Shown here: positions 1-64,000 of the stretch, in pieces
Layout of the letters: every line of letters begins with the position of its first letter
Numbering within the stretch: the stretch's first letter is position 1
Translations under genes and position numbers: made by a program
IMG/VR virus record: IMGVR_UViG_3300009108_000751
Location: 62,001-126,000 of that record
DNA length: 64,000 nt
Direction: 5' to 3' (one strand)
Notes under the pieces: generated by a model
The model's input: only the letters and a program-made list of their open reading frames with translations
What the model was told of the DNA's origin: nothing
Database searches by the model: none

Positions 1-864
1 ATTAACTGCCACTCCTACAAGACTTATGAGCTTGTTAGTCAGAGACACCCGACAAAAACTAATTTTATACCTCATGCTCTTCCGGAAGACATTTACTTTC
101 CTATGAAACCCGAGGAGGTTAAGTCAAATAAAAAGCTTCTTTTAGGTGAAGATAGACTAGATCACTTTACTGGAATCTGGATTAATCGAAACGCTAAGCG
201 CAAAAGACCGAATGATGTCTTGATGTCTTGGAAGATGTTTTTAGATGACCTGGAAAAAAAGCACGGTCATAGAAATGCAACTTTGATCATGCACACTGAC
301 CCTTTTGATCAAGAGGGCCCAAATCTACAGAGCACAATGGAGCTACTTGGTATTGTAGATAACGTCTCTATATCAGCGCAGAGGATAGACTTTAATCAAA
401 TGAATGTCCTTCATAACATATCTGATTTCTGTGTCAATATTGCTCTGAATGAAGGATTTGGGTTAACCACCCTAGAATCAATGCAGTGTGGAAAACCGAT
501 AATCGCACTTAAGACAGGAGGCCTAACAAGGCAGGTAGTAGATCATAGAGATGGATCTGAGAACGGAATAGCGCTAGATCCTGATGTTAGATCTCTTGTG
601 GGGAGTCAAATGGTCCCCTATATTTACGAAGACTACTGCAAAAATGAAAGTACTTCTGAGGCTTTTATGAAGATGTATGAGCTCGGACCAGAAGGTAGAA
701 AGAAACTAGGGCAAAAAGCTAGAGAATATGTGCTGTCAGAATTCAAGCTTGAAAAGACTGTTGATTTGTGGGATGAGAGCTTAACAAAGCTCATCGAAGA
801 CTGGAAAAATGACAGGGAAAAAATCTATAAACCCTGGAGAATGAAAGAGATGTCAGGAAAATGA
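1..864 (+). CDS. Glycosyltransferase family 4 (GT-B), 5'-truncated by window edge
   Basis: Frame is open from base 1 (INCHSY...) into the listed ORF at 103; INRNAKRKR and ALNEGFGLTTLESMQCGKPIIA match the GT4 E-x-F-G-x4-E motif. Confidence 0.9.
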   Translation: MNCHSYKTYELVSQRHPTKTNFIPHALPEDIYFPMKPEEVKSNKKLLLGEDRLDHFTGIWINRNAKRKRPNDVLMSWKMFLDDLEKKHGHRNATLIMHTDPFDQEGPNLQSTMELLGIVDNVSISAQRIDFNQMNVLHNISDFCVNIALNEGFGLTTLESMQCGKPIIALKTGGLTRQVVDHRDGSENGIALDPDVRSLVGSQMVPYIYEDYCKNESTSEAFMKMYELGPEGRKKLGQKAREYVLSEFKLEKTVDLWDESLTKLIEDWKNDREKIYKPWRMKEMSGK

Positions 865-2027
865 GAAAAGTTGTTTTAAGAGCACCTGTTCTTACACAAA
901 GTGGATACGGAGTTCACAGCAGGCAAGTGGCACGCTGGCTCATCGGCTTAGCAGAAACTAACCAGATCAACTTGACAATTCAATGCGTGCCCTGGGGTGA
1001 TACTACGTGGTTTACTAATGGCGATGCACTTGAGGGATTAATTAATAAGATTTTCAAATATTCGGGAGGAGAGGTTCAAGATGCCGACGTTTCCTTCCAA
1101 GTGATTCTTCCAAATGAGTGGCAAAATATTGCCAAGTATAATGTGGGAATAACTGCAGGAATAGAGACAGATAGGTGCCATCCCAGCTGGATAAACGCAG
1201 TAAACTCTATGCACGCTGTAGTAGTACCGTCAGAGCATGCCAAGAAATGCTTTACAAATACGGGAAGAATAAACAAGGATATTATTGTTATTCCTGAGTC
1301 TTTCCCGGATGTTCTCACCCAAGAACCAGATCTTGAAAAATTTGACTTTAACACCGACTTCAATTTTCTTGTTTTCGGGCAGCTTACAGCCATGAATTTT
1401 CAAGATGATAGAAAAAATATTTTCAACACGCTTAAGGTTCTGGTCAATACTTTCAAAGATAAGGAAGATGTCGGGATTATTCTAAAGTCTAATGTAGGTC
1501 GATCTACAATCATGGATTTTAAGCAAATTCAGGGAGTTTTGACTGCACTCTTAAAATCTATAGGGCACAAAGGAAGTCCAAAAGTTTATCTCTTGCATGG
1601 AAATATGTCTGATGACGATCTACGTGATCTTTATAAGCACCCGAAAGTTAAAGCCCTTGTAACGATGACAAGAGGAGAAGGCTTTGGCCTACCGATCTTA
1701 GAATCAGCTGCATGCGGAGTTCCTGTCGCCGCCACACGCTGGTCAGCCCATACTGATTACATGAAAAGAGATTCTTATTTGAATATCAAATACGATCTTG
1801 TAGAGGTTAGCGATTCCAGAGTTGACGGTAATCTGTTTATCAAGGGAATGAAGTGGGCAGAAGCAAGTGAAAAATCTGCATCTGAGGAGTTAGAAAAGCT
1901 TTATAAGTATTATTCTGTTTATGATAAAAGAGCTCGTGCACACCAGGAGGTAATCCTTGAAAGTCACAGCTTTGATTCGATTCAGGGCAAATACCAAGAG
2001 CATTTTTATAAGCTACTATGTTCATAG
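861..2027 (+). CDS. Glycosyltransferase family 4 (GT-B)
   Basis: TQSGYGVHSR N-terminus and TRGEGFGLPILESAACGVPVAAT motif; ATGA overlap with upstream gene. Confidence 0.9.
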   Translation: MRKVVLRAPVLTQSGYGVHSRQVARWLIGLAETNQINLTIQCVPWGDTTWFTNGDALEGLINKIFKYSGGEVQDADVSFQVILPNEWQNIAKYNVGITAGIETDRCHPSWINAVNSMHAVVVPSEHAKKCFTNTGRINKDIIVIPESFPDVLTQEPDLEKFDFNTDFNFLVFGQLTAMNFQDDRKNIFNTLKVLVNTFKDKEDVGIILKSNVGRSTIMDFKQIQGVLTALLKSIGHKGSPKVYLLHGNMSDDDLRDLYKHPKVKALVTMTRGEGFGLPILESAACGVPVAATRWSAHTDYMKRDSYLNIKYDLVEVSDSRVDGNLFIKGMKWAEASEKSASEELEKLYKYYSVYDKRARAHQEVILESHSFDSIQGKYQEHFYKLLCS

Positions 2028-2299
2028 GCCTGATTACATTAAGTATAATATGCGCCATCCAGTTCTTTTTTATAGTTAGATTTGCAAGAGCTGTATTTCA
2101 ATTTGAAGACAGGATCGAGATCGCGCTAGATAAGATAGATGAGTCTTACAGCGTAATTAGTGAGATATTAGAGCGACCTCTTTTTTTTGACAGTCCTGAA
2201 ATTAGAGAAGTTCATAGGCAGATTGGCATGGTCAACACCTATTTACTGAGTGTCGCAAGCGACTTGGCTAATGTTGAAGTCGATCAAGAAGAGGAATGA
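2018..2299 (+). CDS. Small protein with N-terminal transmembrane helix, unknown function
   Basis: Hydrophobic first ~24 aa followed by helical acidic region; fills gap between GT and sigma genes. Confidence 0.6.
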   Translation: MFIGLITLSIICAIQFFFIVRFARAVFQFEDRIEIALDKIDESYSVISEILERPLFFDSPEIREVHRQIGMVNTYLLSVASDLANVEVDQEEE

Positions 2300-2302
2300 G
2301 AT

Positions 2303-3070
2303 TTGACAACTACCAAAAAAGGCAAAGGTAAGCGCAGAAGAAAAAATACAGATCCCAAAGTAGCCCAAAAGAAAAAGCAGATAAAGCTGTATTTTAATGA
2401 AGGTACGCAGAAAGCAATAGAAGAATTCCAGGCGGCAGAAACTGATGAAGAAAAAAATAAGATCTACACTGAGTCTATTCTTCCGGCATTTGACAAGCTT
2501 TCAGAAAACTTAATCTTCATTCATAAGTTCACATCACTTCATGAATCTTACGAGGATTTAAAAAATGACTGCGTTACTTTTCTATATGAGACGCTTTATA
2601 AGTTTGATCCATCGAGAGGGACAAAGGCGTTTTCATATTTTAATGTCGTTGCAAAGAATTTTTTGATTATTAAGTCTAAGCAGAAGACAGCTTTTTTAAG
2701 GAGAAGCGTAAGTATAGAAGATGAAAGAATGTTTTCTGCGGGAGAAAGGCACTCTTACCAAGAAAAAAATGTAGTCGATAGTCCCGTAGCATCTCTGGTA
2801 AAAGAAGATGATCTTAGGCTGATATTTGGTATGCTTAAGCACCTCACAGGAGAGGCGAGAACTGACAATGAAAAAGCTTGCATCAACGCAATCACTACGC
2901 TGTTTGAAAACGCAAATGATCTAGAGTTTCTAAATAAGCGTGCAGTTTTTGTCTATCTTAGAGAGATGAGCGGACTATCACCTAAACAGCTTACGACTAC
3001 GATATCCAACCTTAAGAAAAAATATAGAGCATTGAAAGAAAACGATGAGTTCAGAATCTTCTTCGAATGA
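2303..3070 (+). CDS. gp55: T4 gp55-like late-transcription sigma factor (TTG start)
   Basis: EDLKNDCVTFLYETLYKFDPSRGTKAFSYFNVVAKNFLI resembles sigma region 2 of gp55 (F-D/N-P-x-K/R...FxYF); YFN motif after basic N-tail; no region 4 seen. Confidence 0.8.
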   Translation: MTTTKKGKGKRRRKNTDPKVAQKKKQIKLYFNEGTQKAIEEFQAAETDEEKNKIYTESILPAFDKLSENLIFIHKFTSLHESYEDLKNDCVTFLYETLYKFDPSRGTKAFSYFNVVAKNFLIIKSKQKTAFLRRSVSIEDERMFSAGERHSYQEKNVVDSPVASLVKEDDLRLIFGMLKHLTGEARTDNEKACINAITTLFENANDLEFLNKRAVFVYLREMSGLSPKQLTTTISNLKKKYRALKENDEFRIFFE

Positions 3071-3368
3071 TCCAAAATCTAAAGAAGAGATTTGGACAGA
3101 AATATATCAGAATGCCTTCCAGGATAGGGAGAAAGCTAGTATGCTGGTTACCAATCTGTGGAAGGAAATAACAGCCGACCCGGAAAAACATATCCTGTAC
3201 GGAACTACAGTATCAAAATACCTAGAAAGAATGGCAAAGTCAAACGACCAGCTTGTTAAGCTAGCAGAGCTTATGCAAAAATCTGATATCGTTGCTGAAG
3301 AAGAAGATATTGACTTAGACGACGTGTACAGCAAGATGGATACAGTAAAAATAAAGCCGTCAGAGTAA
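3045..3368 (+). CDS. Hypothetical helical protein downstream of sigma factor
   Basis: 107-aa ORF overlapping sigma stop, helical/coiled pattern, acidic C-terminus. Confidence 0.65.
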   Translation: MSSESSSNDPKSKEEIWTEIYQNAFQDREKASMLVTNLWKEITADPEKHILYGTTVSKYLERMAKSNDQLVKLAELMQKSDIVAEEEDIDLDDVYSKMDTVKIKPSE

Positions 3369-3371
3369 ATT

Positions 3372-5018
3372 ATGAGCATGGAAGATTTAAAACATGGCGG
3401 TGACGTCCTCCCCGTACTTAATCAAAATTCAACAGTCATCAAGCAGGCATTGGTCCTGGAAATTGTTGATAACCCGGCTCAATTCAAAAATAATGACTTT
3501 CTTGATGTATTTCTCAAGAAGATCGGAAATGCTCCTACTCCCTATTTGAAGACTAGTCTACCAGGTCCTCTTAGAAGGCAGCTCAAGATGGCTCCGAGAA
3601 ATGCCGTGATTGCTATCTTGCTAGACGATACAAATGCAGCCTCCGGCGGCGCAAAGCTTTTTTATCCTCTTTTTTCCCAGCATTTATCCCTCCCAGTAAA
3701 ACCAGGAGAAAACGTATGGATTATCTCTGAAGCGCTACAAAGTCAATTCAGTGTAACTAAGAGCGAGGTACCGCAAGGAGATTCTGCAGTCGACGGAGAA
3801 TTAATTTGTAGCGGATACTGGATGTCAAGAGTAGTAGCTCCTGACTATGCAGACGATATAAATTTCACTCACGCCGATCGAAGCCGAAGCCAGGAATATG
3901 TTAACCAGCAAAAAGGAAAACGGCCAGCCCAGCTGGCACCCCCGCCGTTTCACAATGGTATTTATTCTAATGATCCTGAAAATCCAGGGTTGGTAAACAC
4001 TTACACTTTGCCGGCCACTAATGATTACAACAGAATCTACATAGAATCTCAATCTAATAGAAGGACGACTAGAGAGCCTGTTCCAGAATTTACCAAGCGC
4101 CCGGGTGATATAGTAATTCAGGGTTCTAACAATGCTTTGATCTGTGTAGGTGAGGATCGACCTAATCCTGGTAACGGTGAGTCCAACGTAAATTACAAAT
4201 CTGAGGCTCCTCTTGAAAAACCACGCCTCGATGCAAAAGCAGGCACTATTGACATGGTCGCCGGAAGAGCCCTGATTAGAGAGGGCGAAAGCTTTAAGTT
4301 CGATCCAGAAAAAATAACTACGGTTGCTAATGCCCGTGAAGGTGAAACAGAGAAAGAAAAGAGATCCTGGGCAAAACCCAATAATGAGCCGTCTCAAAAG
4401 ATAAACGAGGGTGACATAAGCTTTATTAAGGATCTTTCTCGAGTTTATATTTCTATGAAGACAGACGGTGACAAGAACCTTGGATATGAGGAGCCTAAGT
4501 TTCTTCCAAAGATAGGTGAAGAATTTCCTTCTGCTCCTGTAGACAGTTCTGCTTACGTGATATCACGTGCCAAAGAGATAAGAATAGTTGCAGCTCAAGA
4601 AAGAGACGAAGAAGGTGCAATATCCACTGATGTTGCTACTGCAGGCAGCATCCGCATAATCAAAGAAGGTACGAGAGACGAAGATGGGCACTCAATTGAC
4701 CAGGGTGTCATCCAGTTCAATCCTGACGGAACATTAGTCATCGACAGTCCATCGATGATCATTGGCTCTGGTAAAGAGGGTGCAAATGGCGAAGGTACAC
4801 AGGTCTACATCGGAAATAATGCCACTGAACCCCTAGTTCTTGGAAACGCGCTAAGAGTCTTTTTAGGAAAGCTGCTAGGTGCTATGGAGGCAAATGCCCC
4901 CAATTTTGTCGCCACGGGCGTTGGGCCGGGCATATTAAACCCTGCAATTCTAAGTGAGATATCAGCTTTTAAAGCCCAGCTGGATACGATTCTCAGTAAG
5001 AATGCTAAGACTAAGTAG
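3372..5018 (+). CDS. Baseplate central spike/hub, gp5/VgrG-like, no lysozyme domain seen
   Basis: OB-fold-like segment SLPVKPGENVWII, GDIVIQGSNNALI, C-terminal beta-strand repeats and EPLVLGNAL; lies upstream of gp25-like gene. Confidence 0.65.
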   Translation: MSMEDLKHGGDVLPVLNQNSTVIKQALVLEIVDNPAQFKNNDFLDVFLKKIGNAPTPYLKTSLPGPLRRQLKMAPRNAVIAILLDDTNAASGGAKLFYPLFSQHLSLPVKPGENVWIISEALQSQFSVTKSEVPQGDSAVDGELICSGYWMSRVVAPDYADDINFTHADRSRSQEYVNQQKGKRPAQLAPPPFHNGIYSNDPENPGLVNTYTLPATNDYNRIYIESQSNRRTTREPVPEFTKRPGDIVIQGSNNALICVGEDRPNPGNGESNVNYKSEAPLEKPRLDAKAGTIDMVAGRALIREGESFKFDPEKITTVANAREGETEKEKRSWAKPNNEPSQKINEGDISFIKDLSRVYISMKTDGDKNLGYEEPKFLPKIGEEFPSAPVDSSAYVISRAKEIRIVAAQERDEEGAISTDVATAGSIRIIKEGTRDEDGHSIDQGVIQFNPDGTLVIDSPSMIIGSGKEGANGEGTQVYIGNNATEPLVLGNALRVFLGKLLGAMEANAPNFVATGVGPGILNPAILSEISAFKAQLDTILSKNAKTK

Positions 5019-5648
5019 ATGGCGCTCGACCAACAAAAGCTTGTAGATGGTCTAAAAGACGCTTTTGCAAAAGGCAGAGAAGTAGAAGAGAAAACTACAC
5101 AAGATGACCAGGGAAACGAGGTTAAGGTAAGCGAGGCTAAGAATAGTCAATCTGACATCGCCGGCTTTATCGCAGATGCCATCATCACCTATGCTAGTGA
5201 TGCCGAGATAATGATTCCCATACCTTCGACGTTAATAGTGATAGCACCTCCAGCCCCACCCGATGCAGCCTCTGCAGGCGCGAAGCTGAAAGTGAAAACT
5301 GCCCAAGTGGGAAAGCCCGCGCTTCAGACAGCTATTCTTACCAGCATGAACACACAAGATGTGGCGATGACTGCCATCACGAGCGGGATCGTGGCATACG
5401 TTGCGGCTTCATTTATTGCGTTTGCAAATTCCATCAATACCATCACAGGTGCAGGAGCTGCAGTGATGGCTGTACCACCTCTGTTGGTTACGCCTCTTGC
5501 TGTAGGAATAGCGGGAGGTGAGGAGGATGATGTGATCAATGCGATGGCTACTGTGATTCACGCTTCTTTTCTGAGTACCCTCTTTACGGGAGCAGGCGCT
5601 AATACTGCTCCACCTGCTGCAGGTCCAATTGTCAGTACTCTCATGTAG
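5019..5648 (+). CDS. Ala-rich hydrophobic protein, candidate spike-tip/spike-associated protein
   Basis: Between spike and gp25 genes; three imperfect D-x3-(I/M)(A/T)-x2-I-x2-(Y/S) helical repeats. Confidence 0.4.
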   Translation: MALDQQKLVDGLKDAFAKGREVEEKTTQDDQGNEVKVSEAKNSQSDIAGFIADAIITYASDAEIMIPIPSTLIVIAPPAPPDAASAGAKLKVKTAQVGKPALQTAILTSMNTQDVAMTAITSGIVAYVAASFIAFANSINTITGAGAAVMAVPPLLVTPLAVGIAGGEEDDVINAMATVIHASFLSTLFTGAGANTAPPAAGPIVSTLM

Positions 5649-5651
5649 AGT

Positions 5652-5660
5652 ATATTTAAC
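5652..5660 (+). promoter_or_regulatory. Candidate late promoter ATATTTAAC
   Basis: ATA-N-TTA motif in intergenic gap before gp25-like gene; recurs in most larger intergenic gaps. Confidence 0.55.
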
Positions 5661-5727
5661 TGTTGAGCATGAATACTGATTAATAAAGTCAGTGTAGTAG
5701 TTAGTTATCTACAGGGTTGTGTACAAA

Positions 5728-6201
5728 ATGGCAGCTATAAGCTTTAAGAACGTGGGTGAGAAACTCGACGAATATCAAAATCGTCAAGCAGACATTTCAC
5801 CTACACCTATCGGTATTGCTACTCCCTTAAGGCTGAGTACTACGCAGCAAGATATTTTTGAGATGCACTACGCATTACAAGATCAAATTGAGGATAACTT
5901 AAGAAACCTTATTTTGACAAACCACGGAGAAAGATTAGGTTTATATGACTTTGGTGCAAATTTACAACCCATACTTTTTTCTTTAACGGGCGCATCTTTT
6001 GAAACTGAGTGCATGAGAAGAATTAAGGTGGCAGCAAGAAAATATTTGCCCTTTATTGATCTGGAGACTTTTGAGGTAGCAACTGACAATAGATCAACAA
6101 GTAAGAGTCTTGCGACCATAGCAATCACCCTGGCGTATGGAATACCTGCCTTAGGTGTGACTGGTAAAAAGATGAGCGTCTTGCTCACTGCAGGAGGATA
6201 A
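5728..6201 (+). CDS. gp25: Baseplate wedge protein gp25-like (ATG 5728 preferred to GTG 5719)
   Basis: QIEDNLRNLILTNHGERLGLYDFGANLQPILF is the gp25/GPW signature; followed by KYLPFIDL. Confidence 0.9.
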   Translation: MAAISFKNVGEKLDEYQNRQADISPTPIGIATPLRLSTTQQDIFEMHYALQDQIEDNLRNLILTNHGERLGLYDFGANLQPILFSLTGASFETECMRRIKVAARKYLPFIDLETFEVATDNRSTSKSLATIAITLAYGIPALGVTGKKMSVLLTAGG

Positions 6202-6204
6202 TAA

Positions 6205-8049
6205 TTGTCGACAAATACAAAAAACAGGTTGACTGCGATTAGAAACAGGTCTTTTTTAAACAAAGACTTCGGAGAGTTTCGTTCACAACTACTCGATTAT
6301 GCCCAGACGTATTTCCCAGATAGGATCCAAGACTTTTCAGAAGCCTCACTTGGCGGTTTATTCCTGGACATGGCAGCATATGTCGGAGACGTAACTGCGT
6401 TCTACCTAGATCACCAATTTAGAGAGCTTGATCCAGAAACTGCTGTTGAAAGAGAAAATATCGAACGCCTCGCGCGTAACGCGGGTGTAGATATTAGAGG
6501 AGCCTCACCCGCTGTATCTGAAGTAACATTCACATTAAAGGTCTCTTCTCAAAAAGTTGGAACAATTTACCAGCCGGCACAATTCTCATTACCCGTGATC
6601 AAGAAGGGCACAACGGTTTCTTCTGATAGCGGAATTACATTTGAACTAACAGAAGACCTAGACTTTGCAGAAAGAAATGAGTTAAATCAATTTTTAGCAG
6701 AAGTAGAAGTAAACGAGTTCAACTCAGATGGGACTCCTAAGAATTATTTTGTATCACGAAAAGGAACTTGCGTCTCAGGAGAAAGAGCGACAGAAAACTT
6801 CACAATTCCGGATGATCATGTCCCTTTTAGAACGATCGTTCTTGCTAATAGCAATGTAAGCGAAATACTAGATGTTAGAGATGATGACGGGAACGAATAC
6901 TATGAAGTGGACGCCCTTACGCAAGATACTGTATTTACAGCAATTCCTAATTTAGACGATGACAATAAAATTGTTAATGACATGATTGCCATCAAGTCGG
7001 CACCTCGTCGATTTGTAAAAGAGGGATCTTCAACCACGGGATTGACTACCCTTCGATTCGGATCTGGAAATCCAGGAACACTCGATGGAGATCTTATTCC
7101 TGATCCATCTGAATTGGCGCTACCTCTTTTTGGAAAGAAGACATTTTCTAAATTCACTATAGACCCAAACAATCTTTTAAAAACAAGAACGCTCGGTCTC
7201 TCGCCTAGAAATACAACCCTGCAAGTTCAATATAGATCCGGAGGAGGCTTGACGCATAACGTATCTGCAAGATCAATAAGCTCAGTTGCCGGACTTATCC
7301 TGGTATTTGAAAAATCTCCAACAGCAGCCGAAGCCCAAGCAGTTAGGGCATCGCTGTTTGTTACGAATGATGCCGAGGCATCGGGAGGAGAAGATCCTCT
7401 CACAATTGAGGAGATAAGAAGCCTTATCTCCGCTGCAAAAAATTCTCAAAATAGAATCGTAAGCAAGCAAGATCTACTATCTAGAATTTATACGATGCCT
7501 TCAACATTTGGAAGGGTTTTCCGAGCTGGAGTATCTGCCAGCGCCAGGAATCCTCTAGCAACTTCTCTTTTTATAGTCAATAGAGATATCGACGGAAGGC
7601 TTACGCTTTCTCCTGATGCTCTCAAGAAAAATTTAGTGACATACCTAAACGAGTTCAGGTTGATATCAGATGCTATTGATATACTTGATGCACCGATCGT
7701 TAATATAGGAGCTGAATTTAAAATAGCAGTTGATCCAAATTTTAGTCCTGATGCAGTTCTTAGATCTTGTATTGGAAAAATTATTAACTACACTAATGTT
7801 GAAAATTTTCAAATCGGAGAACCGATAAGGCAGTCTGATTTGATCAATTTAGTTTATAACACCCCGGGAGTTCTTTCTGTCGTCGATTTAAAGGTTGTCA
7901 ATAAGACGGGCAGTGAAGGTACTAGAAGTTACTCTCAGGTTGTCCACAATATACCTGTTAATACACGCAAGGGTTTGATCTTTCCTCCTGAGGGAGGAAT
8001 TTTTGAAGTTAAATTTCCTAGCCTAGATATTAAAGGTGCGATAGTTTGA
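6205..8049 (+). CDS. gp6: Baseplate wedge gp6 / baseplate J-like (TTG start)
   Basis: FLNKDFGEFRSQLLDYAQTYFP, DFSEASLGGLFLDMAAYVGD, LRFGSG, ASGGEDPLTIEEIR, RIVSKQD motifs. Confidence 0.9.
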   Translation: MSTNTKNRLTAIRNRSFLNKDFGEFRSQLLDYAQTYFPDRIQDFSEASLGGLFLDMAAYVGDVTAFYLDHQFRELDPETAVERENIERLARNAGVDIRGASPAVSEVTFTLKVSSQKVGTIYQPAQFSLPVIKKGTTVSSDSGITFELTEDLDFAERNELNQFLAEVEVNEFNSDGTPKNYFVSRKGTCVSGERATENFTIPDDHVPFRTIVLANSNVSEILDVRDDDGNEYYEVDALTQDTVFTAIPNLDDDNKIVNDMIAIKSAPRRFVKEGSSTTGLTTLRFGSGNPGTLDGDLIPDPSELALPLFGKKTFSKFTIDPNNLLKTRTLGLSPRNTTLQVQYRSGGGLTHNVSARSISSVAGLILVFEKSPTAAEAQAVRASLFVTNDAEASGGEDPLTIEEIRSLISAAKNSQNRIVSKQDLLSRIYTMPSTFGRVFRAGVSASARNPLATSLFIVNRDIDGRLTLSPDALKKNLVTYLNEFRLISDAIDILDAPIVNIGAEFKIAVDPNFSPDAVLRSCIGKIINYTNVENFQIGEPIRQSDLINLVYNTPGVLSVVDLKVVNKTGSEGTRSYSQVVHNIPVNTRKGLIFPPEGGIFEVKFPSLDIKGAIV

Positions 8050-8058
8050 GGTACATAG

Positions 8059-9609
8059 ATGTATAGACGACTAAAGGCTACTAAAGACACTTACATTACT
8101 AATAAGATTATTCGTAATAGTTTTAGGGCAACTGATTCCAATGTAGGCGAAGGAGCTACTCTAGATCTTTTTAAGCTTTATAATGAGAATAAGATTGCTG
8201 GTGATGACACTCCTATTGAGCTTACTCGGATTCTAATAAAATTTGACTTGAATCCCCTGCGCGCCCTCACGGGAAGCATACTTGACATAGACAGCACTTC
8301 CTTTAGGTGTGACTTAAAGCTTCACGATGTGTACGGAGGTCAAACTCTTCCTTCTAATTTCAAGGTTGCAGTCTTTCCTCTTTCACGATCATTTGATGAA
8401 GGAGTAGGAAGAGATGTTGTAAAGTTTCAAGACATCGACGCCGCCAACTTTATCACATCATCTGTGACAAATGCATCTCCCACGACCTGGCACCTTACAG
8501 GGGCAAATAAGCAAGGCCTTTTGGGTGCAGCGGATCTGGATATAATATCGTCTGGTAACTTAAACGATGGCGACGGTGTCGCTTTCTTGTATAGCGAGCA
8601 GACTTTCTTAGATGGTACTGAGGATCTTTCTGTCGATGTGACAAAGGTAGTTTCTGCTACATTAGCAAACCAGATACCTGATTTTGGATTTAGAATATCC
8701 TTTTCAGGAACGCAAGAGACAGATACAAAATCTAGATTTGTTAAGCGCTTTGCATCTCGCCACAATAGCAACACAAGAAAACAACCCTCTCTAGACGTTA
8801 GATATGACGATACTATTCAAGATTATCATAAGTCCTTCTTTTTTAACCTCTCAGGATCAATCTTTCTAAACAATTTTGAAAGAGGGCATGCGGCAAACGT
8901 AGTATCAGGCGCCGCCCTAACCCAGATCTCAGGCGACGATTGCATGAATTTAAAATTGCAGACGGGGTCGTACCAGAAAGTAGTATTGGCATCGCAGCAC
9001 TCTTACCCTGGAGGAACTTTGTTTTCCACCGGCGTATACTCAGCTTCATTTGCAATTGATAGCTTTGGTTCTTCTTCTGTAGACAATAACAATACGCTTG
9101 AGGATTTCATAAGGGACAGCGGATCAGTAACATTCACAACGTTTTGGCAGTCTATAGATGAAACAGTAGGTTACCATACGGGAAGCCTTAAAGTTATGGC
9201 TTCTGATACAACAGCATTTGATAATGATCCTGTTAGGTACACCCTGAATATAGCAAATCTTAAGGGAGCTTATAAGTCTGGACAAAAAGTTAGGCTAAGA
9301 ATGGTTGCTTTTGATGCAGACGAACAAGTAAAAGCCCTTAAGCTTCCGCTTTATCGATCTAGCATGATTTTAACCAAGTGCTATTATAGAATTAGAGACA
9401 CATACTCAGACGATGTAGTTATTCCTTTTGATGATGGCGACGGATATAATGGTACCCTTATGTCAACCGATTCAAAAGGAATGTATTTTGATATTTTTAC
9501 CGACGACCTGGACATGGGAAGAGTTTTCACAATTGATGTGAAGATAAAGAGAGATAACTCAACTCAAATATTCAAAAATGTCGGAGGAACTTTTAGGATA
9601 GATCCCTAA
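8059..9609 (+). CDS. Baseplate/virion structural protein with DNRLRE-like N-terminal beta domain
   Basis: KATKDTYIT...RILIKFDL...LKLHD...PLSRSFDEGVG pattern; baseplate operon context; GAGGT RBS at 8048. Confidence 0.55.
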   Translation: MYRRLKATKDTYITNKIIRNSFRATDSNVGEGATLDLFKLYNENKIAGDDTPIELTRILIKFDLNPLRALTGSILDIDSTSFRCDLKLHDVYGGQTLPSNFKVAVFPLSRSFDEGVGRDVVKFQDIDAANFITSSVTNASPTTWHLTGANKQGLLGAADLDIISSGNLNDGDGVAFLYSEQTFLDGTEDLSVDVTKVVSATLANQIPDFGFRISFSGTQETDTKSRFVKRFASRHNSNTRKQPSLDVRYDDTIQDYHKSFFFNLSGSIFLNNFERGHAANVVSGAALTQISGDDCMNLKLQTGSYQKVVLASQHSYPGGTLFSTGVYSASFAIDSFGSSSVDNNNTLEDFIRDSGSVTFTTFWQSIDETVGYHTGSLKVMASDTTAFDNDPVRYTLNIANLKGAYKSGQKVRLRMVAFDADEQVKALKLPLYRSSMILTKCYYRIRDTYSDDVVIPFDDGDGYNGTLMSTDSKGMYFDIFTDDLDMGRVFTIDVKIKRDNSTQIFKNVGGTFRIDP

Positions 9610-12600
9610 TGTCTTCGAAAGACAGATTACAAAACCAGCGCCCAGGCGTTTTTAGACCTTCCGTCGTGAGGGATGAAGGCGGTGGAGCAGGAGTAGTTAG
9701 ATTCATTACCCGGGCCGATCTTGATGCTGGGATATCTTATGAAGACTATTTCATTTACGATGAAAGTACGGGAATAAAATCAACGCAACAAATCCCGGTT
9801 GATTTTAGCAAGTTTCAAAATCATACATTTTTTAATTCTGCCCAAGCTAATGTCAATGTCACTTTTAACAGTCTTATTAATCACTATCCTTTCGATGGAT
9901 CACGAAAAGAATTAGAAAAGTTTTTGAACGGCCTTACGGGTTTTGATAATTACGTTCTTTCACAGTTTCCTACAAATTTAGGTGCACTCGTATTCTCCGG
10001 ATCGACGTCCGGAGCAGCAGATTCTGGGACATACATCGAAGTAAAAGACTTTTCAGGTGCAGATTTTGTCGACTTCTCATCAGATCGATCTGGAAAGAGC
10101 GTGCTCGCCCTGGATGAGAAAAGCTATACTGTAGAAACTCAGATTTTCCCTGCACCTCTAGCCAACGGTAATGAAGTACTTTTTCAAAAAGTTTCTGGTA
10201 GTACAAACGGCTACACGATGGCTATGAAATCTAACGTATCTACGACGGCTGCCGAAGTGATGTTTGCAATACGATCTGGGTCCGCCAACTTAATAGTATC
10301 AGCTTCTATCCCTAAAAATGAATTTAGCCACATTGCTGCTGTTTACGACAGATCTAAAGATGAGGGCAGGTTAAAGCTATATCTTAATTCTAAGCTTGTT
10401 GGGACTTCTTCCAATACTGCGATTTTCGGGCCCATAGACTTCAATAATTCATCTCTCTTTATTGGAACCGGCAGCATTCACCAGGGAATCTTGCATGATA
10501 GCGCAAACTTCACCCCCAGCAGGACATTCTCTGGCTCTTTGGACGAAGTGAGAATTTTTCAAGAAGCAAGAACTGAGCATCAATTAAAGTCCAATCAAGA
10601 GAGAAATGTATTCGCATCAGATCCGCTTCGTCTTTACTATAAGTTTAATGAGCCCTCATCTAGTTTCGGAGATAATTCAATTGTCTTAGATAGCAGCGGA
10701 AAATCCCTGCATTCTCGTGTATCTAACTACACGGTTTATAACAGGGTTACATCAAGTTATCCGGCAGCTCTTTCGTCTGAAGAAAGAAAATTCAATCCGG
10801 TGCTTTTCCCACAATTTGAAAAAGTTATCGATCTTAACGAAAAGTTGCTGGCATCTGCTAGCACATATGATAATGCGAATCCAAACCTTATAACAAGGCT
10901 TGTTCCATCACACTATTTTGATGAGGGCAAAAATTACTTTGCCATGAACACTACAGACGGTGACCTGATACTGCCGTACACCGGATCTTCAATTCCGGGA
11001 TCTGGTGATCTAGGCAGCTCACAGGTTCTAACTGCAATGCTTTTTGTGTGGGCTAAGTTTTTTGACGAGCTTAAAACATCCACAGACCAGTTCTCTAAAG
11101 TCTTAGATCCTGCATACACAAGCGATGAAGGGCTATCAGATTCATTCATTATGTTCCTCGTGAATCATTACGGTTTTGAACCGCCACCTATTCTTACAAA
11201 AGCGACCGCAGAGCAGTACTTTCACGGAGAAAATGTAAAGGGAACCTATACTAACATAGCAGAAAGCCTGCAGTCTATCAGGAACCAGATCCTTAGAAGG
11301 TTCCTTGTAAACATAAAGGATATCATTAGTTCGAAAGGTACGATCCACAGTGTCAAAGCAGCTTTGAGAGCTACTGGCCTGGATCCTGATATCTTAGTTA
11401 GAATCAAAGAATACGGCGGCCCTAAAAAATTTAGCTTCGCTCAGATGAGAACCAATCGATCAACCATACAGTCTTCTATAGACTTTAGTGGGTCAATGAA
11501 CAATACCCGAAATGAGACCATCGATGCGCAAGGATTCACAACATCATCTCCTCGGTTAATAGCTGACTTTTTGACAGGATCGAGAAGGTCTGTAGGTTTT
11601 CCTGAGCCCGTAGGTACATTTGTTCAGCCAAATACAACCTTTGGTGGCTACCACGGAGTAAGCAATGATCTCTCCGACGGATTGTTAACATCTGGGTCTT
11701 GGTCTTATGAGGGAATATATCGATTCCCAGTATCGGGTAGCTTTGCGCTTACACAATCAGCGGCCAGAATCCACATAACAGGAACAACAGCACCTTCTAC
11801 CAAGCACGGTGTCGCCGCCAACTTGCTAGTGATGTCCGGCGCGTCTCCTTCTGTTAAGCTCTTTCTTCGGGCTACCACAGATGCCTATACTGCCGCTGCA
11901 AAGAGGCCTCTTGAGATAACGCTTCCTGGGCCAGATGTGATGGATGGTGAAAAATGGAATCTTTCCTTTGGCAGGATAAGAAACGACCAGGCAGGAACTC
12001 ATCTCTCATCATCGTACTTCTTGAGATGTGCCAAGCAAGAAGGTGGCAGGATATTTGAGTCTTACACGACAGCTTCTTTTTACAAGGAAGACCCGACAGG
12101 CACTGCGTCAAAAGTAGTTTTCCAAAAATCAGGATCCCTAAACACCTCAGGATCGTTTATTGTCATCGGATCCCAGTCTCTGGATACATCTGCAAATTTA
12201 TTCTTAAACGGGCCAGATATTGATGATCAGGCCCAGATAACAAATTTCAGCGGCGAAGTAGCTCAGGTCCGATTTTGGTCAAAAGCGCTCACTGAACCTG
12301 AGTGGAAAGAACATGTAAGGAATCCAACTTCTGTAGGCGTTGAAGCCCCTAGAAAGAATTTTAATTTCAACACAGCGATTACAGGTGCTTTTGAAAGGCT
12401 AAGAATGGATCTTTCCATAGACCAGCCGATCTCAGCATCAGATTCCTCCGGCCAGATTATCTTGACAGACTTCTCGCAAAACAATATTCATGGCACAGGA
12501 TCTGCTTTTGAAGCTTCTAAGACACTGTTTAATTTTGAGAAAGTCAACTTCACTACACTTCCGCCCGCATTTGATGATCTTGAAAACTCTAACAAGATTC

Positions 12601-13121
12601 GACCGCGAAGCTTTGTAAGCTCTTCTAATATTACTGATTTTAGCGCTGCAAAAGCTCCTCTTTATGAGATACCTCCCAACGATCAGCCCCAGGATGACGC
12701 AAGGTTCTCTATAGATTTCTCAGTAACGTCTGCGTTAAACGAAGATATTGTCACTATGTTTGGAACGCTTGACGAGATAGATGACGCTCTTGGCGGAGCC
12801 AATTTACAGTTTTCAGCTGATTATCCCCAACTCCAGGTTTTGCGTGATAATTACTTTAACAAGCTAGAGGAAAAAGTAAGCTTTAAGCAATTTTTAGAAT
12901 TCTTTAGGTGGTTTGATACATCTGTTGGAACCATGCTTGAACAACTCGTTCCAAAAAATTCTAATTTCTTAGGTGTTAACTTTGTTATAGAGCCTCACAG
13001 TCTAGAGCGAGCCAAAGTTCAGTACCAGTATAATGGACAGTATATCGGCGAAGACTTTAGGACTGATCTTAAGGGCCAGTATCTATTACAGCTAATTGAA
13101 GGAAGAGCGAGCAAGTTCTGA
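9609..13121 (+). CDS. Large baseplate protein with LamG/concanavalin-like domains and gp7/gpI-like KGT segment
   Basis: FSHIAAVYD...LKLYLNSKL...FSGSLDEVRIF and FSGEVAQVRFWSKALT (LamG); IISSKGTIHSVKAAL. Confidence 0.65.
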   Translation: MSSKDRLQNQRPGVFRPSVVRDEGGGAGVVRFITRADLDAGISYEDYFIYDESTGIKSTQQIPVDFSKFQNHTFFNSAQANVNVTFNSLINHYPFDGSRKELEKFLNGLTGFDNYVLSQFPTNLGALVFSGSTSGAADSGTYIEVKDFSGADFVDFSSDRSGKSVLALDEKSYTVETQIFPAPLANGNEVLFQKVSGSTNGYTMAMKSNVSTTAAEVMFAIRSGSANLIVSASIPKNEFSHIAAVYDRSKDEGRLKLYLNSKLVGTSSNTAIFGPIDFNNSSLFIGTGSIHQGILHDSANFTPSRTFSGSLDEVRIFQEARTEHQLKSNQERNVFASDPLRLYYKFNEPSSSFGDNSIVLDSSGKSLHSRVSNYTVYNRVTSSYPAALSSEERKFNPVLFPQFEKVIDLNEKLLASASTYDNANPNLITRLVPSHYFDEGKNYFAMNTTDGDLILPYTGSSIPGSGDLGSSQVLTAMLFVWAKFFDELKTSTDQFSKVLDPAYTSDEGLSDSFIMFLVNHYGFEPPPILTKATAEQYFHGENVKGTYTNIAESLQSIRNQILRRFLVNIKDIISSKGTIHSVKAALRATGLDPDILVRIKEYGGPKKFSFAQMRTNRSTIQSSIDFSGSMNNTRNETIDAQGFTTSSPRLIADFLTGSRRSVGFPEPVGTFVQPNTTFGGYHGVSNDLSDGLLTSGSWSYEGIYRFPVSGSFALTQSAARIHITGTTAPSTKHGVAANLLVMSGASPSVKLFLRATTDAYTAAAKRPLEITLPGPDVMDGEKWNLSFGRIRNDQAGTHLSSSYFLRCAKQEGGRIFESYTTASFYKEDPTGTASKVVFQKSGSLNTSGSFIVIGSQSLDTSANLFLNGPDIDDQAQITNFSGEVAQVRFWSKALTEPEWKEHVRNPTSVGVEAPRKNFNFNTAITGAFERLRMDLSIDQPISASDSSGQIILTDFSQNNIHGTGSAFEASKTLFNFEKVNFTTLPPAFDDLENSNKIRPRSFVSSSNITDFSAAKAPLYEIPPNDQPQDDARFSIDFSVTSALNEDIVTMFGTLDEIDDALGGANLQFSADYPQLQVLRDNYFNKLEEKVSFKQFLEFFRWFDTSVGTMLEQLVPKNSNFLGVNFVIEPHSLERAKVQYQYNGQYIGEDFRTDLKGQYLLQLIEGRASKF

Positions 13122-14512
13122 TGAAGACAGGTAAAAATACATCAAAATTCCAATATAATTCATCAAAAGAGAACCAGATAACGGGTTCAAGCGCCCAGTT
13201 TCCTGTTCGTAGACTCTACGGGGGCATACCACCTGTCGCTGCTACTTCAACACTAACGTTTACCGGGACAGGGTCTATCGGAGCCACTATAACATTAGTA
13301 AATACTGCCCAGCTAAGCAGGACCTATACAGTCGCTTCTTCACTCGACGCTGCAGCAAGAGAGTTCCGAGCAACATCTGCGACCCAGGCCCGAGATGATC
13401 TGACAACATGCATCGAAGCTTCAGCAGGCCACAATGGAACAATCATCACTTCAGGGACCTCGACCACCATATTGACCCTCACCCAAGCTGAAGTCGGTAA
13501 GGCTGGAAATACTATAATTCTCTCAAGCAGCTTGAACGTGACCCTGTCTCCCCTAACAGGGAGCTTCTCAGGTGGTCAGGATGGTCGCGACCAGAAATAT
13601 AACCCGCATGCTAAAGAGTACGTTATTGGTGGGGGCTCCGGGAGCTTCACAGCCCAGATTGATCCTTATCGTCAAGGTGTTTCAATACTAACAGATAATC
13701 AGCGCGCCCAGGCAGCACTTCCAACTTTTGATCCAAAGAATACAGGCATTGAAGAAAAATATATTTTTGGGCAGTCCACGCTCTCAGAATTTGCTTGGCC
13801 CTTCATAGAGAAGCCAAACATGGAAAACATCGGTGCAACCGAAGGGCTTTTTGCTTTTGCTCAGGGTAGTATAGCAACTTCATCATTTGTCGATCTAGAG
13901 TATGAAGTTATACAGGCAGATAAGCGATATATTCTAGGAAACATCCTTAACGGGACTGCGGAAGTTTTATCAAGCGTCCGATCAGCATTTGATCCAAAGA
14001 TTTTCTCTCGATCCCTTGATCCAATAGGATCTGATACCCGAACAGGAATCAAAGCGGATATCATGGAGGGAAATTCTTTCTATATGAAGGGTACAAGCAC
14101 GGTTAAGCCCTTAATCCCAATGACTGTGTTTGGCAATTCTCCTTTCGTAGATGGATTTGGAGTTGCAGGTATTGGAATCACAGGTAATCCTGCCAGTATG
14201 TCTCTAGCATCAGGTACAGTTTTTGCTCCTAATAGAAGACATGCCCTGGGAGAGAAATTATACTTTAATGAGACTTACGGCCCAGTACCCTTCGATGAGA
14301 CAGATTTTGAGAGCAGAATGTTTACAAAGGCCCAGATAAACAGTCTTAATTTAGATGCTGACTTTAAGACTGCGCTGCTTAACAATGTGTCAGGATCCAC
14401 AGAAGATCTAATCCCAGACGGTTTTAAATCCGCACGAACAGGATTTATATTTACAAACAATGGATTAAACGTGGACTCCATCGCGTTTGGAGGCCTGAGA
14501 AGAGATGCCTAA
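13121..14512 (+). CDS. Virion structural protein, S/T/G-rich, unknown fold
   Basis: Coupled TGATG start; composition and context. Confidence 0.5.
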   Translation: MKTGKNTSKFQYNSSKENQITGSSAQFPVRRLYGGIPPVAATSTLTFTGTGSIGATITLVNTAQLSRTYTVASSLDAAAREFRATSATQARDDLTTCIEASAGHNGTIITSGTSTTILTLTQAEVGKAGNTIILSSSLNVTLSPLTGSFSGGQDGRDQKYNPHAKEYVIGGGSGSFTAQIDPYRQGVSILTDNQRAQAALPTFDPKNTGIEEKYIFGQSTLSEFAWPFIEKPNMENIGATEGLFAFAQGSIATSSFVDLEYEVIQADKRYILGNILNGTAEVLSSVRSAFDPKIFSRSLDPIGSDTRTGIKADIMEGNSFYMKGTSTVKPLIPMTVFGNSPFVDGFGVAGIGITGNPASMSLASGTVFAPNRRHALGEKLYFNETYGPVPFDETDFESRMFTKAQINSLNLDADFKTALLNNVSGSTEDLIPDGFKSARTGFIFTNNGLNVDSIAFGGLRRDA

Positions 14513-17500
14513 GAAGAGACCAGAAAGACTATTAAAGTATGACCTAAAGAAGAAGTTCACGTCAGTGAGCGGTAGCGTATACTTCTCTTCGGGAGACCCT
14601 ACTGAGCACTTGATTCTATGGGCTCGGGCAGCTACAAAAGCCGCTGTGCCCACTACAGCTGAAGACGCTTCCGGCGTAGGGCACTCTGTGGAATTCCAAG
14701 ATTCAGGAGGCTCGGGCGGAGGCGGTCAAAACCAGACTGCTCTTACTACACCCTTCTCTTCTCTAAATCTAGCTAATGTAAATTCCGCGGCTCGATTTCC
14801 TAAGTCATCTACTGTCTATGTAAATGTGGAAGATGCCGCCGATCTCTCATTCGGTGACGGATCAACAGACAGCTCATTCAGCTTATCGACTTGGGTTCAA
14901 ATAACGAGCGCATCTTCTACGGTAGGGCTAGTCCAGAAAGGCTTAGGAACCGGCCTCTCTCCTAATGAATATAAAATCTTTTATCATGATGGTGATCTCA
15001 CGGGTTCTCTTTCTGACGTTTCTGCAAGTGCCGCTCTTAACTTCTTGGCGTCCCCTGGCGCATTATTTTCTGAGAATACTTGGCACCACATAGCATTCAC
15101 ATACAATAATTCACTTACCAAAACCGGAAGAGGTAAGTTCTACTTTGACGGTAGGTTTATTTCGGGTTCGTGCAGTGAAACTGGAACTTATGTTGCTATG
15201 GAGGCAGGCGCCGGCGACCTTAGAATAGCAGAAAACATGAACAACCAACCGATGGAGTTCATGCAAGCCGCAATTTGGACAGGAAAGGTTCTCTCTGCAG
15301 AGGATATCAATGCGCTCTACAATGCCTCAAAGGGTATAAAAGATGTTGCTAAGCAGCGTGTTTACGTAGGGTCTACTGGTATCACCTCGCTCCCAGTGCG
15401 CCCCTATCTGCAGTCAATCGATAATGCTACAGGATCTTATCCTTCCACATATCGGCTCGGTGATTCCAGGACAGGTCACTATTCCTCCTCTTTCGACGAC
15501 ACCTCGGCGATAAGGTTTCAAAAGCAAGGCACAAATTCAGGCCTAAGTGCTCAAGTAACCCTAGGGCAGCAACTTAGACAGGGAAGTCAGTACTCTGGAT
15601 CTCTGGTGGTTGCCCCTAATTCACTACCTGATCTAGCGCTAACTAGTTCTGCTACTAGTGTGATACCAGGGGTCTCTGACGCCCGGGTTCGATTTACCCC
15701 AGGTGACGATTTCACTCCTTATGTTGAAGCCAACCAATACGCCGCCGACGAAACGGCAACAGGAGATGCATTTTGGGCCACGGGAACACTTCCTTCTATA
15801 GTGGGGCAAGGTTTTACGAACCCCTTGTGGTCAAAAACAAAGATTGAGATTGACCTTAATCCCACGACCACATCTGAGATCTTTTGGTCGACAGGATCGT
15901 CGGCGTCTCCTATTGGATCTGGTTTCTCGTACTATAATTTCGATCTTAACCAGTGGGAGATGTTAGGATGTGATATTACTGGAAGTGCGGTTGATTACGT
16001 TAACGCTATTCCTGCGGTCGCTACGGGATCTCTTCTGGCATATGTTCCTGGGCAAAACACATCCTGGGCAGGCCTAGATTCAGTTAGTGATATTATTCGA
16101 CTCCAGTCCGGATATCCTACTACTTACGCAGGCTTCCCGTCAGCCACTCAGTTTAATGCAACTTCTTCGCAGCTTTTTGATGTAAGCTCTGTTATAAGAC
16201 ACCCTTTTATGGTCGAAAAAATCGCCTATGAGTTTAGCGGATCTCTTCCCCTAGGGACACAAAATAACCTAGCAGAAAAGACGTATTTCAATTTTGGGAT
16301 CCTCAATCATCACCAAAATTCTCGACTTTTAAATTCCTTTGCTACAACTTACTTTAACAGTGGGACAAACCAAACAGGTACTCCCAGCACAAATCCATCC
16401 AACTATAGCATGGAGCAAATGCGAGCAGTTGCTGAACGACGCATTACTGTTCCTAAGGACCTCGTCGCCAATGGTGTAGTTGCAATATGTGAAAATTTTG
16501 TTACCAAGCCTATGCAGAGAAGAGATCTGAATATTCAAGTTCCTGCATCACCTTCCCCTTCTGGCAACTCATACAGGGGAACGACGGGATCATTTGTGCT
16601 TAGCATGTCTGCAAATACTCCAGTATATGCGCCAACACTCCAGTATCATAAAGCTTTCACTTCCGGCGGAGGCAGAAAAGGGTGGTCGGGAAACAGTAAT
16701 GATCTTTATAGGTTTTTGTCTTACCAGGGCGGCGGCCGAAGCGGCCTTACTAACGGGATAGACGGAGGTCTTCTTTCTACTGGGCGATCATTCGCAAGAT
16801 CGAATGCTGCCGCAAATTTATCAGGCTCACTTAAAATAATTAGATTTGATGTTGCAACTTCTGGGTTAGGATTCCAGGTATACGATAAAGTTCGACAAGA
16901 TTCACCTTATCTTCTCATGCCCGGTGACAAGCTTAGTTTTTACTGGGCTAACCAGAAGTGGATCGAGTACTCTAATACAACTGAGGATGATGTTAGCAAG
17001 TTTAAGCTCCAGATACACCCAGGACAAGGGAAGCTCGTCCTATATGGCTCCATGATCCGCGATGGAAGAGAGTTTCACCAAGGGCTTAACCAGCACTTGA
17101 CATCGGATGCCATCCACGAGGACGTTCAAAGTTCTGCTACAGATAGCACACCGTACTGCCTCGACCAGTTTAACGTAGAGTATTATCAAACCTATTCAGG
17201 GTCTTACAGTGACTACGCTGTGAAGGGAATACAGTCTAGAAATCCCACGGTAGGCGCTGGAAGGTTAAGCCTAGTACCTCACAGCGTCGTCGGGGGTCAA
17301 GCAGGTACCACAGGTTCTATTTTAAGGGGCGTTCGCTTGGTGGATCTGAATGAACGCTACTTGGATTCCCTGTTCGTGGATCCGAACACTGTTGCCAGGG
17401 TAAATGAGCAAGCTTTTGTGAAACAGCTCAATAACACAGTAGGAACAATATCGCCTGACAGCTCCTTGGGATATTATGTGCTAGGCAGTGCAGATAGCAA

Positions 17501-18404
17501 TTCTAGCGTTTCCAAGTCAGACAGAGTTTGGCCAAGGTCATTTCCTTTTGATGACAGGTATGGCGGAAGCAACCTTGAAAGAGTGGAATCACCGTCTGCA
17601 GCAAGAGTATTAAAAGATTTTACCAATACCGACAACGGAAAAACTCGCAAAAGAAGCGCTAGTATGCTAACAGTCCTCGCAGGACCTCAAGATTCAGGAG
17701 ACTCAAGCACTCAAGTCTACACAGTTATGGACTTTGTGAACACTACTACTTATGAAGCCCTCCAGGAGCAAAGCAGGCAGTTTCTTAAGTACTTCTTTGG
17801 CTTTGGAGACAGTATTGATTATAACCTTCCTCGTGCTGTAAAAAATATGGGGACAGGAACAAACAACTCTTTTCACATCGGCAACGATGTGGAGATCCGA
17901 GGCTTTAAGTACGGGCTCATAAGTGCACTACCGACATTTACTTCCGCTGTTTATCGAAGAGATAGGTTCGGACAAGCTCGGGATATGTTTGAGCAAAGGC
18001 AGTACAGCGCATTTGAGAAGCATAGGTTTGAAATGGAAAGTCCTAACCCTAGGGACAACGAAGGAGAAAGAAAGGACATTCCAGGGCAGTTAGCTTCTGC
18101 TGTGTCCATAGAATTTAAGAAAGTTTCTGCAACAGGTGAAGTCGCTGAAATATTACCCTTGACCAAAACAGATTTTGAAAACATAAAAGCCCTTACTAGA
18201 AATAACCTTCGAGGAGTCTGGGGAAGAGGTTGCAACACTGATCCTTTCGCTAGATCCCAAAGACCATACTTTGATTCTAATCCTCTATTCCCATCGGGAA
18301 GCTTCGGCCAGCAAGGCGAGGAAAAACAAGTTGAGTCAATGCTTAATGATTTAAACCAGGGAAGTATTCTTTCCGATATCACACAAACCACGTTTGGAAG
18401 CTAG
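14505..18404 (+). CDS. Large LamG-domain virion (baseplate/receptor-binding) protein
   Basis: FSLSTWVQ...WHHIAFTY...FYFDG...AAIWTGKVLSAEDINALYN is a LamG-like domain. Confidence 0.65.
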   Translation: MPKKRPERLLKYDLKKKFTSVSGSVYFSSGDPTEHLILWARAATKAAVPTTAEDASGVGHSVEFQDSGGSGGGGQNQTALTTPFSSLNLANVNSAARFPKSSTVYVNVEDAADLSFGDGSTDSSFSLSTWVQITSASSTVGLVQKGLGTGLSPNEYKIFYHDGDLTGSLSDVSASAALNFLASPGALFSENTWHHIAFTYNNSLTKTGRGKFYFDGRFISGSCSETGTYVAMEAGAGDLRIAENMNNQPMEFMQAAIWTGKVLSAEDINALYNASKGIKDVAKQRVYVGSTGITSLPVRPYLQSIDNATGSYPSTYRLGDSRTGHYSSSFDDTSAIRFQKQGTNSGLSAQVTLGQQLRQGSQYSGSLVVAPNSLPDLALTSSATSVIPGVSDARVRFTPGDDFTPYVEANQYAADETATGDAFWATGTLPSIVGQGFTNPLWSKTKIEIDLNPTTTSEIFWSTGSSASPIGSGFSYYNFDLNQWEMLGCDITGSAVDYVNAIPAVATGSLLAYVPGQNTSWAGLDSVSDIIRLQSGYPTTYAGFPSATQFNATSSQLFDVSSVIRHPFMVEKIAYEFSGSLPLGTQNNLAEKTYFNFGILNHHQNSRLLNSFATTYFNSGTNQTGTPSTNPSNYSMEQMRAVAERRITVPKDLVANGVVAICENFVTKPMQRRDLNIQVPASPSPSGNSYRGTTGSFVLSMSANTPVYAPTLQYHKAFTSGGGRKGWSGNSNDLYRFLSYQGGGRSGLTNGIDGGLLSTGRSFARSNAAANLSGSLKIIRFDVATSGLGFQVYDKVRQDSPYLLMPGDKLSFYWANQKWIEYSNTTEDDVSKFKLQIHPGQGKLVLYGSMIRDGREFHQGLNQHLTSDAIHEDVQSSATDSTPYCLDQFNVEYYQTYSGSYSDYAVKGIQSRNPTVGAGRLSLVPHSVVGGQAGTTGSILRGVRLVDLNERYLDSLFVDPNTVARVNEQAFVKQLNNTVGTISPDSSLGYYVLGSADSNSSVSKSDRVWPRSFPFDDRYGGSNLERVESPSAARVLKDFTNTDNGKTRKRSASMLTVLAGPQDSGDSSTQVYTVMDFVNTTTYEALQEQSRQFLKYFFGFGDSIDYNLPRAVKNMGTGTNNSFHIGNDVEIRGFKYGLISALPTFTSAVYRRDRFGQARDMFEQRQYSAFEKHRFEMESPNPRDNEGERKDIPGQLASAVSIEFKKVSATGEVAEILPLTKTDFENIKALTRNNLRGVWGRGCNTDPFARSQRPYFDSNPLFPSGSFGQQGEEKQVESMLNDLNQGSILSDITQTTFGS

Positions 18405-18426
18405 AATAGCTTGATTTGAGGGATCC

Positions 18427-21400
18427 TTGGCAGATTTTACCAAATTCTTTGTTAACTCAAAGACAGGAAAGATCGAAACGATCGGCGCTACAAAGATCAG
18501 CGTCATTGATTTCCGTGCCGCTACGGCCCGAGTCGGTTCTGGTGAACTGCCGGGAACTGATACAAGCTTTTTCTCTTCCGGGTCTATTAATGCCAAGTCT
18601 AACAGCAAGTTCGGAATCAGTACTTTCGGCGGGGATCTTGTAACATCCGGAGCCATATTTTCTGAGCTTGGCTTAAGTGGATCTTTGACAAGATTAACGG
18701 ATGGTACTAGCTATCTTATAGCGGGAACTAATATAACCATTAGCTCTTCGTCCAACGGGTCAGTTACTATTACGGGAATAGCACAAGATAGCGAAGTTCT
18801 GGTAAAGGAAGAGCTTAGCACAGACTCCGGCGCCACCACGACGACGTACGCTCTAACAAATACTCCGAATGATGCCGCGGCAATGGCTGTTTATGTCAAC
18901 GGCATACTGAGGCTTTCTGGATCTGCCAATGATTACACTTATGCCCAGGCGTCTAATCAAGTAATTTTCAATCCCTCGCCACCATCTGGAAGCATCATAC
19001 AGGCAATTTTTACGACTGGATCCTCTGGAGGCGGCGAGGGATCTTCAAACGTCTGGTCACGGTCTTCAAATAGTGCTTACCTGACAACTACATCTGATCT
19101 AGTAGGGATAGGTACGTCTTCTCCCGAGGCCAAGCTAGAAGTCTCAAATGCTGTAGATCCCAATAATGATCTTAACGATCCTACAGATTATCAGGCTGTG
19201 CTTAGGCATGGTAGCACGACAACTAACAAAAGTGTTGGTATCGGATTTGTTGTAGACACTGCAGCTGATAATATTGGCGCCGCGATAATTCATAACAGGG
19301 ATGGAAACTACTCACAGGGTAACCTCCAGTTCTACACTAAGAATTCTACAGCAGACGGCGCTGACCCTGCACTGGCACTGACCATAACTAACGACCAAAA
19401 GGTGGGTATTGGGACTGCATCACCCGGTGCAAAAATAGAAGTTCAAGTTTCTAATTCTGATAATACAGGCGGGGTCTTTGTTAACAGTGATGAGACGGGT
19501 GGCTACTACGCGCTCGAGGTTGATGCAGAATCCACTTCTAACCCTGCTGCCTATATTCATGGGTATGGAACTCATCTTGAACAGGACATTTCATCTGGTT
19601 ATGGTTTAAAAGTATCTAGAAATATAGCCGAAGGGGGATCAAATCCGCTGGTTAATATTCACGATGATAATGCCAACAATACGCAGACAACTCTAAAAGT
19701 AACGCAAGATGGCACAGGGGACCTCGTTAATTTTCTAACAGGTTCCACAGAGGTCGTGACTATCGACAACACTGGTCAATTAGGTGTCGGCACTTCATCG
19801 CCTAATGAGAAGATTACGATAGAAGGCGCGATATCTTTTGACGAGTTAGCTTCATCTCCTGGGGCAACTTCTGGATATGGGAAAGTTTTTGTAAAGAGTT
19901 CGGATAGTAAGCTCTACTTTAAAAATGATTCGGGGACAGAGTTTGATTTAACTGCAGCCGCCACCAGCGGGGCACCCACAGATGCCCAGTATGTTGTGCT
20001 TAGTTCAAATGGAGCATTGACCGCTGAAAGGGTTCTGACAGCAGGAAATGGAATTGCCCTAGTAGATAGTGGCTCAGGTGCAAACCTTACAATCTCACAA
20101 AGTATCAACACAGATGATTTCGCATTTGCATCAAATGAGCTTCATTTAGCGACGCAGGTTTTGAAATCCGCGTCTACAGATTCAGGTACTGCAGACGGAG
20201 CAAGCCATACGTTGACTTTCGCAGGCGGCGAAGGCATAGACACATCTGCAGCAGGCTCTACAGTAACAATCTCAGGTGAGAATGCCTCTACTTCTAACAA
20301 GGGCGTCGCATCATTTACAGCTGCAGACTTTACGGTCATCGGCGGCAATGTCAGCCTAGGTGACAATGTCTTGAAGCAGGTAGAAACAGACTCAGGAACT
20401 GCCACAGCGTCATCTCATAAGATCGATATTGCAGGTGGTACCGGGATAAAAACATCAGCGACAGGTGACACAGTAACTCTTGCAATCAATGACAGCGTAG
20501 TAGCTACGCTCTCAGGCTCTGCATTTACGGGCGGTGTCAAGATATCTGATAATCTCAGAGTTACAGGTACAGGTTCTTTTGACACAGGCCTCTCTGGCTC
20601 ACTGACAAGGCTCACGGATGGTTCGTCGTATCTCATAGCTGGAAGCAATATTACTATCACTTCTGCCTCAAATGGCTCTGTTACGATCGCAGGGAATGCA
20701 GGTGACATCACCGCTGTTACTGCCGGAACAGGACTAACTGGCGGGGGTTCATCTGGCGATGTAACTCTTGCGATTGATGACTCTGTAGTAGCTACAATCT
20801 CCGGAGCAAACTTTACAGGTAATGTAGGAGTTACGGGATCTATTAGATCAACCCTTGGTTATTCTGGATCTCTAACAAACCTCCTAGATGGAACTTCTTA
20901 TCTTGCTGCAGGAGCTGGAATCTCGATCTCATCTTCTTCCAATGGGCAAATTGTAATCACGAATGACGGCACTGTTGGCGATATTACTTCTGTAACTGCC
21001 GGCACTGGCCTCACGGGAGGAGGCAGTTCAGGTGATGTAACTCTCAATATCGACGATTCTGTAGTAGCTACGATCTCAGGCTCTGCATTCACCGGCGGTG
21101 TCAAGATATCTGACAACCTTCGAGTCACGGGAACAGGCTCTTTTGACACGGGAATATCGGGATCACTTACCCGTCTCACTGATGGAACCTCCTATCTTGT
21201 AGCGGGTACCAATGTCACAATAACCTCTGCCTCAAACGGCCAGATCACAATTGCTTCATCTGGAGGTGGAAGCGGTACTAGCTTCTTCACATCTCCTGCA
21301 GCGGGAAAGATCAACACCACGGGATCTGCGGTCTTTGCTGGCGGTCAACTAGGAACATCTTACGTTGCAACAACTGTCGGAAGCGATGTCTTCTTCTTCG

Positions 21401-24400
21401 TGAGTGGAGCCATCGACAGTAAAGGCACTGCAATAACAGGGTCAGCAGTCTTCGGCGGTGATCTTTTAGTAAGCGGAAATATCAATGCGCCTAGGGGGAT
21501 GTCAGGATCACTAACTCGCCTTACTGACGGGACATCTTACTTGGCTGCCGGGTCAAACATAACTATTACTTCTTCTTCCAACGGCCAAGTAACCATCGCT
21601 TCCTCTGGGGGTGGAGGCGGGTCCATAACAGTAAAAGAGAACGATGGTGATCCTTCTGTATCTGGTGTAACTACGATCTCATTTGATAATGCGATTGTTA
21701 CAGATGAGGGCAGTAACACAGTCGTGATATCAGGAACCATTGGTACGCCAGAAGATGGAACCTATGAAGACGGTTTATTTACTACGTTTACTAACAAGAC
21801 CTACACGGGCGTTGCAATCGATAAGATTAACGAGGTGCTTAAAGAGCTGGCACCAAGCCCAGCACCTAACCTGGATGATGTCAACTCTTTCAATACAGGC
21901 GATGCAGTTTACTTATCTTTTGGTAGCTCGAATTCCATAAGCGGCTATACTAACGTTGGGTCTTCTGCTGGCGTGGGTTCTGCAGTAGATGTTAACGGAT
22001 TGTACCAGGCTGCAACAAGTAGCAACAACATAAGGACGGCGGCCTACAATCTTACCCAAAGCATGTCAGGTGTCTTAAATGACGACATCGCCGCTGGGTT
22101 CTCTGGTGCAACGCTCAATTATGTCTCACAAAGCTTCGGAAGCGGTGAGCAGGGCTATGTTCACTTAGAGTTAAATGGAACCGTAATCGCAACAGCAAGT
22201 CTATCCGGCACTACGGGCCTTACAACCCGAGGAATCGATCCGCCAGGATCCGGATCAGGAACTTACTTGAATACTAACGGGTCTGGGCTTACCAACTTAT
22301 CTATCACAGGATCGGCTGTCAAAGAGGACGGAACAGACTTTACGTTCTTCCAGCACCGAACCGGAAGATTCTTGATAGCAGCAGATAGTCAGCGAAATGG
22401 CTGGAACTATGCACGGGTCATTCATTATGCTGATGGGGCCACGTCTACAACCAACTATATTGAGTGGGTAAATGATTCTAATTCCGACGCATTAGCTGCT
22501 TCTTCCAATTCTCTCACGCCGCAGCTTTCGGGGAGCCGCCATCTCTCAGGAGTAGAATACTACATCTCTGGAAACGTCAGCTACAAAGTCGCGGTTTCAA
22601 ATGCGTACAGAAACGTCTATGATAATACAGCAATCTCTTTTGAGACGCACAACTGCTCGATTGCCTCACAAGCGAAGCCCACTATTGGCGCCGGCGAAGA
22701 TCACACAAAAGTTCTCCACCTGACAGGGGCAGGTAGCATCACATCAACGACGATGCTTACAAGCTCAGTAACAGCGGGTGTTAATGTTACTCATCCCTTT
22801 AAGGCGAACTTATCAGATGCCGGGAATACAGTAACTGATGGAATCTTGCTCTTCAGTCTTTCAGGAAGCTCTACCTCACAGAGAGAGAAGTTCCAAGAAG
22901 AGACTTACCGCGTAATATCAGGTACATACGCTAATCAGGCAGCTGTAACTAATGCTTCTAATGTGTGGGACTCTGAAGTATTTATGACTGCTAGTAACGG
23001 TGGACACACCGATGGTCTGCAATTCTTTTCTTCGTCACTTCTTTCTCCTACGAATACGCTTTTAAGCGGAGATTTCCGAAATACTGCGGACGGTGGAAGC
23101 ATCCAGTATGCTCCTGCAGGAAACCCAAACTATTCAGGTGTCTCAGGTCAGCGCACTTTCTATCGTCATTTCAAGAATGAGACTGGATCAACACAGTATA
23201 CCGCAAAGATAGCAGTCAGCGGCAGCGGAACTATAGTAGGCCCTTCAACATCTCTAAATTCTTCAAGGTTGAGAATATTCTTAAAAATGGCGTCAGGGTC
23301 AATTGGCTCTACAGGGTGGATGGATCTTTCTTCTGCCTTTAGTTTTGGGAGCTATGAAGATAATGATGGATGCCTTGATGGATCATTTGACAGCTCTTTA
23401 AATGCTAACAATAACGCTAACTTTGGAATACAGGGAATTGCAAATAACGAATATTTGCTAATGAGGGTGGAGGCTGATGAAGCCTGGACCGGGAATATAA
23501 GTGAGATCGAAGTAACATTCGGTGCTGGGACAGGTACAACAGAGTCAGCACCCACGCTTTCAAGGCTCGACTCAGAGGAAGTGGGCGTAACATCCAAGCT
23601 TTCATTTGGATCATCAAAGGCAATATCGGGGTATACCAGTGTTGCAGCTTCGGCAGGACTTGCATCTGCTGTTGATGTTAATGGAACTTACCAGGTCGCG
23701 ACCAGCAGTAATAATTTCCGGCTAGGTACTTTTGACGGAACTAACATCTTTGAAGGAGATCTCAATCCGCAAGTCGCAGCAGATAGTCCCAATTATGTTG
23801 CAAATTCTTTTGATCAGGCAGGGACAGGATCCCTTAGGCTTGAAGTTAATGGGAGCACAGTCCACACACTTTACCTTACAGGATCGACAGGAACCGGAAG
23901 CCCCGGATCTGGAACCGCCGTTCTAACCGGAAGTAATGGATCTGGATTTATCAACGTAAGCACTTTCTCACCTGCAGAATTTAGCAACGGTGTCAAAGAT
24001 TACACTAAACTTTACAGAACTGCAAAATATCGTGTTGGAACAAGCGACCAGAGAAATGGATGGAACTACGCCAGAGTCGTCCACACAGTAACTGGGTCAG
24101 ATAGAGAAACAACTTATGTTGAGTGGGTTAACGACAATGATAGCAATGCCCTTAGTATAAGCAGTGCTTCAATGGGTAATTTTGGAGGAACTAGTCCGTA
24201 TTATCAAAGTGGCATCGCATACTTTGTCAATTGCACTTCTTCAATAAGATATCAGTCTGATAACGGATACAAGAACGTGTACTCGGCTTTGTCAACAGCT
24301 GTAACAACACCGACTGAAACTAATCTCACTATCAACAGCATTATGATAACAGGTTCGGGCGTCACCAACCAGATCGACTCTGGGGACAATTCTACTCTTG

Positions 24401-25305
24401 CATCCCTTGAAACAGGCGTTTCAAACTCTGAAACCTTGCCAATTTTTGTCACGCACTCGATATCATTCAGCCGAAGTGAATCTCTCCCGGGACCGTATGG
24501 ATCAACCGCGTACTCTGTCACAGGAACTGTTAGAGTCAAGCATCCGCTAAAGAGCGATATCACTAGCTCTGGGCTAGCCAAGGGGGTCTTCTTAGTATTT
24601 ACAAGCTCCAACACTTCTGATTTAAATAATAACGAGTATTTCACCAGCGAGAAGTACAGGATCAAGTCAGGCACATACAGCACACAAAATTCAGTTATTG
24701 CAGATTCAGCTGAGTGGCAACCTTCTGCTTCAATGAACAACGGTTCTGATCTAGGCCATTACGCGGGAATGCTTGTGTACAACGATCAGATAATATCACC
24801 GATTTCTGGGGTTCTTGGAGGAGACTACAGATCTTCCGATGATGGTGGATCTCTACAGGCCCCAGAGGGTAATCCAAACTATAGCTCGTTAGGAATAAGC
24901 CACAGAGAATATGAGAGATACTTTAAAAATAATACTACTTCTGATACACCCCAAATTACTATAACCCTTTACGGAGATGCAACTCTGGTAGGAAGATCAG
25001 GGGCGAACTCAGGAAGCTTAGGTGCAAATAAAAACATTCATTGTGATGTCAAGATACCGAGCAAGACAGGTTATTTAGATCTAGCAAAGCCCTCACCAGG
25101 TGCAGGTCCTGTAGCTGATGGTGATGGCGGGCTTAGTGGAGACTTGGATGCTACCGTTGATGGGTCAGGAGCTTCAAATCTTTGCACCTTTAATGGGCAA
25201 ACCCTTGATGGGACGGCGTCAACGCCACAATATGTTATAATAAGAGTAGTCTCAGATAAAGACTTTACAGGGACTGTGACTCGAATTCAAGTTGCGTATA
25301 CCTAG
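18427..25305 (+). CDS. Giant modular tail fibre/appendage protein, 2292 aa (TTG start)
   Basis: VGIGTSSP-type repeats, five SGSLT(R/N)LxDG(T/S)SYLxAG modules, C-terminal ~560-aa tandem duplication; GAGG RBS at 18418. Confidence 0.7.
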   Translation: MADFTKFFVNSKTGKIETIGATKISVIDFRAATARVGSGELPGTDTSFFSSGSINAKSNSKFGISTFGGDLVTSGAIFSELGLSGSLTRLTDGTSYLIAGTNITISSSSNGSVTITGIAQDSEVLVKEELSTDSGATTTTYALTNTPNDAAAMAVYVNGILRLSGSANDYTYAQASNQVIFNPSPPSGSIIQAIFTTGSSGGGEGSSNVWSRSSNSAYLTTTSDLVGIGTSSPEAKLEVSNAVDPNNDLNDPTDYQAVLRHGSTTTNKSVGIGFVVDTAADNIGAAIIHNRDGNYSQGNLQFYTKNSTADGADPALALTITNDQKVGIGTASPGAKIEVQVSNSDNTGGVFVNSDETGGYYALEVDAESTSNPAAYIHGYGTHLEQDISSGYGLKVSRNIAEGGSNPLVNIHDDNANNTQTTLKVTQDGTGDLVNFLTGSTEVVTIDNTGQLGVGTSSPNEKITIEGAISFDELASSPGATSGYGKVFVKSSDSKLYFKNDSGTEFDLTAAATSGAPTDAQYVVLSSNGALTAERVLTAGNGIALVDSGSGANLTISQSINTDDFAFASNELHLATQVLKSASTDSGTADGASHTLTFAGGEGIDTSAAGSTVTISGENASTSNKGVASFTAADFTVIGGNVSLGDNVLKQVETDSGTATASSHKIDIAGGTGIKTSATGDTVTLAINDSVVATLSGSAFTGGVKISDNLRVTGTGSFDTGLSGSLTRLTDGSSYLIAGSNITITSASNGSVTIAGNAGDITAVTAGTGLTGGGSSGDVTLAIDDSVVATISGANFTGNVGVTGSIRSTLGYSGSLTNLLDGTSYLAAGAGISISSSSNGQIVITNDGTVGDITSVTAGTGLTGGGSSGDVTLNIDDSVVATISGSAFTGGVKISDNLRVTGTGSFDTGISGSLTRLTDGTSYLVAGTNVTITSASNGQITIASSGGGSGTSFFTSPAAGKINTTGSAVFAGGQLGTSYVATTVGSDVFFFVSGAIDSKGTAITGSAVFGGDLLVSGNINAPRGMSGSLTRLTDGTSYLAAGSNITITSSSNGQVTIASSGGGGGSITVKENDGDPSVSGVTTISFDNAIVTDEGSNTVVISGTIGTPEDGTYEDGLFTTFTNKTYTGVAIDKINEVLKELAPSPAPNLDDVNSFNTGDAVYLSFGSSNSISGYTNVGSSAGVGSAVDVNGLYQAATSSNNIRTAAYNLTQSMSGVLNDDIAAGFSGATLNYVSQSFGSGEQGYVHLELNGTVIATASLSGTTGLTTRGIDPPGSGSGTYLNTNGSGLTNLSITGSAVKEDGTDFTFFQHRTGRFLIAADSQRNGWNYARVIHYADGATSTTNYIEWVNDSNSDALAASSNSLTPQLSGSRHLSGVEYYISGNVSYKVAVSNAYRNVYDNTAISFETHNCSIASQAKPTIGAGEDHTKVLHLTGAGSITSTTMLTSSVTAGVNVTHPFKANLSDAGNTVTDGILLFSLSGSSTSQREKFQEETYRVISGTYANQAAVTNASNVWDSEVFMTASNGGHTDGLQFFSSSLLSPTNTLLSGDFRNTADGGSIQYAPAGNPNYSGVSGQRTFYRHFKNETGSTQYTAKIAVSGSGTIVGPSTSLNSSRLRIFLKMASGSIGSTGWMDLSSAFSFGSYEDNDGCLDGSFDSSLNANNNANFGIQGIANNEYLLMRVEADEAWTGNISEIEVTFGAGTGTTESAPTLSRLDSEEVGVTSKLSFGSSKAISGYTSVAASAGLASAVDVNGTYQVATSSNNFRLGTFDGTNIFEGDLNPQVAADSPNYVANSFDQAGTGSLRLEVNGSTVHTLYLTGSTGTGSPGSGTAVLTGSNGSGFINVSTFSPAEFSNGVKDYTKLYRTAKYRVGTSDQRNGWNYARVVHTVTGSDRETTYVEWVNDNDSNALSISSASMGNFGGTSPYYQSGIAYFVNCTSSIRYQSDNGYKNVYSALSTAVTTPTETNLTINSIMITGSGVTNQIDSGDNSTLASLETGVSNSETLPIFVTHSISFSRSESLPGPYGSTAYSVTGTVRVKHPLKSDITSSGLAKGVFLVFTSSNTSDLNNNEYFTSEKYRIKSGTYSTQNSVIADSAEWQPSASMNNGSDLGHYAGMLVYNDQIISPISGVLGGDYRSSDDGGSLQAPEGNPNYSSLGISHREYERYFKNNTTSDTPQITITLYGDATLVGRSGANSGSLGANKNIHCDVKIPSKTGYLDLAKPSPGAGPVADGDGGLSGDLDATVDGSGASNLCTFNGQTLDGTASTPQYVIIRVVSDKDFTGTVTRIQVAYT

Positions 25306-27370
25306 GATATAAGATGGCAGGCAAGACAGACAGAACCGGAGTACAATACGCTTTTAAAAAGCTATCTGGTCGTGCGAATACATCTAATATTAAGTCTGAT
25401 GCGCAAGAAGTCATCGGATCAAATATCCAGGTGGGTACGCAAACTATCTTTGGGCAAGATGTACCAGCCTCTGGATCGAGAATAGATTACCAGATCTACG
25501 GAAGCACTGCAGAGTATGTTGTCTTCACTGTTGCTGTTATTACAGGGACTACGTACGATGCAGATTCTGCGACAGGAGGCGGCGGCGACGGAAGTCAAAG
25601 TGCAGGTCCGCATGGTTACAAGCTTTTCCTTACAGGTAATTATGAAGCCCTGTCAAGTAACCCCAAGAAGGGAAAATCTCCTTTCACAGACGGAAGCCTT
25701 GTTCACGAGTCTCTCGGAAGGCTCCAGCTTATTCCTCCCAACTTCTCGCAAGAATCTCCCAATCCTTACATTCTTAAGATTTATGAAGCTGACTCCGGAA
25801 ATGCAAACGAGATCGGAGATGAGATTCCTCTTCTTGATGAAGTCGACTGGACCTTTGATTACTACAATGGAATCTTATTCTTGCAAGACTATGATTCTGG
25901 GAAAATACCAGCATTCGCCAAGGGATTCATTTATATTGGTGATTATCTATCTGCTTCCATCGGGGGCGGAGGAGGTGGAGGAGACGGAGCAGCATCTTAT
26001 GTCGTGATGTCCGCAACGGGCTCCCTAAGCTCAGAAAGAGTGCTGACAGCGGGCTCAGGCATCAATGTCACTGACGCCGGCGCGGGATCCACAGTAACCC
26101 TGAGTGTACACGACAGCGTTGTCGCGACGATATCCGGGTCGACATTCACAGGAGCCACTAAATTCAATTCTGGGTTATCTGGATCACTCACACGCCTAAC
26201 AGGAGGAACGTCTTATCTCGCTGCGGGCTCCAACGTCACAATAACGTCAGCCTCAAACGGCCAGATTACTATTTCTTCAACAGGCGGCGGAGGTGGAGGA
26301 GATTCTGGGCCAACATTCTTCTCTAGCACCACGAACCGTTCGATCTTTACCACAGGATCTACAGCCTTTGTGGGTGGGCAATCCTCCCCTGCAGCACCAG
26401 ATGCACCCAGTGATATCGGAAACGATGTCTTCTTCTTTGTCAGCGGATCTATAGGTTCTAGGGGCTCAGCTGTAACAGGAAGTGCAGTATTCGGCGGAGA
26501 TCTTACTGTTTCTGGAGCTCTGGCATTAAACCAGGGTGCTGCTGCTGGAAGTCAAGTGTTTGTGACAACTGAAGGGAAAGTTGGTATTGGAACCAGCACT
26601 CCCGCTTACAAGCTTTCCGTGGGCGGAAATATGGAGGTGGGTGAGTACATTTATCATAGAAATGATACCGATACCTACATGAGGCTTGAAGCAGACCAGA
26701 TAACGTTTGCTGCAGGCACCGAAACATTATTAACTCTTCGAGAGCACACGCAGGATATCGTGACTATCGGCGACGGAGGAGATGTTGATTTTCAAGTCAA
26801 GACGAGTAATGACGATAACACGCTTTTTGTTCAAGGTAGCTCTGATAGTGTGGGTATCGGATTAAATGCGCCCGCAACCACTCTGCATGTGAAGGATTCA
26901 AGCCCCGGAATCAGAATACAAAGAGAGGCCCAAACTGAAGACAGTACTTTGGACTTCGCAGGCGCTGCAGGAGTCGTCGGAGCTTCTATTGTAAAGGGTG
27001 CCAATACTAACGACTTAATATTCAACGTCTTTAATGGCTCTACTGTCGAGGAGATGCTGAGACTAGGGGGTCACTATTCAGCAGGCAATAGACAAGTAAT
27101 CTTTCTTTCAGGTTCTACCATGCATGCTGGAGCCATGCAACCAAGACAGGCAGCCGATATCGCATTCTTTGTCTCGGGAGCAGTGGGGTCTCGAGCCACA
27201 TCCACCAAGGGTACATCGGTATTTGGAGGCGATATTGCAGTATCAGGTTCGCTGCACGGCCTAATGGGCCTGAGTGGTTCATTAACTCGCCTTGCTGACG
27301 GCTCGTCTTACTTAGCAGCGGGTTCAAATATAACAATTCTGTCAGCCTCAAACGGCCAGATTACGATATC
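18670..27370 (+). repeat. Seven copies of a ~34-aa module GxSGSLT(R/N)LxxG(T/S)SYLxAGxxIxIxSxSNG
   Basis: Copies start at 18670, 20587, 20857, 21151, 21496 (2292-aa ORF) and 26172, 27267 (1020-aa ORF). Confidence 0.9.
21859..25302 (+). repeat. Two-copy tandem protein repeat of ~555-562 aa
   Basis: AP...LSFGSS..ISGYT.V...AG..SAVDVNG.YQ.ATSSNN at 21862 and 23548 (offset 1686 nt); QRNGWNYARV at 22390 and 24049; EWVND in both. Confidence 0.9.
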
Positions 27371-28376
27371 ATCAACCGCCGGAGGCGGAGGTTCCGGGGA
27401 CTCTGCAGCACACTACGTAGTTACCGAAGCTACTGGATCACTTTCAAATTACAAGCTAATTGAGGCGGGAACCGGGATTACGCTCACCACAGGGTCGAAT
27501 AGTCTTACAGTTGCATCTGACCTCTCTTTAATACAAGGGCGAAACAAGAAGAGGTATATTGTCACTGCATCACATCCAGCTGATTCCCCGTTTTCAACGC
27601 CCCAGTCAAACTTCTCTCAGGTTGTTTATGATCCCGACCTTATTGATGTGTACCTTAACGGAATGCTCACTCTATCCGGAACTAGCGCCCAAGTTGACTC
27701 CGCTGCGGTTGACTATACGGTGTTCTCCTCCGGATCGATATCGTTCGCCTTCTCTCTTAACCCCTACGATGTTGTCGATGTTGTTCTATCCCAGCTGAAT
27801 TCTGATTCAACCTCCGGCGGCGACGCGTCGGCTACTTACCTCGTGCTTTCAGCGACAGGATCATTAACCAGCGAACGCGTGTTCACTGCAGGTACAGGCT
27901 TATCAACCACAGACGGTGGAGCAGGAAGTACCTACACAGTCGACGTAGATGATTCAGTAGTCGCAACTCTGACAGGATCAGTCTTTACCGGAGGGGTTAC
28001 CGTCCAAGGAGCACTCACATCATCTTTGGGTGTAGGCACGCTAGCAACAAATTCTTCTACAATACACATCAGTGCCTCAAATGCCCCCTCTAGCGGTTCC
28101 GTCTTGGTAGCTAAATCATCAACAGAAGCTGTATGGCAACAGGCTATTGTTTTCGGAGAACAACCTTCCGGGACAAAGAACGGATCAAACCTGACATTCG
28201 CTTTAGGTAATGCTGTTATCAATAACACAGATCTAATGCTATTTGTAAACGGGCTTCTCCAGCTTTCGGGTTCATCTAACGACTACACCCTGACTGGAAG
28301 TGAGATAAACTTTAACAGTGGGCTTGCACCCTTTTCAGATGATGTCATCACAGCAATCTACAGGCCAAGCAATTAA
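25314..28376 (+). CDS. Modular tail fibre/appendage protein, 1020 aa
   Basis: Shares SGSLTRL, FFVSG..GS...VFGGD and ERVxTAG modules with the 2292-aa protein; C-terminal LFVNGLLQLSGSSNDYT domain. Confidence 0.7.
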   Translation: MAGKTDRTGVQYAFKKLSGRANTSNIKSDAQEVIGSNIQVGTQTIFGQDVPASGSRIDYQIYGSTAEYVVFTVAVITGTTYDADSATGGGGDGSQSAGPHGYKLFLTGNYEALSSNPKKGKSPFTDGSLVHESLGRLQLIPPNFSQESPNPYILKIYEADSGNANEIGDEIPLLDEVDWTFDYYNGILFLQDYDSGKIPAFAKGFIYIGDYLSASIGGGGGGGDGAASYVVMSATGSLSSERVLTAGSGINVTDAGAGSTVTLSVHDSVVATISGSTFTGATKFNSGLSGSLTRLTGGTSYLAAGSNVTITSASNGQITISSTGGGGGGDSGPTFFSSTTNRSIFTTGSTAFVGGQSSPAAPDAPSDIGNDVFFFVSGSIGSRGSAVTGSAVFGGDLTVSGALALNQGAAAGSQVFVTTEGKVGIGTSTPAYKLSVGGNMEVGEYIYHRNDTDTYMRLEADQITFAAGTETLLTLREHTQDIVTIGDGGDVDFQVKTSNDDNTLFVQGSSDSVGIGLNAPATTLHVKDSSPGIRIQREAQTEDSTLDFAGAAGVVGASIVKGANTNDLIFNVFNGSTVEEMLRLGGHYSAGNRQVIFLSGSTMHAGAMQPRQAADIAFFVSGAVGSRATSTKGTSVFGGDIAVSGSLHGLMGLSGSLTRLADGSSYLAAGSNITILSASNGQITISSTAGGGGSGDSAAHYVVTEATGSLSNYKLIEAGTGITLTTGSNSLTVASDLSLIQGRNKKRYIVTASHPADSPFSTPQSNFSQVVYDPDLIDVYLNGMLTLSGTSAQVDSAAVDYTVFSSGSISFAFSLNPYDVVDVVLSQLNSDSTSGGDASATYLVLSATGSLTSERVFTAGTGLSTTDGGAGSTYTVDVDDSVVATLTGSVFTGGVTVQGALTSSLGVGTLATNSSTIHISASNAPSSGSVLVAKSSTEAVWQQAIVFGEQPSGTKNGSNLTFALGNAVINNTDLMLFVNGLLQLSGSSNDYTLTGSEINFNSGLAPFSDDVITAIYRPSN

Positions 28377-28477
28377 ACAAGAGATCCGGCAACGTATGAC
28401 ATAGGTAATCTCAGGGCTTCTGATGCTTATTCTCCCATTTTAATACCCACTAAAGATAAAATCTTTGATATTTCTCT

Positions 28478-28494
28478 ATAGTTACTACCGTTAG
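28478..28494 (+). promoter_or_regulatory. Candidate late promoter ATAGTTACTACCGTTAG
   Basis: 16/17 identical to 57787-57803; intergenic, upstream of small ORF at 28518. Confidence 0.6.
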
Positions 28495-28517
28495 CGCGAA
28501 AGACCGGAGATCATGCT

Positions 28518-28745
28518 TTGCCAGGACAGATATTTGAGACAACTGATTTGGCCCTGGCTGCCTTCTGCAAGAGCAAAGGGTTAGTCCTGGCAGACCTTCG
28601 AAAGAACGATCGAGGTATCGTGACTTTTATCTTTAAAGATGAAAAAAATCTCTCAAAATCGATGATGATCGCATATTTAAACTCGGATGAGCGGAGCTTC
28701 CATGAGTCGCTGAAGGCACTCAAGAGGCTCGCATCATCGATATGA
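28518..28745 (+). CDS. Small DUF5659-like protein (TTG start)
   Basis: FETTDLALAAFCKSKGLVL...VTFIFKD...SFHESLKALK resembles the T-x-D-L-x-L-A-A-(Y/F)...F-x-F pattern recalled for DUF5659; GGAG at 28506. Confidence 0.6.
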   Translation: MPGQIFETTDLALAAFCKSKGLVLADLRKNDRGIVTFIFKDEKNLSKSMMIAYLNSDERSFHESLKALKRLASSI

Positions 28746-28793
28746 ATATAAAAATATAAAAATCACATCCTGATCCTCACTCCATTCCCAAGA

Positions 28794-28894
28794 CATCCTA
28801 ATACCAATGTAGACCTCCAAAGTACCGGTGCACACGCACGTTGCGTGTCGCGTCAGAAAAAGGATGGCAAGCCATTTAAATAAGGAGAAAAATA
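28794..28894 (+). promoter_or_regulatory. Structured 5' leader of the 746-aa gene
   Basis: Hairpin ACACGCA-CGT-TGCGTGT (28832-28848), hairpin ATGG-CAAG-CCAT (28864-28875), CATCCT (28794) complementary to AGGATG (28861), AAGGAG RBS at 28882. Confidence 0.4.
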
Positions 28895-31135
28895 ATGGCT
28901 ACAACAAAATTAACTGGACGCCAGTTAAATTTCCAAGGTGCTGCAGCCTTCACAGGTTCAAACGGCGCTGCTAACGGAATCATTTTTGACAACGGTGCAG
29001 GACTCGTCCTGTCAGCATCACGTGTCTATCTGGGTCAAGCACCTGCAGATAACCTAGAAGCTGCAACCAAGGCATACGTCGATTCCGTCGCTGGTGGCGG
29101 TGTCACAGCAAATCAAATTGCTTTCGGTAACAGTGACGGCTCAGGTGTTTCATCTGATGGGGGCTTGGTGTATAACCCAAATACAGATATTGTGGGCGTT
29201 TCTGGCTCGATTATGTTCGGTGCCGGCACAACTGCCAACTTCATCTACGGGTCACAAACTGACGGATTACGTCTTTCAGGTTCCAAGGTTGATGTAACAT
29301 CAGCTGCAGGCGTCGCCGTTGCCTCAACAACGTTCGATGTAAACGCATCTGGCAATGTTACAGTCGACTCTTCAGCTGGTACAATCAGCATTGGTGCCGA
29401 CGACGTCGACCAAAATATCAACATTGGTACTGACGGTACGCGTACTATCACTATCGGTGAAGCTGCTGACAGTACGTTAACGCTTAAGTCACTGGGTGGA
29501 ACATTCAGTCTTGATGGAACGGGTCAACTGGTTGATCTTAACTCCGCAGCACTTGATATTGATGCTACCGGCGCGATCACTATTGATGGCACAAGCACGT
29601 TCTCAATTGATGGTGTCGGCGCGTCTAACGTAACAACAAACGGTGCATTGACATTGTCAGGTTCAACGGGATTAAATCTCAAGAACGATTCCGGCACAAT
29701 AGATATGGACAGTCGACAAGGTGCAATCGACATTGACGCTGCTACAACTATCGACATCGATGGTGCAACCGGCATTAATATCGGTAAAGCAGCTGACGTT
29801 GCTATTGATGTTGATTCTGCTGCTTTCGATCTGGACGCGTCCGGCGCGATCACGATTGATGGTACTAGCACAGTCTCCATCGACGGTGCTGATGATATGA
29901 ACTTCTCGATCGCTACTGGCGGTAGTGATGCCAAGGACTTAACTATTGCCTCTACGGGCGGTGGCAATTCTAGTGTCTTGCTTTCATCCGCTGGTACTGG
30001 TGCCGACGCTATGTCTCTTGACGTTAGTGCTGGTTCAATGGTCATTGCTCCGTCGCTCGCCGACGGTCAGACGCTAAAGCTTGGTAAGAACGGTGCAGTT
30101 GAGATGGTGTTTACACCTCACAGTGTAGCTGGCAGTGAGAAGTGGTCCTTGACCAATACTGCTGGTACTGCATCGGATGCCATTGCGCTTTCAGCTACAG
30201 CAGGTGGATTTGCACTCGACGCAGTTCAGGCTTCAACCATCACTCTTGCTTCGGCAGGTGATGCTGATGACTTAACGATCGCAGTGACAGGTGCGAATGA
30301 TGCAAGCCTCTTGCTTACATCCGCTGGTACAGGTGCTGATGCTATTAGCCTCACGACCTCTGCTGGTGGTATGGATCTCACAGTTGCTGGTGCAGCTGCG
30401 GGTGAGGATTTGGACATCGTGGCGAATAGCTCCGTTAACATTAGCGCAGCTGAGGATGCTGCAGACGCGGTCTCGATCAGCGCTACGGGCGGTGGTATTA
30501 ATATCACCTCCTCCGGCGCTACGGCAGGTGATGACATTGATATTACTGCAGTTACCTCGGTTAACATCGAGGGGCAAGAGGCAGATGGCAATGCTGTCGT
30601 TATTAATGCGTCTCATGCTTCGGGTCAGGTCAACATTCGAATCGGGGGTGGCACCGCGTTTTACGCTGACAGCGGCGGAAACAACTTCCACGCCAACTTC
30701 GGCATCCAAAATGCCGGTGTCTTTGTCAGTTCGGGATCAGCGGCCGTCATCCTTCCAAACTACATTCACAACAGTGCTGTGGTGACATCCGGAGCGAGCG
30801 CGAAGGAACAATATGGTACAGTGACTGCCGGCAGTGGACTCGCTGATACGACTCCAACCGGCGGCTCGGGGGATATTGGTATCTCGCTTATGACGGGTAG
30901 CCTTCGTGTTCTTGGGTCAAACTTCATGGGTCAAGGTTCAACGAATCTTCTTCCGGAGTCGCTTCGTGTCTACCAGAACGGTCTACTGTTGGCCTCTGGT
31001 GCAGCGAACGACTACACGATCGCACAATATACATTCACTTCCGGCTCTAAAGTCGGCTTTGATGTGAAGTTGTACACAGCTCCGGTTGTGGGTGACGTGT
31101 TCCAGGTTGATGTTTCTGCCAAAGCCCAGGGTTAA
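28895..31135 (+). CDS. A/D/G/S/T-rich repetitive beta-solenoid/fibre-like virion protein, 746 aa
   Basis: Repeats (L/F)D(I/L)DA(T/S)GAITIDGTST(F/V)SIDG x2 and LTIAxTGxxxxSxLLxSAGTGADA x2; C-terminal RVYQNGLLLASGAANDYT domain; strong RBS and downstream terminator. Confidence 0.6.
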   Translation: MATTKLTGRQLNFQGAAAFTGSNGAANGIIFDNGAGLVLSASRVYLGQAPADNLEAATKAYVDSVAGGGVTANQIAFGNSDGSGVSSDGGLVYNPNTDIVGVSGSIMFGAGTTANFIYGSQTDGLRLSGSKVDVTSAAGVAVASTTFDVNASGNVTVDSSAGTISIGADDVDQNINIGTDGTRTITIGEAADSTLTLKSLGGTFSLDGTGQLVDLNSAALDIDATGAITIDGTSTFSIDGVGASNVTTNGALTLSGSTGLNLKNDSGTIDMDSRQGAIDIDAATTIDIDGATGINIGKAADVAIDVDSAAFDLDASGAITIDGTSTVSIDGADDMNFSIATGGSDAKDLTIASTGGGNSSVLLSSAGTGADAMSLDVSAGSMVIAPSLADGQTLKLGKNGAVEMVFTPHSVAGSEKWSLTNTAGTASDAIALSATAGGFALDAVQASTITLASAGDADDLTIAVTGANDASLLLTSAGTGADAISLTTSAGGMDLTVAGAAAGEDLDIVANSSVNISAAEDAADAVSISATGGGINITSSGATAGDDIDITAVTSVNIEGQEADGNAVVINASHASGQVNIRIGGGTAFYADSGGNNFHANFGIQNAGVFVSSGSAAVILPNYIHNSAVVTSGASAKEQYGTVTAGSGLADTTPTGGSGDIGISLMTGSLRVLGSNFMGQGSTNLLPESLRVYQNGLLLASGAANDYTIAQYTFTSGSKVGFDVKLYTAPVVGDVFQVDVSAKAQG

Positions 31136-31180
31136 TCCCTAGGGGTTGAGTAGTTGACATACTGATCTTTGTGATCAGGG

Positions 31181-31211
31181 AAAGGGGTCCGCTTCGGCGG
31201 GCCCCTTTTTT
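31181..31211 (+). terminator. Rho-independent terminator with C(UUCG)G tetraloop
   Basis: GGGGTCCGC-TTCG-GCGGGCCCC followed by TTTTTT. Confidence 0.92.
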
Positions 31212-31221
31212 ATTTGCTTGC

Positions 31222-31230
31222 ATATTTAAC
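31222..31230 (+). promoter_or_regulatory. Candidate late promoter ATATTTAAC
   Basis: Immediately after terminator, before ATG 31264. Confidence 0.6.
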
Positions 31231-31263
31231 ACCAGAACAGTCTTTCTTTTTAATGAAACACAC

Positions 31264-32235
31264 ATGTCAGGTATTCTAAACAGTAAACAGCGTTTTGTCG
31301 ACACAGTGATCACGGCCGAAGGCCGTCGCCAGCTAGCTAGTGGAGAGTTTAAGGTGGAGTTTGCCACCTTTTCTGATAGGGATATCTTCTACGGTAAAGA
31401 TGCTGTCAGTGGAACCATCGATCAATCCGCGATCATTCAGCTAGAAGCAGCGTCAAGTTCTCCGGGAGACATTATAACCCTTGAGACAAATCTGTTCGGA
31501 AATGTGGTTGCAGAGATCGTTGCAGGAGTCTCCTCATCTTTAGCAGATGGTGCACCCATCAGCATGATAGATGGAAAGATCGTCCAGTTTAATTCTGCTT
31601 CGAAAAACGCGATCACGGGTTCTGCCTATAGGGACATGACTAAGCTAATCCTCAATGCGGGAATCAATAACTTTAAAGAGCTCAGCACCATCTCTTCAAT
31701 TGATCCGCTCTTAGAAGATCAGGATTTTAAAATATCTCAGAATGAAGTTACTTTTCGAATAACGGCAGAAAACGTTGACGACTATTGCAGCCTTCCCGTT
31801 GCTGATATCTCTAGGGACGCCGAAAGCGTGCACCAGGATAGGCACTTATCGCACCTAGAAAATTATCGATACTTACCTCCTCGAAACAAGCCGACTCCAA
31901 CTGATCCGAGGGGCAGAATCTTATTTGACTATGCTAATAACAGTCAGGCTGACATAATTACCCGTGAGGATTACGAGAATGAAGTGAGATTCTTACCGAA
32001 GGCTGAGATTGAGTTTACCAATTCGTCAATGGAAAACAACGTTGTAGCACAACTCTATGAAACCTCAGGCGACCAGCTAACTCAGCTTCGTGCAATAGAC
32101 TTTGGAGAGTTTGCAACAGGTGATTCTGAAAGACCTACAAAGCGCGTTTATTTTGTTGGCAAGCTTTATCCTTCAACTAAAGATAAATTTGGAAACTTGA
32201 CGTATGTTAATATGTTTACTTTGGAGTTTGATTAG
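31264..32235 (+). CDS. Baseplate/tail-collar-related protein (true start ATG 31264); paralog of 41931 gene
   Basis: VDTVITAEGRRQLASGEFKVEFATFSD aligns with LDAVLTNEGRRRLAANDGSFRVVAFSLGD; the ORF-track start at 31171 runs through the terminator. Confidence 0.65.
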   Translation: MSGILNSKQRFVDTVITAEGRRQLASGEFKVEFATFSDRDIFYGKDAVSGTIDQSAIIQLEAASSSPGDIITLETNLFGNVVAEIVAGVSSSLADGAPISMIDGKIVQFNSASKNAITGSAYRDMTKLILNAGINNFKELSTISSIDPLLEDQDFKISQNEVTFRITAENVDDYCSLPVADISRDAESVHQDRHLSHLENYRYLPPRNKPTPTDPRGRILFDYANNSQADIITREDYENEVRFLPKAEIEFTNSSMENNVVAQLYETSGDQLTQLRAIDFGEFATGDSERPTKRVYFVGKLYPSTKDKFGNLTYVNMFTLEFD

Positions 32236-32237
32236 GG

Positions 32238-35216
32238 ATGTATAACTTACTTCAAAGTAGACCCATTATCAGGGGCAATCAAAGAACATCTCCTGTTAAT
32301 GCCGGGGATATTGTCGTAACAGAGTACTTTGATTTTTCTCAGATAACTAAGGTACGAACTATTCGCCGCCTAAACAGATCAGAGAAATTTATTGCCACGC
32401 TTACTCTTAACTTTTTACTTGACCTAGCTGCTATACAGCGTCTGCAGTCTCACGTAGGCAAAGATGCAGCTATCCTTGATATACGCCTCGTCAATAGTTC
32501 TAACATGCCCAAGGATTCAGCGACCATCGCCGCTGCATCTATTAATTTTTCCCATTTTGTACCAAAAGAACCCACAGATGGTATTCAACCAGTTAGTCTC
32601 GATCTAGAAGTTGATTCTACTAAGGTAAAAGCCCCCGGTTACGACCTCTACCAACCAGGGGATTTTGGTAATGTTGCACAAGATCTTGAGTTTGTTTTTA
32701 CGATCCTTAGATCCTCAGGGGAAGAAGGTGACAAGATCGGCCCCCCAATTCCAGGGGTTTCTTTTTCAAAGCCCTATGACATGGACGAAGATCTAGATGC
32801 TTATTATATCGCTAGACATCCCGTAAAGATCACTGCTGCAGCGACCTCTTATGACCAGACTTTAGTTACACTTTATAAATCGGCTACTTGCAATGCAGAG
32901 TCTGCTGCAGTATTCAGGAGGGTAATATCTCCTGACGGTGAACCCAGCAGCTTTCAATTCGTAACCAATGTTGACTTTTCGGGAGAGAACGATACTTTAA
33001 TTGACGAGAGCTATACAGTTTCCTTTGTCGATGGCAACCCAACATCAAATCCAGATGTACCTTTCGGAGTAATTGATAACACTTTTGCGTACCAATATCG
33101 GGTAATTCCTATCGGGCAGAGGAAGGCCCCGTCTTACGTTTACAGAGATTCTTTCACGACGCCAATAACTCAAGCCAGTGTCTCTATCGGTGACAATTTT
33201 AGAATTCTTCCTGTTTTTGCTCGAGGTGTACACCCGAGAAACGGAGCTGCAGACGTAATAGGTTACCAGCTCACAGATGATAATTTTTTATCACCAAGTG
33301 CCCCAATGGTGAAGTCAACTTCAGATCTAGCTATTGTCTCTTACAGGGCACCTGATTCTGTTGGAGGAATAACAGTTGTTGTGTCGGGCAGAAAGAATAG
33401 CCAGACACCCGCTGCAATCGATTTTGTCAGAAGAGATTTGTCGAAGAACGAACTAAGATTTACACTTATTAGCACTGTCACTAATTCAACACAAAACTCA
33501 CGTCAAATGATCCCAGGCGGCCTCCGGGAAGGTGAACGATTTACGCTAAGCTATGATGATACGAACGTAGTCGATGGGCACACTTACGAATATGCAGTTA
33601 GGACTTATACACGTTCAGGCATAACTCAGCTGTCAGAAGACAAGACTAATGCAACTTACTTTGATCCTAGGCTCCTCGGATCGGAAGACCTTAGCCTAGA
33701 AGTTACCTCATCTCCTTCGCTGGATGATAGCGGTAATGCAGTAATTGATTTCGATGTATTTGTTCCGCAAAATGTTATTTCTCTTCTCGAGTCCCTTCTG
33801 AATAATCGCATAGGTGATCGAGAATCTCCCTTTGCACAAGATATCATTAATCAAAGAAGAAACTTGTCGCCCCAGCCTGTACCTGTCATTAGGCGTCTCA
33901 ATCTAGTGACAGGCGAAGAAGTCTCTTTTAAGCTAATGGGCAGTACAGCTAAAATGTTTGATCTAACTGATAGCGGCACCGCTAACACAACACAGAATAG
34001 GTTTTCTTATCGATTCACAGACGATTCGGTTTCACCTGGAGGCGAATATCAATATGAAGTCTTAGTTAATTTGCGTGACCCGCTTAGCGTGACTGATGAG
34101 ATAACTTCTGTAGTTGAGAGAACTCGACAACCGTACTTGTTTCAATCTTGCAAGATACACAACCCGCTATTTGTCAAGAGGGGAATTCTTCCCCCGACAG
34201 AAAGAGGACAAAATAAAATTCTACAAAGAAATATCAACACAGGAAGAGATCGACTCTTGAATCTGCTAACACCGGCAGATACATGGGATCTGGGAAGAAC
34301 TAGTTTACATAGCCTGGTGCCCAATTCTCCTCTCGTCATCCCGGAGACGGGAACAGATATTAGTAGCCCGAAAGTTCAGACTACAAAAATAGGAGAAGCA
34401 ACAGTAACCTGGAGCATCAAGGGAAGAAATTCTGATATCGACCACTTTAGCGTCTTTGCAATCGATGCATATGAGGATAATGAAAGAAATATATTGACTA
34501 AAAAATCATTGGTTGCTAACATTCCTGCACAATTAGGGTACAATTTTATTGTGGCCAGCAAGATGCCCAGGCTCAAAGAGGAAGATCGACGACAATTTAC
34601 TCTCCCGCTAAGCATGACAATTGATATTCTCGATCTCCAGCGCTCGGTCGACCGACACGAAGTTTCTGTGAGTAGATCTTACCAGATTGTTACTGTAAAT
34701 TCAAAGGGCTCTATAAGCAACGTTAGTGAGACAGAAAAAACTGAGATCTGGAGTTCTAGACTGAAAAGATTCACCACAAATTCAGGTAGAGAACTAAAAT
34801 TTGTGACGCCGCCTGCTAACGTTTTTGAAGGGAAAGAAGCTCCCGGGAACGGTATGTCAATTCAAGATCAAGCTAGAGAATTTGCTGAAGCAAGACCTCG
34901 TGAAGGCGGCAATAAAGGTATCAATAATAATATGGTCCAATTCGACAATTATGTCGCAGGACAAAATAACAACGGCATGAGGGACGGAGCTCCTTACGCC
35001 CAAGATAATCGCAATATCGATAACAGAAGACAAGATAATAGAAATGCAAAGTTAGACCAGGATGCCCCTAGATTTGGGGCTAATTTACCCGGGATGAACC
35101 AGGCACCACCAGATCAGAATAAAAGAGGTGGTCCGCAAGTCTCACCCGGAGAGCTGGATAAGAATAGGAATGGCGGTCAAAAGGTTCAAGCAGGTAATTT
35201 CCGGTGGGGAGGCTAG
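32238..35216 (+). CDS. Large uncharacterised protein with FN3/Ig-like segments and N/Q/G-rich disordered C-tail
   Basis: SYDDTNVVDGHTYEYAV and FTDDSVSPGGEYQYEV resemble FN3 C-terminal strands; last ~120 aa low complexity. Confidence 0.55.
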   Translation: MYNLLQSRPIIRGNQRTSPVNAGDIVVTEYFDFSQITKVRTIRRLNRSEKFIATLTLNFLLDLAAIQRLQSHVGKDAAILDIRLVNSSNMPKDSATIAAASINFSHFVPKEPTDGIQPVSLDLEVDSTKVKAPGYDLYQPGDFGNVAQDLEFVFTILRSSGEEGDKIGPPIPGVSFSKPYDMDEDLDAYYIARHPVKITAAATSYDQTLVTLYKSATCNAESAAVFRRVISPDGEPSSFQFVTNVDFSGENDTLIDESYTVSFVDGNPTSNPDVPFGVIDNTFAYQYRVIPIGQRKAPSYVYRDSFTTPITQASVSIGDNFRILPVFARGVHPRNGAADVIGYQLTDDNFLSPSAPMVKSTSDLAIVSYRAPDSVGGITVVVSGRKNSQTPAAIDFVRRDLSKNELRFTLISTVTNSTQNSRQMIPGGLREGERFTLSYDDTNVVDGHTYEYAVRTYTRSGITQLSEDKTNATYFDPRLLGSEDLSLEVTSSPSLDDSGNAVIDFDVFVPQNVISLLESLLNNRIGDRESPFAQDIINQRRNLSPQPVPVIRRLNLVTGEEVSFKLMGSTAKMFDLTDSGTANTTQNRFSYRFTDDSVSPGGEYQYEVLVNLRDPLSVTDEITSVVERTRQPYLFQSCKIHNPLFVKRGILPPTERGQNKILQRNINTGRDRLLNLLTPADTWDLGRTSLHSLVPNSPLVIPETGTDISSPKVQTTKIGEATVTWSIKGRNSDIDHFSVFAIDAYEDNERNILTKKSLVANIPAQLGYNFIVASKMPRLKEEDRRQFTLPLSMTIDILDLQRSVDRHEVSVSRSYQIVTVNSKGSISNVSETEKTEIWSSRLKRFTTNSGRELKFVTPPANVFEGKEAPGNGMSIQDQAREFAEARPREGGNKGINNNMVQFDNYVAGQNNNGMRDGAPYAQDNRNIDNRRQDNRNAKLDQDAPRFGANLPGMNQAPPDQNKRGGPQVSPGELDKNRNGGQKVQAGNFRWGG

Positions 35217-35225
35217 GTAGCAAAA

Positions 35226-38200
35226 ATGGGTGGTAAAAATAACGCGGGAGTTCCAAAAGGCATCGGCAAAGGCGGGCATGGAAACCCACCTGTAGTCACC
35301 AATAAGCAGACTCAAAATAACAATAAAGGCGGAAAAGGCGCCGGCAAAGGCGGAGGCAAAGGCGCAGGTAAAGGCGGCGCCGGCGGCCAGGATGGTGAAG
35401 ATGCAAATAACGAAGTAGACGCCGACGCAATCGCCAATAACATGGCCCGCTTTCAAGCCGGAATGCAAGCCCAGGCCATAACAGATAGAAGTGATATTGC
35501 AAGAGGCGCACTGGCTAACCAGACAACCCAGTCCTCGCTATCTTTTGCACCTGAATTACAGGAACCCATAGCAGTTGATAAGCAAGATGGCATAAGCTTG
35601 GTGGAGCTTGATGGAAGTGAGTTCCCTGTTCACGAACGAGGAATCTCCATTCGGAAGCCTGAATTAGTCGCTGTGTTTAATTTTGAGCCCGTATTTTCAG
35701 GAAACAGAGTCCACGGCAATCCCGGGAATGCTGAGCGCCTCTTGACTGATGCAGGAAAATTTGTCGATGCACAAGTGAACGCCAGAAAGATAAGAATAAG
35801 TGACATTGAGGTGCTTTTCAACGAGCTCTCTGAAGATCCTGAAAGTCCGTCGGGAAAAATCACGCAAAATATGATTGAAATCTTGGAGGGGAAGATCAGC
35901 GAAGTCAACCAGGACTTTGCAACGATAGACTCTGCTTCTAAGAGCGTGAGCATGTTCTTGGACGCCTTGAATTTAAAGAATCCAAGTGAATCTATAGCTA
36001 AAAAATTCCTGGAGATTAGGAAGGCCAGGTTTGAGAGAAACCCGCTTCTTCTTCCTGACAAATTTATAAGAGAGATGGATTTTCGAACTATCTTAAAGAA
36101 AAATCATGGTTTTACCGATGAGCAAATTAACGCCTTTTCGTCTACTAAGCTTTTTCTCTATTTTCTTTACGACATCAGATCTCTTCTTATGGGCCCGATT
36201 GAGAACCCAAATTATCCACTTCCCTACAGGGGAATAGGAAAGCTAGCGGATCGTCGACTCAATGACATTCCAGAGGGACGCGATGTATTCTTACCCAGGA
36301 CACGCATTGGTGGCCATCCCAATTCTAAAACGCTTTTTGCAGTTCCTTTGATTGACGCTACAGACGGATATGGAAGAGGTGCATTTGGAAGCGGAATATG
36401 CTCCCTGAGTGTTGCCGGCTTGACCGACGAAGGCAACAAGACAAGCTTCCTGGGTCAAATCACTCAAAACAGAGATATTTCAAAGGTCGGCGTTCAGGCA
36501 ACTACGAAAGAATTGTATAACGCTACACTTGAAGGGGTAGGGGCCGGCCTCATCGCGTCCACAATATGCACTGATCTAGCATTCTCTTCTGCGCTGGGTA
36601 ATGATGAATTCGTCCAGGGCCTAAAGGCTTCATTCCCCGCCCGGTCTGTAACAACTCGCGTTGCTGATAGGATAGCGCCCGTCCTACCGTCAGTTGCGGG
36701 AACAATCCAGAACCAGGGCGGCGTTTCACTTCTAGCTTCTGACCGAACAACTTTGCTAGGAACGACGTTTTATGATGACCCGGGCGGTGAAGAAGGTACG
36801 ATCGACGCATCAAAACCTGTAAAGATTTTTGATCCTAGCGAACCAGGGCCCGTTGTGAACGGAGCCCAAAAGATACGCACAAATACCCCGTATAATAAGT
36901 TCTTGAAACCTGTCATAAATGCTTCAAACCAAAACCAGGCTGACTCTGGGGATAAGACTCTCAAAGGGTTTTTAGATCAAGTTCCTGGAACGTTCAATTC
37001 CGCCGCTGCAGCAATGGATTACATGTACGCCACAGATGATCCAATATTAAATCCGAGAGCATTATTAAAGAGAGTGCTAACAAACATTCGGAACAGAATA
37101 CCGGACCTTAACATAACCGGTCCTCTTGACCCAGATAAAAGCTTAACTTTGGGTCCTGCGATCGACTTTTGCTTGTTGTCACAAGGGTTCAAGGACGCAA
37201 CGATGAAAACCGAAATATCCATCCTGAACACCGGAATGGTCGGCTACAGCGGCCCCGGCAGTAGGGAATACCATGTGCATAAGACCAATGATCTTCTTAC
37301 CATGTTCCTGATCTCCTTGTCAAGAACATACTCAGGACAAGGAAAGTATTCCGGGGTTTTGCCTGTCGCAAACGAGCAGGAGACAGCGAATTTTTCTAGA
37401 ATTAACATGTTGCTAGCAAAGTACATTCATCTTAATCTGTTCAACGCATTCCGCGCGCCAAAGCATGAGCTTGCTGTAGCATCTGGTGACCTTGCAATCG
37501 AAAACGGCAGACAGGTCCGAATCAACCCTAAATTAGATTTCACTGAAAATATTAAAGCGTATCCTTCTCCGACTTTAGGCGTCACCAAGCCAGACTTTGA
37601 AGGAAAGTCCTTCTCACCGTCAAGAAACTCAGACGGCCTTAAATACACTAACTGGAAAGAGATACAGGCTAAGCTTAAGTACTATGAGGATAATGTAAAC
37701 ACACCTGGCGATGTGGATGACGGTGGCGTACGCCTCTACAAGATACCGCTGGGCCAACTTGTTGTCCTTTATGGGCACCTTGCCCCCAACACCCGAGGAG
37801 CCCAGTATGGTGCCGGCAACGCCGCCCCGCCGGCTTTACCATTTGGATCTCTCGTTGCCACCGATGCCAACAGCACCACACCAATCAGAAGATTCAAGGG
37901 GTTTGATGTTAAGTCGCGACTACAAAGAATTACAGGCGAAGCTTACGATAGATCCATATTCAAAGACATCATTGAAGACATGGATGTGCTCTTCGAGGCA
38001 GCCATTAGTAGGGGGCCTATAGTTGATGGAACTACGGGAAGAATGATATCGTCTGGCGTTGACCCGGCTTACTTAATTTCGCTTTTAATATCAATGTATG
38101 GGCACATAGTGTTTGATCTTTTGGGAATACACTTTATCCCCCAGGCTGCGCACTCAGGACGAGGAGATTCTCATACGGACGGCAGAAACTGGGCAATCCG

Positions 38201-39866
38201 CAGTACTTGGACAGGTGCAGAAGGTTCTCTTACAGAGGCCGGTGACTGCCTTGCAGTTATGTCTATTAGGAATATTGTAAAGACACGAGAGTTCATAAAT
38301 GAGCTTATTGATTTCGTTGACAACAATGTTAGTCCGGACCCAGGCAAGCCTTTCGGGATCTTTCTAAGACAGTTCGATAAGATCGTAGGACATAACCAGG
38401 CTGTTACCCTCGATAGCATCGATTTCTTCCGGGCCCTAGGAGATCAGCTACAGTCATCAGGTGAAAACTTTCTGTCGTCTTTCCTGGGATCAAATCAGCA
38501 GACTGGAAATGAAGACTCGCTTGAAAGGGTGAGAAATATTCTACCTCTCGCAATTCAGCCTACACAGCTCGTGTCGATGAAAAGCCAGCTGAAAGCAATC
38601 GAAGCAAAATCAGGTCTTGATCGATACTTTGATGACTTTTTTGTCGGAAGATCACAAGAAAATTTCATGTATACACTTTTATCTGACACAGCACCAAACA
38701 GATTTTTACCGAGTGGCCAACAGCTAGATTTGTCCCCAGCTACTGGAGGCAACTTAGATATAGTAACAGTAGGCATTCCGCAAGGGTTCACTGAAAATAT
38801 CTTGCAGACAAACTCAGTCGATGATCCCAATGGGTTCAATGAAAGAAAAGTGGATGTGTACGTTTTTGTCAGGGATCATATTGTCGGCAGCGGCATTAAC
38901 ATTTATCCGGGAAAATGGACTTTTGATTTAGGACTCTTTTTCAATAAAGCCTCAGATCCTGTTGACACCAACTCGGAAACCCGTCCTGAGATGACAACCG
39001 AGCAGGGGATAGAATTCTATAACACCGTAACAGGGAGGCCGTTTCCAAGCGCCGAATTCGCCCTAAAGAACAACGTGACTCTCAGGCGAATAAAAATTGA
39101 CAATCCCACTCCTGAGATTGTCAGTCGACCGGAAGATGTAGAGAAGCAGAAGATTTTTGACAATCACGTCTATGACCAGCTTGCAAAAGTCTACATAAAG
39201 ATCACAACCGGGATGGAGGTCACAGAAGAAAGCTTTTTGCTAGATTCTTCACTCGAGCAAAAGGCTGCGCTAGAACCAGATCTTTCGACTCTTAGATCCC
39301 TTTTAAATACACATCTCTCGAAGCTTCTTGGTAGGGAAGTAACTTTTGACGACTATCTTGCAGGAAACAGGAAGTTTAGGGAGCTTCTTCAAAGGCTAGA
39401 GACAGGCAAAAAGACAACTCAGATTGTTGATGAAATAAGAGCCAGAGTAGAGGGGTCAACTCCTGAGCAAGATATGCTCTCTTCTGAGGACATGGTTGCT
39501 TTTTCAAGGATGATATCTCCCAAGAATCCCATAATTACTCCCGGATTAATGAGAGAGAAAGTTGTATCCCCGAGGGTTTTTGAAAGAGTTTTCTGTCTTT
39601 TCATTGATCCCGACAAGGTAAGAGGAGTTGCGCCTAAAAATAGCGGAGCTATTGCAAATCAAGTTAGAGAAATGTACTCAGGTACGGCAGGTATAGATCC
39701 GGTCCGAGGAAACGGTGCAGCCCTTAAATACGATGAAGCTAGGCTCACTGGACCATTAAACAATATTCCAAGAGCAAGAGCTTATGAGGTTTTAGTTGTC
39801 CCGCACGGAACACCTGTTGTGGCAGAAAACGCTCCTGAGCTTCTCTCCGACTTTAGAGATTATTAA
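35226..39866 (+). CDS. Giant uncharacterised protein, 1546 aa, with G/K/N-rich N-tail
   Basis: Long uninterrupted ORF; no recognisable catalytic motif. Confidence 0.6.
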   Translation: MGGKNNAGVPKGIGKGGHGNPPVVTNKQTQNNNKGGKGAGKGGGKGAGKGGAGGQDGEDANNEVDADAIANNMARFQAGMQAQAITDRSDIARGALANQTTQSSLSFAPELQEPIAVDKQDGISLVELDGSEFPVHERGISIRKPELVAVFNFEPVFSGNRVHGNPGNAERLLTDAGKFVDAQVNARKIRISDIEVLFNELSEDPESPSGKITQNMIEILEGKISEVNQDFATIDSASKSVSMFLDALNLKNPSESIAKKFLEIRKARFERNPLLLPDKFIREMDFRTILKKNHGFTDEQINAFSSTKLFLYFLYDIRSLLMGPIENPNYPLPYRGIGKLADRRLNDIPEGRDVFLPRTRIGGHPNSKTLFAVPLIDATDGYGRGAFGSGICSLSVAGLTDEGNKTSFLGQITQNRDISKVGVQATTKELYNATLEGVGAGLIASTICTDLAFSSALGNDEFVQGLKASFPARSVTTRVADRIAPVLPSVAGTIQNQGGVSLLASDRTTLLGTTFYDDPGGEEGTIDASKPVKIFDPSEPGPVVNGAQKIRTNTPYNKFLKPVINASNQNQADSGDKTLKGFLDQVPGTFNSAAAAMDYMYATDDPILNPRALLKRVLTNIRNRIPDLNITGPLDPDKSLTLGPAIDFCLLSQGFKDATMKTEISILNTGMVGYSGPGSREYHVHKTNDLLTMFLISLSRTYSGQGKYSGVLPVANEQETANFSRINMLLAKYIHLNLFNAFRAPKHELAVASGDLAIENGRQVRINPKLDFTENIKAYPSPTLGVTKPDFEGKSFSPSRNSDGLKYTNWKEIQAKLKYYEDNVNTPGDVDDGGVRLYKIPLGQLVVLYGHLAPNTRGAQYGAGNAAPPALPFGSLVATDANSTTPIRRFKGFDVKSRLQRITGEAYDRSIFKDIIEDMDVLFEAAISRGPIVDGTTGRMISSGVDPAYLISLLISMYGHIVFDLLGIHFIPQAAHSGRGDSHTDGRNWAIRSTWTGAEGSLTEAGDCLAVMSIRNIVKTREFINELIDFVDNNVSPDPGKPFGIFLRQFDKIVGHNQAVTLDSIDFFRALGDQLQSSGENFLSSFLGSNQQTGNEDSLERVRNILPLAIQPTQLVSMKSQLKAIEAKSGLDRYFDDFFVGRSQENFMYTLLSDTAPNRFLPSGQQLDLSPATGGNLDIVTVGIPQGFTENILQTNSVDDPNGFNERKVDVYVFVRDHIVGSGINIYPGKWTFDLGLFFNKASDPVDTNSETRPEMTTEQGIEFYNTVTGRPFPSAEFALKNNVTLRRIKIDNPTPEIVSRPEDVEKQKIFDNHVYDQLAKVYIKITTGMEVTEESFLLDSSLEQKAALEPDLSTLRSLLNTHLSKLLGREVTFDDYLAGNRKFRELLQRLETGKKTTQIVDEIRARVEGSTPEQDMLSSEDMVAFSRMISPKNPIITPGLMREKVVSPRVFERVFCLFIDPDKVRGVAPKNSGAIANQVREMYSGTAGIDPVRGNGAALKYDEARLTGPLNNIPRARAYEVLVVPHGTPVVAENAPELLSDFRDY

Positions 39867-39877
39867 GGAGCAGACTT

Positions 39878-41920
39878 ATGGCCAATGCAAACTTCGCAGA
39901 GATATCAGATGCTGCTCACATCTTTAAGATGGCCAGCCCTCTTGTTTTTGATAATTTAAGCACAGAGATACCCGTAGGTACCCAGCCTACCGAATTTGTT
40001 TATAATCACTATGTCTTCGATGAGTCTGTTGATGATGATGCAAAAGCAGCAAAGTCCATTAAAGATCCAGATCCGAATGCTAAGCCAAGATTTGTAAGGC
40101 TTAGTTTTGGAATGCCTGCAGGAATTCCTGTCGACAACAGGTACACTCTAGACGGCCTCAAAAAACACCTCCTGTACAATCCACCCATCCAGGATCCCCC
40201 GCCGTACGATCCCGATGCTATTGAGGCCGAAGTAGTTGAAGGGCGATTGCAAGTTTCTTCAAGAATGATCGCAAACGAGATAAGCCTCCAGGCTAAGCCT
40301 AATTTTGCAAAGTTAGATTTGCAAGACTTAAATGCTGACACAAAGCTTTACAACCTTGTCAATACTTCTGCGCAAAAGAGAATTGCGCAAGAGAATCAAA
40401 GAGTACAAAATGATGTTGATGCGCTAAAAGAAAACTTTTTGTCTAGGAATTTCCAGAGCCAAACTGATCTGGTAAAGGTGCTAAAGCGACAAGTTCCAGC
40501 ATCTGAAGATTTTATATCGAAAGCTATGCATAACCTCGCAGAGTTAAATGAGACTTACATAGACGAAGAGGAACAAAAGCAAATAGTGCAAGATAATTTC
40601 GAAGCTGTAAAGAGAGCTCGATTCACGCCTCAAATATCTATGAAGTTTATCTCAAGCCTCGTGTCGTCAGCAGTCACCGATCCGATAGGAACATATTCTG
40701 AAGAGCTAACGCCGCTCCAGGGCATAGCTTCGCAAGCTCAATCTCGAGCTATAAGCGAGTACATGCCACTAAGCCCGGGATCAGATAAGACTACTGCTAG
40801 CATCGCGGCCCCCAATCTAATCCAAAACCCACCCGACGCGGGCCCAAGAGCGGTCGCCAAGTGGCAACTGTATGCTTTGAAAATGTATTTCGCAGGATAC
40901 ATCATCCGAAAGAATGAGATCTTACCTGATAATTTTGTTGTTGAGAAAGAAGTGATAATGCTCAGCGCAGCACCACCCGGGACTTCACAGGCTAAGGAGT
41001 ACATTGACTTTAAGGTTGCCTACGGTAGAAATTACACGTATACAGTTGAAGCTCTTTATGCTGCGACTTATCAAGTACCGTACGTGACAGATCAAGATGC
41101 CGGAAAAGGCGTAGACGATATAGCTACTGACTCAAATGCACTCCGTCAAGCTTTCTTTGTTTCTTCCCGGCGATCTAGGGCAGCATTCGTAGAGACGATA
41201 GAGAACATTCCACCTAAGCCACCGGAATCCATGCGAATAATGTGGGATCAACAAAGCCAAGGGTCTTTGATAACATGGAATATGCCTGCTAATCCACAGC
41301 GAGACATAAAGCGCTTCCAGGTCTTGAGAAGATCTTCCATCCAGGATCCGTTCGAATTGCAAATTGAGATTGATTTCGACCAGTCTGTTATCAAGTACCC
41401 GACGGTTGAAAGCGTTTCAAGAGAGCTTAAGATAAAATCAAAGGCGCCAATCTTCCATTACATCGACAAGAATATCGACAAGGGAAAACCTTTCATTTAT
41501 ACACTAAGAAGCATAGATGCTCACGGGATGATATCGCAGTACTCCGAGCAAATATCAGTCAAATATAACCGGTTTACTAACAGGCTTGATGCAGCCCTCA
41601 TTTCAACTCGAGGTGCATCAGCTCAATATCCTAATTTTAACCTTATTAGCAGAATGTTCAGCCCAACTATTAAAGATTCTAATCACACAAGAATGAAAAT
41701 TTATTTTGATCCTGAATACTTAAGATTAACCAATGAGGCCCCGGGACAACAAGATCCGGAAGATGTGACACCAAAACTTTTTAATTTTGAGGGTGATGGA
41801 GGTCAAGAGCCTAGATCGAGATTTCAATTGCAAGTTCTAAATGTCGATTTACAGCAAAGTGAAACAATAGATATACTTATACCGTGCAGTAATTCTGCAA
41901 GACAAAAGTATAAACTGTAG
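39878..41920 (+). CDS. Uncharacterised protein with C-terminal FN3-like domain
   Basis: PPKPP...LITWNMP...IKRFQVLRR...YIDKNIDKGKPFIYTLRSIDAHGMISQYS; AAGGAG RBS at 39865. Confidence 0.6.
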   Translation: MANANFAEISDAAHIFKMASPLVFDNLSTEIPVGTQPTEFVYNHYVFDESVDDDAKAAKSIKDPDPNAKPRFVRLSFGMPAGIPVDNRYTLDGLKKHLLYNPPIQDPPPYDPDAIEAEVVEGRLQVSSRMIANEISLQAKPNFAKLDLQDLNADTKLYNLVNTSAQKRIAQENQRVQNDVDALKENFLSRNFQSQTDLVKVLKRQVPASEDFISKAMHNLAELNETYIDEEEQKQIVQDNFEAVKRARFTPQISMKFISSLVSSAVTDPIGTYSEELTPLQGIASQAQSRAISEYMPLSPGSDKTTASIAAPNLIQNPPDAGPRAVAKWQLYALKMYFAGYIIRKNEILPDNFVVEKEVIMLSAAPPGTSQAKEYIDFKVAYGRNYTYTVEALYAATYQVPYVTDQDAGKGVDDIATDSNALRQAFFVSSRRSRAAFVETIENIPPKPPESMRIMWDQQSQGSLITWNMPANPQRDIKRFQVLRRSSIQDPFELQIEIDFDQSVIKYPTVESVSRELKIKSKAPIFHYIDKNIDKGKPFIYTLRSIDAHGMISQYSEQISVKYNRFTNRLDAALISTRGASAQYPNFNLISRMFSPTIKDSNHTRMKIYFDPEYLRLTNEAPGQQDPEDVTPKLFNFEGDGGQEPRSRFQLQVLNVDLQQSETIDILIPCSNSARQKYKL

Positions 41921-41930
41921 GAGAGACTAA

Positions 41931-42623
41931 ATGGGTTTTTTGCAGCAAGACACCAATAATATCATTTTAGATGCAGTCCTTACCAACGAGGGAAGACGAC
42001 GACTCGCAGCCAACGATGGAAGCTTTCGAGTAGTTGCTTTCTCTCTCGGTGACGATGAAGTTGATTATAGTATTATTCAAAAATTTGGCAGAAATGTCGG
42101 AAGAGAAAAGATCGAGAAGAATACTCCGATTTTTGAGGCACTTACAAACGCTACTTTGGAAAGTAGAAGCAGGTTGATCACAATAGCAGACTCAAATAAA
42201 GTCTCTCTTGCAACTTATTCTCTTACAAATACGCCCCTGACCTTCAATAACGTAACAGGAACACCAGATAAGCGGCCAGATGTGCAAGCAACTCTACAAG
42301 CGCCAGATTCTTCAGACATACCCTCAGAGATACAGGACTCTGTCCTGGTTGTCTCTGCTGATAGAAGATTTGTTCAAGTGTCCGATTTCACACCCTTCCA
42401 GACGGTTGATAATACAGATTATTATAATATTGTTGCATCAAGTAGAGACGCAAGAACTAGCGTGTTTAGCATTCCATTCGCGCCCAAGACGCTTATTGAC
42501 CAGGACTTCACTATCTACGGGAACAGCACTAACAAGACGCAAATTAGCACGTTTGCGACAATTCAGGGAAGACAATCAGGGCTTTCCAAAACTTTCAATA
42601 TAAAGCTGAACAAGACACAGTAA
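41931..42623 (+). CDS. Baseplate/tail-collar-related protein (N-half of DUF3751-like pattern)
   Basis: AVLTNEGRRRLAA...FSLGDDEVDY resembles the P2 gpH N-terminus (VITTAGAAKLAA...MAVGDG); AGGAG RBS. Confidence 0.6.
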   Translation: MGFLQQDTNNIILDAVLTNEGRRRLAANDGSFRVVAFSLGDDEVDYSIIQKFGRNVGREKIEKNTPIFEALTNATLESRSRLITIADSNKVSLATYSLTNTPLTFNNVTGTPDKRPDVQATLQAPDSSDIPSEIQDSVLVVSADRRFVQVSDFTPFQTVDNTDYYNIVASSRDARTSVFSIPFAPKTLIDQDFTIYGNSTNKTQISTFATIQGRQSGLSKTFNIKLNKTQ

Positions 42624-42638
42624 TTTTAAGAGGATCAA

Positions 42639-43955
42639 ATGAAAGCATTTAGTCAAAACGATATTCAGACAGCACAGTCATTTCTGACACAGCTGGTGGA
42701 TGTGATCCAAGAGGATATTTCAGGCTCAACTACACGAAGAAAATATCAGGTTTTTGTTACAGGTGGAGTAGGCCCCGGAATTACTTCTTCTCTGTTTCAA
42801 ACTGTATATGATCAAGATTTTACTTTGCAAACTGCAAACCCAGTCCTAGATTTGACTGTTGGTCTTTTTCACACAGGTTCAACAGTTTATCTTGTTAAGA
42901 CAGGTGAAGAATCCACCGGCCGCCTCCTCTTTCCTTCATCTTCTGTTATGATGAGAGAAAAGGTTGACATTTACAAAGAGATGGCAAAATCCCTTTTAGG
43001 TGATGCTGATCGAGCTTTTTACGCTCCTTTTGAAAATCAAAACGCAGACAACTCAGCAGACAACGCGCGTACAGGAAACTCCACAGGAGCCTCCGCGGGA
43101 ACTGCAGAGTTTCTCGGCGGTTACGGATCGAAAACGAGGATTGACGAAGCGATCTTCATGACCTTCAAGCGCCTTTTTGTTAGAGACGGAATGAAGAAAG
43201 AGACGTTTGCTTTCAAGATGTACACGACTGCTTCCTTGAATGGAACTGATTTCGTATCAGGGACTAATCTGAGCGTCACTTCTGAGCTTGGATCAACTAT
43301 CTTTACGGATGCTAATTCCTCTGACACTGACTTGAACGCTCCAGTCGGAGGTAGAGTTGGTGAGATTGTCAATTCCTCCAACACAAACAGTAAGGTCGGA
43401 TTGGTATTTTATGATCGAGGTATCGTGGTTCTTGATGCGCGCAAAGTCTTGTCTGGGGCGCAGCATGTCACAGGCGTAATTGCGTCAATGAACGCCAACA
43501 ATCCAAACTCCGTCGGAACAGGGAAGTCTATTATCGGTGATCCCAAAGCCGGTAAGTCTGGTAACCCAGATGCAAGATTTATTCCCGACCTGTTCGTTTC
43601 TGCTTCCGTCGACGATATTGTTGATCACTTAGCTTCCTGCAGGTTTAGTAGCGGATCTCTTACGGCAGCAACTTTCCAAAATAAGACGAGTATTAATTCT
43701 ACGCTTTATTTCGCAAGGGCAAACGCAGATGAATTCAACTACTCATCAAACACAACGTTCTTAGATACTGACGGGAACATCAATGTGATCGATGCCGCTG
43801 CAAGGCAAGATGGATCGCAAAGATCTTTCGCATTTGTAACCAAGGTAGGGCTTCACGATGCTGAAGGTAATCTATTGGCAGTGGCAAAACTTAGTCGCCC
43901 TGTTGAAAAGAACCCAGAGAAGGACATAACGTTTAGAGTCAGGCTTGACTTCTAA
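42639..43955 (+). CDS. Baseplate/tail-collar-related protein with C-terminal DUF3751-like half
   Basis: C-terminal FVTKVGLHDAEGNLLAVAKLSRP...FRVRLDF resembles P2 gpH ELGLYDDAGTLIAVAN. Confidence 0.6.
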   Translation: MKAFSQNDIQTAQSFLTQLVDVIQEDISGSTTRRKYQVFVTGGVGPGITSSLFQTVYDQDFTLQTANPVLDLTVGLFHTGSTVYLVKTGEESTGRLLFPSSSVMMREKVDIYKEMAKSLLGDADRAFYAPFENQNADNSADNARTGNSTGASAGTAEFLGGYGSKTRIDEAIFMTFKRLFVRDGMKKETFAFKMYTTASLNGTDFVSGTNLSVTSELGSTIFTDANSSDTDLNAPVGGRVGEIVNSSNTNSKVGLVFYDRGIVVLDARKVLSGAQHVTGVIASMNANNPNSVGTGKSIIGDPKAGKSGNPDARFIPDLFVSASVDDIVDHLASCRFSSGSLTAATFQNKTSINSTLYFARANADEFNYSSNTTFLDTDGNINVIDAAARQDGSQRSFAFVTKVGLHDAEGNLLAVAKLSRPVEKNPEKDITFRVRLDF

Positions 43956-43975
43956 GGTCTGTCCCGGAGACCAAA

Positions 43976-46465
43976 ATGTCAGTCCTGAAAGTTGGACCTG
44001 AAAATTTTGAGCTGATAACTATCCAGGCTGCTCCCAAGAATGTCTTTAAATCTGGGACCCTTGGGATAACAGGATCTGCTCCCCTTTTCGCAAGAAAATC
44101 AGATATGCTCAAAGAGGTTGTGCCTTTAGCGCCTCTTTCGCGAAGCTTCTATACAGAAAATACATTTCAGGAAGCGTTCAATGACTATCGTGATAGATCA
44201 TCTCAAGCCGTTAGAGATGCGACGCCAGCCCTCACTGGAAATTTTGAAGGAGCAGCATCGGCCCTATTAGAAAAAGTAAACTCACTTAGTAAGTCTCCGT
44301 CGCAGGATATTGAATCTAAGATCATAAGGTTCGAACCTTCATTTACATTCACAGCAGATACGGGTAGAAAATTAGCTATCACCAACGGATTGATGCCAAC
44401 CTACCTCCCAAGATACCCCACCTCGCAGTTTGCTTATCACAATTATCATACTCTGAATTTTTTCACGTCGTCTCAGGTGCCAAGCTCTGCTGTGCTCCTG
44501 TACCCTAATTCAGCATCTCAAGCAGATCCCAATCAAATCTCAGGATCTTATGTGGTGTCTGATGCGTTTACGTTTGAATTCTACATAAAGCCAAGATGTT
44601 ACTTAGAACAACCAGGATCAGTTAGGGCAGGAACAATCCTTCACTTGAGCTCTACATACGCTGTTTCTTTGATCCCTGGCTCCTCAAGAGACGGCAAAAG
44701 CACACCTGATGCCTTTAGATTACAGCTCCAGCTAAGCCACAGTGCAGATACTGAGCCTCGAAGCGCCACACCAGGCGCCTACCCGAACGACCTAGTATTC
44801 CTCTCAGATGACAATGTTTTAAAGCGGGATCACTGGCACCACGTTGCAATTAGATGGGGAGCCAGCAATGACGGAAAGCAAGGAAATTTTTATGTTGACA
44901 ACGAGTCCGCCGGCAATTTTACCGTATCATTAGCTTCTATAGCACCCGCACCCATGGTTCACAATCCAGGCGTATTGGCGGTCGGAAATTACTTTGTAGG
45001 GTCAAATTCAGGAAACAATAGGCAGACCAGGTTTTTCACTGCCAGAAATGCTGGCCGCGAAGGCCTTGCAATAATGGACCCTGGATCAAATGCTGAAAAT
45101 CCCGTATCTTACAACTTTAATCATCCTCTTACAGCTGAGCTTCACGAAGTAAGAATATTCGACACATTCAGGTCTGACCAGGACATTGTTGACGGAAGCA
45201 AGAGAGGGATCGATCGTACTGCCCCTGGCCTGAAGTTCTATCTTCCGCCCATGTTTACAGCGCACTCCCCCAGAAGAAAACAACTCGGAGGATTTGGAGG
45301 AGTTCTCCAGACACCTTTCTTCGGCTCCCCGGGAAGTACTACAGATCCGTTTAATATCGCTTTGTCGTATGGTGTAGGTGGACATTATCTTAATTTAGAG
45401 AATTTTACGCAAGATTTTGCAACCCGCAACTTCCCCCGGGCGATGAACTTAACAGGTGCCCAAATTACTGCAACGACACAAGCAAAGAGCTGCAATACCT
45501 TCCTTTATTCCACGGCATCTGTCAGATACAGAAATCTTTTTATGCCTCCGTGTGACAACGGTAATTTTATGCCCAATTTTGATCTGATTCGCCAGATTGA
45601 GACAGGTTCATTACCTACCGTTAAGGTGAAAACAGGCTCTAATTATTACAAGTATCGAAATGATCTTGGGGATGTAGATCTTAGCTTGATAAACCTCAGA
45701 GATCAGCTACCGTCAAGCTCTTTTGTAAATTACATAGTCGATTACTCTCCTTTCAATAAGGATGGAGATGAAGAAGTTAATAGAGATCAAAACGGCGCGA
45801 TTATAAGCGATCACATCGTTCACGTGGGTTCCGGATTTGAGAACCAAATTATGGGTCCAGGACCAGGTGACATGGGAATTGACCCAGGAGAGGTCCTCAC
45901 AATCTTCCAGAGAACCCGAGATGACAGCTCTAATGAAATTGTGATGTTCGATATTAGCAATCTGTTCTATGGGTCTAGAATTAAACCTGGAACCTTTAAG
46001 ATAGTTGACACAAATCAAACCGGGTCATTTGGTGCCCAGGCTATGACTCTGAGAGATGACGGTCATGGCAATCTTTATCGTGCAGACGCCAAGACAAAAC
46101 ACGCAACTTGGAACTCTGTAGGGAATGTCTTTTACAACGAAGGAATTGCAATCATTAAATCACCTAACATCCCTCTGTTTGGCAAGACTGATGTTGAGGT
46201 TGAATTTAGAGGAGAGAATGAGGTTCATGTTTCTAAGCTAGACATAGTTGCGCCTGCAGGCATGATCAACTCTTCTTCGAATCCAAATTATATAGTTGCA
46301 TCTTCCTCTCTCGATGCCAATGACCAAAACTCTCAGTTTGTTGCAATTACAGGCATTAATTTTCACGATGACAATCTAAACGTTATAATGAAAACGAAGT
46401 TTGCGCAACCCGTAATCAAGCGAAGTAGCGACAAGATTCTTTTTAGAACCAAACTAGATTTCTAA
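43976..46465 (+). CDS. LamG-domain baseplate protein with same C-terminal domain as preceding gene
   Basis: FTFEFYIKP...WHHVAIRW...LHEVRIFD (LamG); ITGINFHDDNLNVIMKTKFAQP...FRTKLDF. Confidence 0.6.
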   Translation: MSVLKVGPENFELITIQAAPKNVFKSGTLGITGSAPLFARKSDMLKEVVPLAPLSRSFYTENTFQEAFNDYRDRSSQAVRDATPALTGNFEGAASALLEKVNSLSKSPSQDIESKIIRFEPSFTFTADTGRKLAITNGLMPTYLPRYPTSQFAYHNYHTLNFFTSSQVPSSAVLLYPNSASQADPNQISGSYVVSDAFTFEFYIKPRCYLEQPGSVRAGTILHLSSTYAVSLIPGSSRDGKSTPDAFRLQLQLSHSADTEPRSATPGAYPNDLVFLSDDNVLKRDHWHHVAIRWGASNDGKQGNFYVDNESAGNFTVSLASIAPAPMVHNPGVLAVGNYFVGSNSGNNRQTRFFTARNAGREGLAIMDPGSNAENPVSYNFNHPLTAELHEVRIFDTFRSDQDIVDGSKRGIDRTAPGLKFYLPPMFTAHSPRRKQLGGFGGVLQTPFFGSPGSTTDPFNIALSYGVGGHYLNLENFTQDFATRNFPRAMNLTGAQITATTQAKSCNTFLYSTASVRYRNLFMPPCDNGNFMPNFDLIRQIETGSLPTVKVKTGSNYYKYRNDLGDVDLSLINLRDQLPSSSFVNYIVDYSPFNKDGDEEVNRDQNGAIISDHIVHVGSGFENQIMGPGPGDMGIDPGEVLTIFQRTRDDSSNEIVMFDISNLFYGSRIKPGTFKIVDTNQTGSFGAQAMTLRDDGHGNLYRADAKTKHATWNSVGNVFYNEGIAIIKSPNIPLFGKTDVEVEFRGENEVHVSKLDIVAPAGMINSSSNPNYIVASSSLDANDQNSQFVAITGINFHDDNLNVIMKTKFAQPVIKRSSDKILFRTKLDF

Positions 46466-47019
46466 TGTCATTTACAATCGGGCTTGATATTTCCACCTCG
46501 TGCACGGGCATATGCGTCCTCAATAAAGATGGCCATCTCAAGATTCTTACACACTTAAAGTATCCTCCTAAGATGTCCCTGTGGGCTAAAGCAGATCTCA
46601 CTAGAGAAACTTTAATGACGCTTAGAGAGCAATACAATCTCGTGATATCCGACTTCTTTGTAGAGGAAAGTTTGCAAAAGTTTCGACCAGGACTTTCGTC
46701 AGCAAAGACTCTAACAACCCTTTCTAAGTTCAATGGGATTGTGTGCTATCTGGGAAGAGAAGTTCTTGGATTAGACCCAGTGTCAATTAATGTTAATGCA
46801 GCAAGAAAGGCCGTCGGGCTAAAAATTCCAAGAGGATCTAATGCTAAAGATATCGTTCATAGCTGGGTATCCGAAGAGACTAGTTACGATTGGCCTACTA
46901 AGATTTTAAAGAGTGGACCTCGCAAGGGGAAGGAAGTAATGATCAATGAGTGCTATGATATGGCTGATGCATATCTTATCGCTCGAGCAGGCCAGAATCT
47001 TGTAAATCAGGATACTTGA
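46465..47019 (+). CDS. ruvC: RuvC-like Holliday junction resolvase
   Basis: IGLDISTSCTG (first catalytic Asp strand), FVEES, C-terminal YDMADAYLIA acidic pair. Confidence 0.8.
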   Translation: MSFTIGLDISTSCTGICVLNKDGHLKILTHLKYPPKMSLWAKADLTRETLMTLREQYNLVISDFFVEESLQKFRPGLSSAKTLTTLSKFNGIVCYLGREVLGLDPVSINVNAARKAVGLKIPRGSNAKDIVHSWVSEETSYDWPTKILKSGPRKGKEVMINECYDMADAYLIARAGQNLVNQDT

Positions 47020-47029
47020 ATCTTATAAT
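47000..47029 (+). promoter_or_regulatory. Candidate sigma70-type promoter giving leaderless primase mRNA
   Basis: TTGTAA (47000-47005), 18-nt spacer, TATAAT (47024-47029); ATG at 47036, 7 nt after the -10 box; no SD. Confidence 0.45.
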
Positions 47030-47035
47030 TATTTG

Positions 47036-48004
47036 ATGAGCTTATCGACGACTGAAGAAAAGGTCTCCTTCGTAAGGAGCGTTTTCGGTAAAACCCGGCT
47101 GATGAATGACGGCATTAATGCACACGTCAGATGCCCTGAGTGCGGCAAGGGTGACAAGAAGAAATTTGTAATTAGGTTAGATAACGATTTATGCCACTGC
47201 TTTGTTTGTGGCCTTAAAGGGCGAACCCTAGCGCCCATCCTCAAGAAGTACTTTCCAAAATATCACAGAGAGTATTGCGAGAAGTTTCTGGGAACTGATC
47301 TTGCATCTTCGCCGGATGATGTCGAGAAAGACTTAGAAGTCAGACTACCTGATGATTTCACTCTGCTTGTAGATCCTGCCATAAATCTAGGTGATCCCGA
47401 TATCCGTGATGTTCTTGCTTATCTTAAGCGAAGAGGAATGAAAAACCGGGACATGTGGTACTTTAAGTTCGGAGTCTCTGTTCACAGCGGATTCAGGAGA
47501 CGCGCCATCTTTCCATCGTATGACGCGGAAGGAAAACTTAATTTCTATACAGGTCGAGACATTGACGGTGAAAGGTTTCCCAAGTACTTAAATGCGTCAG
47601 TTGACAAAAAGGAGATGGTCTTCAATGAACTGTTTATTGACTGGTCATCTGAGTTAACGATAGTGGAAGGGCCATTCGATTTAGTTAAATGCAATGATAA
47701 TGCAACATGTCTTCTTGGGTCTTTTCTGGCCCGAGACTCGCTGTTATTCCAAAAGATTATTGAGCATAAGACGCCAGTACTCCTTGCCTTGGATCCTGAT
47801 GCTAAGACAAAAACTATAAAAATAGCACGATCCTTGTTAGAATATGATGTGCCTGTTCGTATGCTCGATCACGGAGAGCATGACGATGTCGGTGACATGA
47901 CGAAGCAAGAGTTCTCAAGGAGGAGGCAACATGCTAAATCGTGGAACAACACACAAGGCCTGTTAGCAAAAATCCAAAATATGACACTAGGAAGCGTCCT
48001 TTAA
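47036..48004 (+). CDS. dnaG: DNA primase, DnaG/T4 gp61-like (Zn finger + Toprim)
   Basis: CPEC...HCFVC zinc finger; FYTGR, KYLN, VEGPFD, LALDPDA, DVGD Toprim motifs. Confidence 0.88.
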   Translation: MSLSTTEEKVSFVRSVFGKTRLMNDGINAHVRCPECGKGDKKKFVIRLDNDLCHCFVCGLKGRTLAPILKKYFPKYHREYCEKFLGTDLASSPDDVEKDLEVRLPDDFTLLVDPAINLGDPDIRDVLAYLKRRGMKNRDMWYFKFGVSVHSGFRRRAIFPSYDAEGKLNFYTGRDIDGERFPKYLNASVDKKEMVFNELFIDWSSELTIVEGPFDLVKCNDNATCLLGSFLARDSLLFQKIIEHKTPVLLALDPDAKTKTIKIARSLLEYDVPVRMLDHGEHDDVGDMTKQEFSRRRQHAKSWNNTQGLLAKIQNMTLGSVL

Positions 48005-48007
48005 TAT

Positions 48008-51000
48008 ATGACAATAAAAGTAGCACACATAGCTGATGTTCACTTTCGCAGCTTATCAAGGCACCAGGAGTACCGTCAGGTTTTCCAGGATTTTGTGCAG
48101 CAGTGTAGAGAGCTAAAACCTGATGTTATCTACGTCGGCGGTGACATCTATCACACAAAGACACAGGGGATCTCTCCTGAGCTGATCGATGAGCTTACAC
48201 ACTGGATGAGAACGCTGGCAGACACAGCACCTCTTCACATGATCCTCGGCAACCATGATGGAAATCTTGTAAATGCCGGCCGACAGGACGCTATTACGCC
48301 CATCTTTGATGCGCTTGATCACCCCAACGCTTTCCTCTACAAGAAATCAGGCATCTATCCAACTGGAGTCCCAGGCTATAACTGGGCAGTCTTCTCATGC
48401 TTTGACGAAGAGGGGTGGAAAGACGTCAAGCCTGTTGAGGGCGAGATCAATATCGCTACTTTCCACGGCTGTGTGGTAGGATCAAAGACAGACCAGAACT
48501 GGGAGCTTGAGGGCGATGTACCCCTTAATTTCTTTGACCCTTACGACTTTACGATGCTGGGAGATATTCACAAGTTCCAGATCCTAAACGAGGAAAAGAC
48601 CGTTGCTTACCCAGGCTCTACAGTCCAGCAAAATTACGGAGAAGACCCAGATAAAGGATTTCTCTTTTGGGATATCAGGTCACCAGATGATTTCGATCTT
48701 ACGTTCCATCGCCTAACTAATCCACACCCCTTTGTCACAGTGGATTGGCAGGGTAATGTGCGTGACACGCTGCATGAGGCCAAGAAGTATAAGAAGGGTT
48801 CACGCTTCAGATTGCGAACCACTGAGAATATTCCCCAGCTTGAGATCAAACAGATTCACAACGAGTTGAAGGTGGCCAGGAATGCCAAAGAAGTCGTTTG
48901 GAAGTTTGATCAAGGGGTCGATGCAAATGACATTGTAGACAGTGAATCTCTTATCAAAAAGGAAGACCTTCGCGATCCTAAAGTACAGATGAAGATCTTA
49001 GGTGAATACGCGACCATCACTAAGTTTGATGACGAGGAATGGGAAGAGATTGGGAAGCTTGTCGATCGATACATTGCACTTGCCACGCAGGATGAGGATG
49101 TGGCGCGCAACGTGAAGTGGTCTATCAAGGAAATTGAGTTTGACAATGTCTTTTCATATGGCAAAGGTAACAAGATTAACTTTGAGAACTTAAACGGTAT
49201 CACTGGTATTCTTGGCAAGAACCGAAGCGGTAAATCCTCTATCGTAGGTACGCTGGTTTACACCCTTTTCAACTCCACTGATCGAGGTTCCATCAAGAAC
49301 CTTCACGTGATCAACAGCCGAAAAGGTCACTGTAGTGCAAAGATGCGTTTCTCAGCCAACAACAAGCGCTACGTTGTGGAGCGCCAAAGCGTACGCAAAG
49401 AAGACAAGAAAGGCCACGTCTCAGCTATTACATCCCTGAACTTCTACCGCGAGGATCCAATGGGTAACGTGATCGAGGATCTCAATGGTGAGCAGAGAAC
49501 CCAGACTGAGAAGGTTATACGTAAGATGCTAGGAAACTCTGAGGATTTCTTGATCACATCCTTAGCGACTCAAGGAAGCATGAACCACTTTATCTCTCAC
49601 GGTTCATCTCATCGGAAGACTATACTTTCCAAGTTTCTCGATCTTGATATCTTTGAGCGCATGGCTGAGTTTGTCAAGCATGACTCCGCATCGATCCGAG
49701 GCAAGATGAGCAACTATCCTGAGCGTGACTGGAATGCTTCAATTGTTGCCCTTAGGAATAAGCGCCGCAAGTACGATGCACAGATCGAGGAAATAGAGCA
49801 TGAACTGGCATCCTTTCGAGAAGACCAGCAAAAGCTTCAGATACAGCTAAGTAACTTTACCGAGGCTGATCTCGTCGACGAGCGTGAGGTTGATGAACAG
49901 AAGGAAGAGCTTCGAAAGGCAAAAGAAAAGTTCGATGATCTTACAGAGAAATGTGACCAATGCGTCGACGAGATTGAAAAGCTGAGCGAACAGGTTGAGG
50001 CCATCGAGGCAGTCAAGGAGCAGTTTCCTATTTCCGAGATTCGTGAGCAGTACGAGAACCTCCAGGATCTGGAGCGCTCCCTCACTAATCTGGAGCACCA
50101 ACGCGAGGTGGCGCGCCAACTCTACAAGAGCCAAGAACGTTCAGTGAAAATTTTAGATGAGGTCCCTTGCGGCGACCAGTTCCCCACTTGCAAATTCATT
50201 AAAGACTCACATAAGAACAGCAGGCTTATCGCCAAGCAGAAAGAGATTATCGACGAGCAGTCATCTGAACTACGAGCGATTCGACGAGCAGTAAAGAAGT
50301 TGCAGGAGCAGAATCTTAAGGAGAAGATCGACAAGTATGACACGCTTCTTACGAGGCTGTCTGATACGGAAGTAAAGGTATCCCGTAAGCAGTCTGAGTA
50401 CGATCTTTTCTCACGTGACTTGGACGTGGCTGAGGATCATATGCTTCGATGCAAAAAAGTCCTGGTGGAGATGAAGCTTCGTGTTAATACATCAAACCTA
50501 ACTGAGGCAGCTCGTAGAGTTAAGGATATGCTGGGCGACATTAACAGCCAGATTAAAAAGAAGGACGCGCAGCGCATTTCCGCAGCAGAAATGAAAGGAA
50601 ATACCGATAGCCAGATTAAAAAGCTACAGACTGAACGTGATGACTTTGCTGAACTGAGAAAAACCTGGAAGATGTATGACTTTCTCATGAAGTCCTGGTC
50701 CAAGAAGGGTATTCCCACTCAGATTATTCGAACGCAGCTTCCTGTTATCAATACAGAGATCGAGAAGATCTTAAGTAGCGTCACAGACTTTACTGTTAAG
50801 CTTGAAGCTGATAACGACTCTAACGCTCTTGATATTTTCCTAGACTATGGTGACAGCAAGCGTATTATTGAGCTGGCTTCTGGTATGGAAAAGATGATAT
50901 CTTCTCTAGCAATGCGGGTGGCCTTGCTAAATGTTTCATCTCTTCCGAAGACAGATATGCTCATCATCGACGAAGGTTTTGGCACCCTTGATGAGACAAA

Positions 51001-51151
51001 TGTTGAGGCATGTAACAGGCTTTTAACTTCCCTTAAGAAGTGGTTTAAGAATATTCTTGTGATCACTCACGTTGATTCTGTGAAAGATGTCGTCGATCAA
51101 GCGATTGAGATCGGAAACAAAGGTATAGATTCCTATGTCCACCTTGAATAG
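48008..51151 (+). CDS. Fused Mre11/SbcD nuclease - Rad50/SbcC ATPase (T4 gp47-gp46 equivalent)
   Basis: HIADVH, GGDIYH, GNHD, GDIH phosphoesterase motifs; Walker A GKNRSGKSS; coiled coil; ASGMEK signature; Walker B LIIDEGFGTLD; ITH. Confidence 0.93.
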   Translation: MTIKVAHIADVHFRSLSRHQEYRQVFQDFVQQCRELKPDVIYVGGDIYHTKTQGISPELIDELTHWMRTLADTAPLHMILGNHDGNLVNAGRQDAITPIFDALDHPNAFLYKKSGIYPTGVPGYNWAVFSCFDEEGWKDVKPVEGEINIATFHGCVVGSKTDQNWELEGDVPLNFFDPYDFTMLGDIHKFQILNEEKTVAYPGSTVQQNYGEDPDKGFLFWDIRSPDDFDLTFHRLTNPHPFVTVDWQGNVRDTLHEAKKYKKGSRFRLRTTENIPQLEIKQIHNELKVARNAKEVVWKFDQGVDANDIVDSESLIKKEDLRDPKVQMKILGEYATITKFDDEEWEEIGKLVDRYIALATQDEDVARNVKWSIKEIEFDNVFSYGKGNKINFENLNGITGILGKNRSGKSSIVGTLVYTLFNSTDRGSIKNLHVINSRKGHCSAKMRFSANNKRYVVERQSVRKEDKKGHVSAITSLNFYREDPMGNVIEDLNGEQRTQTEKVIRKMLGNSEDFLITSLATQGSMNHFISHGSSHRKTILSKFLDLDIFERMAEFVKHDSASIRGKMSNYPERDWNASIVALRNKRRKYDAQIEEIEHELASFREDQQKLQIQLSNFTEADLVDEREVDEQKEELRKAKEKFDDLTEKCDQCVDEIEKLSEQVEAIEAVKEQFPISEIREQYENLQDLERSLTNLEHQREVARQLYKSQERSVKILDEVPCGDQFPTCKFIKDSHKNSRLIAKQKEIIDEQSSELRAIRRAVKKLQEQNLKEKIDKYDTLLTRLSDTEVKVSRKQSEYDLFSRDLDVAEDHMLRCKKVLVEMKLRVNTSNLTEAARRVKDMLGDINSQIKKKDAQRISAAEMKGNTDSQIKKLQTERDDFAELRKTWKMYDFLMKSWSKKGIPTQIIRTQLPVINTEIEKILSSVTDFTVKLEADNDSNALDIFLDYGDSKRIIELASGMEKMISSLAMRVALLNVSSLPKTDMLIIDEGFGTLDETNVEACNRLLTSLKKWFKNILVITHVDSVKDVVDQAIEIGNKGIDSYVHLE

Positions 51152-51422
51152 AGAAATAACATATCATGAAGACGGCTTTGTAATAAGTAAAGAGCCTGAC
51201 AATTCAACCCAACCCCTAGACTGTCCCGTATGCGGATATTTCATGCTAACCGACACAGATTCTCATGCCTGGAACGAATACAGCTGCTGTCACGAATGCA
51301 CTATCACATGGGCAGAAGGCCCAAATAAGAAAAAATGGAAATCAGGCTGGCGACCCGACCCAGAAGTGATCAGCGCAGAAGTGAAAAGACGCAGCAAGAT
51401 CGTTCCTCGGTTAAAATTGTGA
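51135..51422 (+). CDS. Small Cys-rich putative zinc-binding protein
   Basis: CPVC...CCHEC followed by W...KKKWKSGWRP; overlaps stop of Mre11-Rad50 gene. Confidence 0.65.
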   Translation: MSTLNREITYHEDGFVISKEPDNSTQPLDCPVCGYFMLTDTDSHAWNEYSCCHECTITWAEGPNKKKWKSGWRPDPEVISAEVKRRSKIVPRLKL

Positions 51423-51431
51423 TTATGCGTG

Positions 51432-51440
51432 ATAGTTAAT
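51432..51440 (+). promoter_or_regulatory. Candidate late promoter ATAGTTAAT
   Basis: Intergenic, upstream of 141-aa/TerL pair. Confidence 0.55.
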
Positions 51441-51465
51441 AACGTTCCATTGTGAGGTAATTAGT

Positions 51466-51891
51466 ATGCTTTCATCCGAAGACGTAAATGCGATTGGTCA
51501 ACTAACCAATACAACCTTTGGTTACTCATCCACAGGTGAGACCACCTATCAAGTCCCGGCAGGTCGTTCAATCACTTGTAAACTAAGTGGTGAATCCGGC
51601 GAAGACCAACTTATAGTTAAGTTCGTCACTGTCATCACTTTGCACGAATCTGAAAGAAACCTTTTAGATCCCAAGAATCCGGCAGCGCAGCAAGCAGAGC
51701 TCGAATCTATCAAGATGATAAAAGACTACACTGACAATCTTAAGAAGTCTTATAAGGATTCGATGGATAAAAGCTTAAAGCTAAAAGAAGTTAGTAGCAC
51801 AGACAGTATTGAGCTGGTAAACTACAATATTTTTAGCCCGGTGAGACAAGTATATTACAGACGAAACACGGTCTATAACGTGAGCATCTAA
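51466..51891 (+). CDS. Hypothetical protein coupled to TerL
   Basis: GAGGT RBS at 51454; TAATG overlap with TerL. No small-terminase motif recognised. Confidence 0.65.
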   Translation: MLSSEDVNAIGQLTNTTFGYSSTGETTYQVPAGRSITCKLSGESGEDQLIVKFVTVITLHESERNLLDPKNPAAQQAELESIKMIKDYTDNLKKSYKDSMDKSLKLKEVSSTDSIELVNYNIFSPVRQVYYRRNTVYNVSI

Positions 51892-53495
51892 TGGCTTCTA
51901 AGCCAGGAAAACAAGCTCAAGTAAAAGAGATCATCCAGTGCGGAAAAGACTCTCTTTACTTCATGCAAAAATATGTAAAGATCCAGCATCCCACTAGAGG
52001 TTTGATCTCATTTGACACGTTTCCATTTCAAGATGACTGTGTCACGCATTTTAACGATAATCGATTTAATGTTATTCTCAAGTCCCGACAGCTAGGGCTC
52101 TCCACCCTGGTCGCGGCCTACGCATTATGGATGGGGATCTTCCAGCGAGACAAGAACATACTGGTTATTGCGACAAAGCTTTCAGTCGCTCAAAACTTCA
52201 TTAGAAAAGTCAAGGTAATGCTGAGGTCACTACCTCCGTGGCTTGTATTACCTGAAGTTACCGCTGATAACAAGCAGACAATAGAGTTTAGTCACGGCTC
52301 AGTTATCAAGGCTATTCCAACCTCCGATGATGCAGGTCGTTCTGAAGCGCTGTCGCTTCTCATTATAGATGAGGCCGCATTCGTTAAGAACTTTGATACG
52401 CTGTGGATGGGTTTATATCCTACCTTATCCACAGGTGGTCGAGCCATTGTTCTCTCTACTCCAAATGGCGTGGGCGGTCAATATCATAAGCTCTACACAG
52501 AAGCAATGTTAGGTGAGAATGAGTTTAACTCAATTAACTTACCCTGGAGCGTGCATCCAGAGAGAGATGAAGAGTGGTTCCAGAGAGAAACTCGCAACAT
52601 GTCAAAGAGGCAGATTGCCCAAGAGCTTCTGTGTGACTTTGTGGCATCAGGTGAGACATTTCTTCAATCTGATCATCTTGAGTGGATTAGGGAGAATATT
52701 CGAGAGCCAAGAGAAAGAAAATTTGAAGACAGGAATTTGTGGGTCTGGGAGAACCCATTGTCTGCTCACAAGTATGTAATGTCTGCAGACGTCTCTCGAG
52801 GAGATGCAAAGGATTATTCCACATGCCACGTCATCGATGTTACGACATCGGAAATTGTCGCTGAATACAAAGGTAAAATACCACCAGATAGATTTGGGGA
52901 AATGCTAGATGATCTAGGGCGTCAGTACAACAATGCTTTACTAGCCCCTGAAAACAACACCTTTGGCTACACTACTGTTATGAAACTAAAAGAGCTTAAT
53001 TACCCTAATCTTTACTATCAAAAAGCCCGCGGTGTTTACCTGGGAAGCTACACACCCCAGTCTGAGAAAGAAGTGGGTGGATTTTCCACGCAAGGACAGT
53101 CTCGAGTTCAAATTATTTCTAAGCTCGAAGAGATGATTCGTAACAAGATGCTTAAGACATACTCACAGCGCCTTTATGATGAGCTTAAAACCTTTGTCTG
53201 GAAAGGGCAAAAACCCCAGGCAATGAAAGGCCAGCACGATGATCTCGTGATGAGCTTAGCGATTGGAACCTGGCTTTTCGATATATACGGAGGCGGTGGC
53301 GGATCGTCTAATTCTGACCTTAACGAAGCAATGATCGCAGCAATGTCTACGGAGTCTCGTCCTGCCTCTGATCTTTCTCAAGATAGAAGAGCACCGTTCC
53401 CTACCAACCCATTCAAACCTGTCCAGCAAGAATCGTGGGAAAAGGGTAATAAAGGGTTTGACCCTAAGAGAGATTATGACTGGTTGCTTAAATAG
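51891..53495 (+). CDS. gp17: Terminase large subunit, T4 gp17-like
   Basis: KSRQLGLST Walker A, LLIIDEAAF Walker B, STPNG, SADVSRG...DYS and HDDLVMS nuclease motifs. Confidence 0.95.
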   Translation: MASKPGKQAQVKEIIQCGKDSLYFMQKYVKIQHPTRGLISFDTFPFQDDCVTHFNDNRFNVILKSRQLGLSTLVAAYALWMGIFQRDKNILVIATKLSVAQNFIRKVKVMLRSLPPWLVLPEVTADNKQTIEFSHGSVIKAIPTSDDAGRSEALSLLIIDEAAFVKNFDTLWMGLYPTLSTGGRAIVLSTPNGVGGQYHKLYTEAMLGENEFNSINLPWSVHPERDEEWFQRETRNMSKRQIAQELLCDFVASGETFLQSDHLEWIRENIREPRERKFEDRNLWVWENPLSAHKYVMSADVSRGDAKDYSTCHVIDVTTSEIVAEYKGKIPPDRFGEMLDDLGRQYNNALLAPENNTFGYTTVMKLKELNYPNLYYQKARGVYLGSYTPQSEKEVGGFSTQGQSRVQIISKLEEMIRNKMLKTYSQRLYDELKTFVWKGQKPQAMKGQHDDLVMSLAIGTWLFDIYGGGGGSSNSDLNEAMIAAMSTESRPASDLSQDRRAPFPTNPFKPVQQESWEKGNKGFDPKRDYDWLLK

Positions 53496-53518
53496 CTTTA
53501 CAAAACCCACAAAAGATT

Positions 53519-53525
53519 ATATTTA
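53519..53525 (+). promoter_or_regulatory. Candidate late promoter ATATTTA
   Basis: Intergenic upstream of portal gene. Confidence 0.55.
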
Positions 53526-53568
53526 TTTGACGTAGTGCTCACTACCTCTAATGTAGGAGCGGCAAAGA

Positions 53569-55464
53569 ATGGCCGAAAACGATAATTTCTTTAATAGGCT
53601 CACCAGGCTCTTTAGATCTGGCCCACTTGTTAAGAGAAAAGTTAAAGCAGCGAGAGCTCCCAACATGGGAACTCTTCTCCAGCAGTTTCAAAAATCTCAA
53701 AGTCACGTTTACGCAAACGCGATCAGCGCATACGGGATGTACGATCGCATGTCCCGATATGCCGACTTCCAGGAAATGGAAGCAACTCCTGAGATTGCAT
53801 CTGCTCTCGACATCTATGCAGATGAGTCCGTATCACAAGATGAGGTCGGACGCTGCTTGCACATCTATTCAGAGAATGATAAGATTAGAAGGGTTTTAGA
53901 GGAGCTTTTTTATGACAACCTCAACATCGACTTCAATCTTAATCCATGGGCAAGAAATCTTTGTAAGTACGGGGACTTCTTTCTCTTTCTAGACATATCT
54001 CCAGAATACGGTGTCCTGAACGGGATTCCGATCCCTGTTAATGAGATCGAACGCGAAGAAGGCTTTGATCCTGATGATCCGATGGCAGTGCGATTCCGGT
54101 GGGTAACTCAAGGAAATAAGATTCTTGAGAACTGGCAGATCGCCCACTTTAGGCTTTTAGGTAACGATGCATTTCTCCCCTATGGCTCTTCTGTTATCGA
54201 ACCAGCACGAAGGATTTGGCGACAGCTTATCCTCATTGAAGATGCAATGCTTGTTTATCGCGTGATTCGTTCACCGGAACGACGGGTTTTTAAAATCGAT
54301 GTCGGAAACGTTCCACCAGAAGAAGTTCAAAACTACATGCAGCAGGCGAAGTCTGCGCTTAGAAGCTCGCAAGTTGTAGACAAAACTACGGGACGTGTCG
54401 ATCTTCGCTACAACCCGCTTTCAGTTGATGAAGATTATTTCCTTCCCGTCCGCGGCCAAGCAGATGGTACTGCTATCGATACACTTGCAGGCGGGCAGAA
54501 CACCACAGCTATTGAGGATGTTGAGTACATCCAAAAGAAACTTTTTGCGGCACTTAAGGTTCCAAAGGCTTACTTGGGCTACGACGAAATGCTTAGCTCT
54601 AAAGCAACATTGGCCCAAGAAGATATTCGTTTCTCTAGGACGATCAACAAGGTCCAAAGGGTCATGATATCAGAGCTTAACAAGATCGCAGCTGTTCATC
54701 TTTATGCTAACGGCTTTGACGGAGAAGATCTTGTAGACTTCACTCTTAAGCTTTCAAATCCATCAACCATAGCACAACAACAAAAGCTTGAGCTCTTTAG
54801 AACAAAGTTCGAAATCGCCGGCCAATCACCTGAAGGTATGCTTTCTAGAGACTTCTTGAGAAAACGTGTTCTCGGTCTTACAAACGAAGAAATCAAGATG
54901 ATTGAAGAGCAAAAAGAAGAAGATAAGATGCGTGATCTGGAGGTTGAAGCTATTACGCTTCCTGAGACTGAAGGTGAAGCTGCATCCCCTGCAGGCATTG
55001 ACTTAGGCGAGGAAGAACCTGCCCCACCCGAAGAAGAAGATCTTGAGACAGCACAAGAGAAAAAGGGTGATGACTTACTTTTAGGGACTGATGATGTTCC
55101 CCAAGAGGAAGCAGAAGAAAAGCCGGCAAAATCCGAAAAGCCTGTAAAAGCAAGCTCAAATGTAAAGGGGCCCAACAAGCCACGATCAGCTAACAAAGCG
55201 TTTGATGGAAGAGTTTATCAACTGAGGCCGCAAGGTTCCCCGGGATACACAAGCTCTAAGAAAGAAAGATACATTAATAACAGTCTTGGTGACAAGGAAG
55301 CTATTAGCCCAGACTTAAGTGTTAGGTTCGAAAGTCAAGTGAATAGACAAAACCAGATGTCTGCACAGCTCAAACAGACTTTAAAAAGCCTTGAGAAAAG
55401 CATAGGTAATATAGGAAAGTCCTCTGCTTTGCTCGTTGAGGGAGATAATGATGACGAGACATAA
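53569..55464 (+). CDS. gp20: Portal protein, T4 gp20-like, with acidic C-terminal extension
   Basis: PEIASALDIYADE, LCKYGDFF, EDAMLVYRVIRSPERRVFKIDVGN, EDYFLP, DVEYIQKKLFAALKVPK motifs. Confidence 0.95.
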   Translation: MAENDNFFNRLTRLFRSGPLVKRKVKAARAPNMGTLLQQFQKSQSHVYANAISAYGMYDRMSRYADFQEMEATPEIASALDIYADESVSQDEVGRCLHIYSENDKIRRVLEELFYDNLNIDFNLNPWARNLCKYGDFFLFLDISPEYGVLNGIPIPVNEIEREEGFDPDDPMAVRFRWVTQGNKILENWQIAHFRLLGNDAFLPYGSSVIEPARRIWRQLILIEDAMLVYRVIRSPERRVFKIDVGNVPPEEVQNYMQQAKSALRSSQVVDKTTGRVDLRYNPLSVDEDYFLPVRGQADGTAIDTLAGGQNTTAIEDVEYIQKKLFAALKVPKAYLGYDEMLSSKATLAQEDIRFSRTINKVQRVMISELNKIAAVHLYANGFDGEDLVDFTLKLSNPSTIAQQQKLELFRTKFEIAGQSPEGMLSRDFLRKRVLGLTNEEIKMIEEQKEEDKMRDLEVEAITLPETEGEAASPAGIDLGEEEPAPPEEEDLETAQEKKGDDLLLGTDDVPQEEAEEKPAKSEKPVKASSNVKGPNKPRSANKAFDGRVYQLRPQGSPGYTSSKKERYINNSLGDKEAISPDLSVRFESQVNRQNQMSAQLKQTLKSLEKSIGNIGKSSALLVEGDNDDET

Positions 55465-56284
55465 TAAAAAAAGAAACTCTGGCCTTCTTTACGAGTTTTT
55501 AGTAAGAAAGATTTCTCGATCTTTAGTGGAGGGCGACAATAGTAGCGCCAACATTTCTAAGAATATTCTAAAAAAATATTTTTCTACTGGGACCGAAGTT
55601 CACAAAGAGTACAGGCTTATCAATGCTCTTGTTAATGTTCCCGTAGGAAGTGAGGCTGTTGCACAAGCAGTTTTACAGGAAGCAAGAAATGCATCACGCA
55701 GGTTCGACTCTAAGATGCTGAGGACTGAGAAAGATAATTTGATAAGAGAGATAAATCATGAATTTGGGCCTGAGGCAGTCTATGCTGAATCAGTTCCAGA
55801 CTATAAGTCATATGCTACGGCTTCTACTCTTGTGAAGTACTGGAGAGAAGAAAAGGAACTTGATCTTAGTACAGTCGTTAGATACGAAAAAGTTCTTATC
55901 GAATCTTTGGCACGCCCCCTTGAAGAAAAAATAATAGAGGAAGCAGATCCTCAAGTTGACAATCTCGTAGTCAAAGTTGCGACTGATAAGATGCAAAGAA
56001 AATATGAGACAAGACTGAATAAAACGCAATCAGATCTTATCAATCTTTACGCAGTTGAAAACAAGCACGATGCCACGAGAGAGATGATTGAGGGCATCGT
56101 AGAAAGCACGCTGGCAAATTTAAAAGCTTACGGTGCATCCCAAAATGAAAGTTTTGCAAGCAAGGTTCAAAGCGTATCTGAAAGCATTAGAAGCCTCAAT
56201 ATCGAAGAAGTCAATGATACCCTTATTGCTAAAACCCTGGAGATCGTTGAGCTAAATGAAGAATTACAGGGAGCTATAAAATGA
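55448..56284 (+). CDS. Hypothetical head-module protein (HNKKRN start) between portal and protease
   Basis: GAGGGAG RBS favours ATG 55448; all-helical; position analogous to T4 gp67/68. Confidence 0.6.
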   Translation: MMTRHNKKRNSGLLYEFLVRKISRSLVEGDNSSANISKNILKKYFSTGTEVHKEYRLINALVNVPVGSEAVAQAVLQEARNASRRFDSKMLRTEKDNLIREINHEFGPEAVYAESVPDYKSYATASTLVKYWREEKELDLSTVVRYEKVLIESLARPLEEKIIEEADPQVDNLVVKVATDKMQRKYETRLNKTQSDLINLYAVENKHDATREMIEGIVESTLANLKAYGASQNESFASKVQSVSESIRSLNIEEVNDTLIAKTLEIVELNEELQGAIK

Positions 56285-56904
56285 AATTATTGACCGAGTG
56301 CATGACATTTGAATATGATTCGAATCTTATTAAAGAGCAGGCGCAAACTGAGGATGGTAGATTTCTTATGAAGGGAGTTTTGCAGAAAGCAAATACTCTT
56401 AACCAGAATGGGCGAGTTTATCCCCTTGATATTCTCCGGAGAGAGGTGCAGAACTACCAGCGATTTATCGATGAAGGTAGAGCTCTTGGCGAACTAGATC
56501 ACCCGGATACTTCTGTTGTTGAACTAAAGAATGTTTCTCATGTAATTCGAGAAGCACATATGGATGGCGACATCTGCTACGGAACTCTTGAGGTCCTAGA
56601 TACACCGAACGGGCAAATATTAAAGAGCTTGGTTGAGAGTGGTATCAAGATAGGCATTTCTTCTCGCGGCGTAGGCTCTACGCGAAGCGAAGGCGGCCAC
56701 CAAGTTGTTCAAGATGATTTCCAATTAATTTGCTGGGATATCGTGTCAGAGCCTTCAACACCAGGTGCCTTCGTAATGAAGGAAGGTAGAGACCTAACAC
56801 CGGATGAGATCGCCCAGGTTCAAGCTTATTTTGGTCCAGGAGACAAGATCAACCGGATCATGAATTCAATTTTAGAATGGAATGGAGACGCAAATGCCTC
56901 TTGA
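56281..56904 (+). CDS. gp21: Prohead core protease, T4 gp21-like
   Basis: NQNGRVYP, ALGELDHP (catalytic His), GISSRGVGS (catalytic Ser), WDIVSEPST. Confidence 0.93.
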   Translation: MKLLTECMTFEYDSNLIKEQAQTEDGRFLMKGVLQKANTLNQNGRVYPLDILRREVQNYQRFIDEGRALGELDHPDTSVVELKNVSHVIREAHMDGDICYGTLEVLDTPNGQILKSLVESGIKIGISSRGVGSTRSEGGHQVVQDDFQLICWDIVSEPSTPGAFVMKEGRDLTPDEIAQVQAYFGPGDKINRIMNSILEWNGDANAS

Positions 56905-57349
56905 TTACCCAAACTGGGGCGCAGGTGATGTCCCATCTTACCAACTCTCAGGTGTGCCATTTGTTACATCATCAAATGGTGCTGAAGTGAGCACAACCCC
57001 AGTCAAGGTACAATTACCTGGCGTCTCAAGATTTCTAGTTATTAAAGAAACCGCAGGCCAGGATCTGAGAGTAGGCTTTTCCGTTGCTGGTGTCAACGGC
57101 ACCGGAGGCGTTTCTGGCTCGGTTCCTACGAATCCAGCTGGTGGTGAGTCTGCTGCTGACAGAAGAAACTATTTTGTCGTAGAAGCTAATACTACTTCTC
57201 CCCGACTAGAGATTAGATGCAAGACCCTTTACTTCCGTCGCGACGGTTCCTCCGACGCCGGATTTTCCATCATCGCAGGAATCACACCAATAGGTACCAG
57301 CCAGTTCCCGCCTCTGACAGGATCCAGCGGATATGACGGGATCGGATAA
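56894..57349 (+). CDS. Beta-rich head-associated hypothetical protein
   Basis: GGAG RBS favours ATG 56894; PSYQLSGVPFVTSS start; head module context. Confidence 0.55.
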   Translation: MPLDYPNWGAGDVPSYQLSGVPFVTSSNGAEVSTTPVKVQLPGVSRFLVIKETAGQDLRVGFSVAGVNGTGGVSGSVPTNPAGGESAADRRNYFVVEANTTSPRLEIRCKTLYFRRDGSSDAGFSIIAGITPIGTSQFPPLTGSSGYDGIG

Positions 57350-57765
57350 TGAAATTGACCCGAGCTAAGCTTAAAGATCTTATAAAAGAATGCATTGTTG
57401 AAGTGCTAGCTGAAGGGCTTGGTGGAGCAACCTTGACCGAGGCTTCTGTGAAAGCAAAGCCGGCCAGAAATCATAAGAAAACACACACGCATACTCGGCG
57501 CAAGGCTTTGGATTCTATAAAATTCGACCAGCGAGTAAATGAGGCTGCATCATCAATGACCGCAGATCCCGTAATGCAATCTATCTTTTCAGATACAGCA
57601 AAAACAACCCTTCAAGACCAGCTCCAGCACACGCATAATTCTCCTTCCATCCCCCCGGGCGCTGATGCTGCAACACGTGCTGCAGCCCTTTCCACGCCCG
57701 AGGATCTTTTTGAAGGATCTTCTAATTGGGCTACCCTGGCATTTAATGACGGCATCAACAAATAA
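57349..57765 (+). CDS. Hypothetical protein with MKLTRAKLKDLIKE N-terminal motif, candidate internal head protein
   Basis: Amphipathic N-terminal helix ending EVLAEG, similar to capsid N-terminus TLAEG. Confidence 0.55.
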   Translation: MKLTRAKLKDLIKECIVEVLAEGLGGATLTEASVKAKPARNHKKTHTHTRRKALDSIKFDQRVNEAASSMTADPVMQSIFSDTAKTTLQDQLQHTHNSPSIPPGADAATRAAALSTPEDLFEGSSNWATLAFNDGINK

Positions 57766-57786
57766 TTTCAAGTTTGTTTTGAGAGT

Positions 57787-57803
57787 ATATTTACTACCGT
57801 TAG
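57787..57803 (+). promoter_or_regulatory. Candidate late promoter ATATTTACTACCGTTAG
   Basis: 16/17 identical to 28478-28494. Confidence 0.6.
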
Positions 57804-57812
57804 GAGAATCCT

Positions 57813-58310
57813 ATGGCACGCAATAAATTTTCTCACAATAGCATGGGGAACCTTATAGAGGTTCGAAACCCTTCTAATCCCGGTCTTCCCGGAAATAGAA
57901 ATGACGCTACGCTTAAAGAAGCTTTCGGATCTTCTCCGATCTATTCTCCTGGTGCAGACAATACTGTTAAGAAGCAGTTTGAAAATCTAGTAATGCAAGG
58001 TGTCCTTGTAGGGGAGGGCCGCAAAGGATCTGGTTTTGGATTTTCCATTTTTAATAGAGACTTTGTCGATGCTCCTGAAGTTGAGGGAGTTGAGAAAGAT
58101 AACAGTGGAGCCGCCGTGGCAAGTCCATACGTTCCTAATGTTGCATCACCAAACTCTTCGGGACAAGTTGAAAAAGTTGTTGTTCCAAACCGACCTGCAG
58201 GCGGAGATTTTGTAGGTGACAGCTTAAGAGATCCAAAAAGCACCTCGGCAGATATTTCTAACGTGAAGATAGGTTCTTATGGTCTTGGCGTAAGCTCAAA
58301 CCAGAGTTAA
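57813..58310 (+). CDS. Hypothetical protein (P/G/N-rich)
   Basis: AGGAG RBS at 57802; head module context. Confidence 0.6.
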   Translation: MARNKFSHNSMGNLIEVRNPSNPGLPGNRNDATLKEAFGSSPIYSPGADNTVKKQFENLVMQGVLVGEGRKGSGFGFSIFNRDFVDAPEVEGVEKDNSGAAVASPYVPNVASPNSSGQVEKVVVPNRPAGGDFVGDSLRDPKSTSADISNVKIGSYGLGVSSNQS

Positions 58311-58319
58311 TATTTTTTA

Positions 58320-58883
58320 ATGTCAGCACTTTATGAAGCATACGTAAGCTTTCCGCGCTATGACGCACGAAGCGGGCTTGGTTATGGTGCTGCAGATTCT
58401 GCTGTAAAACCAGGCCTATCAGTCGGAAAACCGATGTCAATGCCTGGGCTCTATCCCTACAAAGAGCCTCCCACAGACGTCGATGACGACGGAGAAGACC
58501 TTCCCGCCAAGGACAAAAAGAAGGTAATTAATAAAGTGGGTGGCATTACTCGTATTAACGATCCTTTTTCTAGTAACTGGGTAGATAGAGGCGCTTTTGT
58601 TAACTGGGCAACTCGCCTTGATTTATACGAAGCAAGAAACGCAGTAGACTTAGAGGACGTTGTAAGAGGACTCGAGGGAAGTAGTTCAACAGGTGGCATG
58701 AGTCAATTTGTTGCTATGGGAAATGGGGCGGGAATTTATAAGACCCGGTATGGAAAAACAATAGGAATGGATATAGGCGGCAGGCCACAATCATATTCTG
58801 CGACAAAGACAACAAAGAAGATACCTCCATCTTTATCAGACTTTATCAAAGACTATCTAAGGGATGAAGATGAAGAGATCTAA
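58320..58883 (+). CDS. Hypothetical protein
   Basis: Fills gap between 165-aa ORF and bS21. Confidence 0.6.
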   Translation: MSALYEAYVSFPRYDARSGLGYGAADSAVKPGLSVGKPMSMPGLYPYKEPPTDVDDDGEDLPAKDKKKVINKVGGITRINDPFSSNWVDRGAFVNWATRLDLYEARNAVDLEDVVRGLEGSSSTGGMSQFVAMGNGAGIYKTRYGKTIGMDIGGRPQSYSATKTTKKIPPSLSDFIKDYLRDEDEEI

Positions 58884-59097
58884 GAAGTTTCCCGCAGAAT
58901 ATGGTGTCGTTGTAAGGTCTAGACCAAGAGAAAGTACCGACAAATTAATTGCCCGTTTTAAGAGGATGTATAAGCGCTCTGGGTTACAAACTGAAGTAAG
59001 AGAAACGTATATGCAGCGCTTTATGTCAAGATCAGAGAAAAAGAGAATGAAAAAAAATAGAGCAAAGAGAAGGGCTCTGAAAAACAGCAAAGGGTGA
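58864..59097 (+). CDS. rpsU: Phage-encoded 30S ribosomal protein bS21
   Basis: VVVRSRPRESTDKLIARFKRMYKRSGLQTEVR...FMSRSEKKRMKKNRAKRR aligns by eye with bacterial S21 ([30 protein letters not shown]...YEKPTTERKRAKASAVKR); start may be 58864 or 58870. Confidence 0.85.
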   Translation: MKMKRSKKFPAEYGVVVRSRPRESTDKLIARFKRMYKRSGLQTEVRETYMQRFMSRSEKKRMKKNRAKRRALKNSKG

Positions 59098-59115
59098 TTT
59101 TTTCTTCGAATAATC

Positions 59116-59124
59116 ATATTTAAC
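59116..59124 (+). promoter_or_regulatory. Candidate late promoter ATATTTAAC
   Basis: Intergenic upstream of scaffold/capsid genes. Confidence 0.6.
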
Positions 59125-59144
59125 AGTGTAGATGGGTGAGGACT

Positions 59145-60566
59145 ATGACCAGTAATCTCTATGAAGAAGCCATTGCAGATGCTCGAAAGTTACGTGAGAT
59201 AGCTGAGCAAAATGCTAAAAATGCGATCATTGAATCGATAACACCAAAAATTCGTGACTTAATAGAATCCCAAATAATTGGGGACGAAGTGGATTTTGAC
59301 GAATCTGATATCATAGAAGAAACAGCTGCTCAGGCTTCTCAAGATGATGATCAAGAATTCGATATGACTCCCGAAGCTGCGCAAGAGCTCAGGACCATGC
59401 TTGAAAACGATTCGCCTGAAGAGCAGGACGCTCCACCCGATCCCAATAGCGAAGAAGCTTCAATAGTTTCTTCTGCCGCTTATATCAAAGAATGCAATGA
59501 GTACATCGAGACAGTCCGCGAAGTACTCGAAAAAGTCAGGGGAACTAACCCGGCTGAACTTAATGAACAGGACTTACAAAAATATTTGGCTCTGGTCGCA
59601 ATATCAGACCGAGCAGTTAATAAATTATCCGAAATGATGGCAACCGCCGAAGGTATGCAAATCTTCGAAGGTGTCATCCAGAACTCTCAAGATCAGATTC
59701 ACAACTTTAAAAAGGAGATAAAAGAAATGAAGAGATCACTAAGGGACCTATTGTCCGAGGAAGTTATAACCATAGAGCTGGATCTCGGTGAGGATGCCGT
59801 AGTGGATTCTGAAGAAATCTCAGTTAAGGTTAAAGAAGAAGAGCCCCCACTTATCGACGCCGAAGCCGGCGAAGACGAAGAAGAGGGCGACGAAGATGTC
59901 GATGTCGAAGAAGTCGATGTCGATGTCGATGTCGATGTCGAAGAAGACAAAGTCAAAGTCGGAGAGCTTGAAGAGATGATCCTTGAGCTTGAAGAGGAAG
60001 AGGAAGAGGAAGAAGACATGGAAGAAGATGACATGATGGAAGGCCTCGACGACGACACTGTTCTTGAAATTGACGAAAACATGCTGCGCGAGGAGCTCGC
60101 TAAGATTATGCAAGAAAGCGAAGAGTCCGCAGAAGAAGTTATTGAAGAAGCCTCGGAAGAGGAAGAAGTATTAGAAGAAACGGCCGAGTCAGTCGCCACC
60201 GAGCAAAATGACGAACTCCAAGCCGAGATAGAGAGCTATCAGAGCGCAGTTGCTGACCTCCAGTCACAACTCGCCGAGATGAGCTTGTTTAACGCGAAGC
60301 TGCTCTACACCAATAAGCTGCTAATGAATAGCGATCTCAGCCAGACCCAACGGGCACAGGCCATAGAAACGCTCGATGACGCCGCAAGCTTGCGAGAGGT
60401 GAAGCTTCTATTTAAGACTCTTACAGAGTCATTTAGTAAGCGCGCAGAGGATAAAACATCTTCTCGCAATATCGGCGGCGCAAGTCGTCCAACCAAGTCT
60501 GCATCAATGAACTTGAATGAGTCCACCGAGGCTAATCGATGGGCATTGCTGGCAGGCATAAAGTAA
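59145..60566 (+). CDS. Prohead core scaffold protein, T4 gp22-like, very acidic (ATG 59145)
   Basis: NLYEEAIADARKLREIAEQNAKNAII start, long acidic linker, coiled-coil SLFNAKLLYTNKL; immediately upstream of capsid gene; GAGG RBS at 59138. Confidence 0.8.
   Translation: MTSNLYEEAIADARKLREIAEQNAKNAIIESITPKIRDLIESQIIGDEVDFDESDIIEETAAQASQDDDQEFDMTPEAAQELRTMLENDSPEEQDAPPDPNSEEASIVSSAAYIKECNEYIETVREVLEKVRGTNPAELNEQDLQKYLALVAISDRAVNKLSEMMATAEGMQIFEGVIQNSQDQIHNFKKEIKEMKRSLRDLLSEEVITIELDLGEDAVVDSEEISVKVKEEEPPLIDAEAGEDEEEGDEDVDVEEVDVDVDVDVEEDKVKVGELEEMILELEEEEEEEEDMEEDDMMEGLDDDTVLEIDENMLREELAKIMQESEESAEEVIEEASEEEEVLEETAESVATEQNDELQAEIESYQSAVADLQSQLAEMSLFNAKLLYTNKLLMNSDLSQTQRAQAIETLDDAASLREVKLLFKTLTESFSKRAEDKTSSRNIGGASRPTKSASMNLNESTEANRWALLAGIK
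59895..59939 (+). repeat. In-frame GATGTC microsatellite (Asp-Val)n
   Basis: GATGTC x2 (59895-59906) and x4 (59916-59939). Confidence 0.9.
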
Positions 60567-60597
60567 AGAAAACTTTAAAATCTAAGGGAGATTTATA

Positions 60598-62514
60598 ATG
60601 TCTAAGTTTTCACTCGAAACGCTAGCCGAAGGAATTCGGTCGCGTCACATGGGTGAGGAGAACTCCCGCTTGGTCGAAAAGTGGTCTCGCACCGGTCTGC
60701 TCCGCGGCCTGGAATCAACAAAGCGCGAAAACATGGCGCGCCTTCTTGAGAACCAGACTGCAGAGCTTCTTCGTGAGCAAAGCACAATCGGCACAGGCGG
60801 CGGAGCTGGCACCGCTTCTGGTGACCTTCGCGGTTTCTCCAATATCGCCTTTCCAATCGTTCGTCGTGTATTCGGCGGACTTGTCGCAAATGAGCTGGTA
60901 TCCATCCAGCCCATGAGCTTGCCTTCTGGCCTGCTCTTTTATCTTGACTACACCTACGGTTCTAACGTTGGTGGTGACGCATCTCTCACAACGGGCGATG
61001 CAGGAACCTACGACAAAGAAACGTATCAGCGTGGTCAATCCATCTATAACAACCCAACTGGCAAGGGCGTACGCTCTGGTTCATTGGCAACAGGCGGTCA
61101 GTATGACTTGGTCGGTGCAACTTACTCTAAGGTGCACAGCTCCTCGATCTCACCAACCGTTATGTTTGCTGGTGCACACGGTGCAAACTCATCCTTGACA
61201 TCCGGTTCGTTGTGCCATGCCACAGGTTCAGATGCTAAGTTGCTCCAATTCGATCCTCAAGTTCTTGACTTGATCGAAAACGATCCCGGTCTTGACGGTG
61301 ATGGACGCTTCTGCATCGTCATTGTGGACGTCACTGATGCACCCTTTAACAATGTCGATCTTACGAACGCCAAGGACATTTCCTTGTTCTCAGCAGTTCC
61401 TGAGGTTCGTACAGGTGTTAAAGAGCTTGGTGCTAGCTTCCAGGGCGGCAAAGGTATTCTTAACCTCCGTCGCTTGAACCAGCTTGGTACGTTTGCGAAC
61501 AACAAGTTTACCGCAGATCCCATGGTAACAAGAAGCACATCAAATGCTGCTCTCTTGACAGTTATGTCTGGTAACTTCAGCGGTAAAATTGATGCCGGTG
61601 ATGCTGCTACAGCATACCTCTCAGCATCATATGCCATTGGCCCAACATTGAATGTAGAAGACGGTTCTGGTTCTACCCTTACCATTCCTTCATTCGAATC
61701 TGATTTCGGTACTACACCTTCACCAGTGATCCCTGAAATCGACATTAAGGTTGAGTCCATCGCAGTTACAGCTGCTACACGCAAGCTGAGAGCTCGTTGG
61801 TCGCCAGAATTGGCACAGGACCTTAACGCATACCACAGCCTTGACGCTGAGGTTGAGTTGACACAGATCCTTTCTGAGCAAGTTGCTCTTGAAATCGATC
61901 GTGAAATCCTGAATGACCTGCTTAGCGAAGCCCAGGGCGCAAACCTTTACTGGTCACGTGCTCCAGGCAAGTTCCTGAACAAGGAAACAGGCGCCGAAGT
62001 TAAGTTGAATGACAGCTTATCTGCAGGTCCTCGTTTCACAGGCACAGTTCGCGAATGGTACGAGACCCTGGTCGAGTCCGTTATCGATGTTGCTAACACC
62101 ATCCACCGCAAGACACTCCGTGGTTCCGCGAACTTCGTGGTCACCTCTCCGGATGTCTGCACAATGTTCGAAGCTTCAGTGATGTATCGCCCAAGCCTCA
62201 GCATTGACAGCGAAGGTCAGGTTTCCTCCCCATTCAGCCTCGGTGCTGAAAAGGTTGGTACCTTGAGCAACCGCTTTACGGTCTACAAGGACCCATACTT
62301 CCCTCGCAACAAGATTCTTGTTGGTTATAAGGGTGGTAGCTACCTTGAGACAGGATACGTTTATGCTCCGTATGTTCCGCTGATCGTCACACCAACGATC
62401 TTCGCGCCAGAAGACTTCACCCCTCGTAAGGGCGTGATGACTCGCTACGGCAAGAAGATGGTTCGCGCTGACTTCTACGGTACCGTTACGGTTGCTGACT
62501 TGAACGTCATCTAA
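60598..62514 (+). CDS. gp23: Major capsid protein, T4 gp23-like, with ~250-aa insertion
   Basis: LLENQ, AFPIVRRVF, VSIQPMSLPSGLLFYLDY, IPEIDIK, TRKLRARWSPELAQDL, EIDREIL, YAPYVPL, GVMTRYG motifs. Confidence 0.96.
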   Translation: MSKFSLETLAEGIRSRHMGEENSRLVEKWSRTGLLRGLESTKRENMARLLENQTAELLREQSTIGTGGGAGTASGDLRGFSNIAFPIVRRVFGGLVANELVSIQPMSLPSGLLFYLDYTYGSNVGGDASLTTGDAGTYDKETYQRGQSIYNNPTGKGVRSGSLATGGQYDLVGATYSKVHSSSISPTVMFAGAHGANSSLTSGSLCHATGSDAKLLQFDPQVLDLIENDPGLDGDGRFCIVIVDVTDAPFNNVDLTNAKDISLFSAVPEVRTGVKELGASFQGGKGILNLRRLNQLGTFANNKFTADPMVTRSTSNAALLTVMSGNFSGKIDAGDAATAYLSASYAIGPTLNVEDGSGSTLTIPSFESDFGTTPSPVIPEIDIKVESIAVTAATRKLRARWSPELAQDLNAYHSLDAEVELTQILSEQVALEIDREILNDLLSEAQGANLYWSRAPGKFLNKETGAEVKLNDSLSAGPRFTGTVREWYETLVESVIDVANTIHRKTLRGSANFVVTSPDVCTMFEASVMYRPSLSIDSEGQVSSPFSLGAEKVGTLSNRFTVYKDPYFPRNKILVGYKGGSYLETGYVYAPYVPLIVTPTIFAPEDFTPRKGVMTRYGKKMVRADFYGTVTVADLNVI

Positions 62515-62523
62515 GCGACAATA

Positions 62524-62572
62524 GAAACTTCGGTTTCATGAAGGGGAGTCCGAAAGGGCTCCCCTTTTTTTT
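62524..62572 (+). terminator. UUCG mini-hairpin plus GAAA-tetraloop intrinsic terminator
   Basis: GAAAC-TTCG-GTTTC (62524-62537); GGGGAGTCC-GAAA-GGGCTCCCC (62543-62564) followed by T8. Confidence 0.92.
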
Positions 62573-62606
62573 GTCTCTTTATTTCCTTAAGATTCCAGCA
62601 CGGGAA

Positions 62607-62705
62607 CATATCTAATAGTAGGCCCGTCACATTGCATAAGGGTGAACTCGCCACCGTGCCGGAATCATGCGAACAAAATAAAGGAGAAAATTATGCCAAA
62701 GGTTA
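62607..62705 (+). repeat. 99-bp perfect direct repeat, copy 1 (promoter-like motif + leader + RBS + first codons)
   Basis: CATATCTAATAGTAGGCCCG...AAAGGAGAAAATTATGCCAAAGGTTA identical to 63150-63248. Confidence 0.97.
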
Positions 62706-63061
62706 TTATTTCTGATGATAAAGGTCTGAACCAAACCGCAGGTTCGGGGCTGGAGTCTAGGAGCGCTCACTATAGTAGCTACGGGACTACTACAGCTTTA
62801 GCAACAGGTTCTTTCCCGCTTCTTCCTGCGGGAATAGTAAACACTGTTGACAGCACTAACAACGCACATGGTGTTAGATTGCCCAACGCTGCAGGAGCAG
62901 GTCAGATCATGATCGTTAGAAATGTAGACAGTGCTCAGGACTGCGTTATTAGAAATCAAGCTGAGACAGGTGCCATCCTTGTCACGCTCGGCGAAGGTAA
63001 GACTGCTCTTTTCGTAAGTACAGCTTCTGGAAATAACTGGTCTGGAAGTCAGCTCGACTAA
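62693..63061 (+). CDS. Small beta-rich virion protein, candidate capsid decoration/head fibre (true start ATG 62693)
   Basis: AAGGAG RBS; MPKVIISDDKGLNQTAGSG paralogous with the next gene; VRLPNAAGAGQIMIVRN. Confidence 0.55.
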   Translation: MPKVIISDDKGLNQTAGSGLESRSAHYSSYGTTTALATGSFPLLPAGIVNTVDSTNNAHGVRLPNAAGAGQIMIVRNVDSAQDCVIRNQAETGAILVTLGEGKTALFVSTASGNNWSGSQLD

Positions 63062-63089
63062 AAGAAAACTCAAAAGTGTTATTGCAATC

Positions 63090-63115
63090 AAGGTGCTCAA
63101 TCGAGCACCTTTTTT
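63090..63115 (+). terminator. Intrinsic terminator
   Basis: AGGTGCTC-AATC-GAGCACCT followed by TTTTT. Confidence 0.85.
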
Positions 63116-63149
63116 GTTTGAATATTTTCTTCTTTTTTAAGATCTTCCC

Positions 63150-63248
63150 CATATCTAATAGTAGGCCCGTCACATTGCATAAGGGTGAACTCGCCACCGT
63201 GCCGGAATCATGCGAACAAAATAAAGGAGAAAATTATGCCAAAGGTTA
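63150..63248 (+). repeat. 99-bp perfect direct repeat, copy 2
   Basis: Identical to 62607-62705; period 543 bp. Confidence 0.97.
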
Positions 63249-63682
63249 CGTATTCAGATTCGAAGGGGCTCGTCCAGACGTCAGGTGCTGGGATGGCTCT
63301 AACCGGCTTCATGCATGGTCAAAAATGCCCACAGAAGTCGGTAACAAGCACAGACACGCTTACTGTTGAAGACAGTGGCAAGTTAATTACCCTGACGGGA
63401 TCAGCATTTACTTTGTCGCTGCCCAGTGTCTCAGCGGCAAAAGGATGCCACTATACGATCGTTGCTGGTCAAGCTGCGAATTATGTCCTTTCTGAGCTCG
63501 TCGGAACTGACGACAACGTTTTGACGATGGTAAGCGTAAATGCGTCTGCTACTGAAAGAGATCACGCTTTTACCACAGCTACTCTGAGTGGCGGAGCTAT
63601 CGGAGACAGGTTTTACGCCGTCTCTAACGGAACTTGGTGGGTCATCACGGCCTTCGCCAATGCTGCCGTAGCCGCCGCATAA
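63236..63682 (+). CDS. Small beta-rich virion protein, candidate capsid decoration/head fibre (true start ATG 63236)
   Basis: MPKVTYSDSKGLVQTSGAG; TLTVEDSGKLITL...LSLPSVSAAKGCHYTIV. Confidence 0.55.
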   Translation: MPKVTYSDSKGLVQTSGAGMALTGFMHGQKCPQKSVTSTDTLTVEDSGKLITLTGSAFTLSLPSVSAAKGCHYTIVAGQAANYVLSELVGTDDNVLTMVSVNASATERDHAFTTATLSGGAIGDRFYAVSNGTWWVITAFANAAVAAA

Positions 63683-63727
63683 TATAGTGGTTGACAGCTA
63701 AGACTTAGTACTGTCACACTAGAAGAG

Positions 63728-63760
63728 AAAGGCGCCCCCAAGTGGGGCGCCTTTTTTTTT
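63728..63760 (+). terminator. Intrinsic terminator
   Basis: GGCGCCCC-CAAGT-GGGGCGCC followed by T9. Confidence 0.92.
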
Positions 63761-63797
63761 GTTCGTTTTTTCGTCTAGACCTAAGTCTCGTGACTTC

Positions 63798-63804
63798 ATA
63801 CTTA
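63798..63804 (+). promoter_or_regulatory. Candidate late promoter ATACTTA
   Basis: After terminator, before GTG start at 63831. Confidence 0.5.
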
Positions 63805-63830
63805 TACTGTGAGAGTTTCTGGAGAGCCTT

Positions 63831-64000
63831 GTGGCAACATTCGCTAATACAACTAACCCAACACCATTCGGTGCTTTTGATAGTGACTCAGAGTTTCAAT
63901 CTGAAGCAGACAAGATGGTTACTTTTGTTAAGAGGAAGCTCGGAGATGACATTCTGTCTGTCGAGTTGACCAAAAAGCAGATCTGGGCTTGTTTCGAAGA
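63831..64000 (+). CDS. Neck protein, T4 gp13-like, 3'-truncated (GTG start; absent from ORF track)
   Basis: Translates MATFANTTNPTPFGAFDSDSEFQSEADKMVTFVKRKLGDDILSVELTKKQIWACFE; RKLG...VELT..QI..C resembles gp13 N-terminus; GGAG RBS at 63821. Confidence 0.7.
   Translation, partial: MATFANTTNPTPFGAFDSDSEFQSEADKMVTFVKRKLGDDILSVELTKKQIWACFE

What the first reader, a model, noticed from the sequence alone, without database searches (positions are those of the whole stretch)
1..2027. Two GT4 glycosyltransferases at the head of the virion operon
Seen: two tandem, translationally coupled GT-B enzymes run directly into the late sigma factor and baseplate genes, with no terminator found between them. 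Established: GT4 enzymes transfer nucleotide-sugars; virion protein glycosylation by phage-encoded GTs near structural genes is known in some mycobacteriophages. Inference: these enzymes may glycosylate virion proteins rather than DNA or host surface (see sequon finding).
Basis: partly seen in the sequence, partly recalled or inferred. Interest (0 to 1): 0.6.

Follow-up and report, generated by a model that had tools for sequence, protein, structure and literature searches.

The report
Conserved phage glycosyltransferase pair ending glycan island
Two real sugar-transferring enzymes, kept as a pair across a widespread group of large aquatic T4-like phages, are the fixed end of a highly variable 28-kb sugar-building gene island; what they glycosylate is unproven, with a phage protein likelier than DNA.

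Summary
Window 1-864 is the 3' part of a 421-aa gene cut by the window edge, and 861-2027 encodes a 388-aa gene. Both are retaining GT4-type GT-B glycosyltransferases with intact EX7E motifs, joined by an ATGA overlap, and no gap or convincing terminator precedes the sigma-like and baseplate genes.

"Head of the virion operon" is not supported. The window lies in a 235.7-kb metagenomic phage contig that is 96% coding and almost entirely on one strand. The pair is the last two genes of a ~28-kb island of ~30 soluble proteins: at least 10 GTs, NeuB, a CMP-transferase, GDP-mannose dehydratase, methyl- and carbamoyltransferases.

In 80 related viral contigs the inner block (Cas4-like nuclease, GT-A, GT-B, sigma-like, hub-like, gp25, gp6) is invariant and the outer island is hypervariable. 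A late-type motif sits before gp25, and a sigma-70-like promoter sits before GT-A. In distant cultured relatives (Flavobacterium phage immuto, Microcystis phage Mel-JY01) only nuclease-GT-GT is kept, far from the baseplate.

DNA glycosylation is disfavoured: no hydroxymethylase, ThyX is present, and immuto DNA shows no glycosyl-nucleoside. No membrane export genes occur in 505 kb of islands. The best guess, at about 0.4, is cytoplasmic glycosylation of a phage (virion) protein. It is untested.

The parts
1..864 (+). GT-A: the 3' 287 codons of a 421-aa retaining GT4-type glycosyltransferase. The true start is 401 nt upstream of the window (contig 61599; L001:17599-18864).
   Evidence: Pfam PF00534 at 40-41 bits against a cut-off of 26.4. 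AF2 pLDDT 87 with a GT-B fold. VIA Z 36-37 to MshA, SPS and B736L. EX7E, RK and Gly-loop residues are invariant in 38 homologues.
861..2027 (+). GT-B: a 388-aa retaining GT4-type glycosyltransferase, with an ATGA overlap onto GT-A.
   Evidence: Pfam PF00534 at 32.8 bits and phrog_2170 at 2.5e-24. AF2 pLDDT 92. The top Foldseek match is 3oy2, then BshA. EX7E is invariant in 39 homologues. Junction sequence. It is present next to GT-A in 80/80 related loci, with spacing of -4 or -1 nt in 49/80.
619..626 (+). One copy of the late-type motif (CTATATTTA-type) inside GT-A; probably chance.
   Evidence: Found. No ATATTTA occurs upstream of GT-B in 68 relatives.
2018..2299 (+). p93: a small acidic protein (pI 4.3) with an N-terminal hydrophobic helix; function unknown.
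   Evidence: No family hit. Hydrophobic segment at residues 2-20. Conserved in 74/80 loci.
2303..3070 (+). A 255-aa basic protein (pI 9.3), a probable gp55-like late sigma factor.
   Evidence: phrog_234 at E 2.9e-4. 9 of 31 homologues hit phrog_234, best 8.8e-7, with no competing family. No Pfam, NCBIfam or PDB-profile hit. Present in 80/80 loci.
3045..3368 (+). p107: a small acidic protein; function unknown.
   Evidence: No family hit. Present in 80/80 loci.
3372..5018 (+). p548: a possible baseplate hub or spike (gp5/gpV-like). This is a lead only.
   Evidence: The nearest named ESM Atlas clusters are Gp5_OB and Phage_base_V at score 0.90. No HMM hit. Present in 80/80 loci.
5019..5648 (+). 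p209: a variable ORF, found in only 2 of 80 relatives.
5651..5658 (+). Late-type promoter-like motif (TATATTTA) 68 nt upstream of gp25.
   Evidence: YATATTTA occurs 19 times on the + strand and once on the - strand, with 13 of 19 in the 4% of the contig that is non-coding. ATA.TTA lies upstream of gp25 in 55/67 relatives, against 0-7 in control sets.
5719..6201 (+). gp25-like baseplate wedge protein.
   Evidence: Pfam GPW_gp25 at 28.4 bits against a cut-off of 27.2, and phrog_43.
6205..8049 (+). gp6-like baseplate wedge protein.
   Evidence: phrog_6 at 3.9e-21.

Best explanation
GT-A and GT-B are two catalytically competent, soluble, retaining GT4 glycosyltransferases. They are inherited as a translationally coupled pair, always behind a Cas4-like PD-(D/E)XK nuclease gene, in a large lineage of aquatic Far-T4-like myophages.

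In this phage they are the fixed, innermost end of a ~28-kb glycan-biosynthesis island (contig 36046-64027). The outer gene content of that island changes from phage to phage: nonulosonic acid, GDP-6-deoxyhexose, fucosyl-, sialyl- and sulfo-transferases, phosphonate, methyl and carbamoyl genes.

Inferred mechanism. The pair works in the infected cell's cytoplasm with nucleotide sugars. Some of these are probably supplied by the usually co-conserved nucleotide-sugar dehydrogenase-like and SDR epimerase/dehydratase genes just upstream. The pair lays the conserved inner sugars on a conserved soluble acceptor, most likely a phage-encoded (virion) protein. The variable GTs of the island then extend that glycan into a strain-specific one.

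The pair is probably transcribed from a sigma-70-like promoter together with the gp55-like late sigma gene, before the late baseplate operon that starts at gp25.

Shown: enzyme class, catalytic motifs, pairing, synteny, island variability, absence of membrane proteins, promoter motifs. Inferred: acceptor, donors, order of action, timing.
For: Enzyme identity. Pfam, the fold models and EX7E support GT4.

Lineage core. More than 3,300 and more than 3,900 homologous protein clusters were found, on contigs up to 364 kb. 526 IMG/VR contigs carry a relative. The phages with the closest major capsid proteins (LR756508, immuto, Mel-JY01, RM378) are the same ones that carry GT-A homologues.

Conservation. 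GT-A is the most conserved gene of the block, at a median 62% identity against 41% for gp25 and 49% for gp6. Many residues of its N-terminal (acceptor) domain are invariant, which points to a conserved acceptor.

Fixed core and variable island. The nuclease is present in 64/64 eligible loci, the epimerase in 51/61 and the dehydrogenase-like gene in 45/59. NeuB is present in 12/56, and the other island genes tested at their own position in 2-10 of 41-51 eligible loci. Island contents differ in L009, L011, L122, L123 and L124.

Cytoplasmic and soluble. No island protein of this contig, and none of 574 island ORFs (>=100 aa) in 59 relatives (505 kb), has >=3 predicted transmembrane segments. The N-domains are acidic, pI 5.8-6.1.

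Not DNA. There is no ThyA-like hydroxymethylase and no TGT/DpdA, and ThyX is present. LC-UV-MS/MS of DNA from phage immuto, which carries the homologous pair, showed canonical dA, dC and dT plus fdPreQ1 only (PMC10516641).

Not host-derived. Full-length relatives in 185,579 species genomes occur only in about 15 MAG contigs of scattered taxa. Most of them keep the flanking nuclease and/or GT-B genes, and none is in an isolate genome.

Promoters.
Against: No direct evidence identifies any acceptor.

Adjacency to baseplate genes is confined to the close subclade. In immuto, Mel-JY01 and the 34-40%-identity MAG contigs the pair is not next to structural genes.

The promoter pattern suggests pre-late expression, which fits DNA or host-directed functions equally well.

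Many GT4 enzymes that act on undecaprenyl-linked or lipid acceptors (PglA, WbnH, WaaG, PimA) are also soluble peripheral proteins and appear among the structural matches. The phage could therefore feed host export machinery.

The best structural neighbours also include small-molecule GT4s (MshA, BshA, SPS, TreT).

N-X-S/T sequons are not enriched in structural proteins (196 observed against 177 expected).

The contig is estimated at ~70% complete, so the absence of hydroxymethylase genes is not absolute, and the TET/JBP control search was silent.
Confidence: 0.4

Rival explanations
1. Host envelope remodelling. The pair and the island build an oligosaccharide on a universal host lipid carrier or LPS/CPS intermediate. 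The host's own flippase, polymerase or ligase then exports it. This would change the infected cell's surface, for example to block superinfection, limit progeny loss on debris or avoid grazers.
For: The island's chemistry (NulO, 6-deoxyhexose, fucosyl-, sulfo- and phosphonate genes, O-methyl, carbamoyl) is typical of O-antigen or capsule loci. Structural neighbours include PglA, WbnH, WaaG and PimA. Source annotations read 'involved in cell wall biosynthesis'. Similar gene sets in cyanomyoviruses are usually read this way (PMC12801897). The sigma-70-like promoter fits early or middle expression.
Against: No initiating polytopic phosphoglycosyltransferase, flippase, polymerase, ligase or ABC permease appears in 574 island ORFs (>=100 aa) of 59 relatives, nor in this island. 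GT-A is a vertically inherited, very conserved core gene in phages of Bacteroidota and of a cyanobacterium, which is hard to reconcile with host-specific acceptors. The N-domains are acidic, without the basic membrane-binding character expected of lipid-acceptor GT4s (weak evidence). No relatives occur in isolate bacterial genomes.
Confidence: 0.25
2. Another soluble acceptor. The pair makes a small-molecule glycoside or a free oligo- or polysaccharide (as BshA, MshA, SPS, TreT or glycogen synthase do), or it glycosylates a non-virion phage or host protein during takeover.
For: The top sequence and structure matches include TreT, BshA, MshA, SPS, glycogen synthase and GlgM. The proteins are soluble and acidic. 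Expression is probably pre-late.
Against: Neither protein reaches the cut-off of any NCBIfam equivalog. Being embedded at the end of a many-GT island with capping sugars argues for a complex glycoconjugate rather than a simple metabolite. Fold-level similarity among GT4 enzymes does not indicate the acceptor.
Confidence: 0.15
3. DNA hypermodification. The pair glycosylates modified bases in phage DNA to evade restriction, as T4 alpha/beta-GT and other 5hmC- or 5hmU-glycosylating enzymes do.
For: Phage GT-B enzymes do glycosylate DNA with diverse glycans (Pyle et al. 2024, as cited in PMC12619734). The pair always follows a nuclease gene and in distant relatives sits near replication genes. DNA alpha-GTs appear low in the viral fold list (ranks 38 and 42, TM about 0.5). 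Hypervariability would suit an arms race with restriction systems.
Against: There is no Pfam AGT or BGT match. There is no ThyA-like dCMP/dUMP hydroxymethylase and no DpdA. ThyX is present, which implies ordinary dTMP. DNA of the cultured relative immuto, which carries the homologous pair plus sugar genes, contains canonical dA, dC and dT and fdPreQ1 only. The proteins have neutral to acidic pI. NulO, phosphonate and sulfo chemistry is unknown on DNA.
Confidence: 0.05

Closest known systems
Chlorovirus and giant-virus autonomous glycosylation (PBCV-1 A064R and others; NY-2A B736L/PBCV-1 A546L GT4, PDB 3OY2)
   Same: These are virus-encoded soluble GTs, methyltransferases and nucleotide-sugar enzymes that build complex, strain-variable glycans in the cytoplasm without ER or membrane machinery. 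B736L is the top Foldseek match of both proteins and is tied for the top VIA score with MshA and SPS for GT-A.
   Different: Identity is only 15-17%. B736L's own acceptor is unknown (PMC9614988), and it also matches T4 alpha- and beta-GT by HHpred (PMC6024577), so the match is fold-level only. Those viruses infect eukaryotes; here the virus is a tailed phage, and the pair is fixed next to a Cas4-like nuclease.
Mycobacteriophage virion glycosylation (Freeman et al. 2023, known here only through citing papers)
   Same: Phage-encoded GTs lie close to structural genes, and glycans sit on capsid and tail-tube subunits.
   Different: tblastn at E <= 1e-5 found no mycobacteriophage hit for either protein, and only 24-26% partial hits to actinobacteriophage GTs (Streptomyces, Tetrasphaera). 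Here the island is about 28 kb with at least 10 GTs. Adjacency to structural genes is not conserved in distant relatives, and no glycoprotein evidence exists.
LPS / cell-wall gene clusters of marine cyanomyoviruses (P-SSM2, S-SCSM1, S-SCSM2R with 13 GTs; PMC12801897)
   Same: These are also large, variable sets of GTs, epimerases and Kdo/NulO-type genes in marine T4-like phages, with an untested target.
   Different: They lie in a different phage lineage (Kyanoviridae). tblastn of either GT found no cyanomyovirus (P-SSM2/S-SCSM-type) hit. The organisation seen here, a conserved GT4 pair plus nuclease as a fixed anchor for the variable island, is not described in that paper.
T4 DNA alpha- and beta-glucosyltransferases
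   Same: They share the GT-B fold and are phage-encoded.
   Different: There is no family match, and the hydroxymethyl-base pathway is absent.

Membership tests
GT4-type retaining GT-B glycosyltransferases (Pfam Glycos_transf_1, PF00534) | Match to PF00534/PF13692 above the curated gathering score | tested here: met
   GT-A scores 40.1-41.5 bits and GT-B 32.8 bits against a cut-off of 26.4.
GT4-type retaining GT-B glycosyltransferases (Pfam Glycos_transf_1, PF00534) | Two-Rossmann-domain GT-B fold with a C-terminal helix crossing back | tested here: met
   AF2 models have pLDDT 87 and 92. VIA gives Z 36.9 to MshA and 36.0 to SPS and B736L over about 355-367 residues.
GT4-type retaining GT-B glycosyltransferases (Pfam Glycos_transf_1, PF00534) | EX7E motif and phosphate-binding R/K in the C-terminal domain | tested here: met
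   GT-A has E285...E293 and R201/K202 invariant in 38 sequences. GT-B has E273...E281 and R184/K185 invariant in 39 sequences.
GT4-type retaining GT-B glycosyltransferases (Pfam Glycos_transf_1, PF00534) | Formal CAZy GT4 assignment (dbCAN/CAZy HMM) | not testable with these tools
   No CAZy or dbCAN library is available. All close structural neighbours are CAZy GT4 or GT5 enzymes by my own knowledge.
T4-type DNA alpha/beta-glucosyltransferases | Match to the AGT or BGT family models | tested here: not met
   No such Pfam family appears at E <= 0.01. No T4 AGT or BGT chain is among the top 50 PDB matches.
T4-type DNA alpha/beta-glucosyltransferases | Co-occurring hydroxymethyl-pyrimidine pathway (ThyA-like hydroxymethylase or TET/JBP) | tested here: not met
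   PF00303 gave no hit, with positive controls ringing. PF12851 gave no hit, but the control was silent, so that part is inconclusive. ThyX is present. The contig is ~70% complete.
Mycobacteriophage-type virion glycosylation module | Homology to the GTs of glycosylated mycobacteriophages | tested here: not met
   tblastn against 50,697 phage records returned no Mycobacterium phage at E <= 1e-5.
Mycobacteriophage-type virion glycosylation module | Glycan attached to capsid or tail proteins | not testable with these tools
   This needs virion glycoproteomics.
Bacterial surface-polysaccharide gene cluster (Wzx/Wzy- or ABC-dependent) | Encodes polytopic membrane components (initiating transferase, flippase, polymerase or permease) | tested here: not met
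   No protein with >=3 hydrophobic segments occurs in the island or among 574 island ORFs (>=100 aa) of 59 relatives. The method is a crude Kyte-Doolittle scan, which did detect a 4-segment protein elsewhere in the contig.
T4 gp55-type late sigma factor (the 255-aa neighbour) | Significant match to a gp55 family model | tested here: inconclusive
   phrog_234 scores E 2.9e-4 for the window protein. 9 of 31 homologues match it, best 8.8e-7. No Pfam, NCBIfam or PDB-profile hit was found.
Heteromeric GT pairs (e.g. GtfA/GtfB-like) | Physical complex of the two subunits | not tested
Only the conserved tight gene coupling is known.

The most novel reading that the evidence does not exclude
Abundant aquatic Far-T4-like phages carry a lineage-wide, self-contained cytoplasmic protein-glycosylation system. 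A conserved GT4 pair primes a virion protein. A hypervariable island then builds strain-specific glycans capped with nonulosonic acids, fucose, sulfate, phosphonate, methyl or carbamoyl groups. The result would be in effect phage 'serotypes', a diversifying glycan coat on virions in the ocean.
Probability: 0.3. Interest if true: 0.8.

Novelty: new variant of a known kind. Interest (0 to 1): 0.55.

Why it matters
Phage-encoded glycosyltransferases are usually filed as DNA-modifying enzymes or as host 'cell-wall' auxiliary genes. Virion glycosylation has been shown for only a few phage groups.

Here a GT4 pair is more conserved than the baseplate proteins across hundreds of environmental phage contigs. 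It anchors an island whose content turns over as bacterial O-antigen loci do.

If the target is the virion, the particles of a widespread aquatic phage lineage would carry diverse complex glycans. That would bear on adsorption, particle stability, decay and grazing, and it would add phage-made nonulosonic acids and phosphonates to marine organic matter.

The question is directly testable, because cultured carriers of the pair exist: Flavobacterium phage immuto, Microcystis phage Mel-JY01 and Rhodothermus phage RM378.

Even if the target proves to be the host surface, the fixed-anchor plus variable-island architecture is a useful marker for annotating this lineage.

Tried and rejected
- blastn of window 1-6000 against the phage collection found no match.
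- Terminator and sigma-70 consensus scans were at or below the shuffle expectation and were not used as evidence.
- N-X-S/T sequons are not enriched beyond composition: 442 observed against 421 expected genome-wide, and 196 against 177 in the structural region. S/T-rich windows gave nothing specific to capsid or tail proteins.
- PADLOC gave no defence-system match for either GT. The nuclease is only Cas4-like.
- The weak PF20706 'GT4-conflict' hits fall below the cut-off and cover only the generic C-terminal domain, so membership was rejected.
- A profile of the sigma-like family against PDB found no gp55 or sigma hit.
- PHROGs and Pfam left p548, p516 and the genes at contig 19.8-25 kb unassigned.
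- The 'moraphage' lineage, which has four core GT orthogroups (PMC12619734), was considered as the identity of this phage. It was not adopted, because that group is described as distinct from T4-type phages while this contig's capsid, portal, terminase and baseplate are T4-like.
- The late-type motif inside GT-A (window 619) was dismissed as chance because it is not conserved.
- The large representative-protein search was not run, because the claim does not rest on absence of relatives.
Full report
WHERE THE WINDOW LIES
The window is bases 62001-126000 of a single 235,681-bp contig. It is an IMG/VR metagenomic virus record, linear, with a CheckV completeness estimate of ~70%. A simple ORF call gives 270 genes and 96% coding density, with almost every gene on the + strand. 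The contig encodes a T4-like terminase, portal, major capsid protein, gp25 and gp6.

Its capsid protein is closest to an uncultured 484-kb phage (LR756508), Flavobacterium phage vB_FspM_immuto, Microcystis phage Mel-JY01 and Rhodothermus phage RM378. That places it in the 'Far-T4' neighbourhood described by Roux et al. 2015 (PMC4360716). Members of that group are predicted to infect Bacteroidota (PMC7198788).

CHECK OF THE OBSERVATION
The first ORF is cut by the window edge. The complete gene, called GT-A here, is 421 aa (contig 61599-62864; window -401..864). GT-B is window 861-2027 and 388 aa.
- Both pass the Pfam Glycos_transf_1 gathering score and hit PHROG glycosyltransferase families.
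- AlphaFold2 models built on 38-39 homologues are confident, with pLDDT 87 and 92.
- Both superpose on retaining GT4 enzymes. Chlorovirus B736L (3OY2) is the top Foldseek match for both. For GT-A, VIA-align gives Z 36.9 to MshA and 36.0 to sucrose-phosphate synthase and B736L.
- The EX7E pair, an R-K phosphate-binding pair and the N-terminal glycine loop are invariant in both families, so both look catalytically active.
- The two proteins share only the EGFGL...E segment with each other.
- Neither reaches the cut-off of any NCBIfam equivalog. They form their own GT4 subfamilies.
- The junction reads AGGAAA-ATGA, and GT-B overlaps the next ORF by 10 nt.
- No convincing + strand terminator lies between the pair and gp25. 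However, terminator-like hits are at chance level here, and tight unidirectional packing is a property of the whole contig.

WHAT LIES UPSTREAM
This changes the picture. Genes from contig 36046 to 64027 form one uninterrupted, co-directional block of about 30 genes. In order they are:
- a 650-aa GT2-domain protein, a GT2, and two GT4-like proteins;
- GDP-mannose 4,6-dehydratase, which passes the equivalog cut-off;
- a methyltransferase, a GT4, a HAD phosphatase, and a NodU-like carbamoyltransferase;
- an APH-like kinase, a HAD-like protein, a methyltransferase, a GT2, and four unknown proteins;
- a PseF/KdsB-like cytidylyltransferase, a GT2, a probable methyltransferase, and a NeuB-type nonulosonic acid synthase;
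- a short nucleotide-sugar dehydrogenase, an SDR epimerase/dehydratase, and a Cas4-like PD-(D/E)XK nuclease;
- then GT-A and GT-B.

A PIN-PhoH gene bounds the block on the left. None of these proteins has more than one predicted hydrophobic segment. The two GTs are therefore the last genes of a ~28-kb glycan island, not the head of an operon.

RELATIVES
Each GT has thousands of metagenomic homologues: 3,335 and at least 3,931 clusters at E <= 1e-5. They come from aquatic samples, among them Tara Oceans records, on contigs up to 364 kb. 526 IMG/VR contigs encode a GT-A relative.

In the 80 best loci (GT-A identity 59-100%), tblastn with this contig's proteins gave the following.
- Downstream, all in the same order: GT-B 80/80, p93 74/80, the sigma-like protein 80/80, p107 80/80, p548 80/80, gp25 79/79, gp6 77/77, p516 66/66.
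- Upstream, conserved part: the nuclease 64/64, the epimerase 51/61, the dehydrogenase-like gene 45/59.
- Upstream, variable part: NeuB 12/56. The other island genes tested at their own position are present in 2-10 of 41-51 eligible loci, and the outer island genes are equally rare.
- GT-A, at a median 62% identity, is more conserved than gp25 (41%), gp6 (49%) or GT-B (44%).
- GT-A to GT-B spacing is -4 or -1 nt in 49/80 loci and never more than 31 nt.

Annotated examples show how different the islands are.
- L009: NeuB, cytidylyltransferases and a GT29 sialyltransferase.
- L011: PEP mutase-cytidylyltransferase, a TPP decarboxylase, a B12-radical SAM enzyme and a sulfatase-like protein, i.e. 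a phosphonate pathway.
- L122: two NeuB genes.
- L123: GT10 and GT11 fucosyltransferases, a sulfotransferase, a DegT aminotransferase and GDP-fucose genes.
- L124: a kinase, a methyltransferase and NeuB-cupin.

In 505 kb of island sequence from 59 loci, none of 574 ORFs of at least 100 aa has three or more hydrophobic segments.

DEEPER RELATIVES
At 32-40% identity only the triplet nuclease-GT-A-GT-B survives.
- In phage immuto the triplet is followed by its own sugar genes (GT2, WecE-type aminotransferases, an acetyltransferase, an epimerase). It lies beside DNA polymerase, chaperonin and lysis genes.
- In Mel-JY01 it lies beside DNA polymerase and clamp-loader genes.
- In immuto the sigma-like gene sits 27 kb away in a conserved 'small ORF, sigma-like, small ORF..., gp25, gp6' module.
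- MAG contigs at 34-40% identity likewise keep the triplet without the baseplate module.

Adjacency of the GT pair to the baseplate genes is thus a juxtaposition of two conserved modules, specific to the close subclade.

In one genome per 185,579 prokaryote species, full-length GT-A relatives occur only in about 15 MAG contigs of scattered taxonomy. Most keep the flanking nuclease and/or GT-B genes, four carry the full sigma-baseplate block, and none is in an isolate genome. One lone copy lies in a 1.38-Mb Lysobacterales contig next to an IS21 remnant. The family therefore does not cluster with host LPS enzymes.

TRANSCRIPTION SIGNALS
Two motif classes stand out in the contig.
- GTGTAA-N16-17-TATAAT occurs 24 times on the + strand and once on the - strand. 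It is clustered at 0.8-17.7 kb, with a few at 146-215 kb and none between 19.8 and 109 kb. This looks like an early class.
- YATATTTA occurs 19 times on the + strand and once on the - strand. 13 of 19 copies lie in the 4% of the contig that is non-coding. They stand in front of gp25, the portal gene, the capsid-region genes and others. This looks like a late class.

The late-type motif lies 68 nt upstream of gp25 (window 5651). ATA.TTA is found there in 55/67 relatives, against 0-7 in four control sets and 3/64 upstream of GT-A.

The 54-nt gap before GT-A is the only gap of 35 nt or more in the 27 kb between contig 34.5 kb and 61.5 kb. It carries TTTATA-N17-TATGAT. A TTtACt-N15-18-TAtgaT pattern occurs upstream of GT-A in 24/64 relatives under a loose definition (controls 1-4) and in 9/64 under a strict one (controls 0).

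I infer that GT-A, GT-B and the gp55-like gene form a unit read by unmodified host polymerase before late transcription. The late baseplate operon then starts at gp25. This is motif evidence only. No RNA data could be obtained.

The sigma assignment itself is modest. phrog_234 scores E 2.9e-4 for the window protein, and 9/31 homologues match it, best 8.8e-7. Pfam, NCBIfam and a PDB profile search gave nothing.

WHAT IS THE ACCEPTOR?
DNA is disfavoured.
- There is no AGT or BGT family match, no ThyA-like hydroxymethylase and no DpdA.
- ThyX is present.
- Published LC-UV-MS/MS of immuto DNA found canonical dA, dC and dT plus 7-formylaminomethyl-7-deazaguanine and nothing glycosylated (PMC10516641).
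- The TET/JBP search was uninformative because its control was silent.

A host lipid-linked acceptor remains possible. Soluble GT4 enzymes such as PglA, WbnH and WaaG act on such acceptors and are among the structural matches. But the phages never encode the membrane steps. The N-domains are acidic. Strong vertical conservation across phages of different host phyla also fits a phage-encoded or universal acceptor better.

Small-molecule acceptors (BshA, MshA, SPS, TreT-like) cannot be excluded from fold alone.

The combination seen here is a conserved acceptor domain, conserved inner nucleotide-sugar genes, an outer island that diversifies with capping sugars, no membrane machinery, and co-inheritance with the structural core. 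It most resembles the autonomous cytoplasmic protein glycosylation of chloroviruses and mimiviruses (PMC9614988) and the virion glycosylation reported for mycobacteriophages (cited).

I therefore rank the readings as follows:
- glycosylation of a phage, probably virion, protein: about 0.4;
- host-envelope remodelling: about 0.25;
- another soluble acceptor: about 0.15;
- DNA: about 0.05.

The remainder is left open. N-X-S/T sequons give no support.

KNOWN OR NEW?
Phage GTs, virion glycosylation and large 'LPS' gene sets in marine myoviruses are known. In the papers I could search I found no description of this conserved nuclease-GT4-GT4 anchor with a hypervariable island in Far-T4-type phages. 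The Far-T4 papers do not mention glycosyltransferases. A 2022 inventory found no PEP mutase in RefSeq viral genomes or in 364 huge-phage genomes (PMC8942020), whereas relatives of this phage carry one.

I rate the finding a new variant of a known kind. It is interesting mainly because it is widespread and testable in cultured relatives.

LIMITS
- All functional statements about acceptor, donors and timing are inferences.
- The contig may be incomplete.
- The transmembrane scan is crude.

Noticed in passing
contig 36046-61544 (upstream of the window; L008:10046-20000 and L001:1-17544): A ~28-kb glycan-biosynthesis island of about 30 soluble proteins. It holds five GT2-type and three further GT4-like genes, GDP-mannose 4,6-dehydratase, a NeuB-type nonulosonic acid synthase with a PseF/KdsB-like cytidylyltransferase, a NodU-like carbamoyltransferase, an APH-like kinase, HAD phosphatases, 3-4 methyltransferases and about seven unknowns. 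A PIN-PhoH gene bounds it on the left.
   Followed up: yes
L011:415-4899 (also L012): A relative's island encodes a PEP mutase-cytidylyltransferase fusion, a TPP decarboxylase, an Fe-ADH and a B12-radical SAM enzyme, i.e. a phage-borne phosphonate pathway. A 2022 inventory found no PEP mutase in RefSeq viral genomes or 364 huge-phage genomes (PMC8942020).
   Followed up: partly
L009:2741-3430; L123:2210-6527: Other relatives carry a GT29 sialyltransferase, or GT10 and GT11 fucosyltransferases plus a sulfotransferase. These families are more familiar from animal-type glycans.
   Followed up: no
contig 860-17715, plus 145987, 168184, 172940, 199505 and 215259 (outside the window): A sharply defined promoter class, GTGTAA-N16-17-TATAAT, occurs 24 times on the + strand and once on the - strand. 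It is concentrated in a small-gene region at the left end and is presumably early.
   Followed up: partly
window 5651, 14446, 53518, 57786, 59115 and others (contig 67651, 76446, 115518, 119786, 121115...): The late-type motif YATATTTA occurs 19 times on the + strand and once on the - strand, with 13 of 19 copies intergenic. It is depleted inside genes and on the opposite strand. It differs from T4's TATAAATA.
   Followed up: partly
window 60598-62514: The major capsid protein is 638 aa. Only ~60% of it aligns, in two pieces, with its closest relatives, which suggests a lineage-specific insertion of about 250 residues. A Ser/Thr-rich stretch lies near residue 175.
   Followed up: no
L001:14963-15820 (contig 58963-59820): The conserved nucleotide-sugar dehydrogenase is only 285 aa. 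It matches model positions 61-295 of 413, so it lacks the usual C-terminal UDP-binding domain. The short form is also seen in relatives (292-338 aa).
   Followed up: no
L099:7833-9215: A lone GT-A homologue (57% identity) sits in a 1.38-Mb Lysobacterales MAG contig among housekeeping genes and beside an IS21 IstB remnant. It lacks GT-B, the nuclease and other phage genes. It may be a transfer into a bacterium or an assembly chimera.
   Followed up: partly
window 2018-2299 and 3045-3368: Two small acidic proteins (pI 4.3 and 4.6) flank the sigma-like gene in 74-80 of 80 relatives, and small ORFs occupy the same flanking positions in phage immuto. One could be a gp33-like late co-activator. This is speculation only.
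   Followed up: no
contig 163613-164194 (outside the window; L013): A ThyX flavin-dependent thymidylate synthase is present, while no ThyA-family gene, TGT or DpdA was found in the contig.
   Followed up: yes
window 18427-25305: A 2,292-aa ORF has the highest absolute number of N-X-S/T sequons (45). That count is consistent with its composition and is probably typical of a fibre or large structural protein.
   Followed up: partly

What the first reader, a model, noticed from the sequence alone, without database searches (positions are those of the whole stretch)
2303..63804. Recurrent ATA-N-TTA motif in intergenic gaps: candidate promoter of the gp55-like sigma
Seen: ATATTTA at 5652, 31222, 53519, 57787, 59116; ATAGTTA at 28478, 51432; ATACTTA at 63798; variant ATATCTA at 62608 and 63151. 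All are on the + strand about 25-85 nt before a start codon, several right after a terminator. Established: T4 gp55 recognises a single -10-like box (TATAAATA) without a -35. Inference: this phage's sigma (2303-3070) reads a different consensus, ATANTTA(A/C/T).
Basis: partly seen in the sequence, partly recalled or inferred. Interest (0 to 1): 0.6.

Follow-up and report, generated by a model that had tools for sequence, protein, structure and literature searches.

The report
Late-gene promoter box of jumbo phage
A short DNA box, (C/T)ATA-N-TTA, sits just upstream of the virion genes of this uncultured marine jumbo phage and its relatives, and is most likely the late promoter read by the phage's own distant relative of the T4 gp55 sigma factor.

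Summary

- **Coordinates:** all ten listed sites exist.
- **Chance:** across the whole window ATANTTA is not over-represented (31 found, 32.9 expected). In the 235.7-kb genome, however, 28 + strand copies lie in intergenic gaps, against 5.8±2.4 in shuffled gaps and 4 on the − strand.
- **Position:** 19 of 26 + strand ATATTTA copies lie 10–70 nt upstream of a gene start (7.8% expected, p=3e-16).
- **Which bases matter:** every position counts except the N. There is no −35 element.
- **Genes served:** baseplate wedge, terminase, portal, head, adaptor, sheath, tube and fibre genes. A second class, GTGTAA-N17-TATAAT, precedes replication genes and a block of small genes.
- **Relatives:** the core TA(T/C/G)TTA holds the same positions in relatives whose sigma is only about 50% identical.
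- **Sigma:** the 255-aa protein is a distant gp55 relative (structure Z 10.9, rmsd 2.9 Å over 114 residues; profile comparison E 9e-5).
- **Difference from T4:** the box differs from TATAAATA at −9 and −8, bases that gp55 reads in protein pockets. The residue that contacts −8 in T4 (T99) is an invariant Asn here.
- **Not shown:** transcription start sites, and binding of this sigma to the box.

I rate it a new variant of a known kind.

The parts
2303..3070 (+). Gene for a 255-aa sigma-like protein. The N-terminal domain (about residues 29-148) resembles the gp55 sigma-region-2 domain. It also has an extra roughly 100-aa helical C-terminal domain and a conserved hydrophobic C-terminal tail.
   Evidence: phrog_234 'late sigma transcription factor' E=3e-4, with 22 of 25 homologues hitting it (best 6.8e-8). 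Structural match to T4 gp55 7d7c_F: Z 10.9, rmsd 2.9 Å over 114 residues. hhalign against a gp55 family profile: E 9.3e-5, probability 59%. It is the only sigma-region-2-like hit in the genome.
5651..5658 (+). TATATTTA box, 60 nt before the gp25-like baseplate wedge gene (5719-6201).
   Evidence: The orthologous gap in relatives keeps TATATTTA, CATATTTA, TTATTTA or GATACTTA.
14446..14453 (+). TATATTTA inside the 3' end of gene 13121-14512, 52 nt before the start of the 1299-aa gene at 14505.
28477..28484 (+). TATAGTTA box in the 518-nt gap 28377-28894.
28672..28679 (+). CATATTTA box in the same long gap, 216 nt before the 746-aa gene at 28895.
31184..31212 (+). GC-rich hairpin followed by a T run: an intrinsic-terminator-like site after gene 28895-31135.
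   Evidence: Sequence read directly.
31221..31228 (+). CATATTTA box directly after the terminator, about 35 nt before the in-frame ATG at 31264.
51431..51438 (+). GATAGTTA box, 27 nt before the 141-aa gene (51466) that heads the large-terminase operon (51891-53495).
53518..53525 (+). TATATTTA box, 43 nt before the portal gene (53569-55464).
57786..57793 (+). TATATTTA box, 19 nt before the 165-aa gene at 57813 in the head-gene block.
59115..59122 (+). CATATTTA box before the roughly 473-aa gene (59136/59145-60566). The major head protein gene (60598-62514) follows with no box of its own.
62540..62567 (+). Strong terminator-like hairpin after the major head protein gene.
62607..62614 (+). CATATCTA variant box after the terminator. 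It belongs to a leader repeated at 63150.
   Evidence: The variant class is not enriched.
63090..63111 (+). Terminator-like hairpin.
63150..63157 (+). CATATCTA variant box. This is the second copy of the duplicated leader, before a paralogous small gene.
63722..63760 (+). Strong terminator-like hairpin (17 pairs).
63797..63804 (+). CATACTTA box, 26 nt before the head-tail-adaptor-like gene that starts at 63831 and runs off the window.

Best explanation
The box (C/T)ATA-N-TTA (N mostly T) is the single-element late promoter of this uncultured marine jumbo phage.

Inferred mechanism: host RNA polymerase core carrying the phage's 255-aa gp55-like sigma (window 2303-3070) opens DNA at the box. By analogy with T4 the box would span -13 to -6. 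No -35 contact is needed. Transcription would start about 6 nt after the last A and produce the mRNAs for baseplate, terminase, portal, head, adaptor, sheath, tube and fibre genes.

Early and replication genes instead use sigma70-like GTGTAA-N17-TATAAT promoters.

Compared with T4's TATAAATA, the box is degenerate at -9 and has T instead of A at -8. That matches changes in the pocket residues gp55 uses to read those bases (T99 to an invariant Asn, H95 to an invariant Phe). The tyrosine that stacks on A(-12) is kept.

Shown here: the enrichment, strand bias, position, per-base constraint, gene-class partition, conservation across the clade, and homology of the sigma to gp55.
For: 1. **Enrichment.** 28 gap copies on the + strand against 5.84±2.41 in shuffles and 4 on the - strand. 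ATATTTA: 16 against 1.69 and 1.
2. **Unseeded ranking.** ATATTTA is the second most frequent 7-mer in gaps and 24-fold enriched over coding DNA.
3. **Position.** 19 of 26 ATATTTA copies lie 10-70 nt before a start codon (p=3e-16).
4. **Per-base constraint.** The consensus is in the upstream zone 19/26 times. Single substitutions at positions 2, 3, 5, 6 or 7 drop this to 8-33%. At position 1, G and T drop it to 0-18% and C reaches 3/7. Position 4 tolerates A, C and G (30-50%). The final A is required, with ATATTTC/G/T at 2/21, 2/18 and 4/30. That argues against a plain sigma70 hexamer.
5. **No -35.** No position from -45 to -2 is informative. G is enriched at the position that would be +1 under T4 geometry (16 of 30).
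6. **Gene class.** 10 of 13 functionally annotated downstream units are virion or packaging genes, against 0 of 7 for the GTGTAA-N17-TATAAT class (Fisher p=0.003).
7. **After terminators.** Four sites follow intrinsic terminators, and those gaps hold no other recurrent promoter-like element.
8. **Conservation in relatives.**
   - In 70 loci whose sigma is about 50% identical, TATATTTA is the top gap 8-mer (19 on the gap + strand, 2 on the gap - strand, 13 coding).
   - The orthologous gap before the baseplate genes keeps the core while its flanks diverge.
   - In loci with GC of 50% or more, 15 of 21 + strand TACTTA copies are in gaps.
   - In a complete 369-kb relative, 21 of 44 TACTTA copies lie in the 7.6% of sequence that is intergenic, many of them 15-30 nt before a ribosome-binding site and ATG.
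9. **Sigma.** Matches to gp55 as listed. No other sigma-region-2 hit and no RNA polymerase genes in the genome.
10. **Residue register.** gp55 N13, E70, D74, F86 and Y97 align to N32, D85, D89, F101 and Y112. H95 and T99 align to the invariant F110 and N114. gp55 inserts the bases at -12, -9 and -8 into pockets formed by Y97, by N13 and H95, and by T99 respectively (PMC7892883).
11. **T4 consensus absent.** TATAAATA never occurs in + strand gaps.
Against: - No transcription start sites are available. No listed RNA run holds the sequence.
- The sigma-to-box link rests on analogy and on the absence of another candidate, in a genome CheckV rates only 70% complete.
- Sequence homology to gp55 is weak for the single protein: phrog E 3e-4, no Pfam hit, and no PDB hit by sequence. 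The residue register comes from an alignment with 59% probability.
- Unlike gp55, the protein has an extra C-terminal domain. Its fold gave no clear match when searched alone.
- No gp45-type or DnaN-type clamp was detected, and no gp33-type co-activator was identified, though none was searched for by family. A T4-style activation complex is therefore not supported.
- Some sites precede genes that are not structural (methyltransferase, polynucleotide-kinase-like, AAA ATPase).
- My gene calls are ORF-based, not from a trained gene finder.
Confidence: 0.72

Rival explanations
1. The box is a -10 element read by the host's own sigma (housekeeping or alternative), not by the phage sigma. It would be a -35-less host promoter of the type (T/C)ATATT.
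For: TATATT and CATATT, the first six bases of the 8-mer, resemble TATAAT and keep A at hexamer position 2 and T at position 6. In the cultured relative Flavobacterium phage immuto, TATATTTAGG also occurs in what look like host-type early promoters.
Against: The two bases after that hexamer are as constrained as the rest. ATATTTC/G/T and ATATTAA fall to background. The phage has a distinct and abundant GTGTAA-N17-TATAAT class for early and replication genes, and the two classes partition by gene function. There is no -35 or extended -10 TG. The box stays constant across relatives from under 38% to over 55% GC, which presumably infect different hosts.
Confidence: 0.1
2. The box is a phage late or middle promoter, but it is read by a different phage factor. 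Candidates are a sigma or activator encoded in the missing roughly 30% of the genome, or a factor working with the 80-aa sigma-region-4-only protein (genome 34441-34683, - strand).
For: The contig is 70% complete. A stand-alone Sigma70_r4 protein exists (PF04545, 2e-9). Nothing links the 255-aa sigma to the box directly.
Against: The 255-aa sigma and the box co-occur in every relative examined, including complete genomes. The sigma gene sits at the head of the baseplate module in conserved synteny, even in Flavobacterium phage immuto. It is the only protein in the genome with a sigma-region-2-like promoter-melting domain. A single-box, -35-less architecture is what gp55-type sigmas read (PMC2988020).
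Confidence: 0.1
3. The box acts at the RNA level, as a processing site, a translation enhancer or a protein-binding site in 5' leaders, rather than as a promoter.
For: It lies 16-60 nt before start codons, where leader elements also lie. No start-site data exist.
Against: Four copies sit just after strong intrinsic terminators, where a new promoter is needed and no other candidate is present. Distance to the start codon is variable (16-60 nt), unlike ribosome-linked elements. The architecture and gene class match gp55-type promoters.
Confidence: 0.05
4. The recurrence is chance or a by-product of AT-rich spacers.
For: The whole-window count equals the shuffle expectation.
Against: None of 1000 gap shuffles reach the observed count. 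Gap GC is nearly the genome's. The strand asymmetry is 28 to 4. The motif is conserved in GC-rich relatives as TACTTA.
Confidence: 0.01

Closest known systems
Bacteriophage T4 late promoters (TATAAATA) read by gp55
   Same: A single box of about 8 bp at the -10 position, with no -35 conservation (PMC2988020; PMC7892883). It precedes virion genes. The skeleton (T/C)-A-T-A-x-x-T-A is shared. The sigma ends in a hydrophobic tail: LDFLYE in T4, and EFRIFFE or KFKLF here.
   Different: The consensus differs at -9 (degenerate, T preferred) and -8 (T instead of A). TATAAATA itself is absent from + strand gaps. The sigma is 255 aa against 185 aa and has an extra C-terminal helical domain. The residues aligned to H95 and T99 are Phe and Asn. 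No gp45 clamp was detected and no gp33 co-activator was identified. The replicase is DnaE-type.
Late promoter variants of T4 relatives (KVP40, 44RR, S-PM2; Aeh1 with a/gC at -13/-12)
   Same: These are in-silico consensus boxes derived upstream of late genes in phages that carry gp55 homologues, with small departures from TATAAATA (PMC2988020).
   Different: Those variants change the upstream edge of the box (-13/-12). This one changes the -9/-8 bases that gp55 reads in pockets. It belongs to a far more distant sigma family, with more than 2000 metagenomic members and none annotated.
Sigma70-type two-element promoters (-35/-10)
   Same: An A/T-rich box near -10, with A and T at the positions equivalent to -11 and -7 if the first six bases are taken as the hexamer.
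   Different: There is no -35 element and no 17-nt spacer partner, and two extra bases are invariant. The phage has a separate class of that kind, GTGTAA-N17-TATAAT.
Bacteroidota promoters (-7 box TAnnTTTG; recalled from memory, not tested against a reference)
   Same: Rich in T-A-T-T-T. The nearest cultured relative infects a Flavobacterium and shows TATATTTAGG boxes in its early region.
   Different: Most sites here are CATATTTA, which does not fit TAnnTTTG. The following base is not G-biased. This phage's early promoters carry TATAAT, not a -7 box.

Membership tests
gp55-family late sigma factors (phrog_234) | Sequence similarity to the family profile | tested here: met
   phrog_234 E=3e-4 for the window protein. 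22 of 25 homologues match, best 6.8e-8. hhalign of the family against a 25-member gp55 alignment gives E 9.3e-5, probability 59%, 101 columns. The match is weak: no Pfam hit and no PDB hit by sequence.
gp55-family late sigma factors (phrog_234) | Sigma-region-2-like fold superposable on gp55 | tested here: met
   AF2 model (pLDDT 77.6) against 7d7c_F: Z 10.9, rmsd 2.9 Å, 114 of 137 residues aligned, model residues 29-148. This is the tightest single-domain match of that length. Isolated sigma-region-2 fragments superpose over 91-97 residues at rmsd 2.4-2.6 Å.
gp55-family late sigma factors (phrog_234) | Conserved RNA-polymerase-contact and base-pocket residues (gp55 N13, E70, D74, F86, H95, Y97, T99) | tested here: inconclusive
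   In the aligned register N13, E70, D74, F86 and Y97 are kept as N32, D85, D89, F101 and Y112. H95 and T99 are replaced by the invariant F110 and N114. The register comes from a 59%-probability alignment.
gp55-family late sigma factors (phrog_234) | Architecture: about 185 aa, one sigma-region-2 domain, a helix-loop-helix and a C-terminal clamp-binding tail | tested here: not met
   The protein is 255 aa, with an additional roughly 100-aa helical domain (residues about 152-255) that has no clear fold match when searched alone. A conserved hydrophobic C-terminal tail is present and resembles gp55 tails.
T4-type late transcription system (gp55 + gp33 + gp45 clamp) | Phage-encoded sliding clamp (gp45) and co-activator (gp33) | tested here: not met
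   PF02916 (searched in this genome only) and PF09116 (this genome, three relatives at least 91% complete, a fourth rated 74% complete, and Flavobacterium phage immuto) gave no match. PF00712 (this genome and the four relatives) and PF02768 (this genome only) gave none either. No gp33 family was searched. The two small genes flanking the sigma gene have no PHROG hit. This genome is only 70% complete.
T4-type late promoter | Single -10-like box, no -35 conservation | tested here: met
   Information content is confined to the 8-mer. Nothing informative lies between -45 and -2.
T4-type late promoter | Consensus TATAAATA | tested here: not met
   TATAAATA occurs twice on the + strand and never in gaps. 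The consensus here is (C/T)ATA(T>G,C,A)TTA.
T4-type late promoter | Placed before late (virion and packaging) genes | tested here: met
   Found before wedge, terminase, portal, head-block, adaptor, two sheath, tube and fibre genes. The contrast with the early class gives Fisher p=0.003.
T4-type late promoter | Transcription starts about 6-7 nt downstream, late in infection, and depends on the phage sigma | not testable with these tools
   No RNA run holding the sequence was listed, and the phage is uncultured.

The most novel reading that the evidence does not exclude
The sigma family's invariant C-terminal tail (D-x-K-F-x-L-F-COOH, or EFRIFFE in this phage) may be a sliding-clamp-binding peptide, like the LDFLYE tail of gp55.

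These phages replicate with a DnaE-type Pol III alpha, and no gp45-type or DnaN-type clamp was detected in them. The partner could therefore be the host beta clamp. Late transcription in a large clade of uncultured jumbo phages would then be coupled to replication through a bacterial-type clamp, a second version of the T4 'mobile enhancer' built on different parts.
Probability: 0.15. Interest if true: 0.75.

Novelty: new variant of a known kind. Interest (0 to 1): 0.5.

Why it matters
- **Scope.** It gives a testable late-promoter consensus, and a candidate reader, for a very large clade of environmental jumbo phages that has never been annotated. The sigma has more than 2000 homologues, found on contigs up to 369 kb.
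- **Annotation.** The two promoter classes, GTGTAA-N17-TATAAT and (C/T)ATANTTA, let early and late genes be told apart directly from metagenomic sequence.
- **Specificity.** The box differs from T4's at the bases gp55 reads in protein pockets, and the aligned pocket residues differ too (T99 to Asn, H95 to Phe). That makes it a natural experiment on how gp55-type sigmas set their specificity, testable by residue swaps and in vitro transcription.
- **Experimental route.** A cultured Flavobacterium phage shares the same sigma-baseplate synteny, which offers a way into the laboratory.

Tried and rejected
- **Whole-window enrichment.** Absent (31 against 32.9 expected). The signal appears only when strand and location are considered.
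- **Nucleotide search against cultured phages.** No match.
- **Sequence searches for the sigma.** Pfam, NCBIfam and PDB-by-sequence gave nothing significant.
- **Foldseek on the full sigma model.** Only weak E-values (0.04), although nearly all top hits were sigma factors. The VIA re-alignment was needed to see the gp55 domain match.
- **C-terminal domain as sigma region 4.** Folded alone (pLDDT 76), it gave no convincing match. I reject this as unsupported and leave the domain unassigned.
- **RNA evidence.** No listed run holds the stretch. The listed runs are kept as contigs, so I did not use read laying.
- **Rfam.** No family in the window.
- **Phage-encoded RNA polymerases.** PF00940, PF00562 and PF04997 gave no match. 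The PF00940 control rang nowhere, so that result is uninformative.
- **Clamps.** No match for PF02916, PF09116, PF00712 or PF02768.
- **Literature.** No paper in the held library links ATATTTA-type boxes to phage late promoters. The searches on gp55, jumbo phages and the cultured relatives turned up none either.
- **ATATCTA variants.** Not enriched as a class.
- **Complex prediction.** Not used, because no clamp partner was identified.

Full report
**Context.** The window is bases 62001-126000 of a 235,681-bp IMG/VR viral contig. CheckV rates it 70% complete, and the listed metatranscriptome runs from studies holding it are labelled seawater. GC is 45.7% and almost all genes are on the + strand. 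The window holds glycosyltransferases, the sigma candidate and a long virion module. That module includes a gp25-like and a gp6-like baseplate wedge, very large structural proteins, the large terminase, the portal and the major head protein. No cultured phage matches at the nucleotide level.

**Observation.** ATANTTA is not over-represented in the window as a whole (31 against 32.9±6.3), so taken by itself the count proves nothing. The signal is positional.

- Genome-wide, 29 of 64 + strand copies fall in the 6.2% of sequence that is intergenic (2.0/kb against 0.16/kb in coding DNA). Only 5 lie on the - strand of gaps.
- Dinucleotide-preserving shuffles of the gaps give 5.84±2.41 against 28 observed, and 1.69±1.28 against 16 for ATATTTA. 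None of 1000 shuffles reached the observed counts.
- Gaps are not notably AT-rich: 44.2% GC against 45.7%.
- An unseeded k-mer ranking of gaps puts ATATTTA second only to TATAATA. It is 24-fold enriched over coding DNA, and 16 to 1 by strand.
- Without using my gap definitions, 19 of 26 + strand ATATTTA lie 10-70 nt before a start codon (7.8% expected, p=3e-16).

**Anatomy of the box.** A single-substitution scan shows that every position matters except the fourth. The consensus is in the upstream zone 19/26 times. Substitutions at positions 2, 3, 5, 6 and 7 fall to 8-33%. At position 1, G and T fall to 0-18%, but C reaches 3/7, which fits the CTATTTA forms seen in relatives. Position 4 tolerates A, C and G (30-50%).

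- A C or T is preferred just upstream.
- Nothing informative lies between -45 and -2, so there is no -35 element.
- G is enriched six bases after the last A (16 of 30). That would be +1 if the box occupies -13 to -6 as in T4.
- The final A is required. That argues against reading the first six bases as an ordinary sigma70 hexamer.
- The ATATCTA variants are not enriched as a class. The two copies lie in an identical duplicated leader before two paralogous small genes.

**Two promoter classes that partition by gene function.** The box precedes:

- the gp25-like wedge gene;
- the small gene heading the terminase operon;
- the portal gene;
- two genes of the head block, the second being the gene immediately before the major head protein gene;
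- a head-tail adaptor;
- two tail-sheath paralogues;
- the tail tube;
- a tail fibre gene.

A different, sigma70-like class, GTGTAA-N17-TATAAT(A), has 26 copies. Twenty-one are packed into genome 0.8-18 kb among small genes. The rest precede a DnaE-type Pol III alpha, a DNA polymerase, a helicase and a 5'-3' exonuclease.

Among functionally annotated downstream units, 10 of 13 for the box are virion or packaging genes, against 0 of 7 for the sigma70-like class (p=0.003). Four boxes sit directly after strong intrinsic terminators, where a fresh promoter is needed and no other recurrent element is present. T4's own TATAAATA never occurs in + strand gaps.

**Conservation.** The sigma has more than 2000 metagenomic homologues, on contigs up to 369 kb, and none carries a functional name. 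I fetched 80 loci around it.

- In the 70 loci whose sigma is about 50% identical, TATATTTA is the top 8-mer in gaps: 19 on the gap + strand, 2 on the gap - strand and 13 in coding DNA.
- The orthologous gap before the baseplate genes keeps TATATTTA, CATATTTA or TTATTTA in AT-rich relatives and GGTACTTAA or GATACTTA in GC-rich ones, while the flanks diverge.
- In loci with GC of 50% or more, 15 of 21 + strand TACTTA copies are in gaps.
- In a complete 369-kb relative (56% GC), 21 of 44 TACTTA copies lie in the 7.6% of sequence that is intergenic, many of them 15-30 nt before a ribosome-binding site and ATG.

The clade-wide core is therefore TA-N-TTA. The free position follows genome composition.

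The nearest cultured relative is Flavobacterium phage immuto (sigma 32% identical, annotated hypothetical). It has the same sigma-to-baseplate synteny, and TATTTAT(A)ATAA sits before its late genes. Its early region, however, also uses TATATTTAGG boxes with an upstream TTG, so that phage is a less clean case.

**The sigma.** The window protein has no Pfam hit, and NCBIfam gave only sub-threshold sigma hits (E 0.018 and 0.033). It matches phrog_234, 'late sigma transcription factor', at E 3e-4, and 22 of 25 homologues match it (best 6.8e-8).

An AF2 model (pLDDT 77.6) gives sigma factors as nearly all its top fold hits. The tightest domain match of that length is T4 gp55 in the open complex 7d7c_F: Z 10.9, rmsd 2.9 Å over 114 residues. 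Isolated sigma-region-2 fragments superpose slightly more tightly over 91-97 residues. A profile-profile comparison with 25 gp55 homologues gives E 9.3e-5 and probability 59% over 101 columns.

In that register gp55 N13, E70, D74, F86 and Y97 align with N32, D85, D89, F101 and Y112. H95 and T99 align with the family-invariant F110 and N114.

According to the cryo-EM study of the gp55 open complex (PMC7892883), gp55 flips three bases into pockets:

- the base at -12 stacks on Y97;
- the base at -9 sits in a shallow pocket formed by N13 and H95;
- the base at -8 is hydrogen-bonded by T99.

Aligned with TATAAATA, the new box keeps A(-12), is degenerate at -9 and has T instead of A at -8. The difference in the box therefore falls on the pocket-read bases, and the aligned pocket residues differ accordingly. 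This is an inference from a modest-confidence alignment, but it is sharply testable.

The protein is the only sigma-region-2-like gene found. No multisubunit RNA polymerase gene was detected in the available genome, and the single-subunit family search was uninformative because its control rang nowhere.

**Where it departs from T4.** The sigma is 255 aa, not 185 aa. Its extra C-terminal domain gave no clear fold match when folded alone. Neither a gp45-type nor a DnaN-type clamp was detected in this genome or in three relatives at least 91% complete, and the replicase is DnaE-type. The family does end in a conserved hydrophobic tail, D-x-K-F-x-L-F, or EFRIFFE in this phage. In position and character it resembles the clamp-binding tails of gp55 homologues (LDFLYE, LEKFIEE). 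Whether it binds a clamp is open.

**Verdict.** The box is best explained as a gp55-type, single-element late promoter with an altered consensus, read by the phage's distant gp55 relative (confidence about 0.7).

- The rivals are each at 0.1 or below: a host sigma, another phage factor, or an RNA-level signal.
- Chance is excluded.
- It is a new variant of a known kind. The logic is T4's, but the consensus, the sigma architecture and the apparent lack of a T4-type clamp and co-activator are different.
- The held literature has no report of such a box.
- Start-site mapping and in vitro transcription remain the decisive tests.

Noticed in passing
genome 860-18,000 (outside the window) plus scattered sites at genome 145987, 168184, 172940, 199505 and 215259: There is a second, very regular promoter class, GTGTAA-N17-TATAAT(A), with 26 copies. 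Twenty-one are packed among small genes at the left end. The others precede DnaE-type Pol III alpha, DNA polymerase, helicase and 5'-3' exonuclease genes. The -35-position hexamer GTGTAA is unlike TTGACA. Who reads it (an unusual host sigma or a modified one) is unexplained.
   Followed up: partly
genome 34441-34683, - strand (L086:1483-1725): An 80-aa ORF on the otherwise nearly empty - strand. It has a Cys-rich N-terminus and a bona fide Sigma70 region 4 helix-turn-helix (PF04545, 2e-9), with no region 2. It could be a flap-binding or -35-binding accessory factor or a decoy.
   Followed up: partly
window 62515-62700 and 63062-63240: An identical promoter and leader segment of about 100 nt, including the first 21 codons of the listed ORFs, is duplicated before two paralogous small genes just after the major head protein gene. 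Each copy is bracketed by strong terminators. These are likely abundant late proteins such as head decoration proteins.
   Followed up: partly
window 28377-28894: A 518-nt stretch without a convincing gene (only a 75-aa TTG ORF) carries two copies of the box (28478 and 28673) before the 746-aa gene at 28895. It has no Rfam match. Its function is unknown.
   Followed up: no
window 3045-3368: A 107-aa acidic helical protein is encoded immediately after the sigma gene and overlaps it. A gene of similar size follows the sigma homologue in Flavobacterium phage immuto. Its size and charge recall the T4 co-activator gp33, but no family hit supports that.
   Followed up: no
sigma family C-terminus (window about 3047-3067): The last 7-8 residues are conserved across the family (D-x-K-F-x-L-F, or EFRIFFE here). 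They resemble the clamp-binding tails of gp55 homologues, yet no phage clamp gene was found.
   Followed up: partly
genome 128960-135232 (just right of the window): Two adjacent tail-sheath paralogues of about 1040 aa, each with its own box, are followed by the tail tube gene with a third box.
   Followed up: no
genome about 34,300-34,430: A tRNA-like 3' end (T-arm, acceptor stem and CCA) lies in the gap before the region-4 ORF. Several relatives' gaps also hold T-loop words (GGTTCGA). I did not run the tRNA finder.
   Followed up: no
G001-G004 (relatives of 270-369 kb): TACTTA is much rarer genome-wide than its reversed word. In G002 there are 20 copies against 109, and in G004 24 against 614. 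This may be partly TA-dinucleotide avoidance, but it would also fit selection against stray promoters.
   Followed up: no
L121 (Flavobacterium phage immuto, NC_055915.1 58174-98824): The early region of this cultured relative has a highly repeated unit, (A)GTTGC...N...TATATTTAGGTATCAATAATTAAAAC, before nearly every small gene. Its late genes carry a shorter TATTTAT(A)ATAA. The sigma homologue (gp118) is annotated hypothetical.
   Followed up: partly

Follow-up and report, generated by a model that had tools for sequence, protein, structure and literature searches.

A Ser/Thr-Gly-Ser motif over-represented in outward-facing virion proteins of aquatic T4-like phages that share a conserved glycosyltransferase pair: a possible site of sugar attachment

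Among the closest described systems is the virion glycosylation reported for mycobacteriophages, in which phage-encoded glycosyltransferases (GTs) modify the phage's own structural proteins in the cytoplasm (Freeman et al. 2023, Cell Host Microbe, as cited in PMC12619734 and PMC12801897). As summarised in PMC12619734, those glycans sit at the C-termini of capsid and tail-tube subunits, whereas the candidate sites examined here are a defined tripeptide scattered through the predicted folded parts of baseplate, fibre, sheath and capsid-insertion proteins of T4-like myoviruses of Bacteroidota, Cyanobacteria and Rhodothermus, for which no chemistry has been shown. Bacteroidota possess a general O-glycosylation system with the sequon D-(S/T)-(A/I/L/V/M/T), likewise a short three-residue sequon used across many unrelated proteins, but that system works in the periplasm with a lipid-linked glycan, while here the hosts span three phyla and the enzymes are soluble phage-encoded GT4 proteins, and its sequon is not enriched in the motif-bearing proteins (31 against 50 expected). 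In autotransporter heptosylation by Aah/TibC (BAHT family), many serines of a beta-rich surface protein are O-glycosylated in the cytoplasm, and the reported recognition element of short beta-strand, short loop and short beta-strand is what the structure models show for [ST]GS; one relative (the sequence designated L018) also has heptose-pathway-like genes next to its GT pair. However, the enzymes here are GT4 (Pfam Glycos_transf_1) and not BAHT, and the substrates would be many different folds instead of one repeat array.

The GtfA/GtfB O-GlcNAc transferase pair of serine-rich-repeat adhesins resembles the present case in comprising two adjacent GT-B proteins with Ser/Thr acceptors rich in small residues, but GtfB is a non-catalytic partner, whereas both GTs here keep the EX7E motif, no DUF1975 domain was found in the Pfam search, and the substrates of GtfA/GtfB are long disordered serine repeats and not isolated tripeptides at turns. 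Flagellin glycosylation islands with nonulosonic acids in Campylobacter and Aeromonas contain a NeuB-type synthase and a CMP-sugar cytidylyltransferase next to transferases, and modify many Ser/Thr sites with hydrophobic neighbours on the exposed domain of a surface polymer, although no strict sequon is known there and the transferases are Maf-type, not GT4. Finally, in phage DNA glycosylation, as with the T4 alpha/beta-glucosyltransferases and the 5hmC hypermodification clusters (bioRxiv 10.1101/2023.12.21.572611), phage-encoded GT-B enzymes lie beside sugar-nucleotide biosynthesis genes, with sugars that include heptose and Kdo. Those clusters sit next to a C5-methyltransferase plus 5mYOX, or next to a thymidylate-synthase-like hydroxymethylase, and DNA glycosylation would not explain a protein motif.

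The stretch analysed here (the window) comprises 64,000 nucleotides, positions 62,001 to 126,000, of the IMG/VR record IMGVR_UViG_3300009108_000751, a part of a 236-kb genome. The initial annotation had claimed from the sequence alone that the tripeptide [S/T]-G-S marks surface virion proteins only, as a candidate O-glycosylation sequon for the adjacent GTs. The observation itself is confirmed and holds well beyond this window. [ST]GS occurs 111 times in 13 tail, baseplate, fibre, capsid-insertion and decoration proteins against 27.6 +/- 5.1 expected from composition shuffles, and 2 times against 6.8 expected in the other 25 proteins. The earlier hand counts were reproduced for the 516-, 1170-, 463-, 1299-, 746-, 438- and 829-aa proteins, the capsid protein and the small 155-, 139- and 165-aa proteins, while the 2292-aa protein has 32 sites (about 30 had been given) and the 1020-aa protein 18 (about 19 had been given), and two single sites had been missed, at residue 568 of the gp6-like protein and residue 149 of a 354-aa protein. 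As had been stated, no site is present in either GT, RuvC, primase, Mre11-Rad50, TerL, portal, protease, the 476-aa scaffold-like protein or the trio of 992-, 1546- and 680-aa proteins (32238..41920; all features given here are on the + strand). The 1546-aa protein has 27 SG/TG dipeptides, none followed by S. The absence from the trio, whose function is unknown and which gave no Pfam or PHROG hit, is not significant on its own (0 against 2.4) and shows lack of enrichment, not depletion. For the 1546-aa protein, only sub-threshold ADP-ribosyltransferase-like leads were obtained.

Within the baseplate and tail module, the 516-aa protein (8059..9609) has 5 sites at residues 71, 265, 302, 354 and 374 (against 0.65, p=0.0005), and is followed by the 1170-aa LamG-domain baseplate protein (9609..13121; Laminin_G_3, 1.2e-19) with 13 sites against 1.8, 5 of them in or next to the one LamG domain. 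The 463-aa tail-module protein (13121..14512) has 5 sites against 0.95 (p=0.002), and the 1299-aa tail protein with a Laminin_G_3 domain (14505..18404) has 14 against 2.85. In the 2292-aa fibre-like protein (18427..25305) the count is 32 against 10.5, with some sites in an internal repeat about 188 aa long, and the 1020-aa fibre-like protein (25314..28376), with 18 against 4.4, shares repeat modules with it. Further sites are found in the 746-aa fibre-like protein (28895..31135; 7 against 2.5, p=0.01), the 438-aa protein (42639..43955; 3 against 0.7, p=0.036, weak on its own) and the 829-aa protein (43976..46465; 5 against 0.96, p=0.0015), in which Laminin_G_3 is detected at threshold. In the head module, a 155-aa Gly-rich protein (56882..57349) has 2 sites against 0.46, not significant alone, and the 638-aa major capsid protein of the gp23 family (60598..62514; Pfam Gp23, 6.5e-75) has a modest 4 against 1.05 (p=0.015). 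Two small proteins encoded after the capsid gene (62642..63682), of 139 aa with 2 sites and 165 aa with 1 site, are possibly decoration proteins, a function inferred from position only. By contrast, the gp25-like and gp6-like inner baseplate wedge proteins (5719..8049; PHROG baseplate wedge hits) are not enriched, with 0 and 1 sites (the latter against 0.54).

Loss of the signal after correction for composition had been named beforehand as grounds for rejecting the sequon, and this did not occur. Shuffles gave p <= 0.002 for the large proteins and a pooled z of about 16, and the count also exceeds a dipeptide (Markov-1) expectation (111 against 67). The signal is specific to the tripeptide, since SGS is 60 against 15.3 and TGS 51 against 12.2, while SSG, GSS, SGG and GGS are about 1x and other S/T/G permutations are at or near expectation (at most about 2x). 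In xGS only S and T are enriched, and in [ST]Gx only S is strongly enriched. The extended form is hydrophobic-[ST]-G-S-hydrophobic (29 against 2.2), whereas the SAS/SSS variants said to recur are only mildly enriched ([ST][AS]S 72 against 52). An artefact of composition, low-complexity linkers, internal repeats or a DNA-level word such as GGATC was considered, as the proteins are rich in S, T and G, 14 sites lie in duplicated modules, and GGA is over-used for the Gly of the motif (49% against 32%). However, this reading is refuted by the above controls together with the findings that 99 of 113 sites have unique contexts, that all four Gly codons and both Ser codon families are used, and that the same amino-acid motif recurs in other phages.

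Orthologues at 85% and 65% identity keep the motif, 120 metagenomic homologues of the 1170-aa protein average 11.3 sites against 1.9, and 120 homologues of the 516-aa protein give 739 against 106.5. The over-representation in outward-facing virion proteins of this large group of phages is 4 to 8 times. At a site with 96% occupancy S and T swap (SGS 39, TGS 27). The same enrichment is found in Flavobacterium phage immuto, Microcystis phage Mel-JY01 and Rhodothermus phage RM378, in whose tail blocks unbiased scans place SGS and TGS as the top, or among the top, abundant tripeptides with the same flank hydrophobicity, and all three carry the same adjacent GT4 pair. Persistence of the motif in relatives without the GTs had likewise been proposed as a refuting observation, and in the phages examined the outcome favours the association, as T4 (8 against 13.5) and P-HM2 (18 against 16.3) lack both the pair and the enrichment, even though P-HM2 fibres are rich in S, T and G. 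In LR756508, only GT1 is detectable, the enrichment is about 2x, and its 1400-aa homologue of the 1336-aa protein of Mel-JY01 lacks the motif at nearly all of Mel-JY01's sites. However, this co-occurrence rests on four positive lineages, two distant negatives and one partial case, which are not phylogenetically independent, and the gp6 tree does not resolve where LR756508 sits. Within the 1170-aa family, the excess comes entirely from about 17 conserved columns, and sporadic sites (144 in 75 sequences) match the random expectation, so there is no sign of ongoing gain at short evolutionary range.

Within proteins, sites favour outer or variable parts. All 4 capsid sites (160, 202, 209 and 357) lie in the lineage-specific insertion, the roughly 127-377 stretch, of which residues 127-377 do not align with the immuto capsid protein and roughly 127-330 and 185-354 do not align with those of T4 and P-HM2, respectively. 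The immuto sheath has 7 sites against 1.3, all in residues 62-275 and none in the conserved core 418-708, and tube, hub and tape measure have 0. The RM378 sheath has 1 against 0.6, so this is not a uniform coat; the claim of surface virion proteins only is approximately right, with the motif concentrated in the baseplate periphery and fibres, although surface versus internal location is inferred from homology and not shown. AlphaFold2 models (pLDDT 80.7 for the 516-aa and 78 for the 1170-aa protein, the latter returning LamG/pentraxin in a fold search) place 16 of 18 sites at beta-strand/loop junctions, that is at strand ends, 2-3-residue hairpin turns and strand starts, including three textbook 2-3-residue hairpins with G-S in the turn. 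Buried beta-turn positions had been listed in advance as evidence against a sequon, and the sites are indeed strand/turn junction residues, but solvent exposure was not computed.

These positions support a serious rival, less favoured and on balance doubtful, in which [ST]-G-S is a lineage-specific structural idiom, the preferred tight-turn or strand-cap sequence of the beta-rich outer domains of this clade, inherited and kept for folding or stability and not modified, with the GT4 pair acting on phage DNA or host surface glycans. [ST]-G-[ST] is intrinsically turn-friendly, S/T at position 1 could equally be a hydrogen-bond cap, sites are conserved by position within families with sporadic sites only at the random rate, and outer domains are also the beta-rich ones, so that surface and beta-sandwich are confounded. 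On the other hand, T4 and P-HM2 have equally beta-rich fibres and baseplates, rich in S, T and G, without enrichment, and the LR756508 1400-aa protein, homologous to that of Mel-JY01 over 1136 aa, uses ordinary loop residues at Mel-JY01's sites. Sites are not shared by position between the Mel-JY01 and immuto homologues, but the density is. General turn propensities favour N/D-G and G-N/T about as much, yet NGS, DGS, SGN and SGD are not enriched, and the motif recurs in unrelated folds (LamG, fibre repeats, outer sheath domains and the capsid insertion).

The two GT4 genes are adjacent at the start of the window. GT1 (1..864; Pfam Glycos_transf_1, 8.6e-11) is cut at its 5' end by the window, the full gene encoding 414 aa and starting 380 nt upstream (positions 12-1256 of the sequence designated L004), and its EX7E motif is E278..E286, with E278 invariant in 9 homologues. 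Its orthologues are adjacent to GT2 in immuto, Mel-JY01 and RM378. GT2 (861..2027; 388 aa, Pfam Glycos_transf_1) is a core gene of a large aquatic phage clade with more than 3300 homologues, the top 120 at 44-96% identity and many on 100-365 kb contigs, and R271-G-E273-G-x-G-L-P-x-L-E281 is conserved in at least 97% of 121 sequences, while [ST]GS is depleted in the family (9 against 24.7). The pair lies directly upstream of a sigma-like gene and baseplate genes in five window-clade contigs, a synteny anchored by the gp25-like and gp6-like genes, with the same gene order in the sequences L018, L022 and L023. Different sugar-nucleotide clusters flank the pair in this phage, immuto and L018, which is the layout of a glycosylation island with a conserved core and variable elaboration. 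In this phage the cluster, comprising NeuB, a CMP-sugar cytidylyltransferase, a dehydrogenase, an epimerase and a GT2-family GT, looks like a nonulosonic-acid pathway. Action on DNA has precedent, since phage GTs beside sugar-nucleotide genes hypermodify DNA with heptose or Kdo (bioRxiv 10.1101/2023.12.21.572611), and many GT2 homologues carry precomputed hits to Pfam GT4-conflict, and GT1 of the window scores below the cut-off of that family. However, no 5mYOX, C5-methyltransferase or hydroxymethylase gene lies within 10 kb of the GT pair in the sequences L020 or L018, and immuto already has a 7-deazaguanine DNA-modification system elsewhere in its genome.

Taken together, hydrophobic-[S/T]-G-S-hydrophobic is a maintained surface signature of the exposed virion proteins (baseplate periphery, fibres, outer sheath domains, capsid insertion and small head proteins) in a large clade of aquatic, distantly T4-like and often jumbo myoviruses. 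The preferred reading, held only tentatively, is that it serves as the acceptor site for phage-encoded O-glycosylation carried out in the host cytoplasm. In this view, the conserved GT4 pair would put the first sugar or sugars on the hydroxyl of position 1, or one sugar on each of the two hydroxyls, with the motif presented at a tight turn or strand end, and the neighbouring sugar-nucleotide genes and extra GTs, which differ between phages, would elaborate a lineage-specific glycan. The interpretation in the initial annotation, a phage-defined sequon written by the GT4 pair, is partly supported, as every sequence-level prediction of a sequon that was examined holds. What the analysis demonstrates is the enrichment, its specificity, its clade distribution, its restriction to outer proteins and domains, its position at strand/loop junctions, the conservation and catalytic motifs of the GT pair and the gene neighbourhood, but there is no chemical evidence of any modification, no sugar having been detected, and it is by inference that the motif is held to be modified at all, that the modification is a sugar, that the GT4 pair performs it, and which hydroxyl is used. 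Position 1 is a guess, made because S and T interchange freely there while position 3 prefers S > T > A.

It is also possible, but unlikely, that the motif is recognised by a different lineage-specific factor unrelated to the GTs, through another modification of Ser/Thr (phosphorylation, acylation or ADP-ribosylation) or docking of an assembly chaperone or a decoration protein. The statistics show only that a hydroxyl-Gly-hydroxyl turn is selected on outer virion proteins and say nothing about the chemistry, only 64 kb of the 236-kb genome was examined, so that other candidate enzymes may exist, and immuto encodes GroES/GroEL. However, no kinase, acyltransferase or similar enzyme is encoded in the window or next to the tail module, and the GT pair is the only modifying enzyme seen in conserved synteny with the baseplate genes and the only one seen here that is shared with immuto, Mel-JY01 and RM378.

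The window covers positions 62001-126000 of a 235,681-bp contig (IMGVR_UViG_3300009108_000751), and all long ORFs within it are on the + strand. Pfam and PHROGs searches identified two GT4 glycosyltransferases, the first of which is cut by the window edge, a late-sigma-like gene, gp25-like and gp6-like baseplate wedge proteins, three LamG-domain proteins of 1170, 1299 and 829 aa, RuvC, a primase, an Mre11-Rad50 fusion, TerL, a T4-type portal, an S77 prohead protease and a gp23-type major capsid protein, although PHROGs gave nothing for most of the tail proteins or for the RM378 cluster. PDB sequence searches returned only T4 capsids and generic GT4 enzymes. The nearest isolates by capsid protein are an uncultured 484-kb phage (LR756508, 50% identity), Flavobacterium phage immuto (45%), Microcystis phage Mel-JY01 and Rhodothermus phage RM378, and hence this is a distant T4-like jumbo myovirus. 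It may be related to the aquatic moraphages, which have GT families in their core genome (PMC12619734), although membership in that group was not examined.

Counting of [ST]GS reproduced the values of the initial annotation almost exactly, with 5, 13, 5, 14, 32, 18, 7, 3, 5 and 4 sites in the 516-, 1170-, 463-, 1299-, 2292-, 1020-, 746-, 438- and 829-aa proteins and the capsid, respectively, and 2, 2 and 1 in three small head-module proteins. No site was found in the GTs, the replication and recombination enzymes, TerL, portal, protease, the scaffold-like protein or the 992-, 1546- and 680-aa trio, while single sites in the gp6-like and 354-aa proteins had not been mentioned in that annotation. 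Composition shuffles of each protein had been proposed in advance as the control on which the enrichment should stand or fall, and it stands: the 13 motif-bearing proteins together contain 111 sites against 27.6 +/- 5.1 expected, whereas the other 25 proteins contain 2 against 6.8. [ST]GS is also under-represented in GT2 (861-2027) and its 120 homologues (9 against 24.7 expected), but since T4 structural proteins are somewhat below expectation as well, this may be a general background effect rather than avoidance of self-modification.

The signal belongs to the tripeptide and not to the composition, since SGS is found 60 times against 15.3 and TGS 51 times against 12.2, while SSG, GSS, SGG, GGS, STG and TSG are near 1x. 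Among xGS tripeptides only S and T are enriched, and among [ST]Gx only S is strongly enriched, with A and T at about 1.5-1.9x. Dipeptide bias alone does not account for the excess, as 111 sites are observed against 67 under a dipeptide-preserving (Markov-1) expectation. The flanks are hydrophobic, with L, I or V at position -1 in 44% of sites and L, I, F or A commonly following the motif, and the five-residue form [LIVF][ST]GS[LIVFA] occurs 29 times against 2.2. A DNA-level word such as GATC or GGATC is ruled out by the use of all four Gly codons and both Ser codon families with only a mild GGA preference, and internal repeats or low-complexity linkers are ruled out because only 14 of 113 sites are copies within repeated fibre modules, leaving 99 unique contexts. 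Such copies reflect modules shared between the 2292- and 1020-aa fibre-like proteins (window 18427-28376), for example G-L-SGS-LTRLTDGTSY (seven copies) and DSVVAT[IL]-SGS-AFTGG (four copies), with a spacing of about 188 aa in the 2292-aa protein, which points to duplication and exchange of a fibre repeat unit. Thus, the initial observation is confirmed, the signal is at the protein level and far beyond chance, and an artefact is excluded.

The enrichment is a clade trait and not a general property of T4-type fibres. Orthologous loci at 98, 85 and 65% identity exhibit the same per-protein excess and keep most sites, with S/T swaps at position 1 and occasional SAS, SSS, SGA or SGT variants. Analysis of 120 metagenomic homologues of the 1170-aa protein (41-98% identity) revealed 6-18 sites each, with a mean of 11.3 against 1.9 expected, and 120 homologues of the 516-aa protein carry 739 against 106.5. 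In the 1170-aa family, about 17 alignment columns hold the motif in at least 20% of sequences, with the spectrum SGS > SGT > SGA > SSS/SAS > TGS, while the remaining sporadic sites (144 in 75 sequences) occur at about the random rate, and hence at this evolutionary range the excess is made of conserved sites. At one site with 96% occupancy in the 516-aa family, SGS (39) and TGS (27) alternate.

Further out, the baseplate and fibre blocks of three isolates show the same behaviour, with observed/expected values of 3/0.5, 5/1.3, 4/0.6, 5/0.7, 3/0.8, 6/1.4, 8/1.5 and 26/5.9 in immuto, 4/0.4, 11/1.4, 4/0.9, 4/0.5, 6/1.4, 9/0.6 and 5/0.6 in Mel-JY01, and 21 against 3.8 over seven neighbouring genes in RM378. 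The densest carrier observed is a 373-aa hypothetical protein of immuto (immuto 135075-136196; L030:2075-3196, where L030 is a stretch of the immuto genome), which has 12 sites against 1.26 expected, several only 6 residues apart (TGSLSTSGSLGVTGS), has no PHROG hit, and would be a good small substrate for a glycosylation assay. In an unbiased scan of all tripeptides, SGS and TGS are the top abundant outliers in Mel-JY01 and among the top in RM378 and immuto, and the hydrophobic flanks recur in all three. By contrast, 29 T4 structural proteins have 8 sites against 13.5, and 15 P-HM2 structural proteins, including fibres with 11-14% each of S, T and G, have 18 against 16.3. The head region of LR756511 contains no tail genes and was uninformative.

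A requirement of the fold is also ruled out, as the 1400-aa protein of LR756508 aligns with the 1336-aa protein of Mel-JY01 over 1136 residues (27% identity) but has 2 sites as compared to 11 in Mel-JY01, with ordinary loop residues at nearly all of the Mel-JY01 motif positions. The immuto homologue has its sites mostly at other positions, and hence density is conserved at long range but positions are not.

The distribution of sites further distinguishes outer from inner parts of the virion. In the window capsid, all four sites fall in the insertion region that does not align with the T4, P-HM2 or immuto capsid proteins. In immuto, the sheath has 7 sites against 1.3, all within residues 62-275 and none in the conserved region 418-708 that aligns with T4 gp18 334-651, which is taken from the published T4 sheath structure to be the inner core, an assignment not examined here. 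The immuto tail tube, hub and tape measure have 0 sites, its replication gene block has 6 against 7.1, and the gp25- and gp6-like inner wedge proteins are not enriched in any lineage. The motif therefore marks outward-facing proteins and domains, most densely the baseplate periphery and fibres. However, it is not a uniform coat, since the capsid enrichment is modest and the RM378 sheath has 1 against 0.6.

AlphaFold2 models, built from alignments of 75 and 69 sequences with mean pLDDT of 78 and 80.7, cover 18 sites in the 1170- and 516-aa proteins. In three sites (196 and 223 in the 1170-aa protein, 302 in the 516-aa protein) the S/T is predicted to be the last residue of a strand and G-S forms or lies in a 2-3-residue hairpin turn, in three (458, 656, 71) the S/T is an isolated bridge residue followed by coil, three (130, 287, 627) follow a strand end, five (308, 695, 847, 265, 354) sit directly before or at a strand start, two (709, 841) are in loops and two (963, 374) are inside strands. 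The predicted secondary structure places 16 of 18 sites at strand/loop junctions, and the motif is a strand/turn junction element. Whether the sites are buried had been raised beforehand as a point that could overturn an acceptor role, but only secondary structure and pLDDT were obtained and solvent accessibility was not measured; hairpin turns are usually exposed, although this is not shown here. A fold search with the 1170-aa model returned only LamG/pentraxin domains, and the LamG region of this protein (residues about 120-330) holds five sites.

GT1 (414 aa) and GT2 (388 aa) are distant paralogues that match Pfam Glycos_transf_1 (PF00534/PF13692) with 42.1 and 32.8 bits, respectively, against a gathering cut-off of 26.4. 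Both retain the EX7E motif in the C-terminal domain, with E273-x7-E281 of GT2 conserved in at least 97% of 121 homologues and E278-x7-E286 in GT1, where E278 is invariant in 9 homologues. Only GT4 families were hit in Pfam and NCBIfam, and PDB hits by sequence are generic GT4 enzymes (TreT, BshA and PBCV-1 B736L). The adjacent pair is conserved in immuto, Mel-JY01 and RM378, and in RM378 the second gene is annotated as hypothetical but is homologous to GT2 (blastp 1e-8). GT2 has more than 3300 homologues, the top 120 at 44-96% identity, many of them on contigs of 100-365 kb.

In the window and in five window-clade contigs (L001, L003, L018, L022 and L023), the gene order is GT1, GT2, small genes including the sigma-like gene, gp25, gp6 and then the motif-bearing proteins, so that the GTs are genetically linked to structural genes as in mycobacteriophage-type virion glycosylation, while in immuto and Mel-JY01 the pair lies 30-80 kb from the baseplate genes. 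The sigma-like gene of the window (2303-3070) encodes a 255-aa protein with a weak PHROG match to late sigma factor (E 2.9e-4), and the GTs may be co-regulated with late genes.

Immediately next to the pair lie sugar-nucleotide genes that differ between phages. In this phage, a cluster directly upstream of the GT4 pair (contig positions 55750-60701, 1.3-6.3 kb before window position 1; L020:4131-9082, where L020 is the upstream stretch of the same contig) holds a CTP_transf_3 CMP-sugar cytidylyltransferase, a GT2-family glycosyltransferase, NeuB with a SAF domain, a UDP-Glc/GDP-Man dehydrogenase and an NAD epimerase/dehydratase, which looks like a nonulosonic-acid pathway. Four ORFs before it (370, 329, 296 and 386 aa) and a 289-aa ORF inside it have no Pfam hit, and a 274-aa ORF next to GT1 was not searched. 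In immuto, aminotransferases, an acetyltransferase annotated as 'pilin glycosylation protein', a methyltransferase, an epimerase and three more GTs are located downstream. In L018 (the 364-kb JGI contig Ga0642623_00014), the upstream cluster (L018:1-8535) contains three epimerase/dehydratases, an RpiB-cytidylyltransferase fusion, a PfkB kinase, a class II aldolase, a cupin, a transaldolase and a methyltransferase, and is reminiscent of a heptose or other higher-sugar nucleotide pathway. Such a conserved transferase core with variable sugar supply is the layout of a glycosylation island.

Relatives lacking the GTs or carrying other GTs had been named in advance as informative for a link between the enzymes and the motif, and one such contrast was found. 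LR756508 has a GT1 homologue, but no GT2 is detectable using either the window or the immuto protein as query, the latter at E <= 0.1, and its baseplate block shows only about 2x enrichment (10 against 5.1), with no different tripeptide standing out. This single natural contrast fits a GT2-motif link. However, the gp6 tree leaves LR756508, immuto and Mel-JY01 unresolved, and a secondary loss is not shown.

Taken together, a short motif that is fold-independent, specific to outer surfaces and to a lineage, strict about a hydroxyl at position 1 and a small hydroxyl at position 3, and found together with a conserved and catalytically intact GT pair embedded in sugar-pathway genes next to the tail operon is best explained, albeit tentatively, as an O-glycosylation acceptor site. 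The enrichment and its extension to a large phage clade are results of the analysis, whereas modification of the motif by the GT4 pair is an inference that is plausible and directly testable on three cultured phages but unproven, and glycan mass on virion proteins was not measured. The interpretation in the initial annotation, of a sequon for a glycan coat written by the GT4 pair, is partly supported.

The main rival, considered unlikely but serious, is that [ST]GS is simply the preferred turn sequence of this clade and that the GTs act on DNA or host glycans, since phage GT-B enzymes with neighbouring cytidylyltransferases put heptose and Kdo on 5hmC (bioRxiv 10.1101/2023.12.21.572611) and many GT2 homologues carry Pfam hits to GT4-conflict. 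Against this rival, T4 and P-HM2 show no such idiom, and LR756508 shows that the fold tolerates other loops. Furthermore, no base-hydroxymethylation genes (C5-methyltransferase with 5mYOX, or a ThyS-like hydroxymethylase) appear among the Pfam hits within 10 kb upstream in L020, among the called genes around L018 or in the window, although the rest of the 236-kb genome was not seen and similarity of the GTs to T4 beta-GT or a DNA-binding groove was not examined structurally. Immuto also encodes a separate, full 7-deazaguanine DNA-modification set (QueC, QueD, QueE, FolE, QueF and DpdA; NC_055915 18607-37015) and an unusually long (423-aa) 'thymidylate synthase' whose nature was not examined, and its DNA is probably modified independently of the GT island. 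A different modification of the motif or a docking role is possible, but is regarded as improbable.

The proposed mechanism resembles other cytoplasmic bacterial O-glycosylation of beta-rich surface proteins, such as Aah/TibC heptosylation of strand-loop-strand motifs, and mycobacteriophage virion glycosylation, but it is not a member of those families. The predicted strand/loop position of the sites recalls the acceptor serines of BAHT autotransporter heptosyltransferase substrates, but this is a resemblance in the predicted substrate only and does not settle the comparison either way, while the enzymes are GT4 and not of the Aah/TibC family. Unlike GtfA/GtfB, in which one catalytic GT4 is paired with a non-catalytic GT-B partner, both proteins keep EX7E, and in place of a long serine-rich repeat substrate the sites are isolated tripeptides, 99 of 113 with unique flanks. 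Sites are dispersed through the proteins rather than located at the C-termini of capsid and tail-tube subunits, the immuto tube having none and the capsid sites being internal. The Bacteroidota sequon D-(S/T)-(A/I/L/V/M/T) is under-represented in the motif-bearing proteins (31 against 50.3 +/- 6.6), and N-x-S/T, the sequon of HMW1C/PglB-type N-glycosylation, is not enriched (136 against 121.5 +/- 10.2).

Virion glycosylation by phages has so far been demonstrated in mycobacteriophages (Freeman et al. 2023), at the C-termini of capsid and tail-tube subunits as cited in PMC12619734, and what would be new here is its governance by a phage-defined sequon, of which we know no example and of which full-text literature searches found none, nor any description of this motif. 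If [ST]GS is such a sequon, glycosylation sites on uncultured phage virions could be predicted from sequence alone across thousands of metagenomic genomes, given more than 3300 homologues of GT2 and more than 2200 of the 516-aa protein. It would assign a function to a core GT pair and to the variable sugar-gene islands of aquatic jumbo phages, currently annotated as host cell-wall or DNA-modification genes, would raise testable questions about the role of a tail glycan coat in, for example, adsorption, protection from proteases or stickiness to particles, and would offer a compact cytoplasmic O-glycosylation tag for glycoengineering. In a broader and somewhat less secure view, which is possible but less likely than not, a globally abundant clade of aquatic T4-like and jumbo phages would use its own universal O-glycosylation code, in which the conserved pair of cytoplasmic GT4 enzymes recognizes hydrophobic-[S/T]-G-S-hydrophobic turns on any outward-facing virion domain and hypervariable sugar-pathway islands next to the pair build phage-specific glycans, including nonulosonic acids. 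This would result in sugar-coated baseplates, fibres and sheaths whose glycan type varies between phages much as O-antigens vary between bacteria. Even if the motif turns out to be purely structural, it is a sharp and easily scored lineage marker for outer virion proteins.

RM378 encodes a UDP-galactopyranose mutase homologue (RM378 112985-114136; L016:12985-14136, where L016 is a stretch of the RM378 genome), so this thermophilic relative may make galactofuranose, another lineage-specific sugar in a phage that has the GT pair and the motif. The three large consecutive proteins of 992, 1546 and 680 aa (window 32238-41920) have no Pfam or PHROG family and no [ST]GS, and an ESM Atlas feature search for the 1546-aa protein gave only sub-threshold leads to ADP-ribosyltransferase families (DRAT, NarE, Scabin-like, Tse2; scores 0.55-0.61). 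They could be internal or ejected virion proteins like T4 Alt, but this is only a lead. Among the 13 motif-bearing proteins, His/Trp tripeptides (WHH, HWH, TWH) are also top outliers at very low counts, possibly representing HxH metal sites like those of T4 fibre tips.
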